Shown: piece by piece, positions 1 to 53,176 of the stretch | Position numbering within the stretch: the first letter of the stretch is position 1 | Layout of the letters: every line of letters begins with the position of its first letter | Source: a virus | Lineage: Duplodnaviria > Heunggongvirae > Uroviricota > Caudoviricetes | Virus record (IMG/VR): IMGVR_UViG_2737471835_000006 | Strand: one strand, 5' to 3' | Length of the DNA: 53,176 nt | The notes under the pieces: generated by a model | What the model saw: the letters and a program-made list of their open reading frames with translations, nothing else | Told to the model about the DNA's origin: nothing | The model's database searches: none | Made by a program: the position numbers and the translations under genes

Positions 1-1011
1 TCAATCATCATCAATGATCACGGGTATATAATATTTTTTATTTCCGTATGCAAAATAAAGTTTTTCGTCTCCGCTGATGAAGTAAAACGCGGTCTTAGGT
101 TCTGCTCCTGTGGGTAGTTTACTCACTACAGCTGCTGCGGGCGGGAGATGCCCATCATGAAATATTGATCGGGCAATCCTATCAGCCCCAACGTATTGCA
201 GACCATTTGCAGCACCGTAGGGAAAGTCAATTTTTAGGCTAGAGGCGTTGTGATCGTAAATCTGCAAATAAGAATTTTCCTTGCGTTCTATATATGCGTC
301 AGGAAATATTCCTCCGGGACTCCAAAATGCTAATTGACCGTTTTTTTTGACCCCGTCAACTGTAGTGGAATAAATTCGGACAGAACGACCGAAGTATAAA
401 TCAAAGTCAGTATAGCATGATGCTGTATTTGTGTTGCCTGCTGAATTTTTCCCTATCTGGATATTGTTATTAAATGTCGCCGGTGAGTCAAACGTGGCAC
501 CCAACAAAAATGTCGCCAATTTTTTGAATTTGTTTTTTTCCAGAAATTCATTTTCCTTATCGAGTTTTGCGAATTTTGACGAGTCAAGACTGGCGGCTGC
601 CGCTGCTGCTGCTGCTGCGCTGTTCGCGCTGTTAGTTTCAGATGTGTGCGCCGCACTGGCGCTGGCGTCTGCTGCTGCTGCAGCATTTTTCGCAGCCGAT
701 ACTAGCTCTTGAATCTCCGCCAACGCAGCTGGCGTCAGTTCGTCTGCGCTAAAATTAGTCAAATAGTCGTTTAACGTGCCGTCAACACTGTCCGGGTTAA
801 CGTTAATCACGCCGAGATATGCCGCACTAGCAGTGACAACGTAAACTCCGGGATTCATATCAAATTTGTACTCACCCGCCGCGCCTGTTTCTTGCTCTAC
901 AACAGTGGTCATTACTACGCGTGAACTCGTGACCCGTGCTGTTAATACTAACTGAACGCCGACAACGGGCTCGCCGACCCCATTTGCGTATGCACCCGAT
1001 ATTATTGCCAT
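1..1011 (-). CDS. Tail fiber protein with lambda Stf-like N-terminal domain and divergent AT-rich C-terminal domain
   Basis: Complete minus-strand ORF, stop codon at 1-3. N-terminal ~120 aa has the same layout as the N-terminus of the Stf fiber at 49720-53001, followed by an Ala-rich linker; the C-terminal half is AT-rich and unrelated. Confidence 0.5.
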   Translation of the reverse strand: MAIISGAYANGVGEPVVGVQLVLTARVTSSRVVMTTVVEQETGAAGEYKFDMNPGVYVVTASAAYLGVINVNPDSVDGTLNDYLTNFSADELTPAALAEIQELVSAAKNAAAAADASASAAHTSETNSANSAAAAAAAAASLDSSKFAKLDKENEFLEKNKFKKLATFLLGATFDSPATFNNNIQIGKNSAGNTNTASCYTDFDLYFGRSVRIYSTTVDGVKKNGQLAFWSPGGIFPDAYIERKENSYLQIYDHNASSLKIDFPYGAANGLQYVGADRIARSIFHDGHLPPAAAVVSKLPTGAEPKTAFYFISGDEKLYFAYGNKKYYIPVIIDDD

Positions 1012-1016
1012 TTCAT

Positions 1017-2060
1017 TTACTCCAGCGACAGTCGCGCAGAGAATCCGTTTTCAGCCAGCGTCAGCGTCAACGTATTGATTGTCCAGTCTCGGTCCTCCTC
1101 TGTCCCGAACCCTTGTGTTGTGACTTTGCATTCTGCAGTCAGCGATACTAAATCGAGCGTTGCTGGCGTTGTGTACGTCATGGAAAACTCTTTTTTAGCC
1201 GCACCGCCCTTGAGTCCTGGCGCAGCTTCTTTCGCTGCATCAAGCGACGGCTCCACTGCCGGCCACTCGATTACAGGATCGCCGCCACTGCCCGTACGCA
1301 ATTCTTTGATCTGCCCCGTTGCTGTATCGTGATATTTGATCAGATATGTTGGTTCCGCATTTTCGCCACCTCCGCCACTATCGCCGTTTTGTCCATTTCT
1401 CGAATAACCCCAGCTGGAGTTATCACGACGCGTGAGCGTGTAGTGCTGAAGCGGTGCTCCGCTAACAGATTCGCCCGCGCCGCGCGGCAGGAATATCCAG
1501 TACCCGCCCGCGGGTTTACTCACCGCATCGAATCTCGTTGCGAGCCGCGACATCAGGTGCATATCTGACTCGCCGACCTGATCGAGTTGCGTGATAACAT
1601 TGTTTGCAAACCGCTTTGATACGCGTGGTTTTAGCCCGTTATCACTCGCTATTGTCGCAACGATATCGCTGACGGTGACGTCGCTCCATGAGCGCGTCTT
1701 TTTGCTCTGAACTGTCGGAGAGCCCTTTGACGCGTTCATCGGAGCCGCTTTTGCTGTGAAATCAACTACCCGAGGTTCACCGCCACTGCTCGCCCCGTCG
1801 ACGATGTATATACCTTTATCGATTATCTGATTACCAAAACCGAGCCCAATGCTAATTTTCACTCCACGGGCCGGAATTTTCAGAGTTTCAGAAACTATTG
1901 CTACGCGGAGTTCGTCTGTCTGTTTACTGGAGCCGCCATAATCAGTCAGCGTGATATTGATCAGCCCTTTTCTTATTTTATCCGTGATGTTTTTATTATC
2001 AGCAGATATATAAAAATTAGGTTTCCACGCCTCCACGCCAGTATTTACGTAATCACCCAT
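1017..2060 (-). CDS. P2 gpD-like tail protein (late control D family)
   Basis: 347 aa; blocks such as TLTDYGGSSKQTDELRV and SWSDVTVSDIVATIASDNGLKP parallel P2 gpD; last gene of a P2-ordered tail cluster. Confidence 0.65.
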   Translation of the reverse strand: MGDYVNTGVEAWKPNFYISADNKNITDKIRKGLINITLTDYGGSSKQTDELRVAIVSETLKIPARGVKISIGLGFGNQIIDKGIYIVDGASSGGEPRVVDFTAKAAPMNASKGSPTVQSKKTRSWSDVTVSDIVATIASDNGLKPRVSKRFANNVITQLDQVGESDMHLMSRLATRFDAVSKPAGGYWIFLPRGAGESVSGAPLQHYTLTRRDNSSWGYSRNGQNGDSGGGGENAEPTYLIKYHDTATGQIKELRTGSGGDPVIEWPAVEPSLDAAKEAAPGLKGGAAKKEFSMTYTTPATLDLVSLTAECKVTTQGFGTEEDRDWTINTLTLTLAENGFSARLSLE

Positions 2061-2063
2061 TCA

Positions 2064-2276
2064 TCAATCCCATAATTGCGTTTCTTTTTTAACCGGTTCT
2101 GGTTCGATTTCTGGTAAAACAATTTTTTCTCCAGCACGAAACACGGCACACATATCAGTTACGCCGTAATTCGAAACCTGATATAAAACAGTCTCTGTCG
2201 TTTTTGACGCTCTCCCGTAGACCGCAAAGCAGATTTGATCGAGACGGTCACCGTCCCGCGTCGTATATGTAATCAT
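2064..2276 (-). CDS. P2 gpX-like tail protein X
   Basis: 70 aa; MITYTTRDGDRLDQICFAVYGR resembles the gpX N-terminus; sits between gpU-like and gpD-like genes. Confidence 0.55.
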   Translation of the reverse strand: MITYTTRDGDRLDQICFAVYGRASKTTETVLYQVSNYGVTDMCAVFRAGEKIVLPEIEPEPVKKETQLWD

Positions 2277-2513
2277 GATTATGAGGCCTCAAATGGAATT
2301 ATTTGCGTGGGTTATCGCTCTGTATATATGGTTAATGGCGAACCCGTTAATATCCATCATTTTATACGTAATACCGTTAGTAATTGCTCTAATAAGGGGA
2401 CATAAAAGCTGCGCAATGGTCGTTATTCTGAATATATTATTCGGATGGATATTTTTGATGTGGATCATTCTGTTGCTGTGGTCCGCTCTCGGTGATAAAA
2501 AACCGAAAGAAGT

Positions 2514-2942
2514 TCAATCCAGCGAAGCTCCGTAATATTCGAGCGTGAGTGAAAAGTCCTGCGATTTTGGGGTCCCTCCTTTCAGAAAACTGTTTTGCGT
2601 TTCTGTTAACTCCCTGATAACCCAGTACCCCTTCACCTCCCCGGTCCCCAGCACCAGTTGCTGGGGTTCTCCCGAGTTCCCCAGTGCCCGCAAATCTGTT
2701 AACAAGCCAATGCCGCACCCATCAAGGAATAAGGCATTTATTTTCCCATCGATCGTGATTGTGGGGTTCGGTCGTCCGGTTATCTGCAATGCGTCGTTTT
2801 TTCCGAACCGTGTTTGCTGAGCCCAGCGCCAGGCGTCACTACGTTGCAGTTTGTTGTACGCTATTGTTGATATAGCAAAAATGAAATCACCCAGGCCGAG
2901 CATAATGTCCTCAGCACCGTTTGTTGCATCACTCATTGTCAC
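2514..2942 (-). CDS. P2 gpU-like tail protein
   Basis: 142 aa; position immediately after the tape measure gene with 4-nt overlap; residue pattern similar to gpU. Confidence 0.55.
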   Translation of the reverse strand: MTMSDATNGAEDIMLGLGDFIFAISTIAYNKLQRSDAWRWAQQTRFGKNDALQITGRPNPTITIDGKINALFLDGCGIGLLTDLRALGNSGEPQQLVLGTGEVKGYWVIRELTETQNSFLKGGTPKSQDFSLTLEYYGASLD

Positions 2943-4579
2943 CCCGCCGCCGCTGGTTTATCAAACATTGCACCACGGTTGTACGAACTCGCAACTTGTC
3001 TCAGCCCGTCGAGCACACCCGATGCAGCAGCCTGCTGTGTTGATTGTGGATCTGCCGCTCCGATAATATTGATTTCAATTTTATTGTTTTGCTCTGGCGC
3101 TGGAGTTGCGACTGCCTGTCTCAGCGCGTCAATATTCAACGTTGCTGAGTTTTGTGATTCAGGCGTTGAGTCTTTATTTATTAATCCAGTAAACGGGTTA
3201 GCAAACGAGAGCATTGATTCAGCCTGTGATTTTGCACGAGCAAGACGTTCAGGGTGCCGCATATTATCGACGGCTTCGTCGGCTTTTGCTTTTGCTACAT
3301 TATCTGCTGCCAGTCCTGGGTTCGGTGAATATTTACCACCACTATCCATGAATTCCTGATACGCTTTATTATATTCTTCGTTATATACGCGCTGTTCCTC
3401 GTCTGTTTTCTCGTCTGGTATTAACCACTCCAGTTTTTTTACGACTGCCCAAATTATTTTTCCGAATTTAACGCACGCCTCGCCAAAACTGACTATCCCC
3501 TCCCACATTTTTTTCATATTTTCTGGCTTAACCCATTCTTTAATACTATCAACAACCCCCCCTTGATTCTCTTTAAACCAGGATGCCAGCCCGTCTCGCA
3601 TAGCGTCAAACGTCGGCGCGAGTTCCCCTCCGATTTTCCCGAGAGTATCTGCCAGCCCCGATGTGATTGCCCCCCACAGATTCGTGACGGATACGTGCGC
3701 GCGCGCTGCACCCTCAGCCCCTTCTTTCGTTAGCAGGTTTGATTTTTGAGCGTCCGACAGAGTCTGCTCCCAGCTTTTACCAGTCGCCCGCATATAAGTC
3801 ATTATTTTATTAGCTTCCCCCCCCATGAGCTGATCAGCCAGACTCGCCGCCTGTTGATCATCCTTCATTTCAGAGATACGCCGCATAACTTCATTGAACT
3901 GTTTTTCTCGATCCCATTTAGCCATCCGTTTTTTTGTCAGGCCAATTTGAAACAACATGGGGTTCAGGTTTTTTTCGTTTCCAACCTCCCCGATTTTATT
4001 AGTCAACTCCTCCGACAGATCTCCTACGTTTTCGCCATTCAGCCCTGCAGCTTTACCAATATTTTCCCACGCAGCGTATTTTTCGATGCCAACACCGTAG
4101 GACTTCGCCAGACCGAGTTTTTCTGACGTCTCTGCATTCATTGCCAACGCGCCAGCAGCCGCGCCGCCGAGCAGACCCACGGCCCCCAGCGTCCCCCATT
4201 TGATACCCCGTCCCGTGGCCCTCACCGCACCTGCGGCGGCTCGCCCTCCCCATTTTGCAGCACCTTTTGCGCGCCCCGTCCACTTCTCCAGCCGCTGTTT
4301 TTTGGCGAGCTGAGTATTCAGAGCTTCCTGGTCCTGTGTTGTCGCTTTTATCCGACGGTCCAGCTTTTGATACTGAGCAGATAAATCAGAAACGTCTTTA
4401 CCCGCCAGTTTCATTGCTGCGATTTTGTCTTTTAATTTATCCTGGCTTTTCGTTAATTTTCCGACAGTAGACGACGTCTGCCGAATTGCATCGTTGAGTT
4501 CTGTTGTACCGCGCCGAAACGACGGGTCTATTCTCCCCCCAAATACAACCTGCGTTTTAAAGTTTTGAGAAATAGCCAT
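2939..4579 (-). CDS. Tail tape measure protein
   Basis: 546 aa; coiled-coil N-terminal region, Gly/Ala-rich putative membrane segment (GTLGAVGLLGGAAAGALA), position between tail chaperone and gpU. Confidence 0.7.
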   Translation of the reverse strand: MAISQNFKTQVVFGGRIDPSFRRGTTELNDAIRQTSSTVGKLTKSQDKLKDKIAAMKLAGKDVSDLSAQYQKLDRRIKATTQDQEALNTQLAKKQRLEKWTGRAKGAAKWGGRAAAGAVRATGRGIKWGTLGAVGLLGGAAAGALAMNAETSEKLGLAKSYGVGIEKYAAWENIGKAAGLNGENVGDLSEELTNKIGEVGNEKNLNPMLFQIGLTKKRMAKWDREKQFNEVMRRISEMKDDQQAASLADQLMGGEANKIMTYMRATGKSWEQTLSDAQKSNLLTKEGAEGAARAHVSVTNLWGAITSGLADTLGKIGGELAPTFDAMRDGLASWFKENQGGVVDSIKEWVKPENMKKMWEGIVSFGEACVKFGKIIWAVVKKLEWLIPDEKTDEEQRVYNEEYNKAYQEFMDSGGKYSPNPGLAADNVAKAKADEAVDNMRHPERLARAKSQAESMLSFANPFTGLINKDSTPESQNSATLNIDALRQAVATPAPEQNNKIEINIIGAADPQSTQQAAASGVLDGLRQVASSYNRGAMFDKPAAAG

Positions 4580-4687
4580 CGGTTTTCATGACCTCGTTTA
4601 CATAGAAATTAAAAACCCGATACGGCAGGTCCATTTGCGTATCGGGCGGGATGGCAAGTTTTTTCGCAATAAACGGAATCAGAATTA

Positions 4688-4969
4688 CTATATCTGATGT
4701 CGGTCTTTCGGGTGCTTTACCAGTTCGTTAAACGCGGCCTCCAGTTGATCGTAATCGCACGCGGGGAGCGCATATAAATCCTCTCTCTCCAGATTTGCCA
4801 GGCGCGCCAGCATTGTCGCTGTCCGCTCTTCAAGACCGCTTTTATCGTTACTGAACATAATGCGGTCGCGTAATTTTGGTTCGCGAATAGTAATTGTATC
4901 GCAGCTCTCGCCCTTAATAATAAATGGTCGAGAGAGCGTAATAGTCATACTGTCTAATAATGATTCCAT
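4688..4969 (-). CDS. Tail assembly chaperone (P2 gpE position)
   Basis: 93 aa acidic protein between tail tube and tape measure genes; no obvious slippery heptamer for an E' frameshift was seen. Confidence 0.4.
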   Translation of the reverse strand: MESLLDSMTITLSRPFIIKGESCDTITIREPKLRDRIMFSNDKSGLEERTATMLARLANLEREDLYALPACDYDQLEAAFNELVKHPKDRHQI

Positions 4970-4981
4970 CTTACTTACCTT

Positions 4982-5494
4982 TTAATATACATGAAGGATT
5001 CGAGCGACGCCCGCAAGAACATCAACACCATTGATAACGCGTTTCATTTTTGCAGGATGAATTTCGTAAATAATTCGTCCATTTTGAACTCGTTTATAAT
5101 AGCTCGGCGCAATCGTTACTGATTGCCCCACTGACGATTTAGAATCAGTCCCCTGGGCATCATCAGTGATTGCTGTAATAAGCCCCTCATAGGTATCAAT
5201 GCGCTCAAAGTTTATTCCGTAAGAGTCTGTGTACGCACTACGAATTTCAAACCGCGTCTTCACTCCCGGTATTAACCCGAAATAGCTCATAACAGCAGAA
5301 TCAGAACCTGAAACTTTAAAACTGGCTGACATTTTCTCCATCCCCCCATCCAGAGTGATAGCTGTATCCATCGCGCCTGTTTTAAACTCGTCTTCGATTA
5401 TTTTCATATCTACTGGAGTATATTCAGTACAATTTAAAACCCGTTCGCCCTGCACGAATAGCGCAAACGCGCGGTAAGCGTTGCTGTCTGACAT
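4982..5494 (-). CDS. Contractile tail tube protein (P2 FII-like)
   Basis: 170 aa directly downstream of the sheath gene; C-terminal VINGVDVLAGVARIL resembles the tube C-terminus. Confidence 0.7.
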   Translation of the reverse strand: MSDSNAYRAFALFVQGERVLNCTEYTPVDMKIIEDEFKTGAMDTAITLDGGMEKMSASFKVSGSDSAVMSYFGLIPGVKTRFEIRSAYTDSYGINFERIDTYEGLITAITDDAQGTDSKSSVGQSVTIAPSYYKRVQNGRIIYEIHPAKMKRVINGVDVLAGVARILHVY

Positions 5495-5511
5495 ATTTAA
5501 TCTCCAAATTA

Positions 5512-7005
5512 TCAGGCTGTTTCTTTAAAAAGGGAGGCCAGTGCCTCAACTGTATAGTCATTATTAATACAGTACATTAACGTAATTGTTTGTGCCGGAG
5601 ATTTCGGACCAAAATCAACATTAATATAAAGATTGCCAGCGGCCAGACTTTCTTTTGTATTCAGCTCACCGTCTAACCACGCACGCCCTCCGTTAATCGC
5701 ACCCTGCTCCTCTAATTTGTGCAGATATGCGTTTATCGACTCGACAACGTCTGTTCCGAGATGCAGGTCTATCGGGCGATCAATAAAATCTGTCATCATT
5801 GCCCGGGCTATAGAATCTTCAATTACGTCAGCTGTCCGACGAACGCATTCAAACGACCATTGTGGATCCAGACTGCACAGATAGTTACCCCAGTGCCGGA
5901 ATCCATCGTAGCGAATAATGGTGCTGACCTGGCTGGCGTTCAGTAGGTTCGCTGTGCAGTTTGTCTCACCAATAATAAAATCGTCGATTTGTTCAAGCCC
6001 TGTTATTCCATAAATATTTTGATTCGACTTACTCCACCAAAACCCTTTTTCATTATCAATTCTGGCTCGTAAACCAGCGGCGATAGCTGAATATGGACGC
6101 GACAGATCACTGAGATCGCCAGCTGAAAACACACGCGGGCGTAGTATTTCCATGCGCGCGCTATATTTATGGCGGCGGTTAACGACGTCTGCGGGCGATG
6201 CCGTGCGTGGAGAATCAATATAGCCGACTCCACGTAATTTATTTGTGACTACCTCCAGCGCGGCAGCGACGTCGTCATTAGCACTGTAATCAGGTGCAAT
6301 CAAAATTCGTGGAGTCACCTGGTTTATCTGTCCCGATGTTAACATAGCGTTAATGCCGTTGATTACGTTCTCACGCTCTTTTGTCGCGTCTGTGTTTTCG
6401 TCTACGCGAACAACAACAATTAGCGCATCTGTCTGATTTAAAATATCAGTGATGGCTGCGGGGAGAGTGCCTGCTGCACCCAGGAGCGCCGCTTTTTTCT
6501 GACTACCTGCAATTAGTGTGGGTATGTTGACTGGAAATGGAGCGTCAGAACCGCCCGTCAGGCTCGTGACGGGCATCTGATAAACAATTCCATCATTTTT
6601 ACTGGCCTCATCCAACGCTACAAAAATATAATCCTCCGCGTTCCGTCCCTCATTGTGAGTCAGAACGTCTTGTGACAGCACCTCTGGCGTTGTTGTACTA
6701 TCTGTTCCGAGCGTTAATTTTATTGTCCCGTCCGGTAACGTGCTATATCCGTATTTAATTCCAGAAATGCCCTTCTTAATAATTTCAACTGCAAATTTAT
6801 TTCCGTAACTCCCTGAATAAACCGGGAGAAATGTCACCACATTATCTGACAAGGGTGACCCCCATGTTAATGAAGCTCTTCCTCCCAGCCCAACATCCGG
6901 TGCAGTACCAACAATCCCGATAACCGAAATATCTACCGCGCTGATCTCTTTTGTGCCGTCGTCGTATTCAAGCGTGCGGGGGCCGTGCAAAAAATTAGTG
7001 CTCAT
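5512..7005 (-). CDS. Contractile tail sheath protein (P2 FI-like)
   Basis: 497 aa; size, composition and position upstream of the tube gene typical of myovirus sheath proteins. Confidence 0.8.
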   Translation of the reverse strand: MSTNFLHGPRTLEYDDGTKEISAVDISVIGIVGTAPDVGLGGRASLTWGSPLSDNVVTFLPVYSGSYGNKFAVEIIKKGISGIKYGYSTLPDGTIKLTLGTDSTTTPEVLSQDVLTHNEGRNAEDYIFVALDEASKNDGIVYQMPVTSLTGGSDAPFPVNIPTLIAGSQKKAALLGAAGTLPAAITDILNQTDALIVVVRVDENTDATKERENVINGINAMLTSGQINQVTPRILIAPDYSANDDVAAALEVVTNKLRGVGYIDSPRTASPADVVNRRHKYSARMEILRPRVFSAGDLSDLSRPYSAIAAGLRARIDNEKGFWWSKSNQNIYGITGLEQIDDFIIGETNCTANLLNASQVSTIIRYDGFRHWGNYLCSLDPQWSFECVRRTADVIEDSIARAMMTDFIDRPIDLHLGTDVVESINAYLHKLEEQGAINGGRAWLDGELNTKESLAAGNLYINVDFGPKSPAQTITLMYCINNDYTVEALASLFKETA

Positions 7006-7010
7006 TAATT

Positions 7011-7244
7011 TTACTCTCCTGATTCGATTATAATTGGAGCCACATATTCAGCAACATCACCAAATTCACCGCAAGCGGCGCGCTCGTATAACTCTCGGCC
7101 ATATAATGTGGAGTCTGTCTTAGATGCAGTAAATAAAATAGCATTACCGATCCCTTGTATGTCACAGACAATATCAATACTGTTATTCGATGCGCTGGAA
7201 TAGCGCTGTGTTTTTATATTTGAAAAGTTATCAATTGTTATCAT
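7011..7244 (-). CDS. Hypothetical protein in tail fiber assembly (gpG) position
   Basis: 77 aa ORF between fiber and sheath genes; no recognisable motif. Confidence 0.3.
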   Translation of the reverse strand: MITIDNFSNIKTQRYSSASNNSIDIVCDIQGIGNAILFTASKTDSTLYGRELYERAACGEFGDVAEYVAPIIIESGE

Positions 7245-7249
7245 TTGTT

Positions 7250-8212
7250 TTACGCTATCCTCGTGAAATTAGTTGCAAATTTGCCAGTATAGATATCTTC
7301 ACCAGCCCCGGAAGATGGCTCATAGCTCTGGGGGATCAGTCCGCACAATTGCCAAATACCAGGCAATGGCTCACTTCCAAAAGTTAGCGTAAGCGTGGCT
7401 TCGCTCATAGAGCCGACACCTCCGGTATATTTCCATTGAATGCATGCAGGGGAAATTATCGAACCTTGTAACTGATCACCAGGTTTATAGTGCATTACAG
7501 TAGAGTTATCGAATGTAAATCCAGCATAAACAACTGAGCCGACAGCTGCAAACGCAGGCACCGCCGGTGCAGGGTCATCGTTAGCATCAATTAAATCATC
7601 AACGTCTTCTTTGGTGTAATAATTATCAAGATTTACGCCGATATTTTCTCGCGCCGTTTTTTGCGCCACCGTGCCTTTATCTTTAATTTCAGATAAATTT
7701 TTACCTATCTGCAAATATCGTTTATCGGCATCTGCCTGGCTCATTCCGCTACTGTTATCAATAACAACGTTAACAGTAGACGTGCTGGACACCGCGAGAG
7801 TGTATTTATACGTGATTGAAATCAGCGCGCCGTTGCTGTCCGTAGGTTTTAAAATATCCGGTGAACGTGCAACTGAGTACAGTTCCCCTTTATCTGTTAA
7901 TATCCCCACCTCGCGGATGGTATAACCGCCGGTTTCCGGCGGTACGTACAGTGTAAAAATGACCTGATTACCGCTATTTTCTGACGATTTAATATCTCCG
8001 CGATACGTCTCGTGAATTAATGCCGTTCTGGCCGGGTCTGGTGTTACGTCGTCATTTCCGTTCGCGTCACCAATAACGAATTTATTTAGCACTACCGGCA
8101 CGCCTGACGCCAGCGCCGCAGCTTCTAATTGCGCGCCACGGTCTGTCAGCACCGCATAAACTTGGCTCGCGTTAGCTTTCAGATTTGATTTTAATTTAGC
8201 CATTGGGTCCAA
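7250..8212 (-). CDS. Tail fiber protein, P2 gpH-like N-terminal domain
   Basis: 320 aa; N-terminal region (RTALIHETYRGD ... YVPPETGGYTIREVGILTDKGELYSVA) parallels the gpH N-terminal baseplate-attachment domain; C-terminus unique. Confidence 0.7.
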   Translation of the reverse strand: MDPMAKLKSNLKANASQVYAVLTDRGAQLEAAALASGVPVVLNKFVIGDANGNDDVTPDPARTALIHETYRGDIKSSENSGNQVIFTLYVPPETGGYTIREVGILTDKGELYSVARSPDILKPTDSNGALISITYKYTLAVSSTSTVNVVIDNSSGMSQADADKRYLQIGKNLSEIKDKGTVAQKTARENIGVNLDNYYTKEDVDDLIDANDDPAPAVPAFAAVGSVVYAGFTFDNSTVMHYKPGDQLQGSIISPACIQWKYTGGVGSMSEATLTLTFGSEPLPGIWQLCGLIPQSYEPSSGAGEDIYTGKFATNFTRIA

Positions 8213-8828
8213 TCTCCACTAACAGACTCACGATTGGCGAGCCTGATATATATAATCCGCCATTTAATTTCACGCCACCATCACCATCTGCCGGTATATT
8301 TACGCCTATTTTTGTGTAAGGAGTTCCAGCTATAAAAAATTCCCCTTCCACACCTGTTTCGAAATTTATTTCTTTTAATAAAGAGCGACAATTTTTTGCA
8401 TCAAATATTTGTGCAATAAATGTATTCAATAGCTCTAAATCTAACCCCATATTTTTTAGCAGATATATTTTAATTGCGAATGTATACGGGTCGTCCCTGG
8501 GCGCGGCTTCGAACCACTCTCTCATTTTGCTCTCAAATCCAACTGTTAATAACGCTCGTTCAACAGCTCCACGCGTTCCGCGGTGCTTGTTCTGCCACGC
8601 AGCTGCTTTAATAATTTCGCGTTTTTGCTGCTCGCTCCAGTCGGGGTTCCAGTAGGTGACGGCGTATTCCCACGCAAGCCACGGCAACAGATTTGCAGGA
8701 CACAAATCGGGATTCTTAATAATTCGAATATCGCCAGGCAGATCGCCGACGTGAGATAAAACGGCTTCCAGCGCTCTTTCTGGTGTTACTGCGTTAGGAG
8801 GCAGTACACTCTGGCTCGTCATTGTCAC
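8196..8828 (-). CDS. Baseplate/tail protein, P2 gpI-like
   Basis: 210 aa; conserved NPDLCPANLLPWLAWEYAV motif as in gpI. Confidence 0.7.
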   Translation of the reverse strand: MTMTSQSVLPPNAVTPERALEAVLSHVGDLPGDIRIIKNPDLCPANLLPWLAWEYAVTYWNPDWSEQQKREIIKAAAWQNKHRGTRGAVERALLTVGFESKMREWFEAAPRDDPYTFAIKIYLLKNMGLDLELLNTFIAQIFDAKNCRSLLKEINFETGVEGEFFIAGTPYTKIGVNIPADGDGGVKLNGGLYISGSPIVSLLVEIGPNG

Positions 8829-9745
8829 CCCATCTGTACGCTGAGTTTAATTTCGGTGCAATATGGTGCCTGTCCGACACCTGCAATGACGTCCTCTGTC
8901 GGCGATATCAGAATCACACGTTCGGTGCCGTCACGATGTATTGCGTCGTAAATTCCCGACAGGGCTGCTGTTGCCCCGATTTTATGTTGCGTGGTCACGT
9001 AGACCGCCAGGTCGCTCTGCGCGCCGTTGAGTAATACGTTCTGGTCGGGACCGAGCCCCGCTACGATAACGGCCTCAACCCGGTAATTCAGGTTCGACGC
9101 AGGTTTTACGGTCACGAAATCAGTTAGTGGCCGAGTGTCGTCAGGAGACAGGGCCGCATTCACTGTATTCAGTAGTGATTGCGGGGGTACACCGTCGCCT
9201 GTCCGGGACAAAACGTACATATCGACGTACCCTGGCTGAGTCACAGGCGGGCCGTATGCCTGCGCTGACAGAACATCGGGATCACTCGATAGCGCGAAAT
9301 AGTTATACGCGTTTGTACTGCCGGCAGTATTACGCGCGTACCATGATAGTTGTATGCGATGACGATACTCGTCGTCACTCTCGTAAACCGCTTCAGTCGG
9401 GGGGACTGAGTCGGGATTAGCTGGCGTTATCAACAGCCGCAGGCAGTCAAAATTAGCGCCAATCTGGTCGAGGTCAGTCCCTTTTGCAAACGCGAGCAAT
9501 ACAGCGAGCATCCCCTGATTTACCCGAGCTGTAATAATGATTTCTCTGTATGCAACTATTTCCAGCAGTTTAACTGCCGGGTCTGACTCCAGGAGTGCGT
9601 TAAATTGTGGATATAATATCTGCAGCTCTGACAGTAGATTAGATTTAACATCTGAAAATAACGGGGTTTTAACGAATGCTGGCGGCGGCAGCAGACTCAT
9701 ATCAATAGTTTTCACTATCGAGTTCTGAACTGTTGATGTTATCAA
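8825..9745 (-). CDS. Baseplate protein, P2 gpJ-like
   Basis: 306 aa; size and position between gpW-like and gpI-like genes; 4-nt overlaps on both sides. Confidence 0.7.
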   Translation of the reverse strand: MITSTVQNSIVKTIDMSLLPPPAFVKTPLFSDVKSNLLSELQILYPQFNALLESDPAVKLLEIVAYREIIITARVNQGMLAVLLAFAKGTDLDQIGANFDCLRLLITPANPDSVPPTEAVYESDDEYRHRIQLSWYARNTAGSTNAYNYFALSSDPDVLSAQAYGPPVTQPGYVDMYVLSRTGDGVPPQSLLNTVNAALSPDDTRPLTDFVTVKPASNLNYRVEAVIVAGLGPDQNVLLNGAQSDLAVYVTTQHKIGATAALSGIYDAIHRDGTERVILISPTEDVIAGVGQAPYCTEIKLSVQMG

Positions 9746-10131
9746 AATATCAGCTCCATATTATTAAACTCTAATCGCTGTTGTGTTTCGATATCTGTTG
9801 CGATAATTAATATTGTTATTTTCCCGATATCCACTGCTAACACATTTATTCTGTCAATTCTGACGCGTGGTTCCCAGCGTGCTATTGCGCCAGCACTTTC
9901 CATGATTATCCGTATAGCCAGTGATGGATCTGTGGGATTATCAACGAGGTCAAATAATTTGCTCCCATATTCCGGCAGCATTACACGGGTTCCCAGCGGG
10001 GTCGTTAAAATATCAACGATAGACTGACAAATGTGGTCAACCCCGGATAAAGGTTTACCAGTGTTACGGTCCATTCCAAGCATATTTACGCCATTGGTTG
10101 GTTCGGTTGTTGTGTTTCCCCGTCCGGGCAT
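9742..10131 (-). CDS. Baseplate wedge protein, P2 gpW / gp25-like
   Basis: Region MLGMDRNTGKPLSGVDHICQSIVDILTTPLGTRVMLPEYGSKL matches the gpW/gp25 signature; true start may be the internal Met at about 10083, just after the gpV stop. Confidence 0.7.
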   Translation of the reverse strand: MPGRGNTTTEPTNGVNMLGMDRNTGKPLSGVDHICQSIVDILTTPLGTRVMLPEYGSKLFDLVDNPTDPSLAIRIIMESAGAIARWEPRVRIDRINVLAVDIGKITILIIATDIETQQRLEFNNMELIF

Positions 10132-11003
10132 GTATGAGTGTGTCCGTTATACGTTGTGCGGACTTCAGTTATTGTGCCTTGTCGATCCTGCACCTCTTGT
10201 CCTGCTAACACACTACCGCGAGTTGTGATATTACCTGTTCCACCGTTATCTCCAGTGACAGAAATATCGTTACGGAATGTCGCTAATTTATCTACAATTA
10301 ATGTCTCGGTGATATGCGTTGGACCAGCTAGTGTTATCCCACCCGGAGCCCACGCACTGATTGTTTGAGCTGTCAGCGATATTCTGTTCGCAGCAGTAAC
10401 ACTAACAGAACTCGTTGCTATAACGTTCACTAAATCAGCATGTGCGTTAATTGTGTCAGTTGCTGTCACATTAATAATGTCAGCGTCTGCGTTAATTAAT
10501 TTTCCACCATGAATATTGACAACGTTTTCGCTATTAATAGTAACGTCTGCACGTCCGAATATTTCTATTTCAGACTCACCGAGTATTTTTACTACGCCGT
10601 CCGGTACGCCCTGCCATGTCAGAGTGTGATTTTTTGTGTTATACGTCATCGTAGCCCCGTCACAGTATGCAGTGACATGATCATGGGGGTCATTACTGGG
10701 CGGAGCTTTGTTGTCAATGTGCAGCCCGAGCATAACTACGCCGTTCCGCGTGTCCCCGCCCTCAGAAACAACGGTAACGGGATCACCCACTGATGGAGCG
10801 CTCCAATCCACTCGTTCCGATGTCGCGTGCGTGAACCACTGCAGCCAGCCTGACTGGTGCTCGCCGCCAAATGAGACGCGGCAGCGAGGAGGATTCATTT
10901 TAACTGCAGCTATCGTGCCGCGTTTAACTGCGTCACGCAGCCGGCGCGCGTTCTCCGCTGCAGCATATTCATCGTCCGATTGGGCCATAGTAGTCGCCCT
11001 CAT
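10086..11003 (-). CDS. Baseplate spike/assembly protein, P2 gpV-like with C-terminal extension
   Basis: 305 aa; first gene of the V-W-J-I-H block. Confidence 0.6.
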   Translation of the reverse strand: MRATTMAQSDDEYAAAENARRLRDAVKRGTIAAVKMNPPRCRVSFGGEHQSGWLQWFTHATSERVDWSAPSVGDPVTVVSEGGDTRNGVVMLGLHIDNKAPPSNDPHDHVTAYCDGATMTYNTKNHTLTWQGVPDGVVKILGESEIEIFGRADVTINSENVVNIHGGKLINADADIINVTATDTINAHADLVNVIATSSVSVTAANRISLTAQTISAWAPGGITLAGPTHITETLIVDKLATFRNDISVTGDNGGTGNITTRGSVLAGQEVQDRQGTITEVRTTYNGHTHTCPDGETQQPNQPMA

Positions 11004-11505
11004 GTTCTGCGCCGATATCTGGCGCTATTCCGACATATAAATTTTTCAGGGTTCCCTGTGATGGGTAATCGAAAATATCGGGACCAACGCCGACAACCTG
11101 CGTGAACGACACGCACTGAACTGAATGCGAACCGACTGACTGCCCGTTTTTAATCCAGTCACACGGTTCCGCGTCGCTGAATTTTGCCGGTTTAGTTCCG
11201 GGACCGAACATTCGCCCATCAATCCAGCTCGTCATATAGAGCGCTGCATTCTGCGATTTCAGTCCGTACCGATCCGCAGCAAACTCACGCAGCAAATACA
11301 AATTACACGACAGCTCGACTGACTGAATTGAGCCTGGAACCGATTCGTCACTCTGTGACCAGTTGCTGATTTCCAGGAACAGAGCTGGCGTTTCAAATCC
11401 TGCCGGAATTTCTGGATAAATTCCGAATGTTTTGATGAACGGTATTTGTAAAACCGCGCCTTTAACGCGATCAAGATATTCGTCAAATGCATCCAGTCCG
11501 CTCAT
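10969..11505 (-). CDS. Hypothetical virion protein (tail completion position)
   Basis: 178 aa between head-completion genes and baseplate genes; no motif recognised. Confidence 0.4.
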   Translation of the reverse strand: MSGLDAFDEYLDRVKGAVLQIPFIKTFGIYPEIPAGFETPALFLEISNWSQSDESVPGSIQSVELSCNLYLLREFAADRYGLKSQNAALYMTSWIDGRMFGPGTKPAKFSDAEPCDWIKNGQSVGSHSVQCVSFTQVVGVGPDIFDYPSQGTLKNLYVGIAPDIGAEHEGDYYGPIGR

Positions 11506-12182
11506 AATCGTTTACCTGTTTTAGGGTCTACGTGAACGCGTCCTTTCACTCGACCGCGCAAATCTTTCTCAAAAAAGCCCATGAAAACAGGGCCAATGTT
11601 TTCAAAAATATAATCATCGATAGCATCCTCAAGCGCGTCGTGCACAGGTACGCGAGCCTCTTCGATTCCTCCGCGAGCCAGTCGAATCCAGACGCTTTTC
11701 GCACCGTAGCGTTTCGCTACGAATGAATCTGGCCAACTAATCATCGCCAGCCCTGCACTTTTGGGCGTAAAAGTTGCCCCTCGAGCGCCTTTTTTTGTTT
11801 TCAAAAATTGACCGGTCTCTGGATTGCGAGGCTGCTTCTGCTTCCTGGGATTTTGTAATTGCCCCTTTAGCTCAGATACACGGAAATCGTTCAGGCCGTA
11901 CCAGAGTTTTACGCTACTCAGATCTCCTGCCCCTTCTTTTGTAAAATTGCGGCGCTTAATGAACGGTTTGATTCGTTTATTTACGGCCTTATGATTTTTA
12001 GCTGCCAGTGCAGTCAAAATCATTCCTGCTGAAATTCGGTGCATATGCTTTGCAGTTCGGTTCAGCGCTCTGTTGTATGCCATCAGCATCTGATGTTGCG
12101 TCGCGCTGATTTCGACTCTGAGCTGCTCCAGCGCCGAAACATCGATATCGAACATCTGCGCGTTACTACGTAAATCGGCCAC
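11502..12182 (-). CDS. Putative virion morphogenesis / tail completion protein
   Basis: 226 aa basic protein; position equivalent to P2 R/S. Confidence 0.4.
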   Translation of the reverse strand: MADLRSNAQMFDIDVSALEQLRVEISATQHQMLMAYNRALNRTAKHMHRISAGMILTALAAKNHKAVNKRIKPFIKRRNFTKEGAGDLSSVKLWYGLNDFRVSELKGQLQNPRKQKQPRNPETGQFLKTKKGARGATFTPKSAGLAMISWPDSFVAKRYGAKSVWIRLARGGIEEARVPVHDALEDAIDDYIFENIGPVFMGFFEKDLRGRVKGRVHVDPKTGKRL

Positions 12183-12213
12183 GGTTCCCCCTTAAGTGGG
12201 ACCGCGGTCCCAC

Positions 12214-12594
12214 TTAGTATTTTGAATACTCGCTGTTTTCGCTGGACGTGTGAGGCTCTAAAAAAATATTCGTGAGACCGATGCCATCCGGTTGAGGCTC
12301 TTTAACCACGTAATCGGTCCAGTCAGACCAGGTAACAGAGCCGTCAGCAGCGATACTGCGCTGCTTTGGGACCTGGACAACGTCACGCGCAACAACGCCA
12401 GCGACGTCGTCTGAAAGCGCTGTCAGGCTCGTTACTGTACCGGTAATAAAACCAGCGTGAGGAACGTCAACGCGCGCGTAAGGCTCGTTGAAAATAGCGA
12501 TAATAGGGTCGGTTTTACCGCGTAATTTAACGGGCCATCCCCACTCACGGATCATCTCCTCGTCGCCAGCCCGGAGGTCATCGTAGTAGCTCAT
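12214..12594 (-). CDS. Head-tail connector protein (lambda FII position)
   Basis: 126 aa directly after the FI-like gene with 4-nt overlap. Confidence 0.5.
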   Translation of the reverse strand: MSYYDDLRAGDEEMIREWGWPVKLRGKTDPIIAIFNEPYARVDVPHAGFITGTVTSLTALSDDVAGVVARDVVQVPKQRSIAADGSVTWSDWTDYVVKEPQPDGIGLTNIFLEPHTSSENSEYSKY

Positions 12595-12998
12595 AGCGCG
12601 TAAACGTGATCAGCTGCGATGAGGTCTGCAACCTCCGGTGAATCAACAACAATTTCCCGGCCAGCAGCAACAATCTCGCGAACGCGACGCCCGTTCACGT
12701 AGTGATAAACGTCCAGCGTGTTACGCAGTCTGACGCGGCGCGTGGCGGGGGACAGTTCTGGTTGTGACGTCGTGCTCGCGATTGACGGTTGTTCGGCACC
12801 GTCACCATCATCTGATGCGCTTGCATTAGTGTCGGCATCACTCTCGTCGCCGGATTGCTCGTTCAGAATATCGAGCTCTGACTCAGCGCCGGCGACGATT
12901 GATTCCAGTTCCGCAATAGTCCCGCTACGCGGTAATTCGCGACCAAGCTGGGCGCTCAGATCATCGATGCGCGCCAGCAATTCTGTTTTTGTGCTCAT
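12591..12998 (-). CDS. DNA packaging protein, lambda FI-like
   Basis: 135 aa; N-terminal MSTKTELLARIDDLSAQLGREL parallels lambda FI; acidic middle region. Confidence 0.55.
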   Translation of the reverse strand: MSTKTELLARIDDLSAQLGRELPRSGTIAELESIVAGAESELDILNEQSGDESDADTNASASDDGDGAEQPSIASTTSQPELSPATRRVRLRNTLDVYHYVNGRRVREIVAAGREIVVDSPEVADLIAADHVYAL

Positions 12999-13028
12999 GT
13001 TGATTCCTTAAAAAGAGCCTTTCGGCTC

Positions 13029-14063
13029 TTACGCGATTTTTACGACGACGAATGCATCAGCGTCCGTGAGCACCATTGCTGGCGCGGATTGAGTCATTGT
13101 CTGCGTCACTGCCGGATCACCGGTCGTCGTCCAGACTTTTGGATAGCGCGTGGCCTCGCAGATCCCCTCTTTCAGCGCGTCTTCGTCCTGAATCGCGCCA
13201 TACGTGCGGAGTCCGCGATTTTTTGTGTTGCCCAGGATCATCGTGTTATCCGGCATATAACGCGTTTCAATGCCTGTTACAGGGTCAATATATTGCCCCT
13301 TGTAAACGAACAGCGCCGTGTCGCCGTAATAGCCCTTAAAGCTAACGACATCGCCCAGGTTTTTCAGCGCGACTTCGAGCTGGCTGTTTGAGCCACGGCG
13401 CGTATCCAGTGCCGTCCAGAATTTTTTAAAGCGCTTCAACTGCTTCCAGGCTTTACCGTCCATGATGATCACGTTAACAGCACCGGAGGCGAGGTCTGCA
13501 TAGGATTCGATATCGTCGCTCGGGTCATACGTTTCCGCGTCCTGAGTAGACCAGGCTGTCGAACCGGACTGAGTGACGTTATTCGTCGCGCTGCGGCTCA
13601 TATCGATCTCATAGGTCTCGATATTGCTGCCGGAGACTGTGTATTTACCGTACAGAACCGCCTGCACTGCCTGGAACTCTTCGAGCTGACTGATGCTGAG
13701 TTCCTCGTCGAGCAGGTTCTGCATGATGATTTTTGCACGACGTTCGACCGGCGTTTCCGGCTGACCAATTTGCTCACCGGCGGCGCGCTTAATGCTCATA
13801 TTCGGATTGATCGTGTGTTTCGGCTTCGTGTAACCCGGTTTGAAATAGTTCGTTGAATAGCCGCGAGTGCGGTCAACTTTGCCGGTGATCATCGGCGCGC
13901 AATATACCGCCATATTGACTTTGCCCGGGATTTTATCCAGAAAAACCTCTTCGCTCGTAAACGTGTAGGTCTCACGGAAAAACAATCTTAAAAACAACGG
14001 ATTGAACTTAAATACCTGCTGCGTTGCGGTAATCAGTTCTGACGTAGTAAACGAATCGCTCAT
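13029..14063 (-). CDS. Major capsid protein, lambda gpE family
   Basis: 344 aa; FKFNPLFLRLFFRETYTF, GNTKNRGLRTYGAIQD and TTGDPA blocks match lambda gpE closely. Confidence 0.9.
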   Translation of the reverse strand: MSDSFTTSELITATQQVFKFNPLFLRLFFRETYTFTSEEVFLDKIPGKVNMAVYCAPMITGKVDRTRGYSTNYFKPGYTKPKHTINPNMSIKRAAGEQIGQPETPVERRAKIIMQNLLDEELSISQLEEFQAVQAVLYGKYTVSGSNIETYEIDMSRSATNNVTQSGSTAWSTQDAETYDPSDDIESYADLASGAVNVIIMDGKAWKQLKRFKKFWTALDTRRGSNSQLEVALKNLGDVVSFKGYYGDTALFVYKGQYIDPVTGIETRYMPDNTMILGNTKNRGLRTYGAIQDEDALKEGICEATRYPKVWTTTGDPAVTQTMTQSAPAMVLTDADAFVVVKIA

Positions 14064-14083
14064 TTATATATCCTGTATAAAAA

Positions 14084-14120
14084 AACCGCCCGGAGGCGGC
14101 TTGTTTTGAGTTTTTTTTTT
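14084..14120. terminator. GC hairpin (CCGCC-CGGA-GGCGG) flanked by an A-run and a T10 run
   Basis: Read directly: aaaaaccgcccggaggcggcttgttttgagtttttttttt; lies between the decoration and capsid genes. Confidence 0.4.
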
Positions 14121-14124
14121 GCTA

Positions 14125-14454
14125 TCAGCCAACGCTGACTGGCGTACCAGCAAACGCTGATTTGCGTTTAGCGACGTCAGTAACCGTACCCCAGTTAATC
14201 GCCGTATAACGAAACGATCCTGATTTGTAGTACGAGCAGTCTGCAGAACTGGAGCCTGTATTAACTGCTGTGGCTGTGAGACCAACCGCCTTACCAATTG
14301 AGCCGTCCCAGACTTTAAACGTCCCGGCAGTAGCGTCGAGCATAATCGGTGTCAGCCGGGGTACGTTGATCCCGCCCTGAAAATGACCGACGGTCGTCAC
14401 AACAAGATCGGGTCCCAGAATAAAATCATCCGGGCTATACGTTTCTGTGGTCAT
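14125..14454 (-). CDS. Head decoration protein, lambda gpD family
   Basis: 109 aa; PIMLDATAGTFKVWDG and KRKSAFAGTPVSV match lambda gpD. Confidence 0.85.
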   Translation of the reverse strand: MTTETYSPDDFILGPDLVVTTVGHFQGGINVPRLTPIMLDATAGTFKVWDGSIGKAVGLTATAVNTGSSSADCSYYKSGSFRYTAINWGTVTDVAKRKSAFAGTPVSVG

Positions 14455-15764
14455 TATTCATCCCCTAAAATTGAACGCCCTGCCGCGACCAGCATCGAGA
14501 CGTTTGCGGTTGTTCCTGTTGCCGTGGTGCTGCCGGCATCCTGAATAGTTTCCGGTGATTCAGTGCTCATGAGTGTATCGAGCGCCGTTTCTGTCCGCGC
14601 CTGCGCTGTTTGCGGTGCTGCCGCGAGGACAGCCTGCGCCTGCCCGACCGTCATCCCGGGGACGGCAGCGAGCGCTTTTGCCTGCGCCTCGCGCCCAACA
14701 GCTTCGGGACAGTTGATGATGGCCATCACGCGTGCCAGTTCGCTCGATGCGGCGTCCGCGCGAATCTGCTCCGCGTTGGACTCAACCGGCGCGACCGTAG
14801 TCGTAGCCGCGGTTTGTTCTGTGGTCGTGGTCTCCGCCGTGGTTTCTGTTGTACCTGGCATAAATCGCTCCGTTTTTGGTTTCAGTGCGTCGGCCATCAC
14901 TGCGATAGCGTCCGCGTAATTAACGAGTTGATCAGCGAGACCAGATTTAATCGCGTCCGCGCCGATAAATACTGCGGCCTCTGTGGCCAGCACCCTGGAT
15001 TTTTTCAGCCCGGTATAATCCGAGACTTTTTGCGCGAACTGCTCGCGTGTGCTGTTAATACTCAGCTGGAATTCGTCGCGAACGTCGTCGGGCAGCTGGG
15101 AATACGGGTTCCCGTCGACTTTGTGCGCGCCGGCGTAAATCAGCGTCACGTCAACGCCGGCAATCTCCAGCGCCTTTTCGACGCAGCGGTGAGCCATCAG
15201 GACACCGATTGAACCAACCGTGCCGGTCTGCGTTATCAGCCGGCGCGAACACGCTGACGCCAGCAAATATGCGGCGCTGCAGGCCGTATCGCTGGCCAGC
15301 GCCCACACCGGTTTTTGCTCTCGCGCCCGGGCGATTAAATCAGCGGTATCAAACGCGCCGGCGACCTCACCGCCAGGGGAATCAATATCCAGCAGGATCC
15401 CCTTAACATCGGGATCAGAAATCGCCTGCTGCAGGCGTTTTGCGATTCCGTCGTAACCACTCATCCCGCTGACCGGATTGATATAACCCAATTTATGAAC
15501 CAGCGTCCCGGTAACCGGCAGAACGGCTATACCACGCTCCACGCGATACGATTTCTGGCGTGTTCGCTCGCTGCTGTCCCACCCCATCGCGAGCGCGTTC
15601 ATTTCGTCGCTGTTCATTACCTCTCCTGACGCTGTATCAATCAGTCGCCCGGTACCGAACCGGTCGCTCAGCGCAGAAAAAAATACCCGCGCGTAGGCGG
15701 GCTCCAGCAAAAGCGGTTGATTGAACGCCCTAGCGGCGAGGTGCGGAAAATTGTTCCACGGCAT
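14454..15764 (-). CDS. Head maturation protease / scaffold, lambda gpC (S49 peptidase) family
   Basis: 436 aa; SppA-type peptidase core with Ala/Thr-rich C-terminal scaffold-like region; directly after portal. Confidence 0.85.
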   Translation of the reverse strand: MPWNNFPHLAARAFNQPLLLEPAYARVFFSALSDRFGTGRLIDTASGEVMNSDEMNALAMGWDSSERTRQKSYRVERGIAVLPVTGTLVHKLGYINPVSGMSGYDGIAKRLQQAISDPDVKGILLDIDSPGGEVAGAFDTADLIARAREQKPVWALASDTACSAAYLLASACSRRLITQTGTVGSIGVLMAHRCVEKALEIAGVDVTLIYAGAHKVDGNPYSQLPDDVRDEFQLSINSTREQFAQKVSDYTGLKKSRVLATEAAVFIGADAIKSGLADQLVNYADAIAVMADALKPKTERFMPGTTETTAETTTTEQTAATTTVAPVESNAEQIRADAASSELARVMAIINCPEAVGREAQAKALAAVPGMTVGQAQAVLAAAPQTAQARTETALDTLMSTESPETIQDAGSTTATGTTANVSMLVAAGRSILGDE

Positions 15765-17335
15765 CAGTTACCTCCCCAGCCGTTATCGTTGGTATTTGAG
15801 GGGTGAGATACTGACCAGGATGGTTCGCTCAGCTCCATTTCGCGCCGGCGCTGAATTTCGTATTCCTGTTGTTCCATGACCTCCTCGTAGTCCTGCCCCT
15901 GCAGCGCGAGTTCGTTCTGATACGTGCTGAGGCCAGTCGTGATGCGCATGGCGCTCTCCTGAACCTCTTTCAGCCCATCAATCGCCATGCGACCAGCGCC
16001 GATCCAGAGCGCGTTCGTCCAGGAGTTCCGCGCTTCATAAAACGACCGGACCGCTGAGCGTGGCAGGGTGATAACTCCGCGCGCCAGAGCTTCCTCAAAC
16101 CAGCAGCAGAACATCAGTGACGCCTGTCGTGCGGCGATAAAACGTCGACGGCCCATGAAAAAACGCCAGCTCACGTTTGCGCTGGCCCGCGCGCTGGAGT
16201 AACTGACCTGGCTGTAGTCCCGACTCAGTTCCTCATATGACGCGCCGACGCCAGCGGCAACGTAACGCAGGAGTGATTTTTCCAGCGAACTGAAACCAGC
16301 ATCAGCATTCTGAGCGGTCTGTAAACTGAGTTTGTCGCCGGGATGCAGGTGGGGAACTTTCACACCACCGAGCTTGATATTTGCGCCGTTGTAGTACGTC
16401 ACGTAACTCTGAATAAACGAACTCAGCGGGTTCGAGTCGATATCAGTACCCGCGCCGGCGATATATTCAAACGCCTGCTGGCTGTCGAGCTCTGATTCGA
16501 TTGTGGCGGCGTACATCGCCTTCACGATGGCGCTCTGCAGCTGTGTTTGCTGCAGCGTATCGAGCATTTTCAGCCGCTCCATTACGCTGTAAAAAATGTT
16601 ATCTCCGCGGGTTTGTCCGTCCTCGAGCGGCTCGAATATGTGAATGAATGCGTGTCTGCCGCTGCTGAGTTTTGCTGGTATGCGCCGGCATTTACCAACT
16701 CCGCCGAGGGGATAGGTATCCTCGGCTATCCAGTACCCAACCGCGGCCCCGTTTTTATCGATATCAACACCGGCGCGGCGAAATTGAGTGTCAGCTGCGT
16801 AGCCAGGATTTCGAATTCGTTTCGGTGAGACCATTTTGAATCGCGTCCGAAAAACGCTGCCGGCGCAGCTCTCCCACACCGGTTGTACGCAGGTTTCACC
16901 GTTGAACGCGTGAGTGGCCACGCCTTCGCGAATCATCATTGTGAACGTCCGTTTCCGCTCGATATCAATCGTGCAGTGAGGGTCCTCGGCGTATTCAGTC
17001 CACGCGACCTCAACGTCACGCGCCAGCGCCCTGGCGTCCTCGCGAGATATCCCGATGTAACGCCAGTTAGGGCGATAACTCAACTTAAACAGATTGCCGA
17101 CGATATGATCCTGATGCAGCTGCACGGCGTTCGACGCGACGCCGTTATTACGAACGAGATCGTCTGCTCGCGCGTTACCGCGATAAAAATTAGGCAGCAG
17201 TGCCGCATCGGCGCTTTGCTGTGGTGCATTCCAGTCAATCAGCTGGCCACCGAAGCCGGGACCGCCGCCGTTATACCCCGCGTAACGGCGTAGTGGCGTT
17301 TTACCGTCAGGCCCGAGCAACTGCTGAGCAGTCAT
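15764..17335 (-). CDS. Portal protein, lambda gpB family
   Basis: 523 aa; long collinear blocks with lambda gpB (LLPNFYRGNARADDLVRNNG, KRTFTMMIREGV, YSVMERLKMLDTLQ, IDGLKEVQE). Confidence 0.9.
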   Translation of the reverse strand: MTAQQLLGPDGKTPLRRYAGYNGGGPGFGGQLIDWNAPQQSADAALLPNFYRGNARADDLVRNNGVASNAVQLHQDHIVGNLFKLSYRPNWRYIGISREDARALARDVEVAWTEYAEDPHCTIDIERKRTFTMMIREGVATHAFNGETCVQPVWESCAGSVFRTRFKMVSPKRIRNPGYAADTQFRRAGVDIDKNGAAVGYWIAEDTYPLGGVGKCRRIPAKLSSGRHAFIHIFEPLEDGQTRGDNIFYSVMERLKMLDTLQQTQLQSAIVKAMYAATIESELDSQQAFEYIAGAGTDIDSNPLSSFIQSYVTYYNGANIKLGGVKVPHLHPGDKLSLQTAQNADAGFSSLEKSLLRYVAAGVGASYEELSRDYSQVSYSSARASANVSWRFFMGRRRFIAARQASLMFCCWFEEALARGVITLPRSAVRSFYEARNSWTNALWIGAGRMAIDGLKEVQESAMRITTGLSTYQNELALQGQDYEEVMEQQEYEIQRRREMELSEPSWSVSHPSNTNDNGWGGN

Positions 17336-17565
17336 AATCGAACTCCCACGGGACGGCGGCGTCCCGTACTCAGACCGAGCTGTGATTTCAGCTCGATAAT
17401 GTACGTTCGGAGCTGTTCAATACTCGCCTGTGAGTATTGATAGCTCCGGTTATTTCCCGCTGAATCGCCGTGAGACAGCGATACAGTCGATCTACCCGTT
17501 AATAATTTGTGCAGGGCAATTTCAGCTTCCAGCAGCCGTTCTGTTAAAACCTCGCGCGACATCAT
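17332..17565 (-). CDS. Head-tail joining protein, lambda gpW family
   Basis: 77 aa; ALHKLLTGRSTVSL ... LRTYIIELKSQLG parallels lambda W; 4-nt overlaps with terminase and portal. Confidence 0.8.
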   Translation of the reverse strand: MMSREVLTERLLEAEIALHKLLTGRSTVSLSHGDSAGNNRSYQYSQASIEQLRTYIIELKSQLGLSTGRRRPVGVRL

Positions 17566-19526
17566 GAGCTCCCTCCGAGCATTCTGGCCATCTCCTCGAG
17601 AGACAGTTTGTTTTGTGATTTTTTCCGTTGCTCAGCGAGCGTCTCGAGATTGAGCTGGAAACGAATTTTACTGATACGTAGCGCTGCCAGCGCGTATACC
17701 CAGCAGTCGAGCGCCTCATTTCGCCGGCCCTGGTTGTCCCAGCGATAAACGACGCGACCGTTAATCAGTTTCGGGATCAGAACTTCAGAGACGAGCTGTT
17801 TTGCCTCTGTCGTGCCGAATATTTCGTCGTCGTTGGGAAAATGAATCGCACTTGGTGTCGCCGATTTAGAATCGGGTTCCAGCGGCAGGCGCATTGCGAG
17901 CAAATCTTTTGCCGTATCAGTACCGATTAACGACAAATAGACTTTATTCGCGTTACGTGTACGCGGCATATTTACGACTGGCTGACCGTATGAACTCGCA
18001 CCTTTAATTGGAATGACCCACAGCGGACCGAGTTTCAGCGAGCGGTTATAAACGACCTGCGCATCTATACCACCGGTATCCCACGCCCAGCGACTGACGC
18101 CGATTGTGGTCCCGTCGCTGCGCCGGTATTGTTTGCGAATCACTCCGTCGACGCGCTGCAGCGTGTCCTCCTCGTCGTAGCGACCGAGGACGATTGTTTT
18201 ATCAATCAGCCAGCACTCCTCCTCCACTCCCCAGCCCCACACGTAACACTCGTAGCGACCGGACGTCTGAGAGTCGATGCCGCCGGTCAGATAAACAACA
18301 CCGTCAGGAACCTGGCTGGCGTATTTTTCCCGGCGATTAACCAGAATATCGTGCTCCAGCTGCTCGCTGGCTACGTCACTCCAGAGTTCGCCGAGCGTCG
18401 TGTTATGAAACGTCTTTTCTTTGAGCGGATCGCCCTTCGCTTTCAGCCACTCGCTGACAATCTCGCCCCAGCCGTCGAGATTCAGCGAATACATGGCGTT
18501 TATCACGATCGCCGCGTGTTTCGGCGCGCGAACGACACCACCGTCGTGATCAAAAAAACGAATACCGTCCCGCGTCCAGGTGCAGTCCTCTGCTATCCAG
18601 CGCCCCGCGAGCTCCATTTTTTCGAGATCGCGATAGTAAAAATGCTCAGGACAGTGGCAGCACTGGTAATACGCGGACGACGATTTCGCCTCATTTGTCT
18701 GCAGGCTATTATCCCATTTGAGGCCATATTCGATGCCGTCGAAACCAAATACCAGGACCTGCTCCTCGCCACAATGCGGACATTTCAGGTAAAAACGAAA
18801 CGTCAGGTCAGCGGCATCCTCCAGCATTTCAATATGACTTTTTCCGGTGACGGTTGGCGTCGAGCCGAAAATCGCCTTCGGGTACGCTGCCCCTTTAATT
18901 CGAACGAGCGCCAGTTCGATGGGCGAGCCCTCGCCTTTGCCTTTTTTGGCAACTTCCAGCGGCCAGCCGTCAACTTCGTCACCCTCGACAACCTGTTTCG
19001 TTAGTCGCCGGAAATTTCCTGGTGCACTCGCGCCGCGAAAATCAATAATCGCGCCGCTCATTTCTTTACGCTGGAGATTGTTACGCTCGTTGCTTTTATC
19101 CCAGTCGGGGAAAATTTTCTGAATCACCGGCATTTCGGCGATAGCGGGGTCAACCTCGTCGGCAACAAATCCATCCGATTCGTCATCGATAGGCTGATAG
19201 ACCACGGCACTACGTTTTTTGTGCTCAGCGAAATAGAGCAGCGCCGCGACGAGTATTTTTGTATAACCGAGACGAGCTGATTTGCGAACAGACACGATTT
19301 TTATCGCGTCGTTAGTCATCATATTGAGCATCACTACCTGGACCGGCTGAGTCGTCCAGTGGCCAGCGATGTGGCTGGAGCCCTCAGGGAGATAAAAATA
19401 TTTATCAGCCCACTCAACCCCCGTCATCGGTATCGTCACGCGCAAGGGATTCAACCCTGTCGAGATCGCGTTCGATATCGCTGACATCGTAATCGCTGAA
19501 GTCGACTCGTATGTCTGCCAGTTCAT
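17562..19526 (-). CDS. Terminase large subunit, lambda gpA family
   Basis: 654 aa; VEWADKYFYLP, CPHCGEEQ, KTFHNTTLGELW and VIPIKGAS blocks match lambda gpA; start may be a downstream Met, reducing the overlap with the small subunit. Confidence 0.9.
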   Translation of the reverse strand: MNWQTYESTSAITMSAISNAISTGLNPLRVTIPMTGVEWADKYFYLPEGSSHIAGHWTTQPVQVVMLNMMTNDAIKIVSVRKSARLGYTKILVAALLYFAEHKKRSAVVYQPIDDESDGFVADEVDPAIAEMPVIQKIFPDWDKSNERNNLQRKEMSGAIIDFRGASAPGNFRRLTKQVVEGDEVDGWPLEVAKKGKGEGSPIELALVRIKGAAYPKAIFGSTPTVTGKSHIEMLEDAADLTFRFYLKCPHCGEEQVLVFGFDGIEYGLKWDNSLQTNEAKSSSAYYQCCHCPEHFYYRDLEKMELAGRWIAEDCTWTRDGIRFFDHDGGVVRAPKHAAIVINAMYSLNLDGWGEIVSEWLKAKGDPLKEKTFHNTTLGELWSDVASEQLEHDILVNRREKYASQVPDGVVYLTGGIDSQTSGRYECYVWGWGVEEECWLIDKTIVLGRYDEEDTLQRVDGVIRKQYRRSDGTTIGVSRWAWDTGGIDAQVVYNRSLKLGPLWVIPIKGASSYGQPVVNMPRTRNANKVYLSLIGTDTAKDLLAMRLPLEPDSKSATPSAIHFPNDDEIFGTTEAKQLVSEVLIPKLINGRVVYRWDNQGRRNEALDCWVYALAALRISKIRFQLNLETLAEQRKKSQNKLSLEEMARMLGGSS

Positions 19527-19980
19527 TCAGGGCTATCGCCAGCTCCTCTCGTAAAACACTGCTCGCCTCCTGCGGCATTTCAGGCCACACCTTTTTCAAC
19601 CGTGGTGGCCACGATTCGACACGGGTACGTAATTCAACTGCGACGCGAGATACAGCGACGCTGATTAATTCAATTGGCGCGTAGCGTTTAGCAAGAATGC
19701 GGCGTTTCACGCGAGCCATCAGGATTCGCTCCTGTCGTTCCTCATTTTTCAGCCACTGCTCGCGATTTTTTTCGGGAGAATTGTCCCCCACTTCCGGTTC
19801 GTCAGTACCAACTGTGTCGCGTCTATTACTCCGGAGATAATGAATATAGAAATGGCGCCAGGCGTCTAGCTCCCAATCACCACGTCCTTGTGGGACTGGT
19901 GCTCCCGGAAGTTTTGCGAGATCGCGCAGACGACGATCTGATAGCAGTAAATGTGCTGCGACCTCAGCCTGACTTGCCAT
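19414..19980 (-). CDS. Terminase small subunit (Nu1-position, N-terminal HTH)
   Basis: 188 aa immediately upstream of and overlapping the large subunit; N-terminal helix-turn-helix-like segment, acidic C-terminus. Confidence 0.55.
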   Translation of the reverse strand: MASQAEVAAHLLLSDRRLRDLAKLPGAPVPQGRGDWELDAWRHFYIHYLRSNRRDTVGTDEPEVGDNSPEKNREQWLKNEERQERILMARVKRRILAKRYAPIELISVAVSRVAVELRTRVESWPPRLKKVWPEMPQEASSVLREELAIALNELADIRVDFSDYDVSDIERDLDRVESLARDDTDDGG

Positions 19981-20352
19981 TAAAAATCCTCACCGGAACC
20001 GGAAATACATAAAATGAAAAAATACTAAAAATGAGTGAGTTTTTGCGCGTCTACCGACCCTCGGTGTTTTGAATTTCGGAAAGGACCCGCGACCAGGGGG
20101 GCTATATCCCTTTCAGGACAGGAATCGGGGGCTCGCATCAGGTTCATCAAACTCGACTGTAGCCTCGCGGCGTACTTGTTTGCATACATCAGCTTTGTGT
20201 ATCTCATTATCAGCGTAAGCTTTCACTTTGGCAGCGAGCCATCCTTTTGCGCTGTATCGATAGACTACCGAACAAAGTTTTCCCTATGTGTATATATCTT
20301 GAAATTATTGATATTCTTACAGAAAAGCAACAACCATGAGCACACAAAAAAA

Positions 20353-20598
20353 ATGAACAAAGAAAAAATCGAAGCCTTAATGAGCGTAATATTAAAAGAA
20401 GCTGACCCCAAAAAATTTCCTGAGAAGTTATCAGAGGACGCCATCGTATCTTTTTATCGTGCGAACTCCTCTTACCTACATTGTCCAACTTTAAGAGAAT
20501 GGTTAAGCGGCGAAGCAGAGCCTTCAGATGAGATACTTGAGGAGATTATGATTCAGAACAACTGGCGTGCAACTAAATGGTCAAATCGGTTACCTTAA
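20353..20598 (+). CDS. Hypothetical small protein (moron-like, AT-rich)
   Basis: 81 aa from the internal ATG of the 187-aa six-frame ORF (an upstream ATG is followed by an in-frame stop); followed by a hairpin terminator. Confidence 0.3.
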   Translation: MNKEKIEALMSVILKEADPKKFPEKLSEDAIVSFYRANSSYLHCPTLREWLSGEAEPSDEILEEIMIQNNWRATKWSNRLP

Positions 20599-20612
20599 CC
20601 TGTTGAATGTGT

Positions 20613-20645
20613 GCCGCCTTAAAACAAAAAGGCGGCCTCTCGTTT
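20613..20645 (+). terminator. Rho-independent terminator candidate
   Basis: 8-bp stem GCCGCCTT/AAGGCGGC with 8-nt loop, followed by a moderately T-rich tract. Confidence 0.45.
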
Positions 20646-20866
20646 AAGTAAAGCGTCTCTTTCATCAGCCACCAGCTCTTTGGCACATTGCGCAGTTGTT
20701 TTTTATACGTCGGCGAGCTGTTGCGAAGCTCAGTCCCTGCGCGTCACACCATTCTTTCGGTGATACACATGATTTGACGTACTCGGACAGGAATCGCTTC
20801 TGAAGCTCAAGCCCAGTCCCGGTTAGCTCATGTAATTAAATCCTACTGTATTCTCATGGTGCCCAG

Positions 20867-21208
20867 ATGTCGTCTATGCTTTTAACTCGAACATTCAATG
20901 AAGAGAAATGCTCTATGGTTATTGGTATGCAGGAATCAAAAAATTGCCCTGTATGCGGCTCTGATGCCACATGGACAAATCACGATACGTGCTGGAAAAT
21001 TCATTGCAGTGGTTTTTGCGGTGATTTTTTAATCACAACCATTACGATAAATTATCTGAAGGGCGATGCACTAAGGCGTCTTGATGCCATCGATCTATTA
21101 AAAGAGCCAACAACACTCAAGACACCTTTAACAAACAAAATCCTTGCTGAATATGCACGTACAAAACATCCCGTGCACATCTTTGAAGGTCACTATCCGG
21201 GCTATTAG
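20867..21208 (+). CDS. Hypothetical Cys-rich protein
   Basis: 113 aa with CPVCGS ... HCSGFCGD spacing suggestive of a zinc-binding fold; no SD seen. Confidence 0.3.
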   Translation: MSSMLLTRTFNEEKCSMVIGMQESKNCPVCGSDATWTNHDTCWKIHCSGFCGDFLITTITINYLKGDALRRLDAIDLLKEPTTLKTPLTNKILAEYARTKHPVHIFEGHYPGY

Positions 21209-21483
21209 TCAGTGCTAGTAACTTTCGAAATAGGAGAAATTTTAGATGTGTGATAATTCATCTCGTCGATAGTCTGAGGAATTAACTCACTCGCGCCATT
21301 TGCAACTGCAACGCGATAATGCGGTCCATTCCATCGACTAAAATCGGAGCGTTCATAAATTACTACCTCATCCCCCACAGAAACCCTTAACTCCGTGCTA
21401 CCTACGGGTTCAATAGCGGAATTAGAATAAATGTCTTCAACACGACCGTGAAAAGGCCCACCAACGAACAAAAACTGTGACAT
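21205..21483 (-). CDS. Hypothetical protein
   Basis: 92 aa ORF downstream of the lysis cassette; no motif recognised. Confidence 0.3.
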   Translation of the reverse strand: MSQFLFVGGPFHGRVEDIYSNSAIEPVGSTELRVSVGDEVVIYERSDFSRWNGPHYRVAVANGASELIPQTIDEMNYHTSKISPISKVTSTD

Positions 21484-21621
21484 ATAATTTCCTATTAAAA
21501 AATACCCAGTTAAATCGGCATTTAAAAATATGTCATATTTATGATTCTGTCTTTAGCACCTTTGTGTGGTCAGGTTGCCTGGGCCAAATGACCAATCGTC
21601 AATTCATTAAGATAAATTACC

Positions 21622-21816
21622 CTATTTTCCAACGGGGCATGAAGCCACTGCCCCGGTTGAATCAATACAACCACCGTTCGCTGTTGTAATCTTCGTACCC
21701 GGCGCGATCGTCACGTGTTTAATACTGCTGTCGTCAGCGCGAGTCGCTTCGGTGTATGTCGAATGTGTGCAGCCTGCCAGCGTGAAGAACGCGACAGCTA
21801 AGAGAAGTTTTTTCAC
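21622..21816 (-). CDS. Small lipoprotein at the end of the lysis cassette (Rz1/Bor position)
   Basis: 64 aa; signal peptide with lipobox LAGC; immediately downstream of the endolysin gene. Confidence 0.5.
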   Translation of the reverse strand: MKKLLLAVAFFTLAGCTHSTYTEATRADDSSIKHVTIAPGTKITTANGGCIDSTGAVASCPVGK

Positions 21817-21823
21817 GTTTTAC

Positions 21824-22303
21824 CTACGCTTCTGAGATAGATTTCTCAGCATTCACGAATGGAAGTGATTGTGGAACATCAGTTTGGCCTGCTGGCCAGC
21901 GGTAGCCTGTTACGCGGGAACGAGGAAAAGCTTTGATATTTACTTCATCTGCCTGGTTACCACCCAAAATCATTAAATCCCCGGCGGCATTTTTCCCGAC
22001 AACAAAGCCAACGTGACCACCGCCAGACCGAGACAGAATAGCAATGCATCCATAGGCGGGTTCCTTCAGTTCATTACCCCAATCGAGATAAGAATTCGCA
22101 GACTCAAAACGCGTTGAGCGAATACCTACACGTTCCAGCATTGCTCCGGTGAAGGCAGCGCACCACGGGGTTTCATCATCCTTAATGCCGCCGCGTTTGA
22201 TATCTTTCCAGTACTGCACAATTTCTGCAGCATGTTGCTTCCCTTTCATTTCCCGAATGCCGAGATTTTTTCGTGCCTCAATTAGCCATTTAGGATCGGT
22301 CAT
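21824..22303 (-). CDS. Endolysin, NlpC/P60-CHAP-like cell-wall peptidase
   Basis: 159 aa; Cys-His catalytic pair in DETPWCAAF ... GGGHVGFVVG typical of phage peptidase-type endolysins; overlaps the upstream membrane gene by 14 nt. Confidence 0.7.
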   Translation of the reverse strand: MTDPKWLIEARKNLGIREMKGKQHAAEIVQYWKDIKRGGIKDDETPWCAAFTGAMLERVGIRSTRFESANSYLDWGNELKEPAYGCIAILSRSGGGHVGFVVGKNAAGDLMILGGNQADEVNIKAFPRSRVTGYRWPAGQTDVPQSLPFVNAEKSISEA

Positions 22304-22574
22304 ACCTGTCTCCTGTTATTTTTGAAATATTCCCTCGTGCCCGCCAGACAGCAATACAGATGGTGAGATTGAGAAAGAACTCTGCGGGATCAACCTGCGT
22401 GTATTTCCCGTAAAAAATTCGTAGGGCTATCCACGCAGCAGACAGAATCGCCAGGTAAGCAGTTAGTGAGATGAAAAAACGATAGCGGCCTGTTTTTTGA
22501 AAAAACATCAACCGCAGTGCCAGCATCAGACAGATAATTGCATTGGCATTAATGAGGACAGAGTGCAGGGTCAT
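22290..22574 (-). CDS. Lysis-cassette membrane protein (holin/antiholin-like)
   Basis: 94 aa with about three hydrophobic helices; coupled to neighbours by overlapping stop/start. Confidence 0.5.
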   Translation of the reverse strand: MTLHSVLINANAIICLMLALRLMFFQKTGRYRFFISLTAYLAILSAAWIALRIFYGKYTQVDPAEFFLNLTICIAVWRARGNISKITGDRYDRS

Positions 22575-22957
22575 TATTTCATCCCCTTATCTGATTTCCA
22601 TAAACGAGCTTGTGACATGATCCGCAACAGTGATGTAACGCTGATTACTGATGCAACCAGTGCACCAATGGCGGGAGAGACTTTTACTGTTACGGGAGGG
22701 TTCAGGTGACTCAGCACCGCGTTCAGAATACCGGTAATGATGGCTGACGCTGTCTCAGCGCAATACACACCGCCAACAAACGAAATGAGTGCGAAAATAA
22801 CCTGCTTCCAGAATCGATGCTGCCCGGACGACAACACATAGAGAGCTGCGCCAGCCAGCGCACAGATCATCACTGCAGGTGTTGCCTCAGGAAATAACGC
22901 AGCAAACGTCACCCCCGCCGAGCCAGCAGCAACGCCAGCGGTTAGAGGTTCAGACAT
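22574..22957 (-). CDS. Putative holin
   Basis: 127 aa, multiple transmembrane segments, charged C-terminus; first gene after the putative late promoter/terminator. Confidence 0.55.
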   Translation of the reverse strand: MSEPLTAGVAAGSAGVTFAALFPEATPAVMICALAGAALYVLSSGQHRFWKQVIFALISFVGGVYCAETASAIITGILNAVLSHLNPPVTVKVSPAIGALVASVISVTSLLRIMSQARLWKSDKGMK

Positions 22958-22965
22958 GATTTTTC

Positions 22966-23066
22966 CTGATTCAGAAACGACAAAACCCCGCCGTGGCGAG
23001 GTTCTTAGAAATTTGGCAACATACCAAATTAGCGTTTAATATGGCCTGTTTTGTTCGGTTTTGCAA
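22966..23066 (-). promoter_or_regulatory. Putative late promoter pR' with downstream tR' terminator (Q antitermination target)
   Basis: Minus strand: TTGCAA, 17-18 nt, CATATT/ATATTA just after the Q stop, then hairpin CCUCGCC-ACG-GCGGGG followed by UUUUGUCGUUU immediately before the holin start. Confidence 0.4.
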
Positions 23067-23069
23067 GCA

Positions 23070-23741
23070 TTATACGCAAACGTCGTCTAAATGGTTTTGA
23101 TAATGATGCAAAGTTGCAAGAAGTGCCATTTCATCAAGTGCTCTCACCGCCTCTTTCATTCCTACCCAGTGCGGGGAGTATGTTTCGCACCAGGTGGAAC
23201 GAGAAACAGACAACATTCCAGCTAGCGCAGATCCAGCCATCTCCTTAAAATCCTCGCGTTTATTTGCTGCTGCAACCGCCTGCACGGACAACCACACCAA
23301 CGAAAGCAGACGCTTAGCTACTTTTCTCTGAGTTGACGCGGGGATGTGTCCTTTATAGCGACTCCAGACAGCCTCACAAATAGCTGTTTGGTGTTTGAAC
23401 GCCAGGTGACCACCGTAGCAATAGCGCAACCACGCCTGCTGGCTAACGTCGAGCGAATTCACGGCGCGGCGCCACGATGAATCAGCGAATTCATAATCAT
23501 TCATCGGCGGCGCGGGACGACGTCTGCTGAAACTTTCCAGGGCATAAACTGGCGTAACCAGAGCATCAACGGTCCGGTCCTCCAGTTGCACACGATGAAT
23601 ATGTTTGCGTGGGTATGCGTTTTTATCTGCTGGCGGGTGCTCACACAATGCTTCCAGTTGCCCCTTAGAACCACCAGACAAATCCCGTAATGCAGCGCGC
23701 AGTTTTATGCGGGTATATTCCAATAAATACTCGTTACTCAT
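23070..23741 (-). CDS. Late-gene antiterminator, Q family
   Basis: 223 aa; position directly upstream of the late promoter and lysis genes; composition typical of the long Q-type antiterminators. Confidence 0.6.
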   Translation of the reverse strand: MSNEYLLEYTRIKLRAALRDLSGGSKGQLEALCEHPPADKNAYPRKHIHRVQLEDRTVDALVTPVYALESFSRRRPAPPMNDYEFADSSWRRAVNSLDVSQQAWLRYCYGGHLAFKHQTAICEAVWSRYKGHIPASTQRKVAKRLLSLVWLSVQAVAAANKREDFKEMAGSALAGMLSVSRSTWCETYSPHWVGMKEAVRALDEMALLATLHHYQNHLDDVCV

Positions 23742-24034
23742 CAGATAAACTCCTCATCGCGCCAGATAGCCAGTGTTCTGAAAACTCCCTCAGCGTGCAT
23801 CAACAACAATGAGTCGTGCTCGTAATCCGTTTTTGTACGTCCGTCGATGGCATCGTGACACGCACTGCAGGCGATAGCGCCCTGCATATCGTGAGGTTTG
23901 ATGGCTGTGCCGCACGTTCCGGCGAGACGATAATGAGCCAGTACGCTGGTTTCAGGATTGTGATTGCACACACCGGGGATACGCACAGTACAAGCGCGAC
24001 CACGTGCAGCTTTTCTCAGGTCGATTTTTTTCAT
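23741..24034 (-). CDS. YbcO-like (DUF1364-type) Cys-rich putative nuclease
   Basis: 97 aa; LRKAARGRACTVRIPGVCNHNPETSVLAH ... ACSACHD resembles the DLP12 YbcO family; nin-region position before Q. Confidence 0.5.
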   Translation of the reverse strand: MKKIDLRKAARGRACTVRIPGVCNHNPETSVLAHYRLAGTCGTAIKPHDMQGAIACSACHDAIDGRTKTDYEHDSLLLMHAEGVFRTLAIWRDEEFI

Positions 24035-24627
24035 GATGTGTAATCCAACAGCTGCGCGGCAGCATTTTCAGCGGCCTCCTGAGAGGCAAACGTGCGGAAC
24101 AAAATATAATTCCACAGCACATCTAAAACGGCTGAATACAGTTGACCGAACTCAAGATCGTCCATCGCAGCAAACGAGATTGAACGAGGTACACGCATCA
24201 AACTACCATCTGGCATCTGATGAACGTCATAAAATCCAGATTCCATAGTCGCCCAGGCGCGAAACGCCTCGAACGACTTCACCGCACTGATATTCCCCGC
24301 GCGCTTTTCCGACTCATCGAGAAGATACTGATCAGCCAGCTCAGCCATGACATCACCATGCCCACCGTAATACGCCAGTAACTTAACGTAGCCGTGGACC
24401 AGTTCTCGCTCCGCAGGAGAAATAGCCCCTCCGGACGGATGCCAGTAATCAAAGCCCAGGTTGAGAAGTGAGAAAAATTTACGGTGAAACGCGGGATTAC
24501 GTGCCTGTTTGAAATCTGCATACACAACAGCACCTGGTTTGACTCGTTCAGTCAACCAGCGTTGCGTGTCTGGTGTCGCGGGTATTAGCGAACCGCCGGA
24601 TACCCTGATAAATGAATGCTGCGCCAT
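24031..24627 (-). CDS. Hypothetical nin-region protein
   Basis: 198 aa; 4-nt overlap with the downstream gene. Confidence 0.45.
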   Translation of the reverse strand: MAQHSFIRVSGGSLIPATPDTQRWLTERVKPGAVVYADFKQARNPAFHRKFFSLLNLGFDYWHPSGGAISPAERELVHGYVKLLAYYGGHGDVMAELADQYLLDESEKRAGNISAVKSFEAFRAWATMESGFYDVHQMPDGSLMRVPRSISFAAMDDLEFGQLYSAVLDVLWNYILFRTFASQEAAENAAAQLLDYTS

Positions 24628-24704
24628 GTTTAACTCCAGGTGGCGCGGCAGTGTTCAGAAAATGGTGCCGGGTGTTCAATCCAGCACCGATATTATACCG
24701 TGTT

Positions 24705-24884
24705 TTACGCGTCAGGGGGTGTAATAGTATATCCAGCTATTTCTGCCAACTCGAGAAACGCCATCAGGCTGGCAATCCGTTCATCATCGGTCAGAACACG
24801 CACACCAACGATGTGTCCGTCCTTACGCTTGATAACAGCCCGGCATGTTTCCGGTAGTTCGCCTATAGATTCTTGAATATTCAT
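24705..24884 (-). CDS. Small protein behind a LexA-box promoter; candidate SOS-induced antirepressor
   Basis: 59 aa ORF (MNIQESIGELPETCRAVIKRKDGHIVGVRVLTDDERIASLMAFLELAEIAGYTITPPDA), too short for the six-frame track; SD GGGGGAAG 4-6 nt before the ATG. Confidence 0.45.
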   Translation of the reverse strand: MNIQESIGELPETCRAVIKRKDGHIVGVRVLTDDERIASLMAFLELAEIAGYTITPPDA

Positions 24885-24904
24885 GTCTTCCCCCTAACGC
24901 CATT

Positions 24905-24942
24905 ACCTGTACATTTATACAGTATTTTATGGCATTTGTCAT
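24905..24942 (-). promoter_or_regulatory. Sigma70-like promoter with overlapping LexA (SOS) box
   Basis: Minus strand reads ATGACA, 17 nt, TATAAA; the 20-mer TACTGTATAAATGTACAGGT (CTGT-N8-ACAG) overlaps the -10 element. Confidence 0.6.
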
Positions 24943-25035
24943 AACGCCAGATACAATGAGGGAATAATGAACAATTATATTCACGTCGTGAATTTTATTA
25001 AACGGTTTTATAGGAGATTAAACCGTTTATGGTCA

Positions 25036-25677
25036 TTATTTATCACTCCTGTAAATTGAAATTAACCATTTTCTAATCGTCGACGCTGCAGGTGGGTCAG
25101 AGTATTTCGCCACAAAAATACCGGATATGTATTGCACACCACGCGATAATGGCGCTGTCGGGTTTTCAGTAAAAAAACGATCAGCCAGTTCAATGGCTTC
25201 GCTTTTTAATCTGTGCTGTGGTCGTCCTCCGCCCTTAGTGCCAAGGTAGCGCGCCAGTTGTTTGAAACGGTAGGCGATGATCAACGGTCGCATCATCATA
25301 TTGAAAAAATCGCGGGCATCGTTGTCAGCGCCTTGCGCTAGCAACAGTGCAAAAAACAGATACGGGATTGTGTACACTTCAGGAGATATACGAACCCGTT
25401 CACAAGTTGGTGGAGCCAACTCAATAAGTAAGTCAGCCAGCGGATTCCCCTTTTCTCCACGTTTGTAATAGCGATACAGCGGCCCGATATCAAGTTCACT
25501 CACGTCGATTTCAGGATGCCCGGCAACGGCTGTACGTATCTCTTCTGCCAGAGCGTCAAATATTGCCCCGGTCCGCTCAAGATAGAGCCTCCGGGTCGAG
25601 CCGCGATCATCCAGAGCTCGTAACATATCTAATCGGCTAACGAAAGTTTCAGGCCAGTCCTCATAGAAGGTTTTCAT
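25036..25677 (-). CDS. Hypothetical protein
   Basis: Start placed at MKTFYEDW, which has SD GAGGT 5 nt upstream; the six-frame ORF begins at an upstream TTG (25713). Confidence 0.4.
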   Translation of the reverse strand: MKTFYEDWPETFVSRLDMLRALDDRGSTRRLYLERTGAIFDALAEEIRTAVAGHPEIDVSELDIGPLYRYYKRGEKGNPLADLLIELAPPTCERVRISPEVYTIPYLFFALLLAQGADNDARDFFNMMMRPLIIAYRFKQLARYLGTKGGGRPQHRLKSEAIELADRFFTENPTAPLSRGVQYISGIFVAKYSDPPAASTIRKWLISIYRSDK

Positions 25678-25756
25678 AATTACCTCGAATAATAAAAACT
25701 GCATTATTTGCAAAATTTATTATTCGTTTTCACATCGCAGGGTTCTATAAAAAAGA

Positions 25757-25776
25757 AAACCCGCCGAAGCGGGTTA
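25757..25776 (-). terminator. Rho-independent terminator candidate
   Basis: Stem ACCCGC/GCGGGT with CGAA loop; T-rich tract follows on the minus strand, directly after the stop of the 25796-26074 gene. Confidence 0.5.
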
Positions 25777-25795
25777 GTTATTCATTTGCACCAGA

Positions 25796-26074
25796 TTATG
25801 AGGCCATACCGTAGGCTTTTTTATGCATCCCATGGTCATAGCCCATATTATATGCTTCAAAAGCATCTTTATGACGGACATGCCCAGCCTGGCTTTCGGG
25901 TAAATCACCTAAAACAGAGTCATCAACCGCACGCGGAACGCCGATTAATGCATGCCACATACCTTTATCATAGGCACATCCACAACACTTGTGCCGCCCA
26001 ACGTTACCCTGATTTGCAGAAAGAACATCAAACATACTGTCGTGACGATGTGACTTTTTACAGATGTGTTTCAT
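25796..26074 (-). CDS. Hypothetical His/Cys-rich small protein
   Basis: 92 aa with many His and a CCGC motif; followed by a hairpin terminator. Confidence 0.35.
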   Translation of the reverse strand: MKHICKKSHRHDSMFDVLSANQGNVGRHKCCGCAYDKGMWHALIGVPRAVDDSVLGDLPESQAGHVRHKDAFEAYNMGYDHGMHKKAYGMAS

Positions 26075-26542
26075 TCATTGACCTATATCATTTTCGGTAA
26101 TGAATGCTTTACACGGGATCCCGGTTGAGGTAATCTCCCAAACCGAGATCTCAACGAAAGCATTAACCGATGTTTTTGTATGGCCCTGACAGTTGGCGCT
26201 GTCAGGGCTTTCCCTTTGATGCGACTCTAAAAACTTCGCAACCTCCAGATCCTATCCAGGACCAAGAAAAACTTCAATGAAAAGATCAAGTTAGATCTGT
26301 ATTTTTTTACAGATGTAATAAATCACACATGTAATAGCCTTCCCTTTCCGTTCTCATCTGGCCTCTTGTGGCATCCATTTTTTTAAGAAACATATGGACG
26401 CTTAAAAAACCACTAATGTCATGATTATCATGTATGTTTTTACTGGAAACATTGAGCCATCCACAATGCAGCGTAAAAAGCAAGCAATTCACAAGATTTT
26501 AAAGTGATTTATCTGGAAGACTTTACTACTAACAGTTAATAT

Positions 26543-26587
26543 CGTACCAGAAGTGCAGAATTTGCACTTTCACAGGAAAGTGGTACG
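26543..26587. promoter_or_regulatory. Nested inverted repeats upstream of the ImmA-like gene (candidate operator)
   Basis: CGTACCA ... TGGTACG arms enclosing GTGCAGAATTTGCAC, about 55 bp upstream of the 26642 start. Confidence 0.35.
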
Positions 26588-26641
26588 GAACATGTTGTCT
26601 ATATTTCGACCAACAATCGTAATGCAGTAACTGGAGGAGCT

Positions 26642-27130
26642 ATGGCTACCAACCCAAGAGAGCACGCCCGGCGAGTGCTGGACACGTTCTGGTGCGGGCG
26701 TGGTTTCCCTGTTGATCCAGCGAAAATTGCTCACGACATGGGATTAGATGTTTTTATTACCGATCTTCCTGGGAAAGTTTCTGGCGCACTGATTAAACAA
26801 AAAGATCAAGATCCAGCGATCTTTCTAAACAGTGATGACAACAAAGTTCGTCAACGTTTTTCATGTGGGCATGAGTTGGGGCATTACATCGCCCGGCAAG
26901 CATCGCATAGTGATGAATATGAGTACGTTGATTTACGTGGCGAAACCGCAAGCGCCGGAACGCATCCTGATGAAATTTTTGCGAACAAGTTCGCAGCAGA
27001 ACTTCTGATGCCGGTTGATGAGGTCAGAAAACTGCACGCTGACGGCCAACCAAGTTATATAATGGCGCATTATTTTGGCGTATCTGACGATGCGATGACT
27101 TATCGTTTAAAGAACTTGAGGTTGGGGTAA
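26642..27130 (+). CDS. ImmA/IrrE-family zinc metallopeptidase
   Basis: 162 aa; HEXXH motif in CGHELGHY; strong SD GGAGGAG. Confidence 0.7.
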   Translation: MATNPREHARRVLDTFWCGRGFPVDPAKIAHDMGLDVFITDLPGKVSGALIKQKDQDPAIFLNSDDNKVRQRFSCGHELGHYIARQASHSDEYEYVDLRGETASAGTHPDEIFANKFAAELLMPVDEVRKLHADGQPSYIMAHYFGVSDDAMTYRLKNLRLG

Positions 27131-27139
27131 CGCTTTAGA

Positions 27140-27745
27140 ATGCCATCGGATGACGATTTTAACAGCCGTTTCAAACAGGAAGTTGCACGCCGACTGAAGG
27201 ATTCCCTCAACCTACACCGTCAGTTAGCAGAAGAGGTTGAGCCGGGGGACGATGAAACCCCGGTTCAGTCTCCTGACGAAACTTCACCTCAGCCAAAGGT
27301 TTCGCACGCCCCCAAAAAAACGGCTGTCCGTATTCGCGGAATAGCCAGAAAAAGAGCTGCCGAAGCTCGCAAAATGGCTGTAGCTGCGTCTAGCAAAAGA
27401 ATTCCAACTGTTACACCCTCTCAACAAGTCACCCGTACTGAGAGTAAAATCTTGACCGAGTTCACATCTGTGAAACAGGTGAATTCACTTGATACCGAGC
27501 ATGAGCGCAAACAACTCAACAACAAAGATTTTGAAGCAGAAATCGCTCTAAAAAAACGATACGGGAAATGGTTCCTGATTATCCTTGCTTGCCAACTTCT
27601 GATAATGAATGGTGTATTTATTGCCGACGGCGCAGGTAAGCTGGAATTTGAGGATTTAACACTACAGTTGTACATGGGCGGTACTTTGACAGAGGTATTC
27701 GGCCTCGTGCTGGTCGTGACAAAATACCTTTTTAAACGCAAGTAA
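27140..27745 (+). CDS. Membrane protein with disordered N-terminus and two C-terminal TM helices
   Basis: 201 aa; starts 10 nt after the ImmA-like stop; C-terminal WFLIILACQLLIMNGVFIA and GGTLTEVFGLVLVVTKYLF hydrophobic segments. Confidence 0.5.
   Translation: MPSDDDFNSRFKQEVARRLKDSLNLHRQLAEEVEPGDDETPVQSPDETSPQPKVSHAPKKTAVRIRGIARKRAAEARKMAVAASSKRIPTVTPSQQVTRTESKILTEFTSVKQVNSLDTEHERKQLNNKDFEAEIALKKRYGKWFLIILACQLLIMNGVFIADGAGKLEFEDLTLQLYMGGTLTEVFGLVLVVTKYLFKRK
27667..27745 (+). repeat. Direct repeat copy 1 (3' end of the 27140-27745 gene)
   Basis: About 75 bp nearly identical to 31269-31346 (one indel, about four mismatches). Confidence 0.85.
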
Positions 27746-27854
27746 CTCTCTCTATGGAACAGACTTTAGTCGATTTAATGGAGAAGACCAGCAACCCCAA
27801 ATGACCAAGTAACAAGTGCTGGCCTTATAGACGATTACTGAGTGTGTTCGAGTG

Positions 27855-28259
27855 CTATCGTTGTACAATTCGTCCGTTGGGATCCAGCCACATCCCATCA
27901 GAAAGATACACCATTTCCCTGGGTTCATCCGTTACCTGCAGGTCATGGTAAATTGAAGTAAGTTCATTTTTAGGTGAAGGAGTGATATCTTCGCTTCCAA
28001 AGATCATATCTTGGTATTGTGCCCAATTTTGGCGAATTTCGAAATACATATCAACATCATAATCCTGCCCTCTTAGTTCATCATCTGAAGATATATTCAA
28101 TGTCTTTTTGAGACCGATGATGTTAAAGATCCACTTCTTACCACCTTTAATGAAGTATGCCCCAGTATATGCCTCTTCATCTGGTACAGCCTCATAACCT
28201 AAATTTAATGCTAATTGTATCTGTTCTGCTAATGTAAAAGGCTCTTTCCATCCACTCAT
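27855..28259 (-). CDS. Hypothetical protein (AT-rich cassette)
   Basis: 134 aa acidic protein with ATG start; no motif recognised. Confidence 0.4.
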   Translation of the reverse strand: MSGWKEPFTLAEQIQLALNLGYEAVPDEEAYTGAYFIKGGKKWIFNIIGLKKTLNISSDDELRGQDYDVDMYFEIRQNWAQYQDMIFGSEDITPSPKNELTSIYHDLQVTDEPREMVYLSDGMWLDPNGRIVQR

Positions 28260-28579
28260 AGCTTATTACCTACCTGTGAACCTGTTTGCTGCATGAAAAA
28301 CAATATAATAAAGCGTTATTGAAGACTATGATCCAAGTAAATTTAATCAAATACGTTTATAACGTATTTGCCTAAACAACTTCCAACGTATGATCCGCTT
28401 CTCGCTCTCAGCAGACCTTTATCTGCAGGTGCTTGTCTGCTGTGTTCCAGAAGCAGATATTATTATATAACTCTTTAACCCATGTATGACAAAATATTCT
28501 TGGAGCTTATTAAAACTTCATACGTCTAAATCACCTCTTCATTAGTGAATCAATAATTGTATAGTTAAAATGTAACACT

Positions 28580-29245
28580 TTATTTTTTATGATTAACTTG
28601 CTTTGCTAAAGAGCTATAAATCATATCAACCAAAACATATTTTTCGCATTCCCAAGGTTCACTAATAGATGGGTTTACTAAGTCTGGCTTCCCCCCCATT
28701 AGTGTATGAACATGCGAATAAATACCTATTCTTTCTGCGAGCTGCATTATTTTTATTTGATGTTCTGGTGGGAGCATTTTGTTTTTAAACCATGTTGTAA
28801 ATATATGCTTGGTAAGTTCCTTAGTACAAACAAACCATTCACCTTGACGTCTTTCGTTGCTAAATTTTTCATGAAGATAGTTTTCTTTTTCTGAACCACC
28901 TGGTTCCAAAGCGTGTAATATTAATTGACCAAATGCACCTGTCTGCAGGTTAGACAACCTTTTTAGCACATTATTGGAACGCCCTATTTTCACATAAAGT
29001 CCCGAGTAAGGGTTATTTTTATCTGAAGAACCGGCCCAAGTATCAGGCACTTGTAAAATATAATAAATACTACTTACTTTCCCACTCGATACATTATTTG
29101 CCCAAATCTGCCATTCTTCCATCCAGCTTTTTGCATCTTCTCTCGTGTCAAAGGCATGACTTGTATAGTAAAATTCACCAGTATCCAAGAACATATCGAA
29201 AACATATTTGCCATTCTCTATAATTCTTAAGTTGTCGGCTTTCAT
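28580..29245 (-). CDS. T5orf172 / GIY-YIG-superfamily domain protein
   Basis: 221 aa; central GLYVKIGRSNNVLKRLSNLQTG ... ENYLHEKFSNERRQGEWF matches the T5orf172 (Mug113-like) signature; AT-rich gene with large AT-rich upstream region. Confidence 0.55.
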   Translation of the reverse strand: MKADNLRIIENGKYVFDMFLDTGEFYYTSHAFDTREDAKSWMEEWQIWANNVSSGKVSSIYYILQVPDTWAGSSDKNNPYSGLYVKIGRSNNVLKRLSNLQTGAFGQLILHALEPGGSEKENYLHEKFSNERRQGEWFVCTKELTKHIFTTWFKNKMLPPEHQIKIMQLAERIGIYSHVHTLMGGKPDLVNPSISEPWECEKYVLVDMIYSSLAKQVNHKK

Positions 29246-29449
29246 GGAAGTTTCTCACAAAGTTACAGGAATATATAAAAACTTTACTACGCTTAGTATA
29301 TATTACCACCTGATTATGTATTATTTGATTTACACAACTTATTGCTAGTAATAACGGTTTTGATGTAATCTTCTCATCCCAAACTAACCTTCAAAATAGA
29401 TTTAATCTAAATTATATCAAAATATGCTCTCAGTTAAGATGGCTTATTT

Positions 29450-29647
29450 TTAATCAGTTAGAGGATCAACCTGATTTTCTCTAATAAGATTTCGTAACGC
29501 AGTACGAGCAGCCGCGACTTCTGTCATTCCATTTAGAACCACGCTGGAATGCCCTCCTCTAACCCCAAAGACTGTGACCATATCCTCTTCACGGAAGTAT
29601 TCTGCTTCATACTGAAGGCCATCTTTCTCTACGCGAATATATGACAT
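29450..29647 (-). CDS. Hypothetical small protein
   Basis: 65 aa ORF upstream of the T5orf172 gene on the same strand. Confidence 0.3.
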   Translation of the reverse strand: MSYIRVEKDGLQYEAEYFREEDMVTVFGVRGGHSSVVLNGMTEVAAARTALRNLIRENQVDPLTD

Positions 29648-30273
29648 AACAACCTCATTTTATTATCTTTTGTTTGAATGATATATCCACAAAATAATTT
29701 AAGCAATCTCGCCCAAGACGGTACGCCAAGCTTGCCTTGTAAGTATACTGTAAATATTCCGATAAAACTAATCATTCGCTTTTAGCGCATGTCCAAAAAA
29801 TGGTTCAGGTATCCTATCGTGCCAATATTCGCTCCTCACTCATAGCGGCTTTCAGGCAAGTTAACTAGTCCGCTCGGTGCCATATAGAGCCATGGTTATT
29901 AACAGCAGGGAATAATTCCACACTGAAATTAAATGTCTACCTTTTACAGTAGAAATAGTTCCTCCAGGACACTATCCATTGCCGGGCACAATCACTCGGG
30001 GTATAACGATATAAAATATGTTCATGATAGTGCAGGTTCGTATATTAAGTTCAGCAGCGAAAACATGCCTTACAGGTTTCCGGTTTTGGGAGCGTCGTTA
30101 CAGGATCCTGTGCATACCGTTCCCATCTGTTGAATTAAAGGTTTCACAGCCTTTGCCGATATCACCTTTTACCTTGCCTGTGATGCGTTCAGTGCTCAGC
30201 GTTGTTTACTGTAGCTCTCGGAACTGATTACAGACCGCGTCTTAAAAACCAATCCTTACTCTAAAGGGAATTC

Positions 30274-31197
30274 ATGAGATTAAAATACTCAGTACTCTTA
30301 CTCGCCATTGCCCTTACAGGCTGTGATAACAAAAAAGATGAGATCGGTTGTTCTTCGGAAATGACCCAATCAGCTCTCATGGATTTATTAAAAAAATCTG
30401 CTTATGAAGGACTCTCTGAACAGGTCGATAAATACCCTGATGTCACTAATCAGACCAAACGAAGCACACTGGACAAGATCAAACTAGCCGTCTCTGAAAT
30501 CTCCACAACATCAAGTGACACGGGCAGCACAATGAAAACTTGTGAAGGGACCGTGACGATGACTCTACCTGCGAACGAGTACGTCCAGCTTTCTGATGCT
30601 TACAGAAAGAATTTTAATCGTAATCTCGATAAGCAAATGGAAAATCTGTTTTTGGAGAACAACGCAAACGCCTTTTCAAAACGTATCACCTACACCGTGC
30701 AGGCGACCGACGATCAGAAAAACGTTTTTGTAAAAACCTCTTCTGATAATCCGATATCAGTGGGCGCCGCTTTACTGACATCGCTTTCCATTATCAACCC
30801 GATCGTTGAGCAGCAGAAAATCCAGCAGGCTAAGGATGCCCAACAGAGTCAAATTGAAGCGGAACAACAGGTGCAACTCAGGGCACAGGAACAGGCCAGG
30901 TATGAGGCGGAGAAGCAAATAGAGAGGCAGGCACAACTTCAGCCGCAAAAAGCTGAAAGCCTTGATCAGTCCCGAATGGCATTTGCGAATGCTGACTCTG
31001 ATTTGAATACAGTCTGGGGCAGGTTAACGCCGGCGAAGAAAAAAGAGTTGCTGCCTTCTCAGCGTCAGTGGATCAAAACTAAGGATGCTATGTGCGGTAA
31101 AGTTTCAATGCAGGGAACAGATGCTGAAGTCAAGAAAATGGTCGACTGCCAGACGCAAATGACCCTTTCAAGAATCGCTTTCCTCAGAAACCAATAA
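30274..31197 (+). CDS. Lipoprotein with C-terminal DUF1311 (LprI-like) domain
   Basis: 307 aa; signal peptide and lipobox LTGC; Gln-rich coiled-coil middle; C-terminal NTVWGRLTPAKKKELLPSQRQWIKTKDAMC pattern. Confidence 0.5.
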   Translation: MRLKYSVLLLAIALTGCDNKKDEIGCSSEMTQSALMDLLKKSAYEGLSEQVDKYPDVTNQTKRSTLDKIKLAVSEISTTSSDTGSTMKTCEGTVTMTLPANEYVQLSDAYRKNFNRNLDKQMENLFLENNANAFSKRITYTVQATDDQKNVFVKTSSDNPISVGAALLTSLSIINPIVEQQKIQQAKDAQQSQIEAEQQVQLRAQEQARYEAEKQIERQAQLQPQKAESLDQSRMAFANADSDLNTVWGRLTPAKKKELLPSQRQWIKTKDAMCGKVSMQGTDAEVKKMVDCQTQMTLSRIAFLRNQ

Positions 31198-31268
31198 CTG
31201 AAGTTTCCTTCAAGCTGGCGCCTGGTGTTAACCTGGTGCCAGCTTAGTCATCAAGTACATACGTAACA

Positions 31269-31346
31269 GTTTTACATGGGCGGTACTTTGACAGAGTATT
31301 CGGCCTCGTGCTGGTTGTGACTAAATACCTTTTTAAGCGCAAATAG
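31269..31346 (+). repeat. Direct repeat copy 2 (degenerate duplicate of the 27140-27745 gene end)
   Basis: Matches 27667-27745 but carries a 1-nt deletion, so is out of frame; lies just downstream of the antirepressor-like gene stop. Confidence 0.85.
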
Positions 31347-31374
31347 AGTATAACCGCGCCAAACATTCAACCTG

Positions 31375-32169
31375 TCAAAATGCTGAATCAGCAACGGATA
31401 CAACCGACTTTTTCCCCATTACCATCAATTTATCCAGCGTCATACTTCGCAGGTTGTCGCTGTGGATCACCAGATACCCTGCCCGCTCAGCGATCTCTTT
31501 GAAAGCGTCAAACGTCATCAGATGTTCGCCTTTGGCAACATGGCGCATCCTGGTCACTTTTCCATTTTTGATAGTGGTGATAAAAGAAAAATCTGGAATG
31601 GTTGGCTGATTTTCATCGAGTAGCAGGCAGTGGATGTATTCAATCGCCTCTAACATTTGCGTCTGTGACAGTTGTTCTATGTGAGAGACGGCGAAGCGTT
31701 GATGAATCATGGTGTAGGCATCGGGATACATCATGCCTTTCTTACCGACCAGCATATTAACGGCATCACGTAAGGGAGTACGGTCATCGGTAGTTGTACT
31801 CCGCCTCTCTGGACGCTGTCTAAAATAACAATCTTCCAGCTTTTCGAAAACTTCCCAGGCCTGTTCTGTTTCCAGCATTTTGGCATGGCGAGCTGCGCCG
31901 CATTCTGTCCAGAGGATGAGAGAGCGGACATTTCTGGCGATTTTCACAGGAGGTCTTAAAGACATGCTGTGCTTAAATTCGCGCAACTCCTCACCTTCGA
32001 GCAAAAAGTAATGCTTCCCGACCACGAATCGCTCTGAGTTCCGGTTATGGTTTTTACGAATGTAATCCGGCTCTGTGCCATAGAGGTTCGCGAGTAATTC
32101 GGTGGTGAGGACGGGAAGTTGGTTGTGGATAATCGGGGAGATGGCTGCTGCGGATACTTGAGTTGTCAT
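31375..32169 (-). CDS. Phage antirepressor-like protein (ORF6N-type N-terminal domain)
   Basis: 264 aa; N-terminal LLANLYGTEPDYIRKNHNRNSERFVVGKHYFLLEGEELREFK resembles the ORF6N domain. Confidence 0.55.
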   Translation of the reverse strand: MTTQVSAAAISPIIHNQLPVLTTELLANLYGTEPDYIRKNHNRNSERFVVGKHYFLLEGEELREFKHSMSLRPPVKIARNVRSLILWTECGAARHAKMLETEQAWEVFEKLEDCYFRQRPERRSTTTDDRTPLRDAVNMLVGKKGMMYPDAYTMIHQRFAVSHIEQLSQTQMLEAIEYIHCLLLDENQPTIPDFSFITTIKNGKVTRMRHVAKGEHLMTFDAFKEIAERAGYLVIHSDNLRSMTLDKLMVMGKKSVVSVADSAF

Positions 32170-32441
32170 AGCGATTTCCTTTTAGTCGGATAATCACCCC
32201 CCTCAGGTGCAAATCTTTGGGTGGTGAGACATGCAGGGTTTGCACTACCGGCTAAAAGGACCCGGCGAGCCTTTCGACTCCCCTACACGCCCCACCATAA
32301 ATCGCGGATGTGGCTGTGCGCACGACAATAAAAAAGACGCTGGCGCGTCGTTGTCGCCTTTTAGATATCCGGGGTGCAAATCCCGGCAACCGATTTTGCG
32401 GCTGCGCGGAAACTATAGCCCCGGGCTTTTTCTAAGTCAAT

Positions 32442-32663
32442 TCAATCAACTTCAAACCTCCGGTGTTCACATTCCATACACTCAACGGGAACATCATCGC
32501 GATGCAAGTCCACATATCCGACCCGCTTATACAACTCAATAATGTCCGGTAACGTGACCAGATGTTTTTCCGGTTCCAACACCTCAGCCTTGGTTACTTT
32601 GTAATCTGAAATATAGAGCACTATCCGCCCGTTCCGTGGTAACTCCAGTTTATCGCCAAACAT
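32442..32663 (-). CDS. Hypothetical protein
   Basis: 73 aa ORF in the nin-like region. Confidence 0.3.
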   Translation of the reverse strand: MFGDKLELPRNGRIVLYISDYKVTKAEVLEPEKHLVTLPDIIELYKRVGYVDLHRDDVPVECMECEHRRFEVD

Positions 32664-32850
32664 GTCCTTTCCCTCCGGGAAACCAATGATATTGACGATA
32701 TTACACCCACAACGATTCGTTTTACGTCACTCCGCAATCACCATACATACGTACCAATCCGTACATTCCCACCACAAAAATGGCATTCGGCGGGCACTGG
32801 TAATGGATTTTTAACGCGTGCTATTGCCTTGCGACGTATTTTCAATTCAC

Positions 32851-33075
32851 TCATACAGCCTCCCTGCTCTCAAACGGGCGAATATTTGTTGGTTCTCCAC
32901 ACGGAATGGCCCAACCCAGCCAGGTGAATATTTTCAGGTCACACATCGCGTCATACTGCTCACCGGGGATAATGTCGATCATGCTGCATACAATTTCGTA
33001 TTGATCATTAACGGCACTCAACGCCACTTTGTCGTTAATAAATCGTGGAATAAATGCGAGTAAAATTTCGTTCAT
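32851..33075 (-). CDS. Hypothetical protein
   Basis: 74 aa; 4-nt overlap with the upstream gene. Confidence 0.3.
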   Translation of the reverse strand: MNEILLAFIPRFINDKVALSAVNDQYEIVCSMIDIIPGEQYDAMCDLKIFTWLGWAIPCGEPTNIRPFESREAV

Positions 33076-33305
33076 TTTTCTCGTTCCCCTCTCCAGTAAT
33101 TCAGTCGGTCCCTGAAAAACTCCCGGTAATTATCAGGAGTATTTTTCAACGCCTCTGTAACCGTGCCGCGTGGTATTCGTTTTTCGTATAACTGGCGAAT
33201 CAGCCCGGCGGCGCGCAAATCGTAATGTTCCAGTATTTGATACTCCTGCGGCCATGCTGCCCTGTTGTGTGGCAACCCAGCCGGGAGATAATCTGCGCCA
33301 GTCAT
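33072..33305 (-). CDS. Hypothetical protein
   Basis: 77 aa; overlapping stop/start with the upstream gene. Confidence 0.35.
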   Translation of the reverse strand: MTGADYLPAGLPHNRAAWPQEYQILEHYDLRAAGLIRQLYEKRIPRGTVTEALKNTPDNYREFFRDRLNYWRGEREK

Positions 33306-33706
33306 TATTTTTTGCCCTTCTTCCTGATGGGCTTCACGGTGTCGAGTAACAACCGGGTGCTGCCTGATGCGCCTAAGCGGTAACCTGTTTTTTTATCGTA
33401 GTTCTCCCTTACACCCGCAGACCACGCAGTCGCTGTTTCGCGGAGTTTTACTGTGCGCTCGCCAGTATTTTTAATAACAACGCCGGTATGTGTTTTGGCG
33501 GTCCCTGAGGTTATTTCTGCCGGGCGAATAACTGCTACGTGCTCAGGTTTTGCAATTACCACAACGTCAGTGTTTTTAGGTGGCGGGCAATATGTCGAGC
33601 GGGTACGTGCTCGCGCGGCTGCGTTCATGTGCCACAGAATTGAATCCAGGTAGTTTTTACCGTCGTCACTATAGTGTGCACTCGTGTGGTTAATTAATTG
33701 GGTCAT
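33305..33706 (-). CDS. Hypothetical nin-region protein
   Basis: 133 aa directly downstream of the helicase gene. Confidence 0.4.
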   Translation of the reverse strand: MTQLINHTSAHYSDDGKNYLDSILWHMNAAARARTRSTYCPPPKNTDVVVIAKPEHVAVIRPAEITSGTAKTHTGVVIKNTGERTVKLRETATAWSAGVRENYDKKTGYRLGASGSTRLLLDTVKPIRKKGKK

Positions 33707-33744
33707 TGGTCTTTCCTCGGTTATTTCACGCTGGTCAGGCGTGG

Positions 33745-35136
33745 TTAAAATGGGTCCGTATTAAAGTTTTTGTTTGAACACCGTTTTTCACGTTTTCTCG
33801 GTTGCTCTGCCTCCTTCTGGATGCGTATTTTTTCGCGCGCTACGTGTTGATCAACTGGCAGGAAATGCCCATTCCTGAATTCCTGATAAATAATTTCACC
33901 TGCCCCGCCAGAACGGTTTTTACCAATAATCACCTCAGCGATACCCTTTGCAGGTGAATCAGGTGTGTAAACGTCATCGCGATACAAAAACAAAATGCTG
34001 TCAGCATCCTGCTCAACACTGCCGGAATCGCGCAGGTCCGACATCACCGGGCGACGCTGGCCAGCAGGTCGAGAATCCACCTGGCGGGAAAGCTGGCTAA
34101 GAGCAAAAACAGGGGTATGCAGACGCATGGCCATAGTCTTCATGTTGCGGGAGATATGCCCCACAGCGAGATCGTGGCGCTCGGCCTTCGGTTTTTTGAT
34201 CAGGCCCATGTAATCAACACCAATCAGCTTCAGGTGCGGATAACGGCGTTTATGAGTCTCTGCAATGGCGCGGATCTGCTCAATCGTCAAATCAGTGGCA
34301 TCAACAATCCAGATATCGCGATCCTGCATGATTGCAAGCGCGGCGGTTAATCGAGACCAGTCCTCATCGTCCATTTCTTTTGGATTACGCAGACGCGATG
34401 AGGACATATTCCCAGCCCCGGCAACGGTACGTTCAACAATCTGCTGAGCGCCCATTTCCATGCTGAAAAACAGTGCGCCGCCACCATCTGCGGTAACGCC
34501 ATCGATAATCTTCAGGGTAAATTCCGTTTTCCCCATGCCTGGACGACCGGCAACCACAACAAGGTCGGTCATGTTGATACCGCCCAGGGCGACATCCAGA
34601 TCCTCGACTCCGGTTTTCAGCATCATTTCCTGCGCGTCACCAGACATCCGTTTATCAACGGTGTCAATGTAGAGCGGTAACAGCTCTTTGATGTGTACCG
34701 GCTGGACTGTGCCGGTAGCGGCGCTCATATCCAGCACCTGAGCAACATGAGATTCAATAACCTCATCACGCTGACTCTGGTTTACAGCGTTACGGATACC
34801 ATCCGCGCCAGATTGCAACAATGCCGCCATTTTGCGGCTCCGCCATGCCCGCACCATTTTCCCGGCATAGCCTTTCAGATTCGGTACCGTTGCCGGGATC
34901 CGGGATATTTGAGACAGATCCGCAAGGCTGGAACCGCCCAGCGCTTCGCTGATAAACAACATGTCGATCATGCCGTTCGCCAGTGCCTGCTTTTTGATTT
35001 CGCTGAAAGCGCGACGGTGAAACACGATGCTGAAGGCTTCCTCCGGAGTAGTGGCAATCACATCAAACGCGTCAGGCGTCGCGCCACCGTTAATCAGACC
35101 AGCGAGAACGATCGCTTCCAGTTCTTCTGGATTCAT
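33745..35136 (-). CDS. Replicative DNA helicase, DnaB family
   Basis: 463 aa; Walker A GRPGMGKT and DnaB C-terminal blocks (GVDYMGLI, SQLSR, DADSILFLYRDDVY). Confidence 0.85.
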   Translation of the reverse strand: MNPEELEAIVLAGLINGGATPDAFDVIATTPEEAFSIVFHRRAFSEIKKQALANGMIDMLFISEALGGSSLADLSQISRIPATVPNLKGYAGKMVRAWRSRKMAALLQSGADGIRNAVNQSQRDEVIESHVAQVLDMSAATGTVQPVHIKELLPLYIDTVDKRMSGDAQEMMLKTGVEDLDVALGGINMTDLVVVAGRPGMGKTEFTLKIIDGVTADGGGALFFSMEMGAQQIVERTVAGAGNMSSSRLRNPKEMDDEDWSRLTAALAIMQDRDIWIVDATDLTIEQIRAIAETHKRRYPHLKLIGVDYMGLIKKPKAERHDLAVGHISRNMKTMAMRLHTPVFALSQLSRQVDSRPAGQRRPVMSDLRDSGSVEQDADSILFLYRDDVYTPDSPAKGIAEVIIGKNRSGGAGEIIYQEFRNGHFLPVDQHVAREKIRIQKEAEQPRKREKRCSNKNFNTDPF

Positions 35137-36233
35137 AATGCTCCTTCCCTGGTTTTACGCAGTGTTTCTGGCTTCATCAGGTAATCAAACCCTGCCCGCC
35201 AGCCGGTGCGATATTCGCCGCCGAAATAGAAGTCTGGGGCGTTATCGCGGAATTTTTCGAAGTAGCCGATAAATGCGCCAAGAGTTTGCGTGCGCATATG
35301 TGCCAGCAGGCGCAGGATTGCCCGACGGCGGTCAGTATCAATTTCAGCTATAGGTAGCAGGTCGCCCAGAATCTCGTTGTAGCCCTTCACAACTTCAGCA
35401 GGGTCAACGGCAGCCTCAGCAGTGGCCCACGCCTCAGCGTCAGCCAGATATCCGTCAAACCGGTTTACGCGGCAAATGTTCGCAGGTTTCGGCACGCTTC
35501 CGCTACGACGGCGCCATGTCGCAATAACCCAACGAATTACTAACTGAATCTCAGCCACGCTGTAACCAGCGCGGGTGGTGGTGGCAGTCAGCAGCATGAC
35601 AAACGGTTTAACGTCGCGGCAGCGTGTACCGACTTTCTCGTTGTAGTAGTTCAGAGCTTTTTGAGCGTCAGCGAGAATGATTTCCTCGCCCTCCCCCTTT
35701 TGGGGGTAAGGGGGATCTTTTATCTCTGTAGTACTCTCTGTTGTATTCTCTGTAAGAGATTGGGTCATTTTGACCCTAGCGCATGGGTCAACTTGACCTG
35801 ATGCTTGGGTCACATTGACCTCTTCGATTGGGTCAACTTGACCTAATCGATTGGCCACAGGGAATGTTGTCTCTTCAATCTTACATAACTGGGCATAATT
35901 GATTGAATACCACTTGGTTTTATCCCAGGCATCACTGTTAAAGTTCCCAGTAAATACCACATTCAATTTTTCCAGATTGGCCAGCACGCGTTTTATTGTC
36001 GACTCGCTCCAGAACGGGAATTGTTCTTGCCAATCGGTCACACTGTTGTACACCCAGTGGCGATTTTCGAAGAAATTTTGAGATGAATTCAGCCAGTAGT
36101 GGATTTGCTGTAGAACGATGGCTTCATTCAACCCTATAGTGCATGCCAACGTGGGCAGGACCTGAAGGGGGTTTTCGTTAATCAGCAAACGACTCATACT
36201 CAGATCTCCAGAGCTTCGGCTATCTGACGACAA
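35133..36233 (-). CDS. Replication initiator (lambda O-like replisome organiser) containing the origin
   Basis: 366 aa; iteron array lies within the coding sequence; 4-nt overlap with the helicase gene. An alternative start at 36197 (MSRLL) sits 2 nt after the stop of the upstream small ORF. Confidence 0.65.
   Translation of the reverse strand: MSSDSRSSGDLSMSRLLINENPLQVLPTLACTIGLNEAIVLQQIHYWLNSSQNFFENRHWVYNSVTDWQEQFPFWSESTIKRVLANLEKLNVVFTGNFNSDAWDKTKWYSINYAQLCKIEETTFPVANRLGQVDPIEEVNVTQASGQVDPCARVKMTQSLTENTTESTTEIKDPPYPQKGEGEEIILADAQKALNYYNEKVGTRCRDVKPFVMLLTATTTRAGYSVAEIQLVIRWVIATWRRRSGSVPKPANICRVNRFDGYLADAEAWATAEAAVDPAEVVKGYNEILGDLLPIAEIDTDRRRAILRLLAHMRTQTLGAFIGYFEKFRDNAPDFYFGGEYRTGWRAGFDYLMKPETLRKTREGAL
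35761..35843. repeat. Origin iterons: four copies of TGGGTCA-N3-TGACC at about 22 bp spacing
   Basis: Read directly: tgggtcattttgaccc / tgggtcaacttgacc / tgggtcacattgacc / tgggtcaacttgacc inside the O-like gene. Confidence 0.7.
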
Positions 36234-36424
36234 CCGGCTTCATAGTCCGCATTGCTCAGCCCTTTGTCGCGCAACTCGACCTTCCTGGATTCATACTGCT
36301 CCCACACCGAAAGCGCGGCAGCCATACGCCCATCAAAAATAGGTTGGATCTCTGCAACATGTGCCGGGCGCCCATTCAGGTGCCAGCCGTTACGCCAGGT
36401 AATGCGGTCAATATGTCTTAACAT
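36200..36424 (-). CDS. Hypothetical small protein upstream of the initiator
   Basis: 74 aa; stop lies 2 nt before the alternative O start. Confidence 0.35.
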   Translation of the reverse strand: MLRHIDRITWRNGWHLNGRPAHVAEIQPIFDGRMAAALSVWEQYESRKVELRDKGLSNADYEAGCRQIAEALEI

Positions 36425-36463
36425 CGGTCTTTCCTCGGTATAAGTTAAACGCTGGTCAGGCGC

Positions 36464-36940
36464 TCATGCATGGTGGTCTTGCGCAGTGCGTATCACTGCT
36501 CCTCGCGTCGCTACCAGCGCCGCTATTGCTTCGTCAATTTCCTGGATAGTTAACTCTGGCGCGAAGTGGAGATGTACAGCGTTAATCGCTTCCACCCCTT
36601 CTTTTGCCGCCAGCGTTGCCAGCAAAACGGGATCGCCCGGCGACTCCAGACGCGCCCGCCGTTCTGCGGGTAGCACGGCTTTCATCACACTGGCCAGCAC
36701 CTGAGTTTTTCGGCGCGCCGCCGTTGTCTCGCCACGTAACCAGCGAAAGATTTTCTGCCGATTGTTGTTGATGGCTCTCCAGTCCACATTGCCGTCCGCG
36801 TCCTCAAATTCATGTAGTCTCAACTCATCATTGCGTCCCTGACTGAACCAGGCCCGGCAGATTTCAATCGTGACGAGTTCCTGCCCAGCCCTTGCCGCCC
36901 AGGTCAAAATCTCTTTTCGTAATTCCTCTGGGTTTTCCAT
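36464..36940 (-). CDS. Early-right operon protein (cII position; possibly YdaT-like)
   Basis: 158 aa between cro-like and replication genes; contains QKIFRWL, recalled from YdaT-type proteins, but this is uncertain. Confidence 0.4.
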   Translation of the reverse strand: MENPEELRKEILTWAARAGQELVTIEICRAWFSQGRNDELRLHEFEDADGNVDWRAINNNRQKIFRWLRGETTAARRKTQVLASVMKAVLPAERRARLESPGDPVLLATLAAKEGVEAINAVHLHFAPELTIQEIDEAIAALVATRGAVIRTAQDHHA

Positions 36941-36999
36941 AGCGTCTCCTGTCGCTAAAAATTGATTACGCTTAATCAGATGTAATAAGCCGCCCTTTG

Positions 37000-37197
37000 C
37001 TAAGCTTTTTCATGTTTTGGAACATCGTAAAAAGTCGGGTCATATTTCAGTGCTCCGTTAGTGATATGGTCGAGTCGAGCAGCTCGCTTTTCAGGAACTG
37101 TTGCCCCCCAACGAGTAACCGCCACTTGAGATATACCCAGCACCTTGGCTGTGGCTGTCTTTGAACCAAAAAAACTAATAACCGTCTCTGTTTTCAT
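37000..37197 (-). CDS. Cro-like HTH regulator
   Basis: 65 aa; HTH segment TATAKVLGISQVAVTRW; strong SD GGAGGG; divergent from the repressor gene. Confidence 0.6.
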   Translation of the reverse strand: MKTETVISFFGSKTATAKVLGISQVAVTRWGATVPEKRAARLDHITNGALKYDPTFYDVPKHEKA

Positions 37198-37209
37198 AAT
37201 CCCTCCACG

Positions 37210-37260
37210 TAACTTTTGTTAGCAAAATAAATACTAACGAAAGTTATGTCAAGTTAACTT
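37210..37260. promoter_or_regulatory. Operator region of the repressor/cro switch
   Basis: 15-bp inverted repeat TAACTTTTGTTAGCA / TACTAACGAAAGTTA separated by 7 bp, plus palindrome AAGTTAACTT. Confidence 0.55.
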
Positions 37261-37265
37261 ATATT

Positions 37266-37679
37266 ATGAGGATGAAGAATTTGATGCTTAGCGACCGTTT
37301 ATCTCAAAGACGCAAACAGCTTGGTCTAACCCAACAACAGCTTGCTGATATGGTTGGAAGATCGAGTGTGAGCGTTTTTAAATGGGAAAGCGGACAAAAT
37401 GAACCAAAAGGTCAGAACTTGCTGGCTTTGGCCAATGCACTTAAGTGTTCTGCCACATGGCTGCTTTTTGGTGACGAAGACCAGGCGCCAACTCCGGTAG
37501 ACGAATTACCAACAGAGCTGGATTCACGTCAAAAAAGATTGTTAGAGTTATTTGATTCATTACCCGAGTCAGAAAAAGAAAAGCAACTAATTGAATTAGA
37601 AGATAAAGTTGAAAACTTTAATCGTTTATTTGAAGAGTTACTGGTTACCAGAAAGAAACTAACCCCCATCAAAAAATAA
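37266..37679 (+). CDS. XRE-family HTH repressor (CI-like) lacking a LexA-type peptidase domain
   Basis: 137 aa; HTH LTQQQLADMVGRSSVSVFKWESG; acidic C-terminus; start codon choice among the first three Met is uncertain. Confidence 0.7.
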   Translation: MRMKNLMLSDRLSQRRKQLGLTQQQLADMVGRSSVSVFKWESGQNEPKGQNLLALANALKCSATWLLFGDEDQAPTPVDELPTELDSRQKRLLELFDSLPESEKEKQLIELEDKVENFNRLFEELLVTRKKLTPIKK

Positions 37680-37682
37680 AAT

Positions 37683-37718
37683 AAAGGCAATGTTTTCAAT
37701 GCATTGCCTTTATTTTTA
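37683..37718 (+). terminator. Rho-independent terminator after the repressor gene
   Basis: 10-bp stem AAAGGCAATG/CATTGCCTTT followed by ATTTTT. Confidence 0.7.
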
Positions 37719-37858
37719 CCCCAAATACTAACTTTTGTTATAAAACACCTTGCGCATAAAATTACCTTTAGTTATATTCATTCCATCAACAACGCTTACC
37801 CAGCGGCAGTTGTTCAGAAAAACGTTCCGCTACCCGGCGTTAAGGGAAAGGAGAAGAG

Positions 37859-38083
37859 ATGGAACTTCGTAAGGTTTCAATTGCGGCAGGAAGTGCCGTT
37901 GGTCCAGTAGCTTTGGCCTTGGTCGAGAATCTTCGCAAGATCTCAGGTGAACTCAACGCTAAGGATGCAGGTGATGTTCTTGCGATATTAAGTGGCGCCA
38001 TCGATAAGTTTGATGGCGCGCAAATGGATGAGGCTACTTTCTGGGAATCGGTTTGTAATCAGTTACTAGAAGCAACTTATTGA
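37859..38083 (+). CDS. Hypothetical small protein
   Basis: 74 aa; strong SD AAGGAGAAGAG upstream of the ATG. Confidence 0.4.
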   Translation: MELRKVSIAAGSAVGPVALALVENLRKISGELNAKDAGDVLAILSGAIDKFDGAQMDEATFWESVCNQLLEATY

Positions 38084-38267
38084 ATATTCCCAGGCTGAAA
38101 TCATCACCCGGATAAAGCTCTGATTTAGCTTTTGCAACATGCTTTGATAGGTCGGATTTCTCCTCGTAGCTCATACGACCAACCAACGCAGACAGTATTA
38201 CCTGGTGAGACTTTAGCTCCTTTTTAAGTAAAGCCAGTTCATCTTTAAGTTGTTCAAGCTCTGACAT
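38034..38267 (-). CDS. Hypothetical coiled-coil small protein
   Basis: 77 aa; convergent with and overlapping the 37859-38083 ORF by about 50 bp, so at most one of the pair may be real. Confidence 0.3.
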   Translation of the reverse strand: MSELEQLKDELALLKKELKSHQVILSALVGRMSYEEKSDLSKHVAKAKSELYPGDDFSLGIFNKLLLVTDYKPIPRK

Positions 38268-39005
38268 AAGAAAATCCTTTTTTGTTGTGTGGGCATTAAA
38301 GGTAGCACGACCGGGCGTGTTGAAAAATCCCGGAACTTAATTCTTCGGGTCGCCGACAGCACGATGACAGAGGGAAAGACTTCACCGGCATATGGCACAT
38401 GTGTCGAAGCGGTCTGGATGGAAGCGGAGCCTTAACGCGTTGTCTCCATAGCAGGTAGCCGGAATGTGCAAGCCACAGCCAGGTATGAGCGATTGATTCA
38501 CCATCAAGGCGATACGGTGTGACCACCAGGGAAGAGTCCTGGCTACAACACGAGAGCGCACTTCATCGACTCAACTTTGAGCTTTGTCGTTAAATTTTGA
38601 AATGGCGGAGTGCGCTCCCGGTTGTGGTGAACAGGTGTTTAACGGGAACTCCCTGCCCGTTACCCGGTTCGATTCCGGGCGCCCATCATCAATTTGCTGT
38701 GTTTAGTCTTTGCCCAGTCCGCACGATGGGCCATTTTTTCACACAGCCAGGTTTTATCGCTGTGCCTGAGTCCCCAACAGGAGAGGCCAAACCCGCAGCG
38801 TGACACCAGGGAAAGACCGGAGGAAGCACCACGCCTGACCAGCGTTGACCATGAGCCTGACCAGCTCAAAACAGGAAAGACCAGCCCCGTACGGTCGTGA
38901 TGGAAACATAACGACGCCGGAAACGTAACCGGCACCCTTTAGATAGCAAAAGACCCGCACAAGGCGGGCCAGTTACCCCGAACGGCGACCAAACCATTCG
39001 GATTT

Positions 39006-39029
39006 ATCACAAGTGACCAAACTTGTGAT
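39006..39029. promoter_or_regulatory. Perfect 9-bp inverted repeat ATCACAAGT-N6-ACTTGTGAT
   Basis: Read directly; lies upstream of the early-left operon. Confidence 0.4.
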
Positions 39030-39113
39030 GAGGAAAGACCAACGACACTGACGCTATGGAAGCTGATCAATATTCGCTGATCGGTCCCGAGTATACATTA
39101 CCAAGGAGTCGCT

Positions 39114-39434
39114 ATGGAAGCGCGCACCATCCCAGTAACACTCTTTATTCATTATGCAACTTCAACTTTCAGCCATGAAAAGCTGCTTATTGCGACGGTT
39201 GATATGTCAAAAAATTTTCCAGACAGGTACATCCTTATGGAAAGCCGCGAAATTGAAATTACCGTCAACCAGCCCCAGCCAATCGACATCATCGGTTTAC
39301 AGGTTCAGCAGCTGCGTGAGCAAAAACAGAAAACAGCCGCCGACGCCCAACAGCGTATTGCTGCTATCGATGACAAAATCCAGCAGTTACTTTGCATCGA
39401 ATACACGCCAGATACCGTTGAAATCCCCTACTAA
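39114..39434 (+). CDS. Hypothetical protein (first gene of early-left operon)
   Basis: 106 aa; SD AAGGAG 6 nt upstream. Confidence 0.45.
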   Translation: MEARTIPVTLFIHYATSTFSHEKLLIATVDMSKNFPDRYILMESREIEITVNQPQPIDIIGLQVQQLREQKQKTAADAQQRIAAIDDKIQQLLCIEYTPDTVEIPY

Positions 39435-39464
39435 AGACCACTGACCTGTAATGAGGAAAGACCA

Positions 39465-41681
39465 ATGACCATTTTTAACGGCTTGTTAGAAGCGAAAAAA
39501 GGTGCGCTCAAAAACGGCGCGATCCCGGCGCTGGCCATCGCCATCGACGCCCCTAACAAAAAAGTTGCCGAGAACATCATCATCGGCAAATTGTGGGAAG
39601 CCTACCCTGACCACGGCGACAACTATTTCAAACCTAAAATCTGGGAAGATGCCCCGGGCCAACCGCGCCCAGGCGTCGGTGAGTTTGATGAGACGTTTGC
39701 CACAGAACACAGTTTTGATGGCGAGAGATGGGTAGTTAACACTCCTGTTGATTCAGGTTGCAGTTCAGCAGATATCTCACAGGTTAGCGACCTGATGAAA
39801 CTGCCTGCTCGTGAACGCTTCGCCGCCGTCCTGCTGTTCAGCCACGATGCCAACGAAGTCGACAGTGAATTGCTTGCGCAGACGCGTGAATACCTGGAGA
39901 TGCTCGACAACAGTGATACTGACAGTGAGGATGAGGTTGACGCGTTTAACCGCATCGTTCTTGATGCCATGGTGGCGTGTAAGCCCATCGAGTACATGCA
40001 TATTGCTGGATTGAATAATCTGGTACATGCAATTTTGGCAAGTTGCGATACCCAGGAACAAAACCCGACCAGTTGGACTATCTCCAAATTTATAAAAAAA
40101 TGGGTAGAGAATCCCGGTAAACGCGATGAAATGCTGCCGGAGGTAAAACCAGAAACAGCATCCGCACGTCCTTACCAACAGACTCACGCCACACTGGATC
40201 GTGAAATTGCCTGCGCCCTGTTACCCGTTGGCCCGGAAAAAATCACCCCCAGCATCCTGAAAGCGGCAGACGAAATAATCAGTCAGGACAGGGAAGATTT
40301 TAAACGCTGGTCAATGGCCTTGCGCACAACGGATCAGATCCTTGCCTATGACCGTGCATCAGTATTCGGTGTTATTCAGAGCGCCCCCGCAAAAGACACG
40401 TACCACTTCCCACAATCCCTGCGCAGTCACATCGACAACTGGCTGCAAGCTAACGGGCAGCGTGATGCAAATGCTGTTGAAGAGAAGCCAAAGGAAGCAG
40501 CACCAAAGGATGATGTAAAAGTCACCAACCACGGCGGCGGACGATTCTCAATTGATGGGATGATGTCAGAAACACCCTCAAATCAGGGCGAAAAAAGCGA
40601 AGCTGCAAATGCTGGAGAACGTAGTTTGCAGCAGTTGCGTGAGCAGTTTGTCACGCCTCGCCATGTGTATGACGTACCTGAAAATAACGCCGTATCACAG
40701 AGGGAACCTGCAGCAATTACCCTGGCAGAAGAGACTCCTCCACAAGAAAAACTTAGCGAGCAGGTAAAGGATCTGGTGCAGAACGTTGACGCGCTGGTTG
40801 AGCGGGTCCATACCGAAGAGCACAAGCGGCAGAATGCAATCTCAGCTATCGAAACGGAGTTAAAGGACTCCGACGACACAGATAACCTGGCATTGTGGAA
40901 GAACGTATTCAAAACCGATGAGCGCTTCACCAGTGCTTTCTCTCAGAACGGCGGCGGCACATCCATCAACGGCACTTATATAGCGATGAAAGCGACTCGC
41001 GAATTTGGGCCGTTTGGTATTGGCTGGGGTGTAGAGGTGGTGGAAGAGCGTTTTGATAAAGGCGCACCGATAGTTCGCAAAAAACAGGTTGGTGAAAAAA
41101 TAGAATGGGATCTGATTCAAGACGGTGTTGGCGGGTACCTATGTGAAATGCACCACACCATGAAAGTTAGAGTCTGGTACATATTGAATGGAGTGCGCGG
41201 TGAGTCCGAGGCTTACGGATGCACACCTTATATCTACGACACTAAATACGGACCAACAAGCGACGGCGAAGCGCCGAAGAAATCCTGGACGGATGCTGTT
41301 AAGAAAGCGCTATCCCCTCTCGGATTCAGCGCCGATATTTTCATGGGCCTGTACGACAATCCGGAATACCGCCAGAGGAATAAAGCTGAGTTTGATATCA
41401 AGAATGCCAGCGAAAATGCGGAAGATGCTACCCGTCTGCGTAAGGAACTGGATGAGAAGCTTATCAACGTTGCCAATACGCTGGCCGCCGCGGTAACCGC
41501 CAACGAAGTAAACAAGGTATTTGGCCTCATCGCCCGCGAAGTGGATGTACACAGGAAAGCAGCGGAAGCCAAAGGCGATAAAGAATATTCATCGTATCTG
41601 GGATCACGTCTGCGCCGTATCAGCGACATCAAAACCGAACGCCTCGCCGCTCTCGCCGCCGCACAGGAGCAAACAGCATGA
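39465..41681 (+). CDS. Large early-left protein with C-terminal Rad52/Sak-like single-strand annealing domain
   Basis: 738 aa; C-terminal REFGPFGIGWGVEV ... EAYGCTPYIYD ... KKSWTDAVKKALSPLGFSADIF resembles Rad52-family SSAP motifs; acidic N-terminal half of unknown function. Confidence 0.45.
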   Translation: MTIFNGLLEAKKGALKNGAIPALAIAIDAPNKKVAENIIIGKLWEAYPDHGDNYFKPKIWEDAPGQPRPGVGEFDETFATEHSFDGERWVVNTPVDSGCSSADISQVSDLMKLPARERFAAVLLFSHDANEVDSELLAQTREYLEMLDNSDTDSEDEVDAFNRIVLDAMVACKPIEYMHIAGLNNLVHAILASCDTQEQNPTSWTISKFIKKWVENPGKRDEMLPEVKPETASARPYQQTHATLDREIACALLPVGPEKITPSILKAADEIISQDREDFKRWSMALRTTDQILAYDRASVFGVIQSAPAKDTYHFPQSLRSHIDNWLQANGQRDANAVEEKPKEAAPKDDVKVTNHGGGRFSIDGMMSETPSNQGEKSEAANAGERSLQQLREQFVTPRHVYDVPENNAVSQREPAAITLAEETPPQEKLSEQVKDLVQNVDALVERVHTEEHKRQNAISAIETELKDSDDTDNLALWKNVFKTDERFTSAFSQNGGGTSINGTYIAMKATREFGPFGIGWGVEVVEERFDKGAPIVRKKQVGEKIEWDLIQDGVGGYLCEMHHTMKVRVWYILNGVRGESEAYGCTPYIYDTKYGPTSDGEAPKKSWTDAVKKALSPLGFSADIFMGLYDNPEYRQRNKAEFDIKNASENAEDATRLRKELDEKLINVANTLAAAVTANEVNKVFGLIAREVDVHRKAAEAKGDKEYSSYLGSRLRRISDIKTERLAALAAAQEQTA

Positions 41682-42247
41682 GCACCGCTATCGCTATTGC
41701 AAAAGAATACGCCAGCCTGATTGACCTGCTGGAAACCTCCGACGAACTGACGCCAGAGATGATCGCCGACACACTTGAAGGTATGGAAGGAGAACTGGGA
41801 GACAAACTGGACGCCATGATGGTCATCTGCCGCAATTTACAGGGCAATGCCAGTACCTGCGCTGAAGAAATGTCTCGCCTGGCTACCCGTAAGACGTCCT
41901 TTGAAGGCAAGGAAAAAGCAATTCGGAAGCATATGCTCGCCTGCCAGCAAGCTGCTGGCCTGGATAAACTAAAAACCGCAAAAAACACATTTACTGATGC
42001 ACAGGGGGCTATCCGGGTAATTATCGATAGCAAAGATAAGATCCCGGATGAGTATGAAGGCGTGTCACTTGTTGATGTAGAAACGGTTATTACACCAAAC
42101 AAGCGAGCCATTAAAGAAGTGATTGAATCTGCGGAGGCGGTTGCCGCCGAAATACTGGCGCGTGGAGAAACACCACCAGCCGAGTTATTAAACCCGGTAC
42201 CAGGCGCACATCTGGAACGCGGCGAACGTTCGCTGAGGGTACGCTAA
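41678..42247 (+). CDS. Hypothetical protein coupled to the recombination protein
   Basis: 189 aa; ATGA overlap with the upstream gene; helical, acidic. Confidence 0.4.
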   Translation: MSTAIAIAKEYASLIDLLETSDELTPEMIADTLEGMEGELGDKLDAMMVICRNLQGNASTCAEEMSRLATRKTSFEGKEKAIRKHMLACQQAAGLDKLKTAKNTFTDAQGAIRVIIDSKDKIPDEYEGVSLVDVETVITPNKRAIKEVIESAEAVAAEILARGETPPAELLNPVPGAHLERGERSLRVR

Positions 42248-42429
42248 TGCTTAAACTCACATTAAAGCGTGGTGACGCGGTTCACCTGGTACTTGCCGAT
42301 GGTACCAATGGCATTATTGAAGCACGGAGTCGCTGCGAACTTGGGCTACACCTGCCAGAAAACATTAAGGTCACGCGGGAGAAATCGGCATTCCCCCCAC
42401 CAGAACTGATTACGCCTAATCAGAAATAA
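42247..42429 (+). CDS. Small beta-rich protein with CsrA-like sequence pattern
   Basis: 60 aa; TAATG overlap with the upstream gene; MLKLTLKRGD ... LGLHLPENIKVTREK loosely parallels CsrA. Confidence 0.3.
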   Translation: MLKLTLKRGDAVHLVLADGTNGIIEARSRCELGLHLPENIKVTREKSAFPPPELITPNQK

Positions 42430-42478
42430 AAACTCACCATCGCTAGCATTGCGATTCACCAGTAACAGGAGGATCACA

Positions 42479-42673
42479 ATGCTGCGATGGCAACCGGGAG
42501 CAACTCTGCTCTCCGCATTTGATATCAAAATTGGCCGACTGTCGGCCAGCGTCAGGAAACAGGCCTTGACCGAGTCTGATATTGCCCGTGCCTGCCATGT
42601 GGCAGATGACGCAATAAGCTACATAATGAGGAAAGACCATGAACGATCTGTTAAACGACGAGGAACTGGTTGA
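42479..42673 (+). CDS. Hypothetical small protein
   Basis: 64 aa from the Met preceded by SD AGGAGG (7-nt spacer); the six-frame ORF starts 30 nt upstream. Confidence 0.35.
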   Translation: MLRWQPGATLLSAFDIKIGRLSASVRKQALTESDIARACHVADDAISYIMRKDHERSVKRRGTG

Positions 42674-42854
42674 ACTGACCGGCTACCAGTTCCCGTCAAA
42701 ACAATGCGGCGCCCTGACCCGTGCCGGGATCTCTTATGTAAAACGCCGCGATGGGCGACCTCGCGTCACATGGACGCATGTAAACGCTGCGCTGTCCGGA
42801 GCAAGGTCCGTGCAGATTGCCGAAGAAGAACAACCAAATTTTGATGCAATCTGA
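42639..42854 (+). CDS. Putative excisionase / recombination directionality factor
   Basis: 71 aa immediately upstream of the integrase with overlapping stop/start. Confidence 0.4.
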   Translation: MNDLLNDEELVELTGYQFPSKQCGALTRAGISYVKRRDGRPRVTWTHVNAALSGARSVQIAEEEQPNFDAI

Positions 42855-43882
42855 TGAGCAGAACACGAAAAAGCGCGGAAGATAATAAGCTGCCACCCCG
42901 CGTTTATAAAAACAAATACAGCTATTATTTCAAACCAACGCCCCGAGAGTGTATTACGCTGGGTAAAATTAATGATCTGTCAATTGCTCAGGTATGGGTG
43001 AAATACGAAGAGATCCTGAATGATGCTATTGATGTCATGACGTTCAGTAAACTCTGGAACAAATTTCTCAACAGCACCTACTATCTGGAACTCGGTCAGC
43101 GTACACAAAAGGATTATCTGCAGCACCAGAAGAAATTACTCGCCGCGTTCGGGAAAATGAAAGCCGACAACATAAAACCTGCTCACGTGCGGCTGTATAT
43201 GGACAAGCGGGGGCTGAAAAGCAAAACACAGGCGAACCATGAAAAAGCCAGTATGTCGCGAGTATTCCGCTGGGGATACGAACGCGGATACGTAAAAGGG
43301 AATCCATGCCAGGGCGTCAGTAAATTTTCCCTCAAGCCCCGCGACTACTATTTCACGGACGAGGAATATATCGCAATTTATCAGGAGGCATCTCCCGTTT
43401 TACAGTGCGCGATGGAGATCGCCTATCTGTGCGCCACGCGGATCGGCGATATACGAAAGCTGACGTGGGATCAGGTTATGAGTAAGGGTTTGTTTATCCA
43501 ACAGGGTAAGACTGGCAAAAAGCAGATCAAACAGTATTCAGAGCGACTGACGTTCGCACTTGAGCAGGCGAAATCGTTGGGAGGACAACATTTCGTGGTC
43601 TGTAACAAATATGGCGGGCAATACAGTTATACCGGATTTAACGATATCTGGCGTAAAGCCAGGGCGGCGGCAAGTGAAAAGCTGGGCTACCCGATTACGG
43701 GAACGTTTCACGATTTAAAAGCGAAGGGGATCTCAGACTACGACGGAAGCAGTAAAGAAAAGCAGTTGTTCTCTGGTCACAAAACTGAGGCGCAGGTGCT
43801 GACGTATGATCGCAAACCTGCAGTTTCTCCGACTCTGGATATTCCGGTGCTGGATGTCACAGTTCTGAGCAGAAACCCGTGA
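42854..43882 (+). CDS. Tyrosine site-specific integrase
   Basis: 342 aa; phage-integrase architecture with C-terminal catalytic region (HDLKAKGISDY ... LFSGHK ... LTYDRK); adjacent to a tRNA-derived att core. Confidence 0.8.
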   Translation: MSRTRKSAEDNKLPPRVYKNKYSYYFKPTPRECITLGKINDLSIAQVWVKYEEILNDAIDVMTFSKLWNKFLNSTYYLELGQRTQKDYLQHQKKLLAAFGKMKADNIKPAHVRLYMDKRGLKSKTQANHEKASMSRVFRWGYERGYVKGNPCQGVSKFSLKPRDYYFTDEEYIAIYQEASPVLQCAMEIAYLCATRIGDIRKLTWDQVMSKGLFIQQGKTGKKQIKQYSERLTFALEQAKSLGGQHFVVCNKYGGQYSYTGFNDIWRKARAAASEKLGYPITGTFHDLKAKGISDYDGSSKEKQLFSGHKTEAQVLTYDRKPAVSPTLDIPVLDVTVLSRNP

Positions 43883-43967
43883 CGGTCTAATTCTAAGTGA
43901 ATATTCTAAGTCCGTTCTAACAGGGGGATCGACGGTGAAAAGTGAGTGACGTAAGTCATTGATAAAG

Positions 43968-44037
43968 TGGCGGAGAGAGGGGGATTTGAACCCCCGGTAG
44001 AGTTGCCCCTACTCCGGTTTTCGAGACCGGCCCGTTC
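43968..44037 (-). tRNA. tRNA-Ser (anticodon CGA) 3' fragment; att core copy, not a complete gene
   Basis: Minus strand reads anticodon arm CCGGT-CTCGAAA-ACCGG, long variable arm, T-arm GGGGG-TTCAAAT-CCCCC, acceptor 3' strand TCTCTCC and CCA; no complementary 5' acceptor strand exists upstream. Confidence 0.6.
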
Positions 44038-44163
44038 ATCAAACAAAACAGCAACTTAGCTCACATTATGAGGAAAAGTATCTTTTTTGTACTATGTAAA
44101 TTCAAAGGGTTAGCCTCATTTCCCAGATGGTTTTCTCAACACTATTAGTTGTGAGCCCTTGCA

Positions 44164-45266
44164 ATGTTCATTAATATACACCACACAAATAATTCACAGA
44201 TATTGCAAAATGCTCAGGTCAAAAATAAAATAAAACGTGTTGATCGTCTGCTCGGTAATGAATCTCTTCATCACGACATCCCCCTGATTTTCATAAACAT
44301 TATTTCCATGCTGACGAGCAAGCTGTCACTGTGTGTCATCGCCGTTGACTGGAGTGGATACCCCTCTCAGGAGTATCACGTACTCCGCGCCAGCCTGATT
44401 TGCGATGGACGTTCGATTCCATTGCTGAGTTGGATAGTTCCTTCGGAAAAACAGCAAAATGCTAAGATACAGCAAGCCTTTCTTAATACTCTTTCCGAAG
44501 CGGTAAACCCAAAAGCAAGGGTAATCATCGTCGCGGATGCAGGGTTTCAGAATGCCTGGTTTCGGCACGTAAAATCACTCGGCTCGGATTTTATTGGCCG
44601 GATACGAGGCAATAAACAACTACATCTGGCAAGAAAAGGGGAATGCTGGTTCAGGCGTCAGGAATTACAGGCCAGTAACAAACCTGAATATCTGGGGCCG
44701 GGGACGCTTTCCCGGGCGGAATACGCCCGTTGCGATGGTCATTTTTATTTGCACAAAAAAGAGCCGAAAGGCCGGAGAAATAAACGTTCGCGTTGTGGTA
44801 TAGCCAGACCATCACAGATAAAAGATGCCAGGTCGGCGGCAAAAGAACCATGGTTAATATTCAGCAGCACAGATGACTTTAAACCGCGAGAAATCATGAA
44901 GTTATACAGCCACCGAATGCAGATTGAGCAAAACTTCAGGGATGAAAAAAGTGAGCGTTTTGGGTTCGGTCTGCGAGCCAGTTGCAGCTGTTCGGCAGGA
45001 AGAATGCTGGTACTGAGCCTGCTGGCAACACTGAGCACAATAGTGCTGTGGCTTATTGGCTATCACGCTGAAAATCAAGGAGATATCAGGCCAACAGCAT
45101 TAAAACGCAGCGGGTAATCTCGCATCTGACGTTAGCGGAGAATGTCTTACGACACTCCCCGCTAATTTTAAAACGAACGGTGCTAAGCACCATTCTTAAT
45201 CACCTCGCCAGAACCTACCAGAATATGGTGTTGGTTTATTAGCGCTGATTTATGGGGATCCCTCAG
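44164..45266 (+). mobile_element. IS4-family (IS10-like) insertion sequence remnant with disrupted transposase
   Basis: 317-aa ORF 44164-45117 collinear with the IS10 transposase core (KRVDRLLGN, VIIVADAGF, SAAKEPWL, YSHRMQIEQNFRDEKS) but short at both ends; terminal repeat CTGAGGGATCCCCATAAAT (reverse strand) at 45248-45266; no left end found. Confidence 0.6.
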
Positions 45267-45407
45267 CGCTTATGCGGGCTTTTTCATCTACTTAAATTAC
45301 GGTGTTTAATACATCCCCCTCAACGGGTATCATTCTTTTCTTTCATCGATCCAAACTTTCCACCATAAAAATGAATCCCCATATGATCTAGAAGCGAATA
45401 TCGATTA

Positions 45408-47111
45408 CTATGTGGGGTCGACCAACCAACCTTCAATATAATGGAAAGGAACTGGGTATCGGTAACAGCGACACGCTGTAAGAACTAATGGTGCATACCC
45501 TTTAATCACGGCTGACATTCTCTTAAACGAATCTGCATTATTACACTCTTGTGCAATGTGTTTTATTGCTAATTCGCCATTCATCGGGAAATCTGTTGAC
45601 GCTGAGCCATGTGTATCTGAGTTCGAGTACATATATTGTTCACTGTATTGATTTGGATACCAATACTGTAGCGTGCTATGTGCCAGTTTTTCAGTAGCAA
45701 ACTCTTCCAAATCTTTGCTTAAAGAGTCTAATTTATACAGAGAGCAAAAGACTGTTAACAGAGGATATAAAATACTAGCCTCAGTAACCTTATTCTTATA
45801 AATCTTGTCAGTTTTATCTTTATTCCTATGTTCAATCAGTTTTTCGTAAGTTTCATATATAATTGGATACATTCCATTGATCTCAAAAGAGAATATACAT
45901 CTATTAACCATTTCCGATAGCCAACTTTTCACAAACTCATCGAGCTCTGAATTATTTGAGAGTAACATTAGAGCTAACCCAATATCTATCGCCTGAGAAT
46001 CTTTTTGCGGTGAGAGCAGAACCGGATTGTTGATAACTAATAGACGAATTGACTTTGTTATTTTCCTGAGATGTATACATAACCTTTCTTGTTCTTTGCT
46101 CTCTCCATCAATTGGTGGGTTCTCTGCATAATTCTTAGACAACAAATCTAAAATCCAGTGTCCCTTGACGGATAAACGACCTAGCACATCAAAAAGCTTA
46201 AAGTTTATATCAATAGAGCACGGGGAGCGAACAGCATGAGATAAAGCATATTTAAATTCAACATACGGAATTAAACAACGTTCAATATAGCAATCAGTAA
46301 TTTGCTGGTAGGTATCTAAAATGCTATCAAATGACTTTGAAGGCCTATTCTTTCCGGTATAGTGTTCTTTTACTTTATCCCAAGCTAACAGCAATGCTCG
46401 TTCTGATGAAAGATATGCTGATTCTAAATTCCCGCCATCACGACACCAAGCAAATAAAACCCATAGACAAACATTTATCCGTGTTATCGATGAGGCAACA
46501 GAATCTGAATCTGTAGCGTTTTTCAGAACATCATTAATCAATAGAAAGAAGTAATTGCTAGAAGTCTCTGGTTCTTCAAGTAAAGCCAAAGATTTTCTTA
46601 ATAAGGTCTGGCTGGAACTAGGTAGTAATTCTTCTTTCAACAAATGCTGCTGGATAAGCTCAGATATTTTATCACCATTCCACTCTTCAAAAGAAATATT
46701 ACCTTGAGTATTTCGTGTTTCATACCCAGACACCTCTTGCCTGATCCCTGAGCTAACATCTCCACCAAAGCATAAGCAAATAACTATTTTTTTATCTCTA
46801 TGTTCGGGCGGTAAACGACTTGGTATAAATGAATCTTGAATCTCATCTAACGAAGGTCTAAGAGCCTGATCTGCGTTTCCATTCCATGTCTCACGAGTAA
46901 GGTTTCCAGATTTAACAGAAAATAAATAGACTTTTGTCTCTTCACCATTTATTTGGCCTACAGCCGCTATATCTACTCCATACTCTTTCACTCCACGGGT
47001 TGGCGAAATAAACACATTCATCCCCATACTGCTCAACAAATCTGGCAGTATAGCATCTAACTCTGCTCGTTCTTTTAATGAAGCCAAGTATTGCTTAAGA
47101 ATTAATTTCAT
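45408..47111 (-). CDS. Uncharacterised large protein with Mrr-type restriction-endonuclease-like N-terminal domain
   Basis: ATG start at 47111 lies 1 nt after the upstream gene's stop (the track's 47126 start is a GTG). N-terminal SPTRGVKEYGVDIAAV ... KVYLFSVKSG resembles the Mrr catalytic-domain pattern; rest helical; AT-rich. Confidence 0.5.
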   Translation of the reverse strand: MKLILKQYLASLKERAELDAILPDLLSSMGMNVFISPTRGVKEYGVDIAAVGQINGEETKVYLFSVKSGNLTRETWNGNADQALRPSLDEIQDSFIPSRLPPEHRDKKIVICLCFGGDVSSGIRQEVSGYETRNTQGNISFEEWNGDKISELIQQHLLKEELLPSSSQTLLRKSLALLEEPETSSNYFFLLINDVLKNATDSDSVASSITRINVCLWVLFAWCRDGGNLESAYLSSERALLLAWDKVKEHYTGKNRPSKSFDSILDTYQQITDCYIERCLIPYVEFKYALSHAVRSPCSIDINFKLFDVLGRLSVKGHWILDLLSKNYAENPPIDGESKEQERLCIHLRKITKSIRLLVINNPVLLSPQKDSQAIDIGLALMLLSNNSELDEFVKSWLSEMVNRCIFSFEINGMYPIIYETYEKLIEHRNKDKTDKIYKNKVTEASILYPLLTVFCSLYKLDSLSKDLEEFATEKLAHSTLQYWYPNQYSEQYMYSNSDTHGSASTDFPMNGELAIKHIAQECNNADSFKRMSAVIKGYAPLVLTACRCYRYPVPFHYIEGWLVDPT

Positions 47112-47112
47112 T

Positions 47113-48837
47113 TTACATTCTCTCACTACGACATGTTATCAAAAAATAATCTAGTAACACGGGATCTAAAGCATCCAACCTTGGCATTTCAGTAGAGTGA
47201 GAAAAAGTCTGCATTTGCATTTCCTGTCGTATGGATTCCCCATCACCTTGATGTATATAATAAATAGAACTGTTCCCGTATAATAAAATTTTAGGTTTCG
47301 AGAACATTCTAAATAAAGAAAATTCCGATGCTTCTTCGATAGCTTTTTGCATACTTCTGTCAACATTTTTCCAATAAATGCTTAAATTTTCGCTGGGTGC
47401 TTTTAGTTCATTAAGTTCAGATACTTTTTCAATACCAGTCTGATGGAGTTTATACTTTGCAAGCAATCGCTCACATAGATGTTCCTGGATGCCGCTATCA
47501 ATGCATGATTGAAAGAAGCGTTTAAGTTCTCCAGGGTAACTTAAAAGCAAAGGGAAGTACAAAATACCCTCAAGCTTTTCAATTGTGTTTTCCGAAGCCA
47601 CATCTGCAATAGAAAGAATAAATTTTGCAGTTTCAACTGGCCGTGTAAATAACCATCCTATAGCCTTACGACTAATAAAAACTTGCTTTATATCATTATC
47701 CAATAAATCCAATTCCGCCTTTAGTTCAATTTCCTCACCCGTAGCATCATGAAGTAAATCTAAAATACCATGACAAAATTGTTTTTCTCCACCCAGAAGC
47801 CATTTTGTAATGATGTGATTAAGTAGTTCTTGATGCTTACTTATTAATTCATTAGAAAAATAGTCCAGCGATTTAAATGTAACACCTGCTATTAAAGTTG
47901 ACTCCAATAATTCCACAGCAAGCGAGTACTTACTTTTCTCAGCTAACATGACCAATATATAATCAATATTACCTATAATACCTTTATGATCACAGGACAC
48001 ATTAGTTAATTTCTTAAGCATGATATACAGAATACTATCTGGAAGAATCTCCGATTGAAATGCAACAATACTTGAAATTATCTGAAGAACCTCTGTAGAT
48101 TCTCTCTTAACAAAAGCAATTAAAAACTCTTCTATTTGCGGCCAGTAAGATGGAAACCTTTTCCCAAATTGGAGTGCAGACATCAATATCGACGCACAAC
48201 AATCATTATCACTCTCGCTAACACCATTGTTTCTAATTTGCTCCCAAATTAAGTTAGCCTTTGTCTCATCAATATCTAACTGTCCCAAAGTAAAATAGCC
48301 TTGATTTCTGATCATTGCATTTCTATTAGAAATGAGTCTTTCTGTCATCTGGATAGCTGTTATGACACTATCTGCGTCGTAAGCAAGGAGCGAGCTTGAA
48401 AGAAAAGGGGCATATGCATTCAAATCACTTTGTGCAAGGATAAACTCAACACTATCTCTAGAGCGAGATGCTTTCACACTACAGTAACGCTCATAGGCTT
48501 TATAGATTGTACCAATAGTTGCCCCTCTCCCGACCTGTTGCACCAATTGAACCAGACAATGTAGAACATCCTCAATTCTTGCATCTATCAAAGGTAGCGC
48601 TTCTTCAAACGTTTGTAGAATAGTAAAAAAATTACTACCGTAGGATTTTTTATCAATACCTTTTACCATTTTGAGGATATCAATCACACCAGTGTTGTGG
48701 AGTTCAGCTAGCGCTAATGCTAAACTTCTTTCTTCGGTATGTAATTCTTGAGCATATAAATCACAAACTAGAGCAAGCAGATCTTCTGCCGTTTCACTTG
48801 CATTCAGCAACTGGCCTCTTGTTTCTTCTAACGACAT
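47113..48837 (-). CDS. Uncharacterised large alpha-helical protein, first gene of a two-gene operon
   Basis: Start placed at ATG 48837 (MSLEETRGQ) with GAGG about 9 nt upstream; the track's 48852 start is a GTG. No P-loop or other catalytic motif seen; AT-rich. Confidence 0.5.
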   Translation of the reverse strand: MSLEETRGQLLNASETAEDLLALVCDLYAQELHTEERSLALALAELHNTGVIDILKMVKGIDKKSYGSNFFTILQTFEEALPLIDARIEDVLHCLVQLVQQVGRGATIGTIYKAYERYCSVKASRSRDSVEFILAQSDLNAYAPFLSSSLLAYDADSVITAIQMTERLISNRNAMIRNQGYFTLGQLDIDETKANLIWEQIRNNGVSESDNDCCASILMSALQFGKRFPSYWPQIEEFLIAFVKRESTEVLQIISSIVAFQSEILPDSILYIMLKKLTNVSCDHKGIIGNIDYILVMLAEKSKYSLAVELLESTLIAGVTFKSLDYFSNELISKHQELLNHIITKWLLGGEKQFCHGILDLLHDATGEEIELKAELDLLDNDIKQVFISRKAIGWLFTRPVETAKFILSIADVASENTIEKLEGILYFPLLLSYPGELKRFFQSCIDSGIQEHLCERLLAKYKLHQTGIEKVSELNELKAPSENLSIYWKNVDRSMQKAIEEASEFSLFRMFSKPKILLYGNSSIYYIHQGDGESIRQEMQMQTFSHSTEMPRLDALDPVLLDYFLITCRSERM

Positions 48838-49086
48838 ATTCCTTAACCTCACAAAACTGACATTAGATCAATCCGTACTTTGTAAGATTAGAAGAAACAG
48901 GTCAATTGTAACCTCCCCATTTCATACATCTTGATGTTCGCAACTTCCGCCACAGTTCTCGAATCAATGCCATACTGTCATGAAGTTTTGGTAGAAAGAT
49001 ATTTAGGTTCACTCATACCAGAATACGGCAAAATTGATAACGACTATAAATCATTCAATACTCGCACTATCAGAAGTTCACCAGCC

Positions 49087-49131
49087 AACCGCGGCACGTC
49101 CTGCATAGGACGTGTCTGCGGTTTTTCTTTT
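49087..49131 (+). terminator. Strong plus-strand rho-independent terminator with no obvious plus-strand gene
   Basis: Extended stem around CACGTCC-TGCATA-GGACGTG followed by TTTTTCTTTTT. Confidence 0.5.
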
Positions 49132-49135
49132 TCGC

Positions 49136-49720
49136 TTACATTGTGTCTGGTTCTTCCGGCCACTCAATATCAGGTGCAGTTGTTGTATTAACACGGTTCA
49201 GCAACACCCGATACTTCTTCCAGGCTTCCAGCAACGAGGTTTCTTCCTCCGTTGCAATTTCCAGATCTGCAGCATCCTGAAGCGGCGCAATATGCTCACT
49301 GGCTACCTGCATCAGGCTGTTTTTTGTTTCTTCCGCCTCCCGGATCCGGAACAGTTTTTCTGCTTCTGCATCTTTCACCCAGGCTGTGCCGTTCCACTTC
49401 TGATATTCCCCTCCCGGCGACAACCAGGTAACATTTTCCGGTAACGGACCGAGTTCAGAAATAAATAACGCGTCGCCGGAAGCCACGTCATAAACCGTTT
49501 TACCCCGATGGTCTTCAACGAGATGCCACGATGCCTCATCACTGTTGAAAACAGCCACAAAGCCAGCAGGAATATCTGGTGGTGCAATATCGGTACTGTT
49601 TGCTGGCAGACCTGTATGAGGCGGAATATATGCGTCACCTTCACCAATAAATTCATTAGTCCCGACCAGCAGATTATAAATTTTTATGGTCCGTGGTTGT
49701 TCACTCATTCTGAATGCCAT
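49136..49720 (-). CDS. tfa: Tail fiber assembly protein, lambda Tfa
   Basis: 194 aa, near-identical over its length to lambda Tfa as recalled ([18 protein letters not shown] ... [51 protein letters not shown]). Confidence 0.85.
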
Positions 49721-52700
49721 TATGCAAGCCTCACAATATAGTTAAATGCGATGTTTTTGACGGTGTTTTCCGCATTACCAGCAGCGTTAACGGTGATGGT
49801 GTGTCCATGTGAACCAATCGCAACGGAGTGCGTATGAGCACCAATACCGACAGTATGCGCGTGTGCACCTGCAGATGCTGCTGTGCCGGACAGTGAGTGG
49901 CTATGATTACCATCTGTACTGGTATTAGCTAACCACCCCGTAGACATACCTACTGAGCCTTGTACACCCCAGGTATTTTGACCTGAGCTTGTATAACCAT
50001 ATTGATAAGTATCTTTAAAAACACTGGGGTTAAATCGACGGCCATCTCTATGGCTGTGATTACCAGCTGCATTCGTGCTGCCACTTAAACTATGAGTATG
50101 CGCACCAGTGTTATTCGTGGATTTAGTGCCGTAATCAAACGATGATGTGGTTTTCGTACCCAAATCCGTACTGGATACGCTGGCGCTGTGGGTGTGCGAT
50201 TTAATGCCGTCCTGTTCCTGAGACAATACGGCACGACCACTGGCGGGCTTGCCCTTAATCGTCCAGCCACGCATATCAGGGATCACGCCTGACGGATAAG
50301 CGGCTGCAAGTTTCGGGTAAGCAGATTTGTCAAAAGTCTGCCCCTGCATCAGGGCATAACCAGACGGAACGGTATCTGATGGCCACGGGATTGGTGCGCC
50401 GACTGGGTAGCTTTCTGGTGGAAGATTTTTCGAGGTATAAACTTCTGCCCAGTCTTCCTCAAAACCATAACCGTCTCTTGAAGAACGGTAGAACAGACCA
50501 CCATTTCTGTAATGCGCCTTCATCTGCAGGGTCCGGCAACTTCCGACTCCGGTATAGAAGTTAACCAGAATATAGCTGTCGCCAGAGCGGGTGACATTGT
50601 AAGCGCCTGATTCGGCATTCCATGGAACGCCCCCATCCGCATCGGCATATGTATCCGTTGCCCTTCTGGCAAAAGCAGCCACATGCGCGGCGGTTAAAGT
50701 GATATCAGTAGAACCATCAAATGGAACACCGGATATTTTTCTTGCAGTCTGAAGTTTTGTAGCAGTTGCAGCATTACCAGTGGTGTTCTGATTACCCGTA
50801 GTGTTTACACCTGGAAGGTTAATATTTGCAGAACCGTCGAAAACAACTCCACCGATAGATCTTGCCGTCTGCAATTTCGTGGCTGTACTTGCATTACCAT
50901 TCAATGAACCAGTTAATCCACCTGTAACAGACAACGGACCTGAAACTGTTCCTCCGGTTGTTGGCAGTGCTCCAATATCTGATGGTGTAGGTTTCTGATG
51001 TGAGCTATACATCGTATAAACAACACCATAGGTAACGCTGGAAGGCTTACTCACTGAATATGTTGGCGAGGTATAAACAGAAACTGACGCATTTGCAGTA
51101 CAATCCCAATGGATATTTACACTCGTCGCATAATTGCCAATCTCAACGTAAATATCATATGTATCGCCGGATGTGTTGATCCAGGCGAAATTCGTTAATC
51201 CGACGGCTGTACGCTTCCACAAAGCCCCGGTAATTCCTTTGGGGTTTCCATTGCCTGCTCGTAGAACCAGTTCTGAAATGCCTGCCTGATGTGGGGAGCC
51301 GACGTTGTAACCAGCGCCACCAATCAATGCGATGTAAACGATGGAACTCGCTTGTGGCATGGTAACCGTAGCCAGTTTGAACCACCCAGCCCCGCCAGAG
51401 AAAGACATCGTTACTGAATTTAAAGTACCAATATCTTTCGGCGTTAATGTTATATCCGCAGTCAGTGCTTTTCCGTTAACTTTTCGGTTAGATGGCACCC
51501 TGCTATTCGCATTGTCATTGGCTGCTTTAACTGCTTTTGGCGTTGCGGCCAGCGATTCACTGGTGCTATCAACAGCACTGCTAAGTTTCACAACACCTTT
51601 AGTTGTAAGGCTTGCGTCTTCCATCGCAACTGCACCGGCAATCTCTTCAGCACGATCAGCAGCAGTTTCCGCACGGGTCGCAGCGGATTCAGCAGCAGTT
51701 TTGCTCTGAGATGCTGCCGTCGCACTGCCTGCCGCCTCTGTTGCTTTCGTGGATGCCGTCGCGGCGCTGCCCTTCGCTGCTGACGCCTGTCTGGTCGCCT
51801 CATCTTTTGAAGCAGACGCAGATGATGCCGATGACGCCGCCGAACTGGCGGACGATGCGGCAGCCGTTTTTGAGGATTCTGCGCTGGTTTCCGACGCTTT
51901 CGCGTTCGTCTCGGATGTCTTCGCTGCGGAAGCAGACCTCGCTGCTGCGCTGGCCTGTACAGCGGCTTCGCCAGCCTTCGTTGTGGCTGTTGAAGCGGAC
52001 GATGCAGCACTTTCTGCCGATTTTCCGGCGGCGGTGGCACTGGCTGAGGCCTGCCCGGCACTTGTTGACGCGGCACTGGCAGACGACGCAGCCGCTGTTT
52101 TTGAGCCTGCCGCAGCTGAGGCACTCTGTCCCGCTGCCGTTTCAGAAGCCTTGGCGTTCGTCTCGGACGTTTTTGCCGCCTTCGCAGAATTTGCTGTCGC
52201 CGTTGCCGAGGAAGCTGCGCTGCTGGCGCTCGAGGCTGCGCTCGTTTCTGATGATTTTGCCGCCTCTTTTGAAGCCGACGCATCCCGGGCTGAGGTGGCA
52301 GCTTCTGACGCTTTCGTGGTCGCGGTGGATGCTGAAGTGGCTGCTGATTGTTGTGACGCTGCCGCATTCGTTTCTGACGTTTTTGCCGCAGCGGCACTGG
52401 TGGCCGCCGCGCTTTTTGAGGACTCTGCAGCGGCAGCACTTTTTGATGCTTCAGTGGCCTTTGCTGATGCCGTTCCTGCGCTGGAAGACGCTGACTGAGC
52501 CGACGAAGCGGCCTGTCCGGCTGACGTGCTGGCTGCGCGTGCTGAGCCTGCAGCATCAGTCGCATGGGTTGCCGCCTCACGGGCTGATGTGCTGGCATCG
52601 CCGGCTGACTTCTTCGCGGCTGCCGTGTTCTGTGCCACCGCGGACGCGTTACGCGCCACCTCTTCCACCATCAGTTCAAAACGGCGCAGTGCCTCAGGAC

Positions 52701-52995
52701 GGGCATCATCCTCCGTCATGGCACCGAGAAAATCATTCAGCGTACCGGGTCGGGAATCTTCATACACGGTGATGGTCCCGGCATGTGACGGCGGGAATCC
52801 TTCCACCAACAGAATAACGCTGTACTGACCGTACTCAACGTCCATGCTGTAACGCCCGGCTTCATCCGGATTTTCTGAGGCCAGCGTGTTCACCACCACC
52901 GTGGTGCTGTTACGTTTTGCTTTCAGCTGGATTGTGCAGTTCTGTACCGGTTTTCCTGTGCCGTCTTTCAGTACACCTGAAATCTTTACTGCCAT
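49720..52995 (-). CDS. stf: Side tail fiber protein, lambda Stf family (long form)
   Basis: [27 protein letters not shown]-terminus, Ala/Ser-rich repeats, and His/Gly-rich C-terminal region ending [11 protein letters not shown] as in lambda Stf; ATG start placed 6 nt inside the track ORF (first codon there is GTG). Confidence 0.9.
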
Positions 52996-53003
52996 ATTCA
53001 CCC

Positions 53004-53033
53004 CACAAAAAAGCCCGCCTGAACCGGCGGGCT
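53004..53033 (-). terminator. Rho-independent terminator between lom and stf
   Basis: Stem AGCCCGCC/GGCGGGCT with 6-nt loop; on the minus strand it is followed by UUUUUUG. Confidence 0.5.
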
Positions 53034-53059
53034 GTCATAACACTGTGTTACCTGGCTAA

Positions 53060-53176
53060 TCAGAACTTATAACCGACACCCACGATGAAACCGTCAGTGC
53101 GCCAGTCGCCACTGCCGGAGCCTTCATAAGCAATATCAATGGCCACGGATTCGGTCGGGTTAAACTGCACGCCAGC
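53060..53176 (-). CDS. lom: Lom/Ail/PagC-family outer membrane protein, C-terminal fragment (continues beyond window)
   Basis: Minus-strand translation ends ...AGVQFNPTESVAIDIAYEGSGSGDWRTDGFIVGVGYKF-stop, matching the lambda Lom C-terminus; lies upstream of stf as in lambda. Confidence 0.7.
   Translation of the reverse strand, partial: AGVQFNPTESVAIDIAYEGSGSGDWRTDGFIVGVGYKF

What the first reader, a model, noticed from the sequence alone, without database searches (positions are those of the whole stretch)
1..19980. Mosaic virion module: lambda-type head genes joined to a P2-type contractile tail cluster
Terminase, portal, protease, decoration and capsid proteins match lambda A, W, B, C, D, E closely, but the downstream tail genes follow the P2 order V-W-J-I-H-(G)-FI-FII-E-T-U-X-D with sheath and tube proteins. 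No lambda Z/U/V/G/T/H/M/L/K/I/J homologues are present. The join falls after the FII-like connector gene.
Basis: partly seen in the sequence, partly recalled or inferred. Interest (0 to 1): 0.4.

Follow-up and report, generated by a model that had tools for sequence, protein, structure and literature searches.

The report
Lambdoid prophage with contractile tail
This is the particle-building gene block of a common E. coli prophage that pairs a lambda-style head with a P2/pyocin-style contractile tail; the pairing is real, but it is old, stably inherited and an already described type of phage, so it is ordinary.

Summary
Window 1-19980 (minus strand) encodes Nu1-A-W-B-C-D-E-FI-FII of the lambda families (33-63% identity to lambda where BLAST detects a match). 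These are followed by a contractile-tail cluster of P2 families (26-41% to P2). Three details are wrong. A distant gpZ-family gene (11502-12182) and a tail terminator with the gpU/pyocin-collar fold (10969-11505) are present. The gene order matches the R2-pyocin locus PA0615-PA0628, not P2. "Closely" overstates the similarity to lambda. The join after the FII-like gene is supported by a GC change point near 12270 and by a switch of nearest relatives there. It is not a recent breakpoint: a 93%-identical ST131-type copy aligns unbroken across it, 442 of 5426 complete E. coli genomes carry at least 80% of the 20-kb head-plus-tail block, and a relative with 31-77% protein identity has the same order and GC step. 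Lambda/P2 chimeric phages have been reported before (Wolbachia WO, Xylella XfP1/XfP2). The block belongs to a ~44.4 kb lambdoid prophage between 77-bp tRNA-Ser att repeats, with intact virion genes. Verdict: new member of a known kind, low interest.

The parts
19414..19980 (-). Small terminase subunit, lambda Nu1 class
   Evidence: phrog_57 at E 1e-38; lambda Nu1 hits the same family at 1e-76. No Pfam hit and no significant BLAST match to Nu1.
17562..19526 (-). Large terminase, lambda gpA type (RefSeq start at 19439)
   Evidence: GpA_ATPase 3e-47 and GpA_nuclease 4e-63; 43% identity to lambda A over 645 aa.
17332..17565 (-). gpW head-tail adaptor
   Evidence: Pfam gpW 2e-15; 33% identity to lambda W.
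15764..17335 (-). Portal protein, lambda gpB family
   Evidence: Phage_portal_2 4e-90; 63% identity to lambda B.
14454..15764 (-). Head protease/scaffold, lambda gpC (S49) type
   Evidence: Peptidase_S49 3e-38; 55% identity to lambda C.
14125..14454 (-). Head decoration protein, gpD type
   Evidence: HDPD 7e-8; 40% identity to lambda D.
13029..14063 (-). Major capsid protein, gpE type
   Evidence: Phage_cap_E 7e-59; 57% identity to lambda E. The next-best sequenced phages outside this lineage are all at about 57%.
12591..12998 (-). DNA-packaging protein FI
   Evidence: Packaging_FI 7e-10; phrog_92 6e-31; 41% identity to lambda FI over the N-terminal 51 aa only.
12214..12594 (-). FII-like head-closure (Hc1) connector; last gene of the head-side block
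   Evidence: Phage_attach 3e-9; phrog_82 2e-23, the same family as lambda FII. No BLAST match to lambda FII. GC3 of 0.56 groups it with the head genes.
12193..12216 (.). 24-nt perfect palindrome in the FII-like/Z-like spacer, at the module seam
   Evidence: It is the only perfect palindrome with arms of 8 nt or more in the 53-kb window; 0.12 expected per 20 kb for arms of 9 or more. RNA fold z-score -3.96. No T-run follows it on the coding strand. The stem is kept in the ST131-type copies. Function unknown.
11502..12182 (-). Tail completion / Neck1 protein, distant lambda gpZ family; first gene of the tail-side block
10969..11505 (-). Tail terminator (collar) of the contractile tail
10086..11003 (-). 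Baseplate spike, gpV type (RefSeq start at 10898)
   Evidence: Phage_base_V 4e-12; 36% identity to P2 V; PDB match to P2 gpV 3qr8 at 1e-15.
9742..10131 (-). gpW/gp25 sheath initiator (RefSeq start at 10083)
   Evidence: GPW_gp25 4e-15; 37% identity to P2 W; PA0617 at 2e-21.
8825..9745 (-). Baseplate wedge gpJ
   Evidence: Baseplate_J 5e-21; 41% identity to P2 J; PA0618 at 4e-58.
8196..8828 (-). Baseplate wedge gpI
   Evidence: Tail_P2_I 1e-37; 34% identity to P2 I; PA0619 at 1e-17.
7250..8212 (-). Tail fibre, gpH-type N-terminal domain with a swapped C-terminal part
   Evidence: Phage_tail_fib 1e-31; 34% identity to the P2 H N-terminus. The N-terminal 184 aa are 83% identical to the 705R4 fibre and the remainder is unrelated. 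Only 13 genomes carry this fibre variant.
7011..7244 (-). Small fibre-associated protein in the gpG position; not a gpG homologue
   Evidence: 46% identity to the N-terminal part of the 129-aa protein that follows the fibre in 705R4. Weak PHROG tail-fibre hits. No Pfam hit.
5512..7005 (-). Tail sheath (gpFI type) with about 100-150 extra N-terminal residues
   Evidence: Phage_sheath_1 and sheath_1C; 36% identity to P2 FI over residues 157-492; PA0622 at 6e-49; 47-48% identity to Chris1/yong2 over the full length.
4982..5494 (-). Tail tube (gpFII type)
   Evidence: Phage_tube 3e-22; PA0623 at 4e-14.
4557..4969 (-). Tail assembly chaperone gpE (4688-4969) with a putative -1 frameshift extension E' (open -1 frame 4727-4557; A-AAG slip site at 4720-4715)
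   Evidence: Phage_TAC_7 2e-16. The -1 frame is open for 56 codons and overlaps the tape-measure start. The E' part has no family hit, so the frameshift is inferred.
2939..4579 (-). Tape measure protein, assigned by position and size
   Evidence: It lies between the chaperone and gpU. phrog_3654 (unknown function) at 1e-248. 33-34% identity to the protein at the same position in Chris1/yong2. No hit to P2 T.
2514..2942 (-). gpU tube initiator
   Evidence: Phage_P2_GpU 1e-32; 36% identity to P2 U; PA0626 at 3e-12.
2275..2535 (+). Antisense cargo gene: superinfection immunity protein (not a virion part)
   Evidence: Imm_superinfect 6e-11. Absent from the ST131-type copy.
2064..2276 (-). gpX (LysM 'glue') between U and D
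   Evidence: Phage_tail_X 7e-15; 39% identity to P2 X; PA0627 at 5e-4.
1017..2060 (-). gpD baseplate hub
   Evidence: phrog_52 1e-94; 26% identity to P2 D over 370 aa, E 4e-24; pyocin R2 hub chain 6u5h_C at 8e-21. Pfam Phage_GPD is hit only below its cutoff.
1..1011 (-). Extra fibre-like gene with a lambda Stf-type N-terminal domain; role unclear
   Evidence: phage_tail_N 6e-23; 35% identity to the lambda Stf N-terminus. Only the N-terminal 40% of the PHROG fibre profiles is matched. Absent from the ST131-type copy.

Best explanation
Window 1-19980 is the complete late (virion) gene block of a ~44.4 kb temperate lambdoid prophage integrated at a tRNA-Ser gene.

Shown:
- It encodes a lambda-type packaging and head set, Nu1-A-W-B-C-D-E-FI-FII.
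- Then come a gpZ-family tail-completion protein and a contractile-type tail terminator.
- Then comes a P2/R-pyocin-type baseplate, fibre, sheath, tube, chaperone, tape measure and hub.

Inferred mechanism:
- Heads assemble and fill by the lambda pathway. The portal, the C protease/scaffold and E form the procapsid. The Nu1/A terminase packages DNA with FI. D stabilises the shell. W and the FII-like protein finish the portal vertex.
- Tails assemble separately as in P2 and R-pyocins. The D/U/X/V hub and the W/J/I wedges form the baseplate. The tape measure, with E and E', sets the length. Tube and sheath then polymerise.
- The 178-aa terminator caps the tail, with the Z-like protein. The FII-like ring of the head docks on that cap.
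- The whole block is probably read as one Q-antiterminated late transcript, not from P2-style Ogr-activated promoters.

Evolution. The head-side and tail-side blocks have different ancestries and meet between the FII-like and Z-like genes. That join is old and is inherited as a unit.
For: Family assignments.

Identities to lambda and P2.

Terminator fold.

gpZ-family link.

Prophage frame. 77-bp direct repeats lie at window 43952-44028 and 349-425 bp beyond position 1. Integrase, CI/Cro-like regulators, a DnaB-type helicase, Q and a lysis cassette lie upstream in lambdoid order.

Transcription. There is no Ogr homologue. Promoter-like sites number 13 against 22 expected, and terminator-like sites 28 against 22.5.

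Seam. The GC change point is near 12270, and the nearest relative switches between the FII-like and Z-like genes.

Age and stability.
- One 93% blastn alignment block runs from 20652 to 7685 against the ST131-type copy, with 92-97% identity on both sides of 12200.
- 442 of the 461 matching complete E. coli genomes carry at least 80% of the block.
- Enterobacteriaceae bacterium G50 has the same order at 31-77% identity and the same GC step, 60.1% against 52.5%.
- No sequenced phage outside the lineage has a capsid protein above about 58% identity.

The same lambda/P2 chimeric layout, with a 'minor tail protein Z' and a hypothetical gene before baseplate V, is published for Wolbachia WO phages.

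Activity in nature: 28 CRISPR spacers of urinary E. coli match the related record ON470624.
Against: - No particle, induction or proteomic data for this prophage were found.
- The tape measure and the E' frameshift product rest on position alone. Pfam gives no E' family, and there is no similarity to the yong2 ORF at the same place.
- No lambda-like cos site was detected.
- The fibre is short (320 aa) and has no recognisable assembly chaperone.
- The most common sublineage, the ST131-type copy, has a truncated gpD, so part of the family may be defective.
- Docking of the FII-like ring on the terminator is inferred from solved necks of other phages, not tested here.
Confidence: 0.85

Rival explanations
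1. A recent recombinant: a lambda-like siphovirus and a P2-like myovirus crossed over near 12200 within E. coli, so the seam is a young breakpoint that comparative alignment can map.
For: A sharp GC change point near 12270, 54.8% against 47.3%. The only long perfect palindrome of the window sits exactly in the seam.
Against: - Identities to lambda (33-63%) and P2 (26-41%) are far too low for recent parents.
- The ST131-type copy aligns without a break across the seam at 92-97% identity.
- A relative at 31-77% protein identity has the same join and the same GC step.
- WO phages share the Z-like, hypothetical, V junction.
- No phage in the collection shares the capsid gene at between 58% and 98% identity.
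Confidence: 0.04
2. A defective or domesticated element: the block no longer makes infectious phage and persists as a cryptic prophage, or as a tail-only bacteriocin (tailocin) producer.
For: - The tail cluster is collinear with the R2 pyocin locus.
- The common ST131-type copy has a truncated hub gene D and lacks the terminal fibre gene.
- The deposited 'phage' records include the host gene yecA.
- The fibre here is short, with no recognisable chaperone.
- The RefSeq copy has one frameshifted early gene.
Against: - In this window every head, neck and tail gene is an intact ORF of about the expected length, apart from a shorter fibre and tape measure.
- The att repeats and the integrase gene are intact.
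- The lambdoid regulatory and lysis genes are present.
- Many CRISPR spacers target the lineage, which implies incoming DNA.
Confidence: 0.1
3. Two separate elements lying side by side, a lambda-like remnant next to a P2-like prophage or tailocin, rather than the virion genes of one phage.
For: Tandem prophages do occur at this very site: a second, lambda-type prophage end abuts the integrase side.
Against: - There is one pair of att repeats and one integrase for the whole 44.4 kb.
- No regulatory, integrase or att sequence lies between the blocks. The gap at the seam is 31 nt and holds a ribosome-binding site.
- No P2 head, Ogr, R or S homologues are present.
- The two blocks are co-inherited in 442 genomes and in distant relatives.
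Confidence: 0.01

Closest known systems
ST131-type E. coli prophage next to yecA, and the GenBank records Escherichia phage vB_EcoM-705R4, -720R5, -569R10 and -783R5 (ON470624 etc.)
   Same: Same lineage. About 91-93% nucleotide identity over most of the block. Head and neck proteins are mostly 95-99% identical (FI 78%). The gene order is the same.
   Different: - Different integration site.
- The sheath is only 77% identical, and the middle of the tape measure 76-81%.
- The fibre C-terminal part is unrelated.
- No superinfection-immunity gene and no terminal Stf-like gene.
- gpD is truncated.
Wolbachia phage WO (WORiC, WOVitA1, WOCauB); also Xylella XfP1/XfP2 as cited there
   Same: A published lambda/P2 chimera. 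It has a lambda-like terminase, portal and minor capsid C joined to a P2-like baseplate and tail. A 'minor tail protein Z' and a hypothetical gene lie just before baseplate V, and U-X-D are adjacent.
   Different: Very distant in sequence: sheath 40%, TerL 25%. The modules are separated by other genes. The host is an intracellular alphaproteobacterium. No lambdoid Q/CI backbone was seen in the part examined.
R2-type pyocin of Pseudomonas aeruginosa (PA0615-PA0628)
   Same: The best solved homologues of the W, J, I, sheath, tube, U, X and D proteins are PA0617, PA0618, PA0619, PA0622, PA0623, PA0626, PA0627 and the R2 hub chain 6u5h_C (PA0628 by my recollection). The terminator matches collar PA0615 by fold. 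The locus numbers rise in the same order as the window genes.
   Different: The pyocin has no head, no FII or Z neck proteins and no DNA. Sequence identity is low (about 20% for the collar). I did not verify the positions of PA0616, PA0620, PA0621, PA0624 and PA0625 here.
Bacteriophage P2 (Peduoviridae)
   Same: The V, W, J, I, H (N-terminal part), FI, FII, U, X and D families are shared at 26-41% identity, and the tail is contractile.
   Different: No P2 head genes Q, P, O, N, M or L. No R or S tail-completion genes. No Ogr. X lies between U and D instead of next to L. The E and T proteins are not detectable by BLAST.
Bacteriophage lambda
   Same: Nu1-A-W-B-C-D-E-FI-FII-Z in the same order and families (33-63% identity where detectable). 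A hairpin plus T-run lies between D and E, as in lambda. The rest of the prophage is lambdoid, with int, CI/Cro, Q and lysis genes.
   Different: No V, G, T, H, M, L, K, I or J. The terminator shares only the gpU fold. No lambda-like cos sequence was detected.
Citrobacter phage Chris1 and Hafnia phage yong2
   Same: They are the nearest sequenced phages for the whole neck and tail module from Z-like to D, at 29-54% identity. They also have an A-W-B type terminase and portal.
   Different: The capsid shell genes are a ClpP-type protease/capsid fusion, not C-D-E-FI. The W-J-I-H block lies after D instead of before the sheath. Chris1 shows no GC step.

Membership tests
Lambda-type head and packaging module | gpA-type large terminase with ATPase and nuclease domains, plus a Nu1-class small subunit | tested here: met
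   GpA_ATPase 3e-47 and GpA_nuclease 4e-63; phrog_57 shared with Nu1.
Lambda-type head and packaging module | W, lambda-family portal B, S49 protease C, decoration D, capsid E, FI and FII, all present and in lambda order | tested here: met
   All seven Pfam families are above their cutoffs and in the lambda order. Identities to lambda are 33-63% for W, B, C, D and E.
Lambda-type head and packaging module | cos-type packaging site with lambda-like cosN/cosB upstream of Nu1 | tested here: inconclusive
   Local alignment with lambda bases 1-200 scores 20, against a shuffle mean of 18.4. The ends can only be found experimentally.
Peduoviridae (P2-like phages) | P2-type capsid and packaging genes Q, P, O, N, M and L | tested here: not met
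   tblastn of all six against the window gives no hit at E of 0.1 or better.
Peduoviridae (P2-like phages) | Ogr/Delta-type late activator and gpR/gpS tail-completion genes | tested here: not met
   No hit for Ogr, R or S. The equivalent proteins here belong to other PHROG families: phrog_27 and phrog_1072, against phrog_26 and phrog_65 for P2.
P2/R-pyocin-type contractile tail module | Spike V, gp25-like W, wedges J and I, sheath, tube, U, X and hub D | tested here: met
   Pfam hits, BLASTP to P2 and phmmer to R2-pyocin chains. D passes by PHROG, BLAST and PDB search but falls below the Pfam cutoff.
P2/R-pyocin-type contractile tail module | Chaperone pair E/E' made by a -1 frameshift, followed by the tape measure | tested here: inconclusive
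   E is met (Phage_TAC_7). An open -1 frame with an A-AAG site exists, but E' has no family support. The tape measure is assigned by position and its Chris1/yong2 homologues only.
Tail terminator proteins (lambda gpU / Mu / pyocin collar fold) | The terminator fold, encoded between the neck genes and the tail genes | tested here: met
Lambda gpZ family (Minor_tail_Z / PHROG 27) | Profile membership together with lambda gpZ | tested here: met
   phrog_27 at E 3e-41 over the full length; lambda gpZ hits the same family at 3e-69. There is also a transitive link through P0056.
Lambda gpZ family (Minor_tail_Z / PHROG 27) | Direct match of this protein to Pfam Minor_tail_Z or to the lambda gpZ sequence | tested here: not met
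Lambdoid temperate phages | Lambda-like order: int/xis, repressor/cro, replication, Q antiterminator, lysis, then virion genes | tested here: met
   RefSeq annotation of the identical copy. The integrase ORF and att core are present in the window.
Lambdoid temperate phages | Ability to recombine productively with lambda; inducibility | not testable with these tools
   This needs genetics and induction experiments.

The most novel reading that the evidence does not exclude
The FII-like connector, the Z-like protein and the 178-aa terminator act as an adaptor set that lets a lambda-type head dock on a contractile tail. The conserved 24-nt palindrome in the 31-nt spacer at the head/tail seam is then a functional boundary element. 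It could be an RNA processing or stability site that sets the head-to-tail protein ratio, or a preferred crossover point for exchanging modules among this phage group.
Probability: 0.12. Interest if true: 0.4.

Novelty: new member of a known kind. Interest (0 to 1): 0.17.

Why it matters
The gain is mostly in annotation and context.

- Four 'hypothetical' or vaguely named genes in a prophage found in about 8.5% of complete E. coli genomes, ST131 strains among them, now have roles: small terminase, gpZ-class tail completion protein, tail terminator and probable tape measure.
- The work shows that the lambda-head/contractile-tail combination in E. coli is an old, stable lineage and not a fresh recombinant.
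- The lineage is reported to be targeted by many E. coli CRISPR spacers, so it is probably an active but unstudied temperate coliphage group.
- It could serve as a tractable E. coli model for how a lambda-type connector mates with a contractile-tail terminator.

None of this changes current understanding of phage mosaicism.

Tried and rejected
1. Lambda-like cos upstream of the Nu1-like gene: only a chance-level alignment.
2. Family support for the E' frameshift product: none in Pfam, and no similarity to the yong2 ORF at the same position. Two of three substitutions against 705R4 are synonymous in the -1 frame, which is too few to count.
4. I first assumed the whole window equals strain JX2. 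That is wrong beyond the att core at 43952-44028, where the window carries a second prophage. This explains why ARAGORN found no tRNA.
5. Reading the GC step as a sign of recent acquisition: rejected, because a relative at about 50% protein identity keeps the same step, although Chris1 lacks it.
6. Rfam scan of 1-24000: nothing found.
7. Literature on the vB_EcoM-...R records and on lambda/P2 hybrids in E. coli: only a CRISPR-spacer paper turned up. The serU search returned 'serum' matches.
8. The pattern-seeded scan of species genomes for the terminator gave only two loci. The exhaustive HMM search gave 247 representative clusters, but without genomic context.
9. Whether the terminal Stf-like gene is a recent copy of the neighbouring prophage's stf: no, identity is only 36% and confined to the N-terminal domain.

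Full report
What the region is.

All sizeable ORFs of window 1-19980 that form a continuous array lie on the minus strand. The 20 kb is 100% identical to a chromosomal segment of E. coli JX2 and several other strains. It is found in 461 of 5426 complete E. coli genomes, and 442 of them carry at least 80% of it. Four GenBank 'phage' records, vB_EcoM-705R4 and relatives, match at about 91%.

The RefSeq annotation of the identical copy shows what lies upstream: integrase, a DUF4224 protein, CI/Cro-type regulators, a replicative helicase, antiterminator Q, two holins and an endolysin-like gene. This is the lambdoid order.

A 77-bp direct repeat that includes the 3' part of a tRNA-Ser gene lies at window 43952-44028, and again 349-425 bp beyond window position 1. 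The prophage is therefore about 44.4 kb, and the finding covers its whole late region.

Checking the head claim.

Pfam places the proteins in the families GpA_ATPase plus GpA_nuclease, gpW, lambda-family portal, Peptidase_S49, HDPD, Phage_cap_E, Packaging_FI and Phage_attach, all above their cutoffs and in the lambda order.

Direct BLASTP against the lambda proteins gives A 43%, W 33%, B 63%, C 55%, D 40%, E 57%, and FI 41% over the first 51 residues only. There is no BLAST match for the FII-like protein or for the 188-aa protein at 19414-19980. PHROGs puts that 188-aa protein in the same small-terminase family as lambda Nu1, and the FII-like protein in the same head-closure family as lambda FII.

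So the head block is Nu1-A-W-B-C-D-E-FI-FII of the lambda kind, but at moderate identity, not 'closely'. Outside its own lineage, the closest capsid proteins among 50,697 phage records are the true lambda group at about 57%, with nothing in between.

Checking the tail claim.

Pfam finds Phage_base_V, GPW_gp25, Baseplate_J, Tail_P2_I, the P2 fibre N-terminal domain, both sheath domains, Phage_tube, the E-type chaperone, Phage_P2_GpU and Phage_tail_X. Phage_GPD is hit below its cutoff.

Identities to P2 are V 36%, W 37%, J 41%, I 34%, H 34% (N-terminal part), FI 36%, FII 30%, U 36%, X 39% and D 26%. E and T are not detectable by BLAST.

A single phmmer search of the concatenated tail proteins against all PDB chains gives R2-pyocin components as the best solved homologues. 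These are PA0618 (4e-58), PA0622 (6e-49), PA0617 (2e-21), the hub chain 6u5h_C (8e-21), PA0619 (1e-17), PA0623 (4e-14), PA0626 (3e-12) and PA0627 (5e-4). P2 gpV is the best match for the spike.

Six-frame tblastn of all lambda tail proteins finds nothing in 1-19980 for V, G, T, H, M, L, K, I or J. Likewise nothing is found for the P2 head genes Q, P, O, N, M and L, the tail-completion genes R and S, or Ogr.

First, the order V-W-J-I-H-FI-FII-E-T-U-X-D is not the P2 order. In P2, X lies beside L in the head/lysis operon, and R, S and orf30 precede V. The order here follows the rising locus numbers of the R2-pyocin proteins.

Second, two genes between the FII-like gene and V were left unexplained, and they bear on 'no lambda Z/U homologues'.
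- The 226-aa protein (11502-12182) hits PHROG 27, 'tail completion or Neck1', at 3e-41 over its full length. Lambda gpZ hits the same family at 3e-69.
- Three of 29 collected homologues reach Pfam Minor_tail_Z, best 2e-12.
- Lambda Z matches family member P0056 at 24 bits, and P0056 is 38% identical to the window protein at E 8e-29.
- I therefore call it a distant gpZ-family member, on profile and transitive evidence.

Where the seam is, and how old.

The best single GC change point in 1-19980 is at about 12270. GC is 47.3% below it and 54.8% above it, with a log-likelihood ratio of 53. The ten best positions all fall between 12040 and 12340.

Independently, the nearest relative changes at the same place. 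The head proteins A and B are 43% and 63% identical to lambda but only 28% and 22% to Citrobacter phage Chris1. W, C, D, E, FI and FII have no detectable counterpart in Chris1 or Hafnia phage yong2. In contrast, the Z-like protein, the terminator, V, W, J, I, H, sheath, tube, E, tape measure, U, X and D are all 29-54% identical to Chris1/yong2, which is above their identity to P2.

Against the ST131-type copy, one blastn alignment block at 93% runs from 20652 to 7685, with 92-97% identity in every 500-base bin on both sides of 12200. The real mosaic boundaries within the lineage lie elsewhere:
- the fibre C-terminal part and the small gene after it;
- the N-terminal half of the sheath (73%);
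- the middle of the tape measure (76-81%);
- the inserted immunity gene;
- the end after D.

A much more distant relative in Enterobacteriaceae bacterium G50 (31-77% protein identity) has the same order, from A through FII, the Z-like gene and the terminator into the contractile tail genes. It also has the same GC step, 60.1% against 52.5%. Chris1, which has a different capsid shell (a ClpP-type protease/capsid fusion), shows no step.

The join and its compositional contrast are therefore old and stably inherited.

How it most likely works.

Shown: the gene families, their order, the intact ORFs, the terminator fold and the prophage frame.

Inferred from what is established for lambda, P2 and the R2 pyocin:
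- Heads are built and filled by the lambda route and finished by W and the FII-like protein.
- Tails are built on a D/U/X/V hub with W/J/I wedges. Their length is set by the 546-aa tape measure with the E chaperone, and they are capped by the 178-aa terminator with the Z-like protein.
- Heads and tails then join through the FII-like ring and the terminator ring.
- The FII-like protein is the head gene most diverged from lambda, which fits a changed partner.

A 56-codon open -1 frame overlaps the end of E and the start of the tape measure gene, with an A-AAG site at 4720-4715. This fits the conserved E/E' frameshift, but the extension has no family support.

There is no Ogr homologue. Promoter-like sites are fewer than chance (13 against 22) and terminator-like sites are near chance (28 against 22.5). 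Q lies upstream. I therefore infer one Q-dependent late transcript rather than P2's three activator-dependent operons.

Is it defective?

In this window nothing in the virion block suggests decay. Apart from a shorter fibre and tape measure, gene lengths are close to those of their lambda, P2 or pyocin counterparts. The att repeats and the integrase gene are intact.

Open points are the short fibre (320 aa) with no recognisable chaperone and the lack of any experimental record. The ST131-type sublineage has a truncated gpD and lacks the last gene. The deposited 'phage' records include the host gene yecA, so those records are not proof of viable virions. On the other hand, 28 CRISPR spacers of urinary E. 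coli match ON470624, which implies that DNA of this lineage enters cells in nature.

Comparison with what is known.

Lambda/P2 chimeric phages are in the literature. The WORiC paper credits Masui et al. with identifying lambda-like terminase, portal and minor capsid genes and P2-like baseplate genes in WO phages. It cites Xylella XfP1 and XfP2 as further lambda/P2 chimeras. Its gene table lists 'minor tail protein Z' and a hypothetical gene directly before baseplate V, and U-X-D together.

The sheath's nearest relatives are Chris1, yong2, Vibrio Valp1, VHML/VP585 and WO rather than peduoviruses. The terminator family has 247 representative clusters in public protein data.

This element is not a member of the Peduoviridae, because the defining head, Ogr and R/S genes were tested and are absent. 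It is not a lambda-type siphovirus either. It is a lambdoid temperate phage of the known lambda-head/contractile-tail kind.

I found no paper in the searchable library describing the E. coli lineage itself. I therefore rate it a new member of a known kind, of low interest.

Noticed in passing
window 44029-53176: This is not host DNA as in strain JX2. It is the right end of a second, lambda-type prophage lying in tandem at the same tRNA-Ser att core. It carries lom (84% to lambda, cut by the window end), stf (1093 aa, 86% over the N-terminal part) and tfa (95%). No complete E. coli genome covers 80% or more of 41000-53176.
   Followed up: partly
window 45408-48852 (minus strand): Two large low-GC (about 36%) genes after tfa of the neighbouring prophage are OloB (E 3e-207) and OloA (E 3e-110), PADLOC's models for the two-gene Olokun anti-phage defence system. 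Neither has a significant Pfam domain.
   Followed up: partly
window 44164-45117 (plus strand): An IS4-family DDE transposase ORF lies between the att core and the Olokun genes.
   Followed up: no
window 43952-44028: ARAGORN finds no tRNA in the whole window. Only the 77-bp att core, which holds the 3' part of tRNA-Ser, is present at the junction of the two prophages. The intact tRNA presumably lies beyond the second prophage, outside the window.
   Followed up: partly
window 2275-2535 (plus strand): A superinfection-immunity gene (Imm_superinfect, 86 aa) is inserted antisense between the tail genes U and X. It is present in the E. whittamii copy (93%) but absent from the ST131-type copy. It has no PADLOC hit.
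   Followed up: partly
window 1-1011 (minus strand): The last prophage gene has a lambda Stf-type N-terminal domain (35% to lambda, 36% to the neighbour's Stf) on a phage with a P2-type baseplate and no gpJ. It matches only the N-terminal 40% of the fibre profiles and has no chaperone gene after it. It could be a second fibre or a remnant.
   Followed up: partly
window 12193-12216: A 24-nt perfect palindrome, TAAGTGGGACCGCGGTCCCACTTA, spans the stop codon of the FII-like gene in the 31-nt spacer at the head/tail seam. It is the only one of its size in the window, and its stem is conserved in ST131-type copies. It is not followed by a T-run on the coding strand.
   Followed up: partly
window 14083-14102 (minus strand): A GC-rich hairpin followed by a T-run lies between the decoration gene and the capsid gene. 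Lambda has a hairpin plus T-run at the same position, between D and E (J02459 about 6098-6122).
   Followed up: no
L009 (NZ_CP103672, ST131) 22448-23221; L002 (ON470624) 24345-25389 and 26447-27112: The common ST131-type copy sits next to yecA, has a truncated or split gpD hub gene and lacks the terminal fibre gene. The 'complete genome' phage record vB_EcoM-705R4 contains the host gene yecA, so it looks like prophage-derived sequence rather than a demonstrated virion genome.
   Followed up: partly
related record ON470624 (literature): A 2025 survey reports 28 CRISPR spacers from urinary E. coli matching this phage lineage, far more than for any other phage target named in the passage read (PMC12736100).
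   Followed up: no
window 5512-7005 and 2939-4579: The sheath has about 100-150 extra N-terminal residues compared with P2 FI and PA0622, and that part is the most divergent between E. coli sublineages. The tape measure is 546 aa against 815 aa in P2, which predicts a shorter tail.
   Followed up: no

Follow-up and report, generated by a model that had tools for sequence, protein, structure and literature searches.

The question raised by this locus is how, and to what end, a phage with a P2-type tail should carry a fibre gene whose product begins with the kind of domain that anchors the side tail fibre (Stf) of lambda. The DNA analysed here (the window, 53,176 nucleotides) opens with a gene that a preliminary description, made from the sequence alone, took for a second tail fibre gene in addition to the gpH-like one at 7250-8212; it proposed an Stf-type N-terminus, an AT-rich and recently swapped receptor-binding end and a position on the baseplate. 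An StfN-type gene in a P2-type cluster is puzzling, since the tube/distal-tail-protein junction, on which the lambda domain sits, would be covered in a contractile tail. The window is a segment of an E. coli chromosome, the first 44 kb of which are 100% identical to strain D217-5, and it carries a prophage of ~44 kb integrated at a tRNA-Ser. The features that frame the problem are:

1..1011, minus strand: putative accessory fibre gene, an intact ORF of 336 aa (ATG at 1011-1009, TGA at nt 3-1)
1017..2060, minus strand: gpD-like baseplate hub gene, directly upstream of the fibre gene
1020..1023, minus strand: GGAG ribosome-binding site, read directly from the sequence, 8 nt 5' of the ATG and overlapping the end of gpD
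7250..8212, minus strand: primary gpH-type baseplate fibre with the PF12571 N-terminal adaptor (E=1.3e-31)
43952..44028, no strand assigned: 77-bp att core, the 3' part of the tRNA-Ser gene serU, adjoining the integrase gene

In the D217-5 genome, the direct-repeat partner of the att core is found 349-425 bp beyond the left end of the window. Because these 77-bp repeats bound it, the fibre gene is the last gene inside the prophage, and the possibility, raised in the preliminary description, that it belongs to a different adjacent element is ruled out. An invertase or chaperone gene had also been envisaged just beyond the window; neither is present there. All that precedes att is 349 bp with 98 nt left from the 3' end of a lipoprotein gene (phrog_890) that relatives have intact. 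The truncated remnant shows that a deletion or replacement took place downstream of the fibre gene. The head genes of the prophage are lambda-like (terminase, gpW, portal, protease/scaffold, decoration, major capsid, gpFI and a gpFII-like protein), and Q antiterminator, lysis, immunity and replication genes are present along with the integrase next to the tRNA-Ser. Its contractile-tail set comprises sheath, tube and homologues of gpV, gpW, gpJ, gpI, gpH, gpU, gpX and gpD. The host phage, a temperate one of E. coli, joins a lambda-like head and a late operon under Q antitermination to a P2-like contractile tail. The prophage additionally carries a superinfection immunity gene, and a separate canonical lambdoid Stf, with a Collar-type tip and a Tfa chaperone, is encoded in the same window at 49720-53001.

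The genes upstream of the fibre gene follow the P2 order: gpX, gpU, tape measure, tail assembly chaperone, tube, sheath, gpH-type fibre, gpI, gpJ, gpW and gpV. Its immediate neighbour, the gpD-like gene, matches phrog_52 (E=1e-94) and reaches E=2.4e-5 with PF05954, the 24.1 bits of the latter being under the Pfam cut-off of 30.1 bits. The fibre gene thus adjoins the gpD of a sheath/tube/baseplate cluster and not the central fibre gene J of a non-contractile tail. Only 5 nt separate the gpD stop from its start, and the overlap of the GGAG site with gpD would suit co-translation within the late operon. In RefSeq the 336-aa product is named 'prophage tail fiber N-terminal domain-containing protein' (WP_047620999.1); its PHROG matches are to tail-fibre families only and all fall in the N-terminal part. 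We divide it as follows:

700..1011, minus strand: anchor (collar) domain, aa 1-104, PF08400/lambda StfN type of a P2-tail-associated subtype
694..713, minus strand: recombination joint, ~aa 100-106, located by nucleotide comparison of variants
580..699, minus strand: Ala/Ser-rich stalk, aa 105-144, delimited from the sequence and BLAST matches to the lambda-type Stf coiled-coil region
4..579, minus strand: distal domain X, aa 145-336, predicted to be all-beta and belonging to a rare family

The Stf-type character of the N-terminus is borne out: PF08400 ("prophage tail fibre N-terminal" in Pfam) covers residues 3-125 with E=5.6e-23, and the lambda Stf collar (PDB 9E7M) is matched at E=2e-8, or 1.6e-17 with a profile. 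The anchor is 36% identical to that of the lambdoid Stf at 49720-53001 and is distinguished by a 6-residue deletion between the predicted fifth and sixth strands, which marks the P2-associated subtype. A profile of the anchor also produced a weak full-domain match (E=0.031) to residues 4-114 of the 'collar spike protein' of the Vibrio myophage XM1 (7KJK). When an alignment of 21 Stf collars was compared by hhalign with one of 7 homologues of the XM1 gp40 N-terminal domain, 99 columns were aligned at 98.5% probability and E=1.8e-15, as against E-values of at least 0.047 for reversed and shuffled controls; the P2-context collars alone reached 95.8%. Moreover, XM1 gp40 matches phrog_2636 and phrog_4128, which are the two best families of the 336-aa protein. 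Judged by these profile comparisons, the XM1 neck-spike anchor is a homologue of the lambda Stf collar, and the two can be placed in one adaptor superfamily.

The two structures show how such domains dock. PDB 9E7M/9MGH represent the N-terminal 94 residues of lambda gpStf: 12 StfN domains encircle, as a collar, the site where the gpV tube ring meets the gpM distal-tail-protein ring, and flexible linkers tie each trimeric fibre to three collar domains (PMC12617516). In XM1, six gp40 trimers (18 copies) are mounted on the neck, with the Ig-like N-domains attached to the hexameric head-completion protein and to the tail terminator (neck gp4/gp5) and continued by a helical stalk and then a tailspike (PMC10457771). 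Thus, both solved docking modes of the superfamily are on axial hexameric rings, and the one from a contractile tail is at the neck. We infer that the sheath and baseplate of a contractile tail would cover the junction bound by the lambda collar. In a P2-type tail, to go by the R2 pyocin baseplate structure, wedges and sheath enclose the equivalent rings of tube initiator and hub.

To place the anchor in its genomic contexts, loci with StfN-type genes were gathered from viral and genomic collections, and these fall into four settings. In the first, seen in P2-type prophages of E. coli and Salmonella, the gene is the last late-strand gene after gpD, either as its direct neighbour (L012, L016-L020) or with a reverse-strand ORF intervening (L011 and L045). 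The second comprises Mu-type prophages (L009, L031), where the gene comes after the fibre gene and its chaperone; the third is a Baseplate_J-type element (L024), PBSX-like by gene order only; and the fourth is the classical one of siphoviruses, with the gene after gpJ. The seven P2-context collars from E. coli and Salmonella constitute one clade with the private 6-residue deletion: they are 58-100% identical among themselves and at most 45% identical to any siphovirus collar. Anchor subtype matches tail type in 8/8 P2-type and 2/2 JNE151685-type siphovirus contexts. Two of these contexts were predicted blind from the collar type and then looked up: P0006 follows gpD in a P2-type cluster and P0005 follows gpJ in a siphovirus, both as predicted. 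The distal domains X and Y (see below for X) cross these anchor classes. Such a pattern is expected of a tail-specific adaptor with exchangeable binding modules.

The reading that we cautiously favour is that the gene encodes a short accessory fibre, exchangeable and assembled by module swapping, which is most likely placed on the neck. That the protein is an accessory fibre attached to the virion is likely; given attachment, the neck would be a slightly better than even choice for the docking site. The neck site is extrapolated from homology to a single structure, and the neck proteins of this prophage belong to PHROGs other than those of XM1 gp4 and gp5. By inference from the XM1 structure (PMC10457771), the candidate docking partners would be:

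10969-11505, minus strand: phrog_1072 protein, a neck gene
11502-12182, minus strand: tail-completion/Neck1 protein
12214-12594, minus strand: gpFII-like head completion protein (PF05354)

The foremost alternative, though an unlikely one, is the arrangement proposed in the preliminary description, in which two receptor-binding fibres stand side by side on the P2-type baseplate and confer dual receptor specificity. One part of that proposal stands: this is an intact second fibre-type gene of the same phage. Dual receptor specificity arising from two fibres would be plausible. The baseplate site is not supported, since the homologues of the Stf N-domain dock at the lambda tube/distal-tail-protein junction and the XM1 neck, i.e. 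on axial rings and not on wedge proteins, and a Pfam search did not find in the 336-aa protein the PF12571 adaptor used by P2-type fibres. The location directly after hub gene D in the tail operon would fit a baseplate component, but the gene is simply the last late gene, away from any baseplate gene, in relatives of Mu type and in some from Salmonella. Further points in favour of the baseplate are that two sets of baseplate fibres are well documented in myoviruses, e.g. among the BASEL phages (PMC11990801), that a short fibre makes more functional sense near the cell surface, and that X is also borne by siphovirus side fibres emanating near the tail tip. With the P2 gpH and Mu S fibres the protein shares its origin from the fibre genes of a P2-like tail cluster and an exchangeable distal part; unlike them, it lacks PF12571 and its gene does not follow gpI, and hence it is not a paralogue of the primary fibre.

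Turning to the remainder of the favoured accessory fibre, the stalk would presumably form a short trimeric coiled coil: it aligns with the lambda-type Stf shaft, with helices seen only in a low-confidence single-sequence AF2 model (pLDDT 33 for the whole 336-aa protein). It consists of one 'AAHTSETNSAN..' unit, which is repeated ~5x in the side fibre of a siphovirus-type prophage that occupies the same chromosomal site (yodB/serU) in strain JNE151685. Domain X ends in a conserved motif (DGLKF..D..E....H.G.LPPAA....LP......FYF.....LYF..G.KKY), and AF2, given 13 aligned sequences, modelled it as all-beta with moderate confidence (pLDDT 62); with this model, a Foldseek search retrieved nothing from BFVD at E<1e-3. 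X has no match in Pfam, PHROG or PDB sequences, no Collar domain was detected in residues 145-336, and no beta-helix tailspike of the kind found in XM1 gp40 is recognised in this 190-residue domain, for which neither structure nor sequence searches gave a significant match. A word-indexed search with X alone returned one fragment only, an exhaustive HMMER scan 7 representatives among 1.84 billion proteins, and a profile search 11 of 5.8 billion clusters. All named matches are from Salmonella or Enterobacter, the E. coli example being that of this window. The complete matches that start with a PF08400 anchor have a uniform architecture: they are 320-409 aa long, with an Ala-rich stretch and X at the end. 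In the 915-aa JNE151685 fibre a copy with 82% amino acid identity is internal and is followed by a GF43-type domain; between it and the copy in the window dN=0.088 and dS=0.57, i.e. dN/dS ~0.15, which indicates that X is under purifying selection. We considered that the protein might be an X-Y fibre whose tip was lost by deletion; this is rejected as the principal reading, since in Salmonella, Enterobacter and one siphovirus context fibres normally stop directly behind X.

The 192 codons of X have 40.1% GC (GC3 36%), compared with 50.0% for the anchor, 63% for the Ala-rich stretch and a prophage mean of 48.4%, which places them in the lowest 5.6% of equal-sized windows of the prophage and the lowest 0.4% of those in the late-gene region. 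The AT-richness ascribed earlier to the distal end thus holds in a moderate form, and the accompanying claim of a recent swap is upheld by the variants of the gene. Three E. coli types share the first ~100 residues and then diverge fully: that of the window (336 aa), GF43 (608 aa, matching tail-fibre PHROGs 13714 and 7032) and ETEC1738 (315 aa). Relative to the window, the latter two have 87-99% nucleotide identity upstream of the joint and are unrelated downstream of it; homology to the JNE151685 siphovirus fibre spans the other side, nt 26-694. The copy in E24377A differs at 1/1,008 nt (99.9% identity), while the 3 kb made up of the gene and flanking tail genes are 97.6% identical, the flanks therefore being more divergent. 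A near-identical gene within diverged regions implies that the cassette spread recently across diverged prophages.

The tail module is present in 455/5,426 complete E. coli genomes, 25 of the 455 having some part of the fibre gene and 20 having it at full length (at least 97.7% nucleotide identity); none of these 20 full-length copies has a disrupted ORF. Domain X occurs in only ~0.4% of the complete E. coli genomes. The ~430 others are without it, and in most relatives gpD is directly followed by the lipoprotein gene. The fibre gene is dispensable for the phage lineage; from its absence in ~430/455 it follows that it is not needed and that a specific partner cannot be read off from its company. 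Deposited 'phages' of this prophage family are prophage sequences only, and all are without the fibre gene; tblastn of the full protein against deposited phages gave nothing at E<=1e-5, the anchor alone retrieved lambdoid Stf proteins only (at most 39% identity), and an isolated, characterised phage with this protein was not found among them.

This sparse distribution is compatible with a second alternative, which we regard as quite improbable, namely that the gene is a recombination relic: an stf fragment acquired from a lambdoid or siphovirus prophage at the same site and carried along unassembled. The siphovirus prophage of JNE151685, resident at this very site, has X, domain Y, the lipoprotein gene and att-proximal DNA in common at 81-94% nucleotide identity; the lipoprotein-gene remnant likewise speaks of deletion or replacement, and most relatives do without the gene. 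However, the anchor is not of the siphovirus type: its clade accompanies P2-type tails exclusively, in two genera, and has remained intact despite divergence down to 58% identity. The tracking of tail type by the anchor itself argues against a dead relic, as do the low dN/dS of X, the intact ORF in every full-length E. coli carrier, and the fact that Salmonella and Enterobacter retain proteins of the same architecture, encoded by the last of the late genes.

That the gene is instead a moron expressed in the lysogen for the benefit of the host (superinfection exclusion or a surface adhesin) and no part of the virion is highly improbable: morons do accumulate at att-proximal ends, others lie near (the superinfection immunity gene here, the lipoprotein gene in relatives), and some relatives have a reverse-strand gene and a ~300-bp gap after gpD that might hold a promoter of its own, but the sequence contains no signal peptide or membrane segment, in the two solved structures its N-terminal domain serves to anchor the protein to the virion, and the gene lies in the orientation of the late operon only 5 nt behind gpD, an interval in which a scan found no promoter-like site. 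Under Q antitermination, late transcription would read through to it. The promoter and terminator scans around the gene gave scores no different from those of shuffles and carry no weight here.

The neck-mounted accessory fibre would operate as follows. The protein would be expressed from the last gene of the Q-dependent late transcript, and three chains would assemble through the coiled-coil stalk, leaving three flexibly linked anchor domains to engage a hexameric ring that lies exposed along the tail axis. With a sheath in place, such rings would be those of the neck, i.e. the gpFII-like head-completion ring and the tail terminator, as for XM1 gp40, and the virion would thus bear a whorl of short neck fibres besides the gpH fibres of the baseplate. 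Domain X would bind a structure of the host surface, probably a glycan, making the fibre an auxiliary and non-essential adhesin that may speed or orient adsorption in the manner of the lambda and T5 side fibres and as proposed for the XM1 collar spikes. With its short stalk, a neck fibre of ~10-15 nm would not reach the cell before the tail has bound, and its role would therefore be indirect.

With lambda gpStf, the protein shares the homologous ~95-residue beta-sheet-plus-helix anchor (36-38% identity), the succession of anchor, flexible linker and Ala/Ser-rich coiled coil (the latter two predicted here), the status of a dispensable last structural gene of the late operon, and a modular distal end. 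However, lambda gpStf has 774 aa with ~400 residues of coiled coil, as against 336 aa and ~40 stalk residues here; it ends in a gp37-like tip served by a Tfa chaperone gene, in place of which we find an unrelated distal domain and no chaperone gene; its 12-mer collar sits on the tube/distal-tail-protein junction of a non-contractile tail, a junction that would be covered in the contractile tail of this phage; and the anchor described here belongs to a separate clade set apart by its 6-residue deletion. XM1 gp40, which comes from a contractile-tail phage and provides the sole solved structure of this anchor from a myovirus, has the homologous Ig-like anchor with membership in the same two PHROGs and the same order of anchor, helical stalk (presumed here) and distal binding module. 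It differs in its length of 839 aa, its ~100-residue stalk and Det7-like tailspike, a gene situated far from the tail genes, neck partners from other families, and an anchor sequence identity of only ~23%. Non-essential lateral or neck fibres held by an axial ring are further exemplified by T5 pb1 and DT57C LtfA-B on the p132/LtfC collar and by the fibritin whiskers of T4. The T5 and DT57C side fibres and the T4 whiskers speed adsorption or sense the environment; none has a sequence relationship to the protein studied here, the T5 collar is a separate protein, and T4 fibritin has another fold and mainly assists assembly of the long fibres.

The existence of the fibre gene is itself no surprise, and both its generic tail-fibre annotation in RefSeq and myoviruses with dual fibres are already known. 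What is new is the rare distal domain, the homology of the lambda Stf collar to the XM1 anchor, and the tail-specific anchor clades in temperate enterobacterial myoviruses; a literature search returned no description of any of the three. The anchor homology joins two structures that were solved separately, the lambda Stf collar and the XM1 collar spike, and X constitutes a compact candidate receptor-binding module without known relatives. For engineering, the choice of a matching anchor could allow fibres to be grafted onto myovirus particles or tailocins. More tentatively, and with the chances somewhat against it, we raise the general possibility that temperate enterobacterial myoviruses of the P2, Mu and Baseplate_J types carry optional, exchangeable neck fibres on tail-matched anchors, encoded by the last late gene beside att, X being a new receptor-binding fold used at the siphovirus tip and the myovirus neck alike. 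If so, neck-mounted adhesins would be a general and overlooked layer of host range in E. coli and Salmonella prophages. Temperate P2-like and Mu-like enteric phages would then possess, in such a swappable adhesin, a second and easily exchanged site of host recognition, and predictions of host range from baseplate fibres alone would miss the site at the neck.

Besides the post-gpD fibre, the window and the compared loci carry several features that bear on its fibre slots, tail operon and flanks, listed here by position.

Features of the window and of two compared loci
Window 2275-2535, (+): superinfection-immunity gene (PF14373, phrog_1039)
Window 7011-7244, (-): 77-aa ORF after the gpH-type fibre (PHROGs 1795 and 1141)
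Window 44164-45117: DDE_Tnp_1 transposase gene, after the end of D217-5 identity
Window 45408-48852, (-): neighbouring gene pair (572 and 579 aa) with PADLOC matches to OloB and OloA
Window 49136-53001, (-): side fibre gene of the canonical lambdoid kind (1093 aa) and Tfa chaperone gene (194 aa); PF08400, Collar domain, Caudo_TAP
L005 (GF43) 2473-4299 and L014 (JNE151685) 7572-10319: distal domain Y, ~470 aa (phrog_13714 and phrog_7032)
L014 about 9650-9950 (aa about 120-245): Ala-rich stalk repeats of the JNE151685 siphovirus fibre

The 1093-aa lambdoid side fibre, the third fibre gene of the window, matches PF08400 (E=9e-72) and the Collar domain, and its paired Tfa chaperone gene belongs to the Caudo_TAP family. 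Both are part of another element, not the prophage, and the fibre served as the internal comparison sequence for the StfN-type fibre. The adjacent pair with PADLOC matches (OloB, E=3e-207; OloA, E=3e-110), for which no Pfam family was found in either gene, lies just outside the prophage, with an IS on one side and the remnant of a lambdoid fibre gene on the other. OloA and OloB together make up Olokun, an anti-phage defence system.

At the tRNA-Ser end of the prophage, identity with strain D217-5 ends at 44038, 19 nt before the 5' end of the tRNA-Ser is reached, and ARAGORN found no tRNA in the window; the integrase-adjacent tRNA copy is therefore truncated in the window strain, presumably because another insertion hit that site (window 44039-45117).

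Within the tail operon, the superinfection-immunity gene is an opposite-strand insert between gpX and gpU, and the Salmonella relative L045 has an insert of like kind. The sheath gene (window 5512-7005) shares 75-78% amino acid identity with those of the P2-type prophages L017 and L018; the tube, tape-measure and gpD genes beside it are 93-99% identical between the window and the same prophages. The sheath gene is a mosaic patch in the tail module. The 77-aa ORF matches the first ~70 positions of its two 'tail fiber protein' PHROGs, and its module recurs in the post-gpD fibre, where it makes up residues 244-300 of the variant from ETEC1738 (L006 3352-4299). It may represent a small chaperone-like or adaptor element common to both fibre slots.

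The anchor also occurs on its own: a ~100-aa stand-alone protein of the type of StfN and of gp40, the neck spike of the Vibrio myophage XM1, is found in PG11 (L041), a Vibrio N4-like podovirus of the Schitoviridae, and a second such case, likewise ~100 aa, in phage K482 (L043). These stand-alone anchors may be separate adaptor subunits. Further along the fibre, a ~21-residue unit (AAHTSETNSANNAAAAANSAA) is present in about five tandem copies in the stalk of the JNE151685 siphovirus fibre and in a single copy in the window protein, and the repeat number appears, from the sequences compared, to set fibre length. Distal domain Y, the alternative to X, looks by its sequence features like an alpha/alpha-toroid glycosidase; if it is one, the same anchor would carry a tip of the depolymerase type.

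Follow-up and report, generated by a model that had tools for sequence, protein, structure and literature searches.

Intrinsic terminators lying inside antiterminated phage operons, and hairpins flanking capsid genes, are well-known kinds of element. The operons of lambdoid phages that contain tR' and other internal terminators are expressed through read-through by N- or Q-modified RNA polymerase, and Q controls their late transcription through antitermination at tR' (PMC7547250). The terminator tL2a also yields an Hfq-bound sRNA (LPR1; bioRxiv 10.1101/2024.10.31.621285). The element described here is a hairpin in the gap between the homologues of the lambda head genes D (decoration) and E (major capsid), and it shares with tR', tL2a and the terminators flanking lom the form of an intrinsic terminator embedded in an antiterminated operon. 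However, tR' is a regulatory switch beside a promoter, unlike the D-E element, and neither a regulatory decision nor an sRNA, as in tR' and tL2a, is known for the latter. A parallel in position comes from phiX174, where the J-F and F-G gaps hold intrinsic terminators at which only 20-40% of transcription ends (bioRxiv 10.1101/2020.03.05.979765). These terminators, T_J and T_F, are Rho-independent, lie just before and just after the major capsid gene in a polycistronic transcript, and are mostly read through. The read-through in phiX174 nevertheless stems from their intrinsic weakness (20-40% efficiency), with no antiterminator, and both the virus and its capsid fold are unrelated.

A further class is that of intercistronic stabiliser hairpins, such as the malE-malF REP and the hairpins of the Rhodobacter puf operon, which are proposed to block 3'-5' exonucleases after endonucleolytic cleavage. 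Like the D-E hairpin, they are stable stem-loops 3' of a highly expressed operon cistron. They need no U-tract, whereas the D-E hairpin has a canonical U7, and REPs are dispersed repeats while the D-E hairpin is single-copy.

A lambda-type late operon in an Escherichia coli prophage

The window analysed here, the whole stretch of 53,176 nt of IMG/VR record IMGVR_UViG_2737471835_000006 (Caudoviricetes), is an E. coli prophage, and the 2.8 kb that surround the D-E gap are 100% identical to several E. coli chromosomes, and this flanking region is found in 448 of 5,426 complete E. coli genomes. The late genes lie on the minus strand throughout, with the following features.

Minus strand, late gene order: Q, two holins, endolysin, terminase, gpW, portal, protease, D, E, FI, FII-like, P2-type contractile tail
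22982-23741, minus strand: late-control region (Q gene, TATAAT, tR'-like hairpin), upstream of the holin gene
23070-23741, minus strand: Q antiterminator gene (PF06323, E=1.5e-38; RefSeq 'antitermination protein Q')
23005-22982, minus strand: tR'-like hairpin, AGAACCUCGCC ACGG CGGGGUUUU (pattern scan and sequence)
15764-17335, minus strand: portal gene
14454-15764, minus strand: S49 protease gene (lambda C)
14125-14454, minus strand: head decoration gene, lambda D homologue, 109 aa (PF02924, E=6.7e-8)
13029-14063, minus strand: major capsid gene, lambda E homologue, 344 aa (PF03864, E=6.6e-59)

The preliminary description of this DNA had placed the hairpin between a decoration and a capsid gene, and the matches to PF02924 and PF03864 bear this out. 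The decoration gene is annotated as 'head decoration protein' by RefSeq in an identical prophage and its product has 36% identity to lambda D, while the capsid protein has 57% identity to lambda E. The decoration reading frame ends in UGA (14127-14125, minus strand), followed by an in-frame UAG (14124-14122).

Upstream, a TATAAT near 23070, at the end of the Q gene, is a putative late promoter, and the tR'-like hairpin at 23005-22982 carries the U-rich tail UUUUGUCGUUU. Judged by its motifs, the succession of Q, TATAAT and hairpin before the first holin gene is the lambdoid pR'/tR' layout. The window has the parts of a Q-antiterminated late operon, namely a Q gene, a promoter and a proximal terminator on one strand, and the holin, endolysin, terminase, portal and following genes all lie on this strand downstream of the Q unit. 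The putative promoter and the tR'-like terminator (22982-23075) would together yield a leader RNA of approximately 60-70 nt, comparable to the lambda 6S or StxS RNAs.

The region separating the lysis cassette from the terminase genes (19980-21824) contains plus-strand ORFs opposing the late operon, and late transcription must cross this antisense insert. One of these ORFs (20867-21208) has a weak match to Lar restriction alleviation proteins, below the cut-off (25.3 bits against 28.6), and the insert also holds a plus-strand terminator-like hairpin at 20613-20636.

Three RNA families were matched elsewhere in the window. An isrK Hfq-binding RNA (32330-32405, minus strand, 76 bits) and a C4 antisense RNA (32217-32302, minus strand, 74 bits) both exceed their Rfam gathering scores and adjoin a gene encoding an ORF6N-domain, antirepressor-like protein (31375-32169). 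This region resembles the c4-ant immunity modules of the P1/P7 type, such as that of Gifsy-1. The third match, to the IS009 RNA family (49179-49377, minus strand), is full length with 227 bits and lies in the host-flanking part of the window.

Architecture and folding of the D-E hairpin

The D-E gap extends over 14064-14124 on the minus strand and measures 61 nt, the length given by the preliminary description. Its sense RNA has the organisation A10-CUCAAAAC-hairpin (AAGCCGCC UCCG GGCGGUUU)-UUUU-AUAC-AGGA-N7-AUG. Written out with the D stop codon, it runs UGA UAG C A10 CUC AAAAC, hairpin, UUUU AUAC AGGA UAUAUAA AUG. Its parts are listed below.

14103-14124, minus strand: spacer from the D stop to the hairpin, 22 nt, holding the A10 (14120-14111); variable in relatives
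14102-14095, minus strand: 5' arm of the hairpin, AAGCCGCC
14094-14091, minus strand: loop, UCCG
14090-14083, minus strand: 3' arm of the hairpin, GGCGGUUU
14085-14079, minus strand: U7 tract, directly 3' of the GGCGG core
14061-14078, minus strand: capsid translation initiation region, AUAC-AGGA-UAUAUAA-AUG (Shine-Dalgarno AGGA 14074-14071; AUG 14063-14061)

The stem (14102-14083) has 8 pairs, of which five are G-C, one G-U and two A-U, closed by a 4-nt loop, and the first three U of the U7 can pair with the AAG at the base of the stem. A pattern scan returned the hairpin among its terminator-like sites on the minus strand (8 pairs, 5 of them GC, and a loop of 4 nt). It has the form of an intrinsic (Rho-independent) terminator, for which the stem is expected to have about 5-14 bp and the loop 3-8 nt, since there is a GC-rich stem-loop on the transcribed strand and a U-run directly 3' of the stem. 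It also has the placement of an intercistronic mRNA-stabilising hairpin, in that a stem-loop stands just past a highly expressed cistron; it begins 22 nt past the D stop, and a second hairpin overlaps the E stop. The terminator-like GC hairpin that had been proposed for this gap is hence present on the minus strand, both in the scan and in the fold. The interval initially assigned to it (14084-14120) covers the GC core and the A10 and cuts off most of the U-tract. Similarly, the A10 and T-run said to flank it both exist, but this symmetry is specific to the lineage and the A10 is not conserved (see below).

The isolated 29-nt hairpin folds with -13.8 kcal/mol (z = -2.8), and 2 of 200 shuffled sequences were as stable. 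The centroid structure of the region contains no other element and leaves the capsid ribosome binding site unpaired; the capsid initiation region is AU-rich and predicted to be unstructured. Taken with its 81-nt context, the sequence is no more stable than its shuffles (z = -0.9), and 14 kb of the window contain 25 terminator-like sites against 16 +/- 3.7 in shuffled sequences. Judged within the window alone, the hairpin thus stands only modestly above chance. No family of Rfam 15 reaches its gathering score at the hairpin; the best matches are sub-threshold (at most 29 bits for thresholds of 41-75) and are to sRNAs and leader peptides ending in terminators. RefSeq has no annotation in the D-E gap of E. 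coli prophages.

The equivalent hairpin in phage lambda

According to the preliminary description, lambda transcribes this junction without interruption. That premise is wrong, because the lambda D-E gap holds the same kind of hairpin followed by U7. The lambda gap has 55 nt, and its hairpin, AAAGGCCGC CUGU GCGGCUUUUUUU plus U7, is found at about 6098-6125 of NC_001416, in the arrangement ...CACU AAAGGCCGC CUGU GCGGCUUUUUUU ACGGGAUUUUUUU AUG. It has 9 pairs and a U-tract, ends approximately 19 nt before the E start, and in its 76-nt context gives z = -3.1.

The two elements share their position, after the decoration gene and with approximately 19 nt between the end of the stem and the capsid AUG, and their design, a GC stem with a 4-nt loop and U7. 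They also have the GCCGCC of the 5' arm in common, and in lambda, as in the window, the late transcript is Q-antiterminated. They differ by a pairing register that is one base off (GCCGCC/GGCGG in the window, GGCCGC/GCGGC in lambda) and by the spacer on the D side, which in lambda is unrelated to that of the window and has no A10. Going by sequence and position, the closest relative of the window hairpin is this positionally equivalent hairpin in lambda.

From nu1 to L, the only gaps of lambda longer than 15 nt are D|E and E|FI, and each contains one hairpin. Further terminator-like hairpins of the lambda late operon lie in the I|J, J|lom and lom|stf gaps. The D-E hairpin is annotated in neither lambda record (J02459 and NC_001416), and we found no description of it in the full-text literature searched.

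Conservation among loci encoding E homologues

The strong evidence for the D-E hairpin is comparative, and comes from aligned sequences and predicted folds. Our comparative set comprises 138 loci with E homologues, drawn from viral contigs and from contigs of one genome per species, which reduce to 61 distinct upstream sequences and to 23 clusters at 85% identity. These loci were gathered with an alignment as query, whereas a single-sequence query returned near-identical prophages only. A hairpin of -7 kcal/mol or better with a T-run, within 80 nt before E, is present in 21 of the 23 clusters, compared with 0.066 per 80 nt as the background rate of these strands; this enrichment is descriptive and carries no independent-trials probability, because the clusters share ancestry. 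The identity of E to the query across the loci with the element goes from 100% down to 32%. A run of T6-T8 occupies the position of the U-tract in 20 of the 23 clusters. Of the 21 with a hairpin, 19 have 18-23 nt between stem and AUG, while the spacer towards the D stop varies freely in length and sequence.

The stems themselves are diverse: GCCGCC/GGCGG, GGCCGC/GCGGC(C), GGCCAC/GUGGCC, GGGUCGC/GCGGCCC, GGCUGCC/GGCGGCC, GAGCC/GGCUC and GGGCGCC/GGCGCCC. A structure-anchored table of 27 distinct hairpins contains 9 inner helices and 22 loops. Its inner five pairs are paired in all 135 of 135 cells, compared with 92 +/- 7 when the 3' arms are shuffled among sequences (2,000 trials, maximum 116), a result that is supportive but no unbiased test, because the table is anchored on predicted structures and the pairing arises partly by construction. 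The changes that keep pairing include a two-sided one, from GCCGC/GCGGC to GCCAC/GUGGC, and a one-sided one, from GCCGC/GCGGC to GUCGC/GCGGC (C-G to U-G). A covariation count on a MAFFT alignment was abandoned, as registers one base apart and unequal loop lengths misaligned the columns.

Closer to the window, the stem is invariant, the loop is UCCG or UACG, and the block from the ribosome binding site to the AUG is nearly invariant. The A10, on the other hand, is not conserved, being replaced by A6, A7, A8 or CCCAAAG in relatives whose E is 96-99% identical, and the first 8 nt of the gap are unalignable in most E. coli relatives. In 427 E. coli genomes the stretch from the hairpin to the AUG is 98% identical, whereas the flanking 2.8 kb are 90-95% identical, which points to purifying selection. 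The element occurs in 451 of the 5426 E. coli genomes, with a median of one copy and always at this prophage locus; it does not behave as a dispersed repeat of the REP/BIME type.

We counted 91 terminator-like matches on the sense strand of the loci and 54 on the antisense strand. The sense excess is largely explained by three conserved sites, and gives no sign of a general enrichment.

Some loci of the set (L023, L025-L039 and L065-L093) have E genes 57% identical to the query, the same value as lambda E, on contigs assigned to unrelated taxa (Pseudoxanthomonas, Bradyrhizobium, Paenibacillus, Kitasatospora, an Akkermansia MAG and others). Where these contigs reach the D-E gap, it is lambda-like, and many of them are short and of low coverage. 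The E genes at these loci are most likely lambda DNA contaminating the assemblies.

Companion hairpins in the head gene cluster

Two other terminator-like hairpins of the window lie close to head gene boundaries.

13010-13030, minus strand: second hairpin, (UA)AGAGCC GAAA GGCUCUU UUU (-10.9 kcal/mol)
15676-15702, minus strand: third hairpin, (G)CCCGC CUACGC GCGGG(U) AUUUUUUU (pattern scan and fold)

The second has a GNRA loop and overlaps the E stop codon, and is followed by the FI Shine-Dalgarno and AUG (12998). A hairpin of -8 kcal/mol or better within 80 nt past the E stop exists in all 23 clusters, and a post-E hairpin is also found in Chi, AH2, Salvo, K242 and PCAh2. The third lies within the 5' end of the S49 protease gene, approximately 60 nt past the portal stop. 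Lambda has it at 4487-4510 of NC_001416, and the common form is CCCGC CUAYGC GCGGG with a U-rich run. The synonymous sites of its stem codons are frozen across 18 of 18 clusters (CCC in 17, GCC in 18, GCG in 18 and CGG in 17), whereas several synonymous codons are in use at the loop codon and at conserved residues nearby. In the single deviant cluster (L064), CCC has become CCU and CGG has become CAG (Arg to Gln), a compensatory pair. The frozen codons and the compensatory change point to selection on a nucleic-acid structure, hairpin plus U-run, within a coding region. Since no start codon stands behind this structure, such selection weakens the idea that the U-tract serves only the translation of E.

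Two more hairpins were seen further along the late operon. At 12193-12216 (minus strand), a 10-bp hairpin, UAAGUGGGAC CGCG GUCCCACUUA, begins at the stop codon of the FII-like gene, has no U-tract and precedes a GGGGG Shine-Dalgarno and a GUG start; it folds with -16.7 to -17 kcal/mol, and none of 200 shuffles was as stable. At 4615-4647 (minus strand), a hairpin of -17.1 kcal/mol, GCCCGAUACG...CGUAUCGGGU then UUUUAAUUU, lies in the 108 nt that separate the tail-chaperone ORF from the tape-measure gene, the place where phages with P2-type tails usually encode a frameshift-extended chaperone.

Exceptions and association with Q

The D-E element is dispensable, because several lineages do without all or part of it. 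The ev017 lineage (L054/55/60) has a Q-like gene and keeps a strong hairpin that no longer has a U-tract, the hairpin before E is absent from one locus (L056), and in Aeromonas phage PCAh2 the D and E genes overlap and a strong terminator follows E. At the other end, Vibrio phage K242 (33% E identity), which encodes a Q-like protein, has a hairpin and U6 before E, and an alphaproteobacterial locus (32% E identity) has a hairpin and a U-run at the same place. GC hairpins lacking U-tracts occur in Chi, Burkholderia AH2, Xylella Salvo and Serratia BZS1, either in the D-E gap or past the E gene, and no Q was found among the features retrieved for these four phages, which cover the head region only. 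Across seven genomes, the lambda-like phages and K242 have both Q and the U-tract, whereas ev017 has Q and no U-tract. This trend is suggestive only, given the seven genomes and the ev017 counterexample, of full terminators being tolerated inside late operons with antitermination.

Alternative explanations

The hairpin and U-tract might instead be part of the capsid translation initiation region, their likeness to a terminator being incidental. The stem would lock up a GC-rich sequence and insulate the ribosome binding site from upstream coding RNA, and the U-rich strand next to a weak Shine-Dalgarno would be an S1-binding enhancer for the most heavily translated head gene. This main rival explanation, which we consider unlikely, accounts for the constant spacing between stem and AUG (18-23 nt in 19 of 21 clusters) when the distance to the D stop varies widely, for a hairpin-to-AUG block far more conserved than the D-side spacer, and for a capsid ribosome binding site left unpaired in the centroid fold. 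It also fits the short Shine-Dalgarno (AGGA in the window, GGGA in lambda), and lineages that have lost the U-tract have longer ones (AAAGGA or AGAGG). However, conservation of the same architecture extends to the inside of the protease gene, with no start codon behind it, and the architecture recurs after E, before a gene of low abundance; Vibrio K242 keeps hairpin and U6 despite a strong Shine-Dalgarno (GGAG) 12 nt further on, and a maximally compact gap, passed on as one block, may be all that the fixed spacing reflects. The terminator could also be leaky even for Q-modified polymerase, creating a step-down between the upstream head genes and E with all that lies downstream. Hairpins do stand on both sides of E in the window, and phiX174 provides a precedent with terminators flanking its capsid gene F (bioRxiv 10.1101/2020.03.05.979765). 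Q-modified polymerase is nevertheless highly resistant to terminators, which speaks against such a leak. Lambda heads contain about equal numbers of E and D, roughly 400 copies each. A step-down before E is made less likely by this need for E in about the same abundance as D, far above that for the upstream portal and protease, and we regard it as very unlikely.

Read from the other strand, the A10 is a T10, and the element could be a bidirectional terminator whose main job is to stop plus-strand antisense transcription. The pattern scan does find a plus-strand core, CCGCC CGGA GGCGG then CTTGTTTTGAGTTTTTTTTTT, but the T-run is 11 nt away from the stem on that strand, no plus-strand gene or promoter-like site converges on the gap, and the A-run changes even among relatives with 96-99% identical E and is absent from lambda. 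For want of a conserved A-run we rejected this explanation, whose probability we put as extremely low. Hardly credible at all is a functionless element, be it a chance or neutral palindrome or a dispersed REP-type repeat. Terminator-like matches are common enough (25 in 14 kb where 16 are expected), and the 81-nt context (z = -0.9) is no more stable than shuffles, which would fit chance. Against this, the hairpin recurs at the same position across loci with 32-100% E identity and with compensatory changes, and the D-E gap is better conserved than the adjacent coding DNA. A REP-type repeat was rejected, as the element is single-copy in each genome, always inside the prophage, and matches no Rfam family.

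Proposed role

The explanation we favour, with about even confidence, is that the D-E hairpin is a selectively maintained element of the intrinsic-terminator type, read through by Q-modified polymerase, that would act as a fail-safe, as an mRNA stabiliser, or as both. Its architecture, its conservation with compensatory changes and the Q-type unit upstream are established by the sequences. By analogy with established lambdoid late-transcription behaviour, polymerase modified by Q would be expected to read through it (PMC7547250). The roles put forward in the preliminary description, insulation from non-antiterminated transcription or RNA stability, remain the leading candidates.

During lytic growth, polymerase modified by Q at the late promoter would ignore the hairpin, and D and E would be co-transcribed. 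Polymerase lacking the modification, which might come from leak-through at the tR'-like terminator in the lysogen or from internal or spurious promoters, would stop at the hairpin. In read-through RNA, cleavage in the AU-rich stretch could leave the stem-loop as the 3' end of the protease-D segment and so shield this segment from 3'-5' exonucleases; AU-rich single-stranded RNA is of the kind that RNase E prefers. The three hairpins would then be punctuation marks after the portal, decoration and capsid cistrons. Each of the two roles meets a difficulty. A fail-safe would have no obvious pay-off, because the lysis and terminase genes lie upstream and cannot be protected by the hairpin. Sampson et al. 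(PNAS 1988) reportedly found mRNA levels and half-lives to be roughly the same throughout the lambda late operon, which would argue against strong segmental stabilisation.

Significance for lambda-type phages

These results indicate that the D-E hairpin is a normal feature of lambda-type head gene clusters and no peculiarity of this prophage. Lambda itself carries, in its late operon, at least three terminator-like hairpins under strong conservation: one lies inside C, one in the D-E gap and one after E. The lambda records annotate none of them, and the searchable literature explains none. A bolder possibility, which we hold to be decidedly unlikely, is that the three co-conserved hairpins carve the late transcript of more than 20 kb into sub-mRNAs of defined stability, or release Hfq-binding 3'-end RNAs, in the manner of tL2a and LPR1. 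The accepted view is that translation initiation alone sets the ratios of lambda late proteins. If true, the bolder possibility would amount to a layer of late-gene control never assigned in lambda.

The D-E gap is often modified in lambda D/E display and packaging vectors, and a role of the hairpin would, if true, be relevant to their engineering. Should these hairpins act as fail-safes or influence how late mRNA is processed, the textbook view of one uninterrupted late transcript would be refined.

Follow-up and report, generated by a model that had tools for sequence, protein, structure and literature searches.

We located the probable cos site of an approximately 44-kb E. coli prophage, whose head module is lambda-type and whose contractile tail is P2-type, at positions 19792-20089 on the minus strand of the window (the whole stretch of DNA analysed, 53,176 nucleotides), and we put the probability of this reading at about 85%. 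The site appears to be an ordinary lambda-type cos whose cosB is of the N15 "simple" type with a different recognition sequence. The sequence anatomy, an exact cosQ match, the conservation and spacing of the elements, the co-variation of two of them, and the presence of a gpA-type large and a Nu1-like small terminase subunit were observed directly. The result places the cos site of an E. coli prophage family and predicts which cohesive ends and which recognition sequence the family has, which could be used in prophage annotation, in setting genome start coordinates, in spotting satellites that borrow the cos site, and in building cosmid-like vectors.

A cos site was expected in this region because terS, a gpA-family terL, and the genes for gpW, the portal and the protease lie on one strand. 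The terL gene (17562-19526, minus strand) encodes a 654-aa large terminase subunit with the Pfam domains GpA_ATPase (PF05876, 3.1e-47) and GpA_nuclease (PF20454, 3.6e-63), and its product is the enzyme expected to nick cosN. It is followed by genes for gpW, a lambda-family portal, and an S49 gpC-like protease. The terS gene (19414-19980, minus strand) encodes a 188-aa small terminase subunit that matched phrog_57 (E = 1.1e-38). The preliminary description had called this gene Nu1-like, and the label holds as remote homology: hhalign of 5 TerS family members against 6 Nu1-type proteins aligned residues 3-160 to 4-169, including the helix-turn-helix and the wing (96.3%, E = 1.6e-9). It does not hold as membership of the Pfam family, as TerS had zero Pfam matches even at E <= 10 (the gathering threshold of PF07471 was not reached) and zero NCBIfam matches. 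BLASTP aligned the C-terminal half only, to lambda Nu1 (E = 2e-4) and to N15 gp1 (E = 6e-5), and a TerS sequence search against solved structures returned nothing significant. By these comparisons, TerS appears to be a remote, full-length Nu1 homologue outside the Pfam Nu1 family. It is colinear with, and 45% identical to, the TerS of Aeromonas phage phiARM81ld (A1 alignment). In E. coli CFSAN061769, which carries a 100%-identical copy, RefSeq gives terS as a 101-aa C-terminal fragment (WP_223718779.1), leaving the DNA-binding half of TerS and the cos region unannotated, although the complete ORF encodes 188 aa.

The site lies in non-coding DNA, with terS on one side and a divergent small gene (20344-20598, plus strand, phrog_5191) on the other, and with the lysis genes upstream. 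Two open reading frames overlap it. The 60-aa ORF at 20025-20207 (minus strand) had no family match, and the match of the 187-aa ORF at 20035-20598 (plus strand) to phrog_5191 was limited to the last 84 codons, 20344-20598; both were rejected as genes over the site. Since the overlapping ORFs lack family support and the similarity among relatives ends at cosQ, the site is taken to be non-coding. No sigma-70-like promoter was found in 19981-20110, and folding of 20060-20160 gave z = +1.39, with no RNA structure or terminator at the motif. A promoter or RNA structure does not explain the conserved elements.

The preliminary description had proposed a cos site within 20035-20110 from a minus-strand motif likened to the lambda cosN region. 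We confirmed the 22-mer, CCCCTGGTCGCGGGTCCTTTCC, at 20078-20099 on the minus strand, about 100 nt from the terS start codon (19980) and so just upstream of the small terminase gene, as had been claimed. The proposed location was also borne out, as both cosQ (20082-20088) and the predicted cosN (20048-20059) fall inside the interval, but the motif itself is cosQ and not cosN. Short-word BLAST of window positions 20110-19981 against the joined lambda ends (from J02459: right end ...CTTTACGGGTCCTTTCCGGTGATCCGACAGGTTACG, left end GGGCGGCGACCTCGCGGGTTTTCGC...) gave as the best lambda match of the region the 13-mer CGGGTCCTTTCCG (20077-20089), identical at 13/13 positions to lambda 48472-48484 (E = 0.002). 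Relative to the predicted top-strand nick, the heptamer GGGTCCT (20082-20088, minus strand) occupies bp -29 to -23, and GGGTCCTTTCC occurs once in the 53-kb window. In lambda, GGGTCCT at 48473-48479 is cosQ, the 7-bp element needed for the terminal cut that ends packaging, and it is reported to be highly conserved among lambda-like phages (PMC4669245). The 3' half of the 22-mer matches the lambda cosQ region exactly, indicating that the conserved half is cosQ; the motif therefore consists of cosQ and 11 non-conserved bases on its 5' side.

To compare the site across relatives, we used an alignment of five TerS members to query genome and viral collections. The results showed that GGGTCCT was invariant in 17 aligned cos regions of gamma- and alpha-proteobacterial relatives, lambda and yong2 (E. 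coli, Enterobacter, Aeromonas, Photobacterium, Shewanella, Pseudoalteromonas, Pseudomonas, and alpha-proteobacteria including Azospirillum), and was present in nearly all of the approximately 40 non-redundant IMG/VR relatives with enough upstream sequence. Three IMG/VR relatives with a TerS about 86% identical (L020, L021 and L024) had wholly unrelated upstream DNA, and similarity started exactly at GGGTCC. This pattern indicates that the 5' half of the motif (CCCCTGGTCGC) is lineage-specific and that cosQ forms the edge of the conserved module.

These data bear on whether the 22-mer is itself the cosN homologue, with cutting inside 20078-20099, which we consider very improbable. What the 22-mer has in common with lambda cosN is a single 8-mer, TCGCGGGT, corresponding to lambda bp 12-19, and against the 1.2-kb lambda cos junction this match is at chance level (blastn-short E = 1.7; local score 9 with a 2-base gap). 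The TCGC part that contributes to it varies, the relatives having TTGTGGGTCC, CAACGGGTCC, CTGCGGGTCC or CAGCGGGTCC, so the claimed likeness to cosN was dropped and the alignment rejected. In addition, the conserved half of the motif matches the lambda right end 30 nt before the nick, and it is about 29-30 nt downstream of the 22-mer that the deposited phiARM81ld and yong2 ends align.

In phage VP882 (L050/L049) and in one Pseudomonas lineage (contigs L043 and L105), GGTACT(T/C)CC replaces GGGTCCT and stands at the same distance before a lambda-like cosN as GGGTCCT does elsewhere; it may be a variant cosQ. The VP882 record has GGCGGCAAA at both ends. VP882 was rejected as an in-family experimental anchor, as its TerS belongs to a different family, though its ends are lambda-like. 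Contigs L022/L065 and L081 from IMG/VR end 4 nt and 2 nt inside cosQ, respectively (GGGT|CCTTTCC and GG|GTCCTTC), and these two independent ends may reflect chance or an assembly artefact. IMG/VR contig ends were also discarded as candidate physical ends, zero of them coinciding with the predicted nick.

By sequence comparison, we predicted a cosN cohesive end with a 12-nt 5' overhang, 5'-GGTCGGTAGACG-3', at 20048-20059 on the minus strand, 29 nt downstream of cosQ toward the terminase gene. We place the predicted nicks at 20060|20059 (minus strand) and 20048|20047 (plus strand). The predicted core reads GAG|GGTCGGTAGACG|CGC, and the wider context (20040-20066) is CACCGAGGGTCGGTAGACGCGCAAAAA, the window reading CACCGAG GGTCGGTAGACG CGCAAAAAC. 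The nick register, a prediction good to about 1-2 nt, was derived from four independent anchors: the phiARM81ld left end, the yong2 junction, a symmetry axis, and the coincidence of a TTTCCG sequence with lambda R3. The phiARM81ld record ends ...GGGTCCTTTTTTGCACCTTTTTCCCTTGCG and starts GGGCGTTAGACC|CGCATG (GGGCGTTAGACC CGCATGAAATCACTCG), with 15/19 ungapped identity to the window at the junction. The record of Hafnia phage yong2 ends ...GGGTCCTTTCTGAGTTTTGAAACACCGAG GGGGCAGCGACA (...GAAACACCGAG GGGGCAGCGACA) and restarts with CGCGGG (CGCGGGAAAC). Its cosQ-to-nick segment (29 nt) is the same as in the window; 12 nt and a CGC come next, and the junction of the record is equivalent to lambda bp 12|13. 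The deposited ends of both phages may have been set by analogy to lambda rather than determined, and a literature search found no paper describing yong2 among its two hits.

The symmetry axis was clear in relatives. In close relatives, the best twofold axis lay 35 nt from the cosQ start, which corresponds to the predicted bp 6|7, and in relatives with 30-nt spacing it lay at 36 nt. The Enterobacter mori overhang core is a perfect palindrome, GTCTG|CAGAC, about the predicted axis, whereas in this copy the twofold symmetry is weak (3/6 internal pairs). The overhang GGTCGGTAGACG equals the lambda overhang GGGCGGCGACCT at 6/12 positions overall and at 5/6 positions of the left half, the half reported to be under selection (PMC4669245). 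It is followed by CG and preceded by AG rather than the conserved CG. With the symmetry this weak, the register could be 1-2 nt off. Partial matches to the 112-nt site were found in about 70 other E. coli genomes; 3 of these were examined (STEC/lambdoid prophages), and each had an ordinary Nu1-type terS 190-230 bp downstream and a near-identical cosQ...ACACCGGGGGTCGGTAGACGCGCAAAAAC. A perfect inverted repeat, ACCGA-GGG-TCGGT, at 20047-20061 is centred on the predicted bp 1. Its absence from L024, Enterobacter mori and yong2 suggests that it is probably incidental, and the terminator candidate with a terminator-like score at 20052-20066 (plus strand) was rejected as this lineage-specific palindrome.

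Between cosN and the next conserved element lies a 42-bp spacer (20006-20047, minus strand; 76% A+T) at the same position as lambda I2, with a conserved CGC at its start and a conserved CTC within. No IHF consensus with <=1 mismatch was found in 19981-20110, which includes the stretch between cosN and this element. The element itself is a tandem, TTTCCGGTTCCGG, at 19993-20005 on the minus strand (bp 55-67), present as the sole exact copy in the window. It places TTTCCG at bp 55-60, as in lambda R3 (CGTTTCCG, bp 53-60); R3 spans bp 50-65 in lambda, with contacts at bp 55-63, and bp 48-59 in N15, and the cosN-to-R3 distance has been shown to be critical (PMC9026076, PMC4669245). Relatives have the tandem as TTTCCGGTTCCGG, TTTCCGGTTTCCGG, TTTCCGTTTCCGC or CTTCCGGTTCCGC, and the cosQ-to-tandem distance stays at 83-86 nt in the gamma-proteobacterial relatives, also in those with an altered tandem-to-ATG distance. 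Its position and conservation argue that the tandem is the R3 equivalent and the likely anchor site of TerS, where the winged helix-turn-helix domain would bind.

The terS start codon lies at bp 80 from the predicted nick, compared with bp 191 in lambda and bp 89 in N15, so a lambda-style R3-I1-R2-R1 array cannot fit upstream. A complex cosB (R3, IHF site I1, inverted R2, and R1 upstream of terS) is therefore not present, and one R3-position element fits, giving the N15-type simple arrangement of a single such element with an early terS start. The packaging specificity of N15/Monarch is not shared, the R3-position sequence being TTTCCGGTTCCGG and not like GAGGTTGTTGTT. In lambda (L006), an inverted 12/13 match to the tandem, TTTCCAGTTCCGG, occurs at bp ~611-623 near the Nu1/A overlap (E = 0.44) and is probably due to chance.

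Headful (pac) packaging, with an incidental similarity to cos elements, is extremely improbable. We found no evidence that supports it, TerL is of the gpA family and the portal is lambda-type, and cosQ, cosN and R3 keep a conserved arrangement and spacing.

An inverted copy of the tandem core TTCCGGTTC was found inside terS. This rR2-like element, GAACCGGAA, lies at 19792-19800 on the minus strand (bp 260-268), is the reverse complement of the core, and corresponds to terS nt 181-189, encoding E61-P62-E63 in the TerS linker. The alternative GAGCCAGAG is synonymous and also encodes Glu-Pro-Glu. In a five-sequence alignment, the linker varied at every residue but Pro62 and Glu63, and CCGGAA was found at the aligned Pro-Glu codons in 10/14 loci first compared. 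An inverted R3 copy about 200 bp distal within terS, as in N15, is thus present here, and most relatives conserve it at the aligned codons. A further direct TTCCGG at terS nt 71-76 (19905-19910) is unique to the window locus among those compared.

We then asked whether the upstream and internal elements vary together. In the Vibrio/Photobacterium group, the upstream GGTTTCCGGTTTCCGG and the internal AAACCGGAAACC give an inverted match of 12-13 nt, with GGTTTCCGGTTT in both; in L096, GGGATGTCCAGGTCCACC and GGGGTGGACATCCC give a match of 10 nt, with GGGATGTCCA in both; and in L109, ATGTCCGTGTCCGG and GCGGACACGG give a match of 9 nt, with CCGTGTCCG in both. For 12 clade representatives, the summed longest inverted match of each locus with its own partner was 110, compared with a permuted mean of 87.9, and this value was reached in 23 of 200,000 permutations. 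A conservative per-locus null of synonymous recoding gave P = 0.03-0.7 for the intragenic site. As these single-locus tests are weak, the support for the intragenic site comes from the co-variation and not from any one locus.

A single R3-position site with an inverted copy about 200 bp away in terS has until now been reported as a special feature of N15. We tentatively propose, at slightly less than even odds, that a simple cosB with an intragenic inverted copy is an ancient layout and the norm in a large clade of small terminases remotely related to Nu1, in phages of E. coli, Enterobacter, Aeromonas, Vibrio/Photobacterium, Shewanella and Pseudomonas. If so, the co-evolution of both sites would imply that the intragenic site is functional and that TerS bridges or wraps about 200 bp of DNA, and the Pro-Glu of the TerS linker (always CCG-GAA) would be conserved for DNA-level and not protein-level reasons. 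The family-wide co-variation of the R3-position element and the intragenic site is comparative evidence of selection on N15-type rR2 sites, a question left open by N15 genetics.

The conserved elements, chiefly the TTCCGG tandem that precedes the start codon by 12-25 nt, might instead serve transcriptional or translational control of the late/terS operon. The tandem does stand at a near-constant 23-27 nt from the ATG in most relatives and is followed by A/T-rich DNA and a Shine-Dalgarno sequence. However, 19981-20110 lacks a sigma-70-like promoter, and in Pseudoalteromonas, Roseomonas and Azospirillum, where the start is shifted by 24-70 nt and the ATG lies 49-96 nt from the tandem, the tandem stays with cosQ. 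It also occupies the lambda R3 position (bp 55-60), and the inverted copy 200 bp away in terS co-varies with it, as in the N15 layout of R3 and rR2. We therefore regard a control signal as distinctly unlikely and retain the tandem as the R3 equivalent.

Judging from homology to lambda and N15, and given the anatomy and conservation of the sequence, packaging might proceed as follows. The winged-helix N-terminal domains of TerS would bind the tandem TTTCCGGTTCCGG (bp 55-67), acting as the R3 equivalent of a simple cosB as in N15, and the inverted copy within terS (bp 260-268) would act as an accessory site. Bound TerS would position the gpA-type TerL on cosN, where TerL would make nicks 12 bp apart and leave the 5' overhang GGTCGGTAGACG. 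Translocation of the DNA would run in the terS-to-tail direction and stop at the next cos, where cosQ, 29 bp before the nick, would be needed for the final cut. We infer where the nicks fall, that TerS binds both the tandem and the intragenic copy, and that this prophage copy is functional.

Compared with lambda cos, the site has the same gpA-type TerL, element order and cosQ heptamer with 13 exact nucleotides, a predicted cosN that is G-rich, 12 nt long and flanked by CGC, the TTTCCG core at bp 55-60 (R3), and a TerS that is a remote homologue of Nu1; the cosQ-to-nick distance is 29 nt here and 30 nt in lambda. It differs in having no room for I1, R2 and R1 upstream of terS, in lacking a detectable IHF consensus, in an overhang unlike that of lambda at 6/12 positions, and in a TerS under the Pfam Nu1 threshold. 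The likeness to N15 cos lies in the single R3-position element (bp 55-67 here, bp 48-59 in N15), the terS start (bp 80 and bp 89), and the inverted copy in terS about 200 bp distal (bp 260-268 and bp 249-260). In N15, the rR2 within gene 1 (bp 249-260) is non-essential and has been proposed as accessory, while the single R3 is critical (PMC4669245, Feiss et al.). The recognition sequences are unrelated (TTTCCGGTTCCGG here, GAGGTTGTTGTT in N15), TerS is weakly similar to gp1 in its C-terminal half, and the inverted pair is exact at 9/9 positions here but matches at 9/12 in N15.

Among phages, phiARM81ld (KT898133) and the PhAER phages have the same TerS family and the same combination of a lambda-like head with a myovirus tail. 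In phiARM81ld, the tandem TTTCCGGTTCCGG is identical, the cosQ core is GGGTCCTTT, terS starts at bp 79, and the record begins at the cosN homologue; the differences are a cosQ-to-nick distance of 30 nt (29 here), the overhang GGGCGTTAGACC, and a linear record, whereas the element here has an integrase gene and similar sequence on E. coli chromosomes. The yong2 record (MZ516527) has a near-identical cosQ-to-cosN segment (GGGTCCTTTCTGAGTTTTGAAACACCGAG, 29 nt) with 12 nt and CGC after it, but its overhang is GGGGCAGCGACA, its terS lies about 130 bp from the nick, and it lacks the TTCCGG tandem. E. coli phage-inducible chromosomal islands likewise combine a lambda-like cosQ and cosN at conserved spacing with a cosB of one R3-position element (PMC9026076). 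These islands have no terminase of their own and redirect the helper TerS via Rpp (PMC9026076), whereas a complete terS-terL-portal-head-tail module is present here.

Finally, we considered whether the site, although a genuine cos by descent, is a non-functional relic in a defective prophage, which we judge unlikely. Two observations could be read in this way: the closest deposited phage, vB_EcoM-705R4 (94% identity), is a 27-kb partial record whose start is not at cos, and the RefSeq terS is truncated in the identical copy. On the other side, terS, terL, gpW, the portal, the protease and the checked tail genes are full-length frames with family matches; the tail end of the module is uninterrupted in the window (tail protein X, a gpD-like protein and a tail fibre); and an integrase gene is present at 42854-43882. 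The prophage region was found in 444 of 5,426 complete E. coli genomes, and in 443 of the 5,426 (about 8%), including O25b:H4-ST131 strains, the cos site is near full-length, its elements intact and 95-100% conserved. A CRISPR spacer against the terS start also suggests that infectious relatives exist. This spacer covers 33 nt (19953-19985, TTTTAATGGCAAGTCAGGCTGAGGTCGCAGCAC) with a 100% match in E. coli MFDS1006657 (NZ_CP073589.1), where it is the first spacer next to cas2e in a type I-E array, indicating that at least one E. coli strain acquired immunity to the phage family.

Past the integrase, a DDE transposase gene and a second tail-fibre gene of 1,093 aa (phage_tail_N, Collar), at 44164-45117 and 49720-53001, belong to an adjacent mobile element or prophage remnant. 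Two small genes, 20344-20598 (plus strand) and 20867-21208 (plus strand), sit between cos and the lysis cassette and point in the direction opposite to the late operon. The product of the first belongs to phrog_5191, of unknown function, and the second has a weak match to the Lar restriction-alleviation family (PF14354, 1.8e-5), below the Pfam cut-off. Their position is moron-like and resembles where bor lies in lambda.

Follow-up and report, generated by a model that had tools for sequence, protein, structure and literature searches.

A 59-aa protein of the Rem family, predicted to be made from a LexA-controlled promoter, probably acts as the antirepressor that triggers the DNA-damage induction of the prophage studied here. 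The window (the whole stretch of viral DNA that was analysed, 53,176 nt) belongs to a prophage of E. coli with an integration site beside tRNA-Ser/mtfA, a lambdoid early region and a tail of the myovirus type. The original prediction had placed in it an SOS-triggered antirepressor for a non-cleavable repressor, and the parts of that claim that can be computed held: the promoter footprint, the dN/dS ratio, the membership in phrog_340, the DicA-type repressor, the genomic slot known from Gifsy-2 and the LexA boxes of distant homologues are all consistent with it.

The promoter and the LexA box

The small gene, its control elements and its downstream neighbourhood consist of the following features:

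24937-24942, minus strand: -35 hexamer ATGACA, read directly and invariant across six diverged loci
24914-24919, minus strand: -10 hexamer TATAAA, read directly, 17-nt spacer from the -35
24905-24924, minus strand: LexA (SOS) box TACTGTATAAATGTACAGGT, spanning the -10 and the expected transcription start (near 24906)
24887-24895, minus strand: Shine-Dalgarno sequence AGGGGGAAG, ending 2 nt before the ATG, with its GGGGGA core 4 nt before it
24705-24884, minus strand: 59-codon gene (WP_001025459.1) for a small acidic protein of the Rem family (phrog_340), predicted SOS-induced antirepressor
24664-24688, minus strand: conserved hairpin GGTGCTGG-ATTGAACAC-CCGGCACC, between the 59-codon gene and the DUF1367 gene
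24031-24627, minus strand: DUF1367 gene, homologue of irsA (Pfam DUF1367, 1.3e-78), downstream neighbour and possibly co-transcribed

The site had been reported to fit the CTGT-N8-ACAG consensus of LexA, and the core indeed lies at 24907-24922 with both half-sites perfect, 16 of the 20 positions of TACTGTATAAATGTACAGGT agreeing with the consensus TACTGTATATATATACAGTA. On a 20-position weight matrix derived from a set of 29 SOS boxes of E. coli it scores 21.6 bits, more than 19 of these 29 real boxes, while the second-highest site in the whole window attains 12.9 bits. None of 200 windows simulated with a first-order Markov model reached 21.6 bits (the largest value was 20.6). Taken alone, the bare CTGT-N8-ACAG pattern lacks significance, being found twice in the window versus 0.66 times expected, and at least twice in 16 of 100 shuffles; the site is significant by the full weight matrix.

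The box overlaps the -10 of an ATGACA/17 nt/TATAAA promoter, as had been claimed, and the 59-codon ORF that follows (24884-24705) begins 21 nt after it and has the good Shine-Dalgarno sequence that had been attributed to it. Judged by eye, the promoter agrees with the consensus at 10 of 12 positions; a promoter scan of the window did not report it because the scanner demands a T at the last position of the -10. The layout of a box over a promoter, in which LexA at the box would exclude RNA polymerase, is kept in six diverged loci. In alleles whose proteins are 75% and 56% identical, the -35, CTGTATAAA..ACAG and the Shine-Dalgarno sequence are invariant (GGGGGAA in alignment A7) and the 12-14 nt between them vary, and the boxes at the equivalent place score 22-28 bits. 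From these data we infer that the promoter at 24905-24942 is bound by LexA and induced by DNA damage.

Other palindromic elements of the neighbourhood were considered and set aside. ATTCACGACGTGAAT, a palindrome that precedes the promoter, was rejected as an operator, being unique in the window and not conserved in loci of the P0010 type. Behind the 213-aa gene, the AT-rich palindromic AAACGGTTT...AAACCGTTT was rejected as a terminator, its inverted repeat not being conserved in locus L004. The hairpin downstream of the 59-codon gene, whose loop motif CTGAACA reappears at 24651-24658, has counterparts in Gifsy-2 and five further phage lineages, and it covaries: five of its eight pairs have changed on both sides, and 78% of the cells are paired versus 21-45% in slid controls. 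Its stability equals that of shuffles (z = 0.04), and since its T-run is not conserved it is probably no intrinsic terminator, a role for which it was rejected. Rfam gave no match within 24300-26700.

The 59-aa protein and its family

The 59-codon ORF is under purifying selection (dN/dS = 0.175) and encodes a real protein. It had been expected to escape routine annotation. This turned out not to be so, as it is present in RefSeq as a 'hypothetical protein' under the accession given above and is also annotated in phage vB_EcoM-705R4. The module occurs in 444 of 5426 complete E. coli genomes (~8%), with copies of 99-100% identity in E. coli E62, E24377A and SE11, and homologues of the protein, mostly of 55-70 aa, amount to 91 representatives among 1.84 billion proteins. 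In an AlphaFold2 model of the protein (pLDDT 90), a beta-hairpin stands between two helices; the model had no informative structural match in PDB or BFVD. Neither DinI nor any other Pfam or NCBIfam family was matched by the sequence.

The affiliation of this protein was revealed by profile comparisons. Rem, encoded by the cryptic Qin prophage of E. coli K-12, is an antirepressor that acts on DicA; it relieves the repression by DicA 165-fold, its inducing signal is unknown according to the paper on it, and it was reached by iterated BLAST from GfoA and FsoA (Ragunathan and Vanderpool 2023, PMC10448788). Both proteins match phrog_340 with similar strength (1.6e-20 for the 59-aa protein and 4.4e-21 for Rem). 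The HMM of the 59-aa family recovers Rem at 4.4e-6, and hhalign relates this family to Rem with a probability of 92.7% and to a Rem-family alignment with one of 94.9% (E 4.5e-8). BLASTP detected no similarity between the 59-aa protein and Rem. The Pfam family PF27490 'Rem', which is absent from the Pfam copy searched (Rem itself had no hit in it), has weak or faint precomputed hits to three relatives (P0012, P0013 and P0030), and none is recorded for the protein's own clusters.

The same three relatives are informative about regulation, as homologues that are 37-42% identical and belong to unrelated phages also have strong LexA boxes. The boxes score 23.2 bits in P0012 (37% identical; 18 nt from the start), 23.8 bits in P0013 (76 nt) and 25.5 bits in P0030 (103 nt), and in the three cases the gene lies directly upstream of DUF1367, a neighbour also found at P0010 and P0014. 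The immunity region was recovered for the phages of P0012 and P0013, and both have short DicA-type HTH repressors with Cro and YdaT as neighbours, one of them 63% identical to the repressor of the prophage studied here. A nearby LexA box was not found for four other members of the family (P0014, P0015, P0018 and P0021). A search for related loci with the close alignment returned one Escherichia whittamii locus alone, and a search of viral contigs with single distant members returned nothing. Some members are encoded in the left operon of Stx phages that possess a full-length CI, and others in a satellite-like island; in neither setting can they serve as the SOS sensor.

Two further Rem-like modules are encoded in the same prophage:

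32442-32663, minus strand: gene of a second free-standing Rem-like protein (73 aa, WP_000466604.1), part of the early-right operon, without a LexA box
31450-31575, minus strand: third Rem-like module, residues 199-240 of a 264-aa ORF6N 'anti-repressor' (gene 31375-32169; phrog_340 3e-12)

The 73-aa protein matches the family HMM (E 6e-13) and phrog_340 (4.2e-21). The ORF6N protein, whose ORF6N domain is N-terminal, aligns with the 59-aa protein in BLASTP (3e-6) and with the family HMM (3.7e-16). It is an example of the large 'Ant' proteins of 180-290 aa, in which ~45 residues at the C-terminus are homologous to the entire 59-aa protein and which differ from it by an added N-terminal domain (Bro-N, KilA-N, ORF6N, Rha or P22_AR_N) and, here, by not being under LexA control. 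The Rem-like unit is recognizable by a beta-hairpin and a helix with the motif E-H-[IV]-A-S-L-x-x-F-x-E-L-A-x-x-A-G-Y. A tentative reading, which we regard as possible but rather doubtful, is that this unit of ~45 residues might be a portable repressor-binding module, used both in stand-alone peptides and as the C-terminal effector of 'Ant' proteins, that would form a three-tier circuit here and might act via the C-terminal helix of the repressor. The stand-alone peptides would then have been wired to LexA (here), to unknown signals (Rem) and to phage early promoters (elsewhere); if this were true, the SOS copy would start induction and the two repressor-controlled copies would lock it in or bring about the cross-induction of neighbouring prophages.

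The repressor and the proposed route of induction

37266/37272-37679, plus strand: repressor of the prophage (DicA subfamily, 135 aa), with HTH_3 only; predicted target of the antirepressor

The repressor had been described as a short XRE protein without an S24 domain, and the description fits: HTH_3 was the sole domain detected in the domain search, which found no S24 peptidase domain. It scores 199 bits on the NCBIfam model NF007257 'transcriptional repressor DicA' (cut-off 101), and its identity is 52% to DicA, across 128 aa, and 31% to GtgR of Gifsy-2. Its PDB matches, to P22 C2 and to the 434 repressor, cover the N-terminal domain only, and it is weakly similar to the solved HTH chain 7t5u. 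A divergent Cro and YdaT are its neighbours. DicA, GtgR and relatives with different DNA-binding domains have in common a conserved C-terminal helix, LLELFxxLPESEK, a possible recognition target.

The induction of the prophage may be envisioned as follows. Lysogeny would be upheld by the 135-aa DicA-subfamily repressor, which appears to lack the means of cleaving itself, and the sigma-70 promoter of the small gene, ~12 kb from the repressor between the replication genes and Q, would be shut by LexA in undamaged cells. Upon DNA damage, the cleavage of LexA stimulated by RecA would open the promoter, and the 59-aa protein would be made, bind the DicA-type repressor and remove it from its operators, placed at about 37200-37270. 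Displacement of this kind has precedents in Rem with DicA (PMC10448788) and in GfoA and GftA with GfoR and GtgR (PMC3121763). The loss of repression would turn on Cro, YdaT and the replication genes, and later Q and lysis. The 73-aa gene and the Rem-like C-terminus of the ORF6N protein, which are in the early operon controlled by the repressor, would be switched on only afterwards, and these later modules may lock in the induction or target the repressors of co-resident prophages. A repressor apparently unable to cut itself, a LexA switch and a Rem-family product together make this very probably the route of damage induction.

If true, this would explain the sensing of DNA damage, such as that caused by quinolones or mitomycin C, in a common E. 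coli prophage family whose repressors are of the DicA type, and it would provide a natural SOS input for an antirepressor of the Rem family. Moreover, since antirepressors can act on non-cognate repressors, the presence of three Rem-like modules would bear on cross-induction among co-resident prophages, including that of Stx phages which carry members of the family.

Alternative explanations

Several other scenarios may explain these observations. The best of them, still rather unlikely, accepts the LexA control of the promoter but denies that the 59-aa protein is the trigger of its own prophage: it would act in trans on the repressors of other prophages, as FsoA of Fels-1 does on Gifsy-2, or play another SOS role, such as the modulation of RecA or LexA or a service to DUF1367/irsA. 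What accompanies the small gene from lineage to lineage is DUF1367 and not a repressor, the LexA box of Gifsy is followed first by dinI and not by the antirepressor, and the paralogues in this prophage, like the family members of CI-bearing Stx phages and of the satellite-like island, could be taken in the same sense. Yet the 59-aa protein matches neither DinI nor any other Pfam or NCBIfam family, and the sole known activity in the PHROG that it shares with Rem is the antirepression of DicA. A DicA-type repressor is present both here and in the two distant phages in which an immunity region is visible. Furthermore, the alleles of the small protein and of the repressor switch together in otherwise near-identical prophages: a sister prophage encodes a small protein that is 75% identical to this one, together with a repressor of just 32% identity.

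A second scenario involves a protease:

26642-27130, strand opposite to that of the repressor: gene of an ImmA/IrrE (CapP-like) zinc metalloprotease (Peptidase_M78 7.7e-18; PADLOC capP 2.4e-25)

It could be proposed that this enzyme cleaves the short XRE repressor after damage, in the manner of ImmA/ImmR of ICEBs1 or CapP/CapH, and that the LexA-controlled peptide is an accessory. The two profile matches speak for such an activity, the similarity of the repressor to 7t5u is compatible with it, and a perfect CTGT-N8-ACAG core lies at 26297-26312, 330 nt upstream of the gene and over a promoter-like TTTACA-18-TGTAAT of the plus strand. Nevertheless, this second core was rejected as a LexA site: its 12.3 bits are below all 29 reference boxes and were equalled in 61 of the 200 simulated windows. 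In the ImmR/ImmA and CapH/CapP systems the M78 protease gene is adjacent to the XRE repressor gene and co-transcribed with it, an arrangement different from the one seen here, where the protease gene is ~10 kb from the repressor and is paired with a 201-aa gene of unknown kind; no HTH partner gene was found adjoining it. In addition, the cassette (26642-27745) is missing from related phages that keep the gene with the LexA box, two of which have a DicA-type repressor, and the protease of the sister prophage is 100% identical despite the divergence of the repressor. Induction by the protease is improbable.

Finally, the idea that neither the LexA-like palindrome nor the ORF has a function and that both arose by chance, which could invoke the expected frequency of the bare pattern and the silence of the promoter scanner, has a negligible probability and appears to be effectively refuted already by the comparative data, given a full-matrix score that no simulation reached, a conserved footprint, strong boxes that recur upstream of distant homologues, and a gene under purifying selection with a protein family of 91 representatives.

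Comparison with known systems

The closest parallel to the proposed antirepressor is Rem. The common membership in phrog_340 is accompanied by a repressor partner of the DicA subfamily, and both rem and the 59-codon gene belong to a nin-like region and precede Q by a few genes; one record of a Rac-like phage has irsA, ybcO and Q behind rem, an order identical to the one found here. Nevertheless, Rem is longer (83 aa), with an extra N-terminal hairpin-like unit, and the 59-aa protein aligns just to its residues 36-79. The regulation also differs, as Rem and its close orthologues lie behind a hok/terminator cassette without a LexA box, whereas the 59-codon gene has a near-consensus one. No LexA box was found at the true Rem orthologues of 83-86 aa (Qin, mEp460, PPompW and a Rac-like phage), and membership in the Rem family alone thus does not imply SOS control.

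The regulatory logic is that of the Salmonella prophages Gifsy-1, -2 and -3, whose antirepressors are GfoA, GftA and GfhA (Lemire, Figueroa-Bossi and Bossi 2011, PMC3121763). Gifsy-type repressors are short (about 135-150 aa) and devoid of an S24 self-cleavage domain, as is the repressor of this prophage, and in both cases a LexA-controlled unit outside the immunity region encodes a small antirepressor, a predicted one here. The unit also has the same location, between the replication genes and Q and next to a homologue of irsA: the order in Gifsy-2 is terminator, LexA box, dinI, gftA, DUF1367, and the 59-codon gene, directly upstream of a DUF1367 protein that is 56% identical to STM1020 of Gifsy-2, occupies the slot of dinI-gftA. 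A difference in organization is that dinI leads the LexA-controlled operon of Gifsy, whereas no dinI precedes the 59-codon ORF. GftA itself is a protein of 73 aa with a GUG start and belongs to phrog_4847 instead of phrog_340. BLASTP gave no alignment between the two proteins, and the profile comparisons were weak (hhalign 61%, E 8e-5; HMMER E 0.54), which makes their homology just suggestive.

PMC3121763 cites coliphage 186 Tum and N15 AntC as LexA-controlled antirepressors and describes Tum as a 146-aa protein whose C-terminal half is DinI-like. The resemblance, which is judged by description, lies in a LexA-repressed promoter that leads to a protein binding and inactivating a non-cleavable repressor, the latter steps being predicted in the present case. 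The phages concerned are P2-like and N15-like and their repressors are unrelated; the 59-aa protein is shorter than Tum and has no DinI-like match.

An antirepressor of the Gifsy or 186 Tum kind had originally been envisaged. The logic of LexA control combined with a non-cleavable repressor is supported, but the protein itself is of the Rem type and not recognizably of the GfoA/GftA type, by comparison with GftA, or of the Tum type, by description. The known concept is left unchanged, and the prophage provides a well-supported further example of the mechanism that couples LexA to an antirepressor.

A LexA box over the promoter of a 59-codon gene

A predicted, near-consensus LexA operator sits over the -10 element of a good promoter that precedes a 59-codon gene. 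Reading of the minus strand confirmed the promoter, the LexA-like 20-mer, the Shine-Dalgarno sequence (SD) and the ORF at the coordinates of the original prediction (the first four features below were read directly, the last comes from ORF reading):

24942-24937, minus strand, -35 hexamer ATGACA, with a 17-nt spacer to the -10
24919-24914, minus strand, -10 hexamer TATAAA
24924-24905, minus strand, LexA box, 20-mer TACTGTATAAATGTACAGGT, covering the -10
24895-24887, minus strand, SD AGGGGGAAG
24884-24705, minus strand, ATG and 59-codon ORF

By eye, ATGACA-17-TATAAA matches 10 of the 12 consensus positions, and its absence from the promoter scanner list is explained by the scanner's demand for a T at the last -10 position. 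The bare CTGT-N8-ACAG motif alone is not significant, with two matches in the window where 0.66 are expected. Therefore, a symmetric 20-position weight matrix was built from 29 E. coli SOS boxes of the published regulon. With this matrix, TACTGTATAAATGTACAGGT scores 21.6 bits and outranks 19 of these 29 real boxes; the runner-up in the window reaches 12.9 bits, and none of 200 Markov-simulated windows attained 21.6 bits (maximum 20.6).

Alleles were recovered with their flanks from two representative homologues, P0004 (75% identical) and P0010 (56%), and from E. whittamii (100%). The -35 hexamer, CTGTATAAA, ACAG and GGGGGAA are invariant in the upstream alignment, while there is free variation in the 12-14 nt that separate the -35 from the box and in the sequence from box to SD. 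The allele boxes, at 22-28 bits, stop 19-21 nt ahead of the start codon. Between the window and P0004 alleles, dS is 0.69 and dN 0.12 (ratio 0.175), and the ORF is a real, selected gene. It had been expected to escape routine annotation, wrongly so, since PGAP has it as WP_001025459.1, a hypothetical protein. A second promoter-like sequence, TTAATA-16-TATAAT (24974-25001, minus strand), is found 30 nt upstream of the LexA promoter and has a palindrome, ATTCACGACGTGAAT, in its spacer; its hexamers are conserved and the palindrome is not kept in P0010-type loci.

E. coli E62 has a chromosomal prophage that is 100% identical over 501 bases around the box and gene, and phage vB_EcoM-705R4 is 97.8% identical to this region, which is carried by 444 of 5426 complete E. 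coli genomes, always on the chromosome (95-100% identity in 439 of the 444). According to the RefSeq annotation, the integrase adjoins tRNA-Ser/mtfA and is followed by a divergent short helix-turn-helix repressor/Cro pair, YdaT, a replication initiator and the DnaB helicase, and then by a long accessory stretch, DUF1367, DUF1364/YbcO, Q, lysis, a lambda-like head and a baseplate-type tail; rightward in the phage corresponds to the window's minus strand.

Relationship to Rem

Pfam and NCBIfam gave no match for the 59-aa protein. When 1.84 billion representative proteins were searched exhaustively with a profile, 91 relatives were retrieved, mostly stand-alone and 55-70 aa long; others make up the last ~45 residues of proteins of 180-290 aa with Rha, Bro-N, P22_AR_N or KilA-N N-terminal domains. 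The AlphaFold2 model based on the family alignment is confident (pLDDT 90), with a beta-hairpin (residues 16-30) that is preceded by a short helix and followed by another helix (residues 40-49); structure searches returned no informative neighbour. BLASTP detected no similarity to Rem, the Qin prophage antirepressor of DicA. Both proteins belong to phrog_340 (1.6e-20 for the 59-aa protein, 4.4e-21 for Rem), labelled 'unknown function' in PHROGs. The hhalign probability of the family alignment is 92.7% against Rem and 94.9% against a Rem-family alignment (E 4.5e-8, spanning Rem residues 36-79), Rem is the top HMMER match of the family profile outside the window (4.4e-6), and three relatives have precomputed matches, graded weak or faint, to Pfam PF27490 'Rem'. 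By these comparisons, the gene is best described as a short, putatively LexA-wired member of the Rem family. A kinship to the Gifsy-2 antirepressor GftA, which belongs to a different PHROG, is only suggestive (hhalign 61%, HMMER E 0.5).

The prophage has three Rem-like copies, namely the 59-aa gene and two others that are located in the early-right operon and have no LexA box:

32442-32663, minus strand, 73-aa stand-alone Rem-like gene, WP_000466604.1, phrog_340
31450-31575, minus strand, Rem-like module, residues 199-240 of an ORF6N 'anti-repressor' (gene 31375-32169), phrog_340

These extra modules may lock in induction or target other prophages.

The prophage repressor

37272-37679, plus strand, prophage repressor, HTH_3 the sole domain found

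The repressor had been claimed to have no LexA-like S24 peptidase domain, and the domain search, in which only HTH_3 was found, agrees; the protein therefore cannot cleave itself in the manner of lambda CI. The protein passes the NCBIfam model 'transcriptional repressor DicA' (199 bits for a cut-off of 101), aligns over its full length to DicA at 52% identity and is 31% identical to Gifsy-2 GtgR; its PDB matches, to P22 C2 and the 434 repressor, are confined to their N-terminal DNA-binding domains. DicA and RacR were placed by Lemire et al. in the non-cleavable GfoR/GtgR group (PMC3121763). The motif LLELFxxLPESEKExxLxELxxKVxxFxxLFEELL, at residues ~88-128 in the C-terminal part of the repressor, is common to DicA, GtgR and two other fetched loci (L022:1522-1977 and L031:128-520). 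The repressors that carry it are short, and their N-terminal HTH domains are strongly divergent; it is tempting to speculate that the motif is a candidate docking site shared by Rem/Gfo-type antirepressors.

Recurrence in other phages and alternative explanations

Encoding contigs were retrieved for nine family representatives. Five of them (P0010, P0012, P0013, P0014 and P0030) are immediately upstream of a DUF1367 gene, in the nin-like regions of otherwise different phages, and a strong LexA box is found close upstream in four of these five: P0010 (27.7 bits, 21 nt from the gene), P0012 (23.2 bits, 18 nt), P0013 (23.8 bits, 76 nt) and P0030 (25.5 bits, 103 nt). P0014 has no strong box close upstream, and the sampled members outside the DUF1367 context (P0015, P0018 and P0021) have none nearby. 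The P0012 and P0013 phages, recovered with longer flanks, have the immunity layout of the window, in which an HTH repressor (of 151 aa or 133 aa) diverges from Cro/YdaS, followed by YdaT, initiator and DnaB, and have no M78 protease there. The P0013 phage repressor is 63% identical to that of the window; the P0012 one resembles it only in the C-terminal 40 residues (65% identity). The sister prophage of strain YZMc3-1, whose flanking genes are nearly identical to those of the window, pairs a 75%-identical allele of the small protein with a repressor just 32% identical, so that in this single case the small gene and the repressor change together, as a cognate pair would.

The peptide could also be SOS-controlled yet work elsewhere, in trans on other prophages or jointly with DUF1367, the steadiest neighbour of its gene. 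Two family members, one from Stx1 phages with full-length CI, where it belongs to the left operon, and the other from a satellite-like island, cannot be SOS sensors where they are. The former, a 60-aa protein 39% identical to ours, is encoded at 3477-3659 of the Stx1a-converting phage Stx1_499 (L027); Stx phages with such a left-operon member possess a full-length CI repressor, a situation parallel to that of Fels-1 FsoA, a CI-controlled antirepressor acting on another prophage. The latter is P0015 (L013, 3001-3189), in an integrase/AlpA/Bro-N/DUF927-primase island resembling a phage satellite, which has a 16-bit LexA-like site just upstream of its AlpA gene (L013:1286-1305).

Between the small gene and DUF1367 there is a hairpin (24664-24688, minus strand) with an invariant CTGAACA loop and covarying stems; the comparison spans seven other loci, Gifsy-2 among them (L003, ~11715-11740). 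A second CTGAACA follows it at 24651-24658, within a CTGAACA..TGCYGYGCY motif. Rfam gave no match for the hairpin, and conservation does not extend to its T-run. Possibly a protein binds it, as RNA or as DNA (boxB-like?), to control DUF1367/irsA.

Alternatively, the repressor could be cleaved by the ImmA/IrrE metalloprotease encoded at 26642-27130, which matches Peptidase_M78 (7.7e-18) and PADLOC capP (2.4e-25). Nevertheless, its gene, which is antisense and partnered with a 201-aa gene, lies far from the repressor, is missing from several related phages, including those of P0012 and P0013, and is 100% identical in the sister prophage whose repressor differs greatly; moreover, the CTGT-N8-ACAG upstream of it scores just 12.3 bits. 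This second perfect match, ATCTGTATTTTTTTACAGAT (26295-26314), lies between a 92-aa gene and the ImmA gene, overlaps a plus-strand TTTACA-18-TGTAAT and scores under all reference boxes; it is kept in sister prophages, but their overall similarity is too high to be informative. The protease, which at 162 aa falls short of the 242 positions of the capP profile, and the 201-aa protein, without family match besides phrog_5346, form an antisense two-gene cassette (26642-27745, plus strand) with no adjacent HTH partner, which could be a defence or regulatory moron. A chance origin of the box and the ORF is excluded by the comparative data.

Proposed mechanism and comparison with known systems

The established parts are a near-consensus LexA operator, a conserved, selected 59-aa protein of the Rem family and a repressor of the DicA subfamily that lacks a cleavage domain. 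By analogy with what has been published on Rem-DicA and GfoA/GftA-GfoR/GtgR, DNA damage would lead to LexA cleavage and open the small-gene promoter; the 59-aa peptide would then build up, bind the repressor and strip it from operators near 37200-37270, whereupon the early operons would fire. Since nothing would be proteolysed in the repressor, the switch should be reversible upon damage repair, as Lemire et al. argued (PMC3121763). In 2011 these authors established the concept of LexA-controlled small antirepressors for short non-cleavable repressors and predicted them to be common in E. coli (PMC3121763), and the locus is a well-supported new, predicted example. What may be new is the SOS input for a Rem-family protein, and the ~45-residue module, found both at the C-terminal end of many large 'Ant' proteins and in three copies in one prophage.

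Rem expression relieves DicA repression 165-fold, the activity demonstrated for this family in 2023, and the inducing signal of Rem is stated as unknown (PMC10448788). Without exception, a hok/mok cassette and a terminator precede the genes of the true Rem orthologues, which are 83-86 aa long and come from Qin, mEp460_ev081, PPompW phages and a Rac-like phage. Contrary to the 59-codon gene and its near-consensus box, these rem genes have no LexA box within 400 nt (best score <8 bits). In the Rac-like record, rem, labelled 'prophage antirepressor', is followed by irsA, ybcO and Q, the same order as in the window at the 59-codon gene. A strong intrinsic terminator, AACCCGCTTCGGCGGGTTTTCTTTTTT, is present 3' of the 92-aa gene (25750-25775, minus strand); the same stem-loop, ACCCGCTTCGGCGGGTTTT, precedes rem in Qin, and a close variant, CCCGCTGCGGCGGGTTTTTT, precedes the LexA box and dinI in Gifsy-2, with differing T-rich tails (the only difference in Qin), so this element looks like a nin-region terminator common to these phages. 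The order in Gifsy-2 is terminator, LexA box (23.6 bits with the same matrix), dinI, gftA (73 aa, GUG start), STM1020, further genes, NinG and Q, and STM1020 (DUF1367) is 56% identical to the DUF1367 protein downstream of the 59-codon ORF. The dinI-gftA pair fills the slot held by that ORF in the window, where dinI is absent. Judging from sequence, the 59-codon gene appears to join a Rem-type protein to Gifsy-type control.
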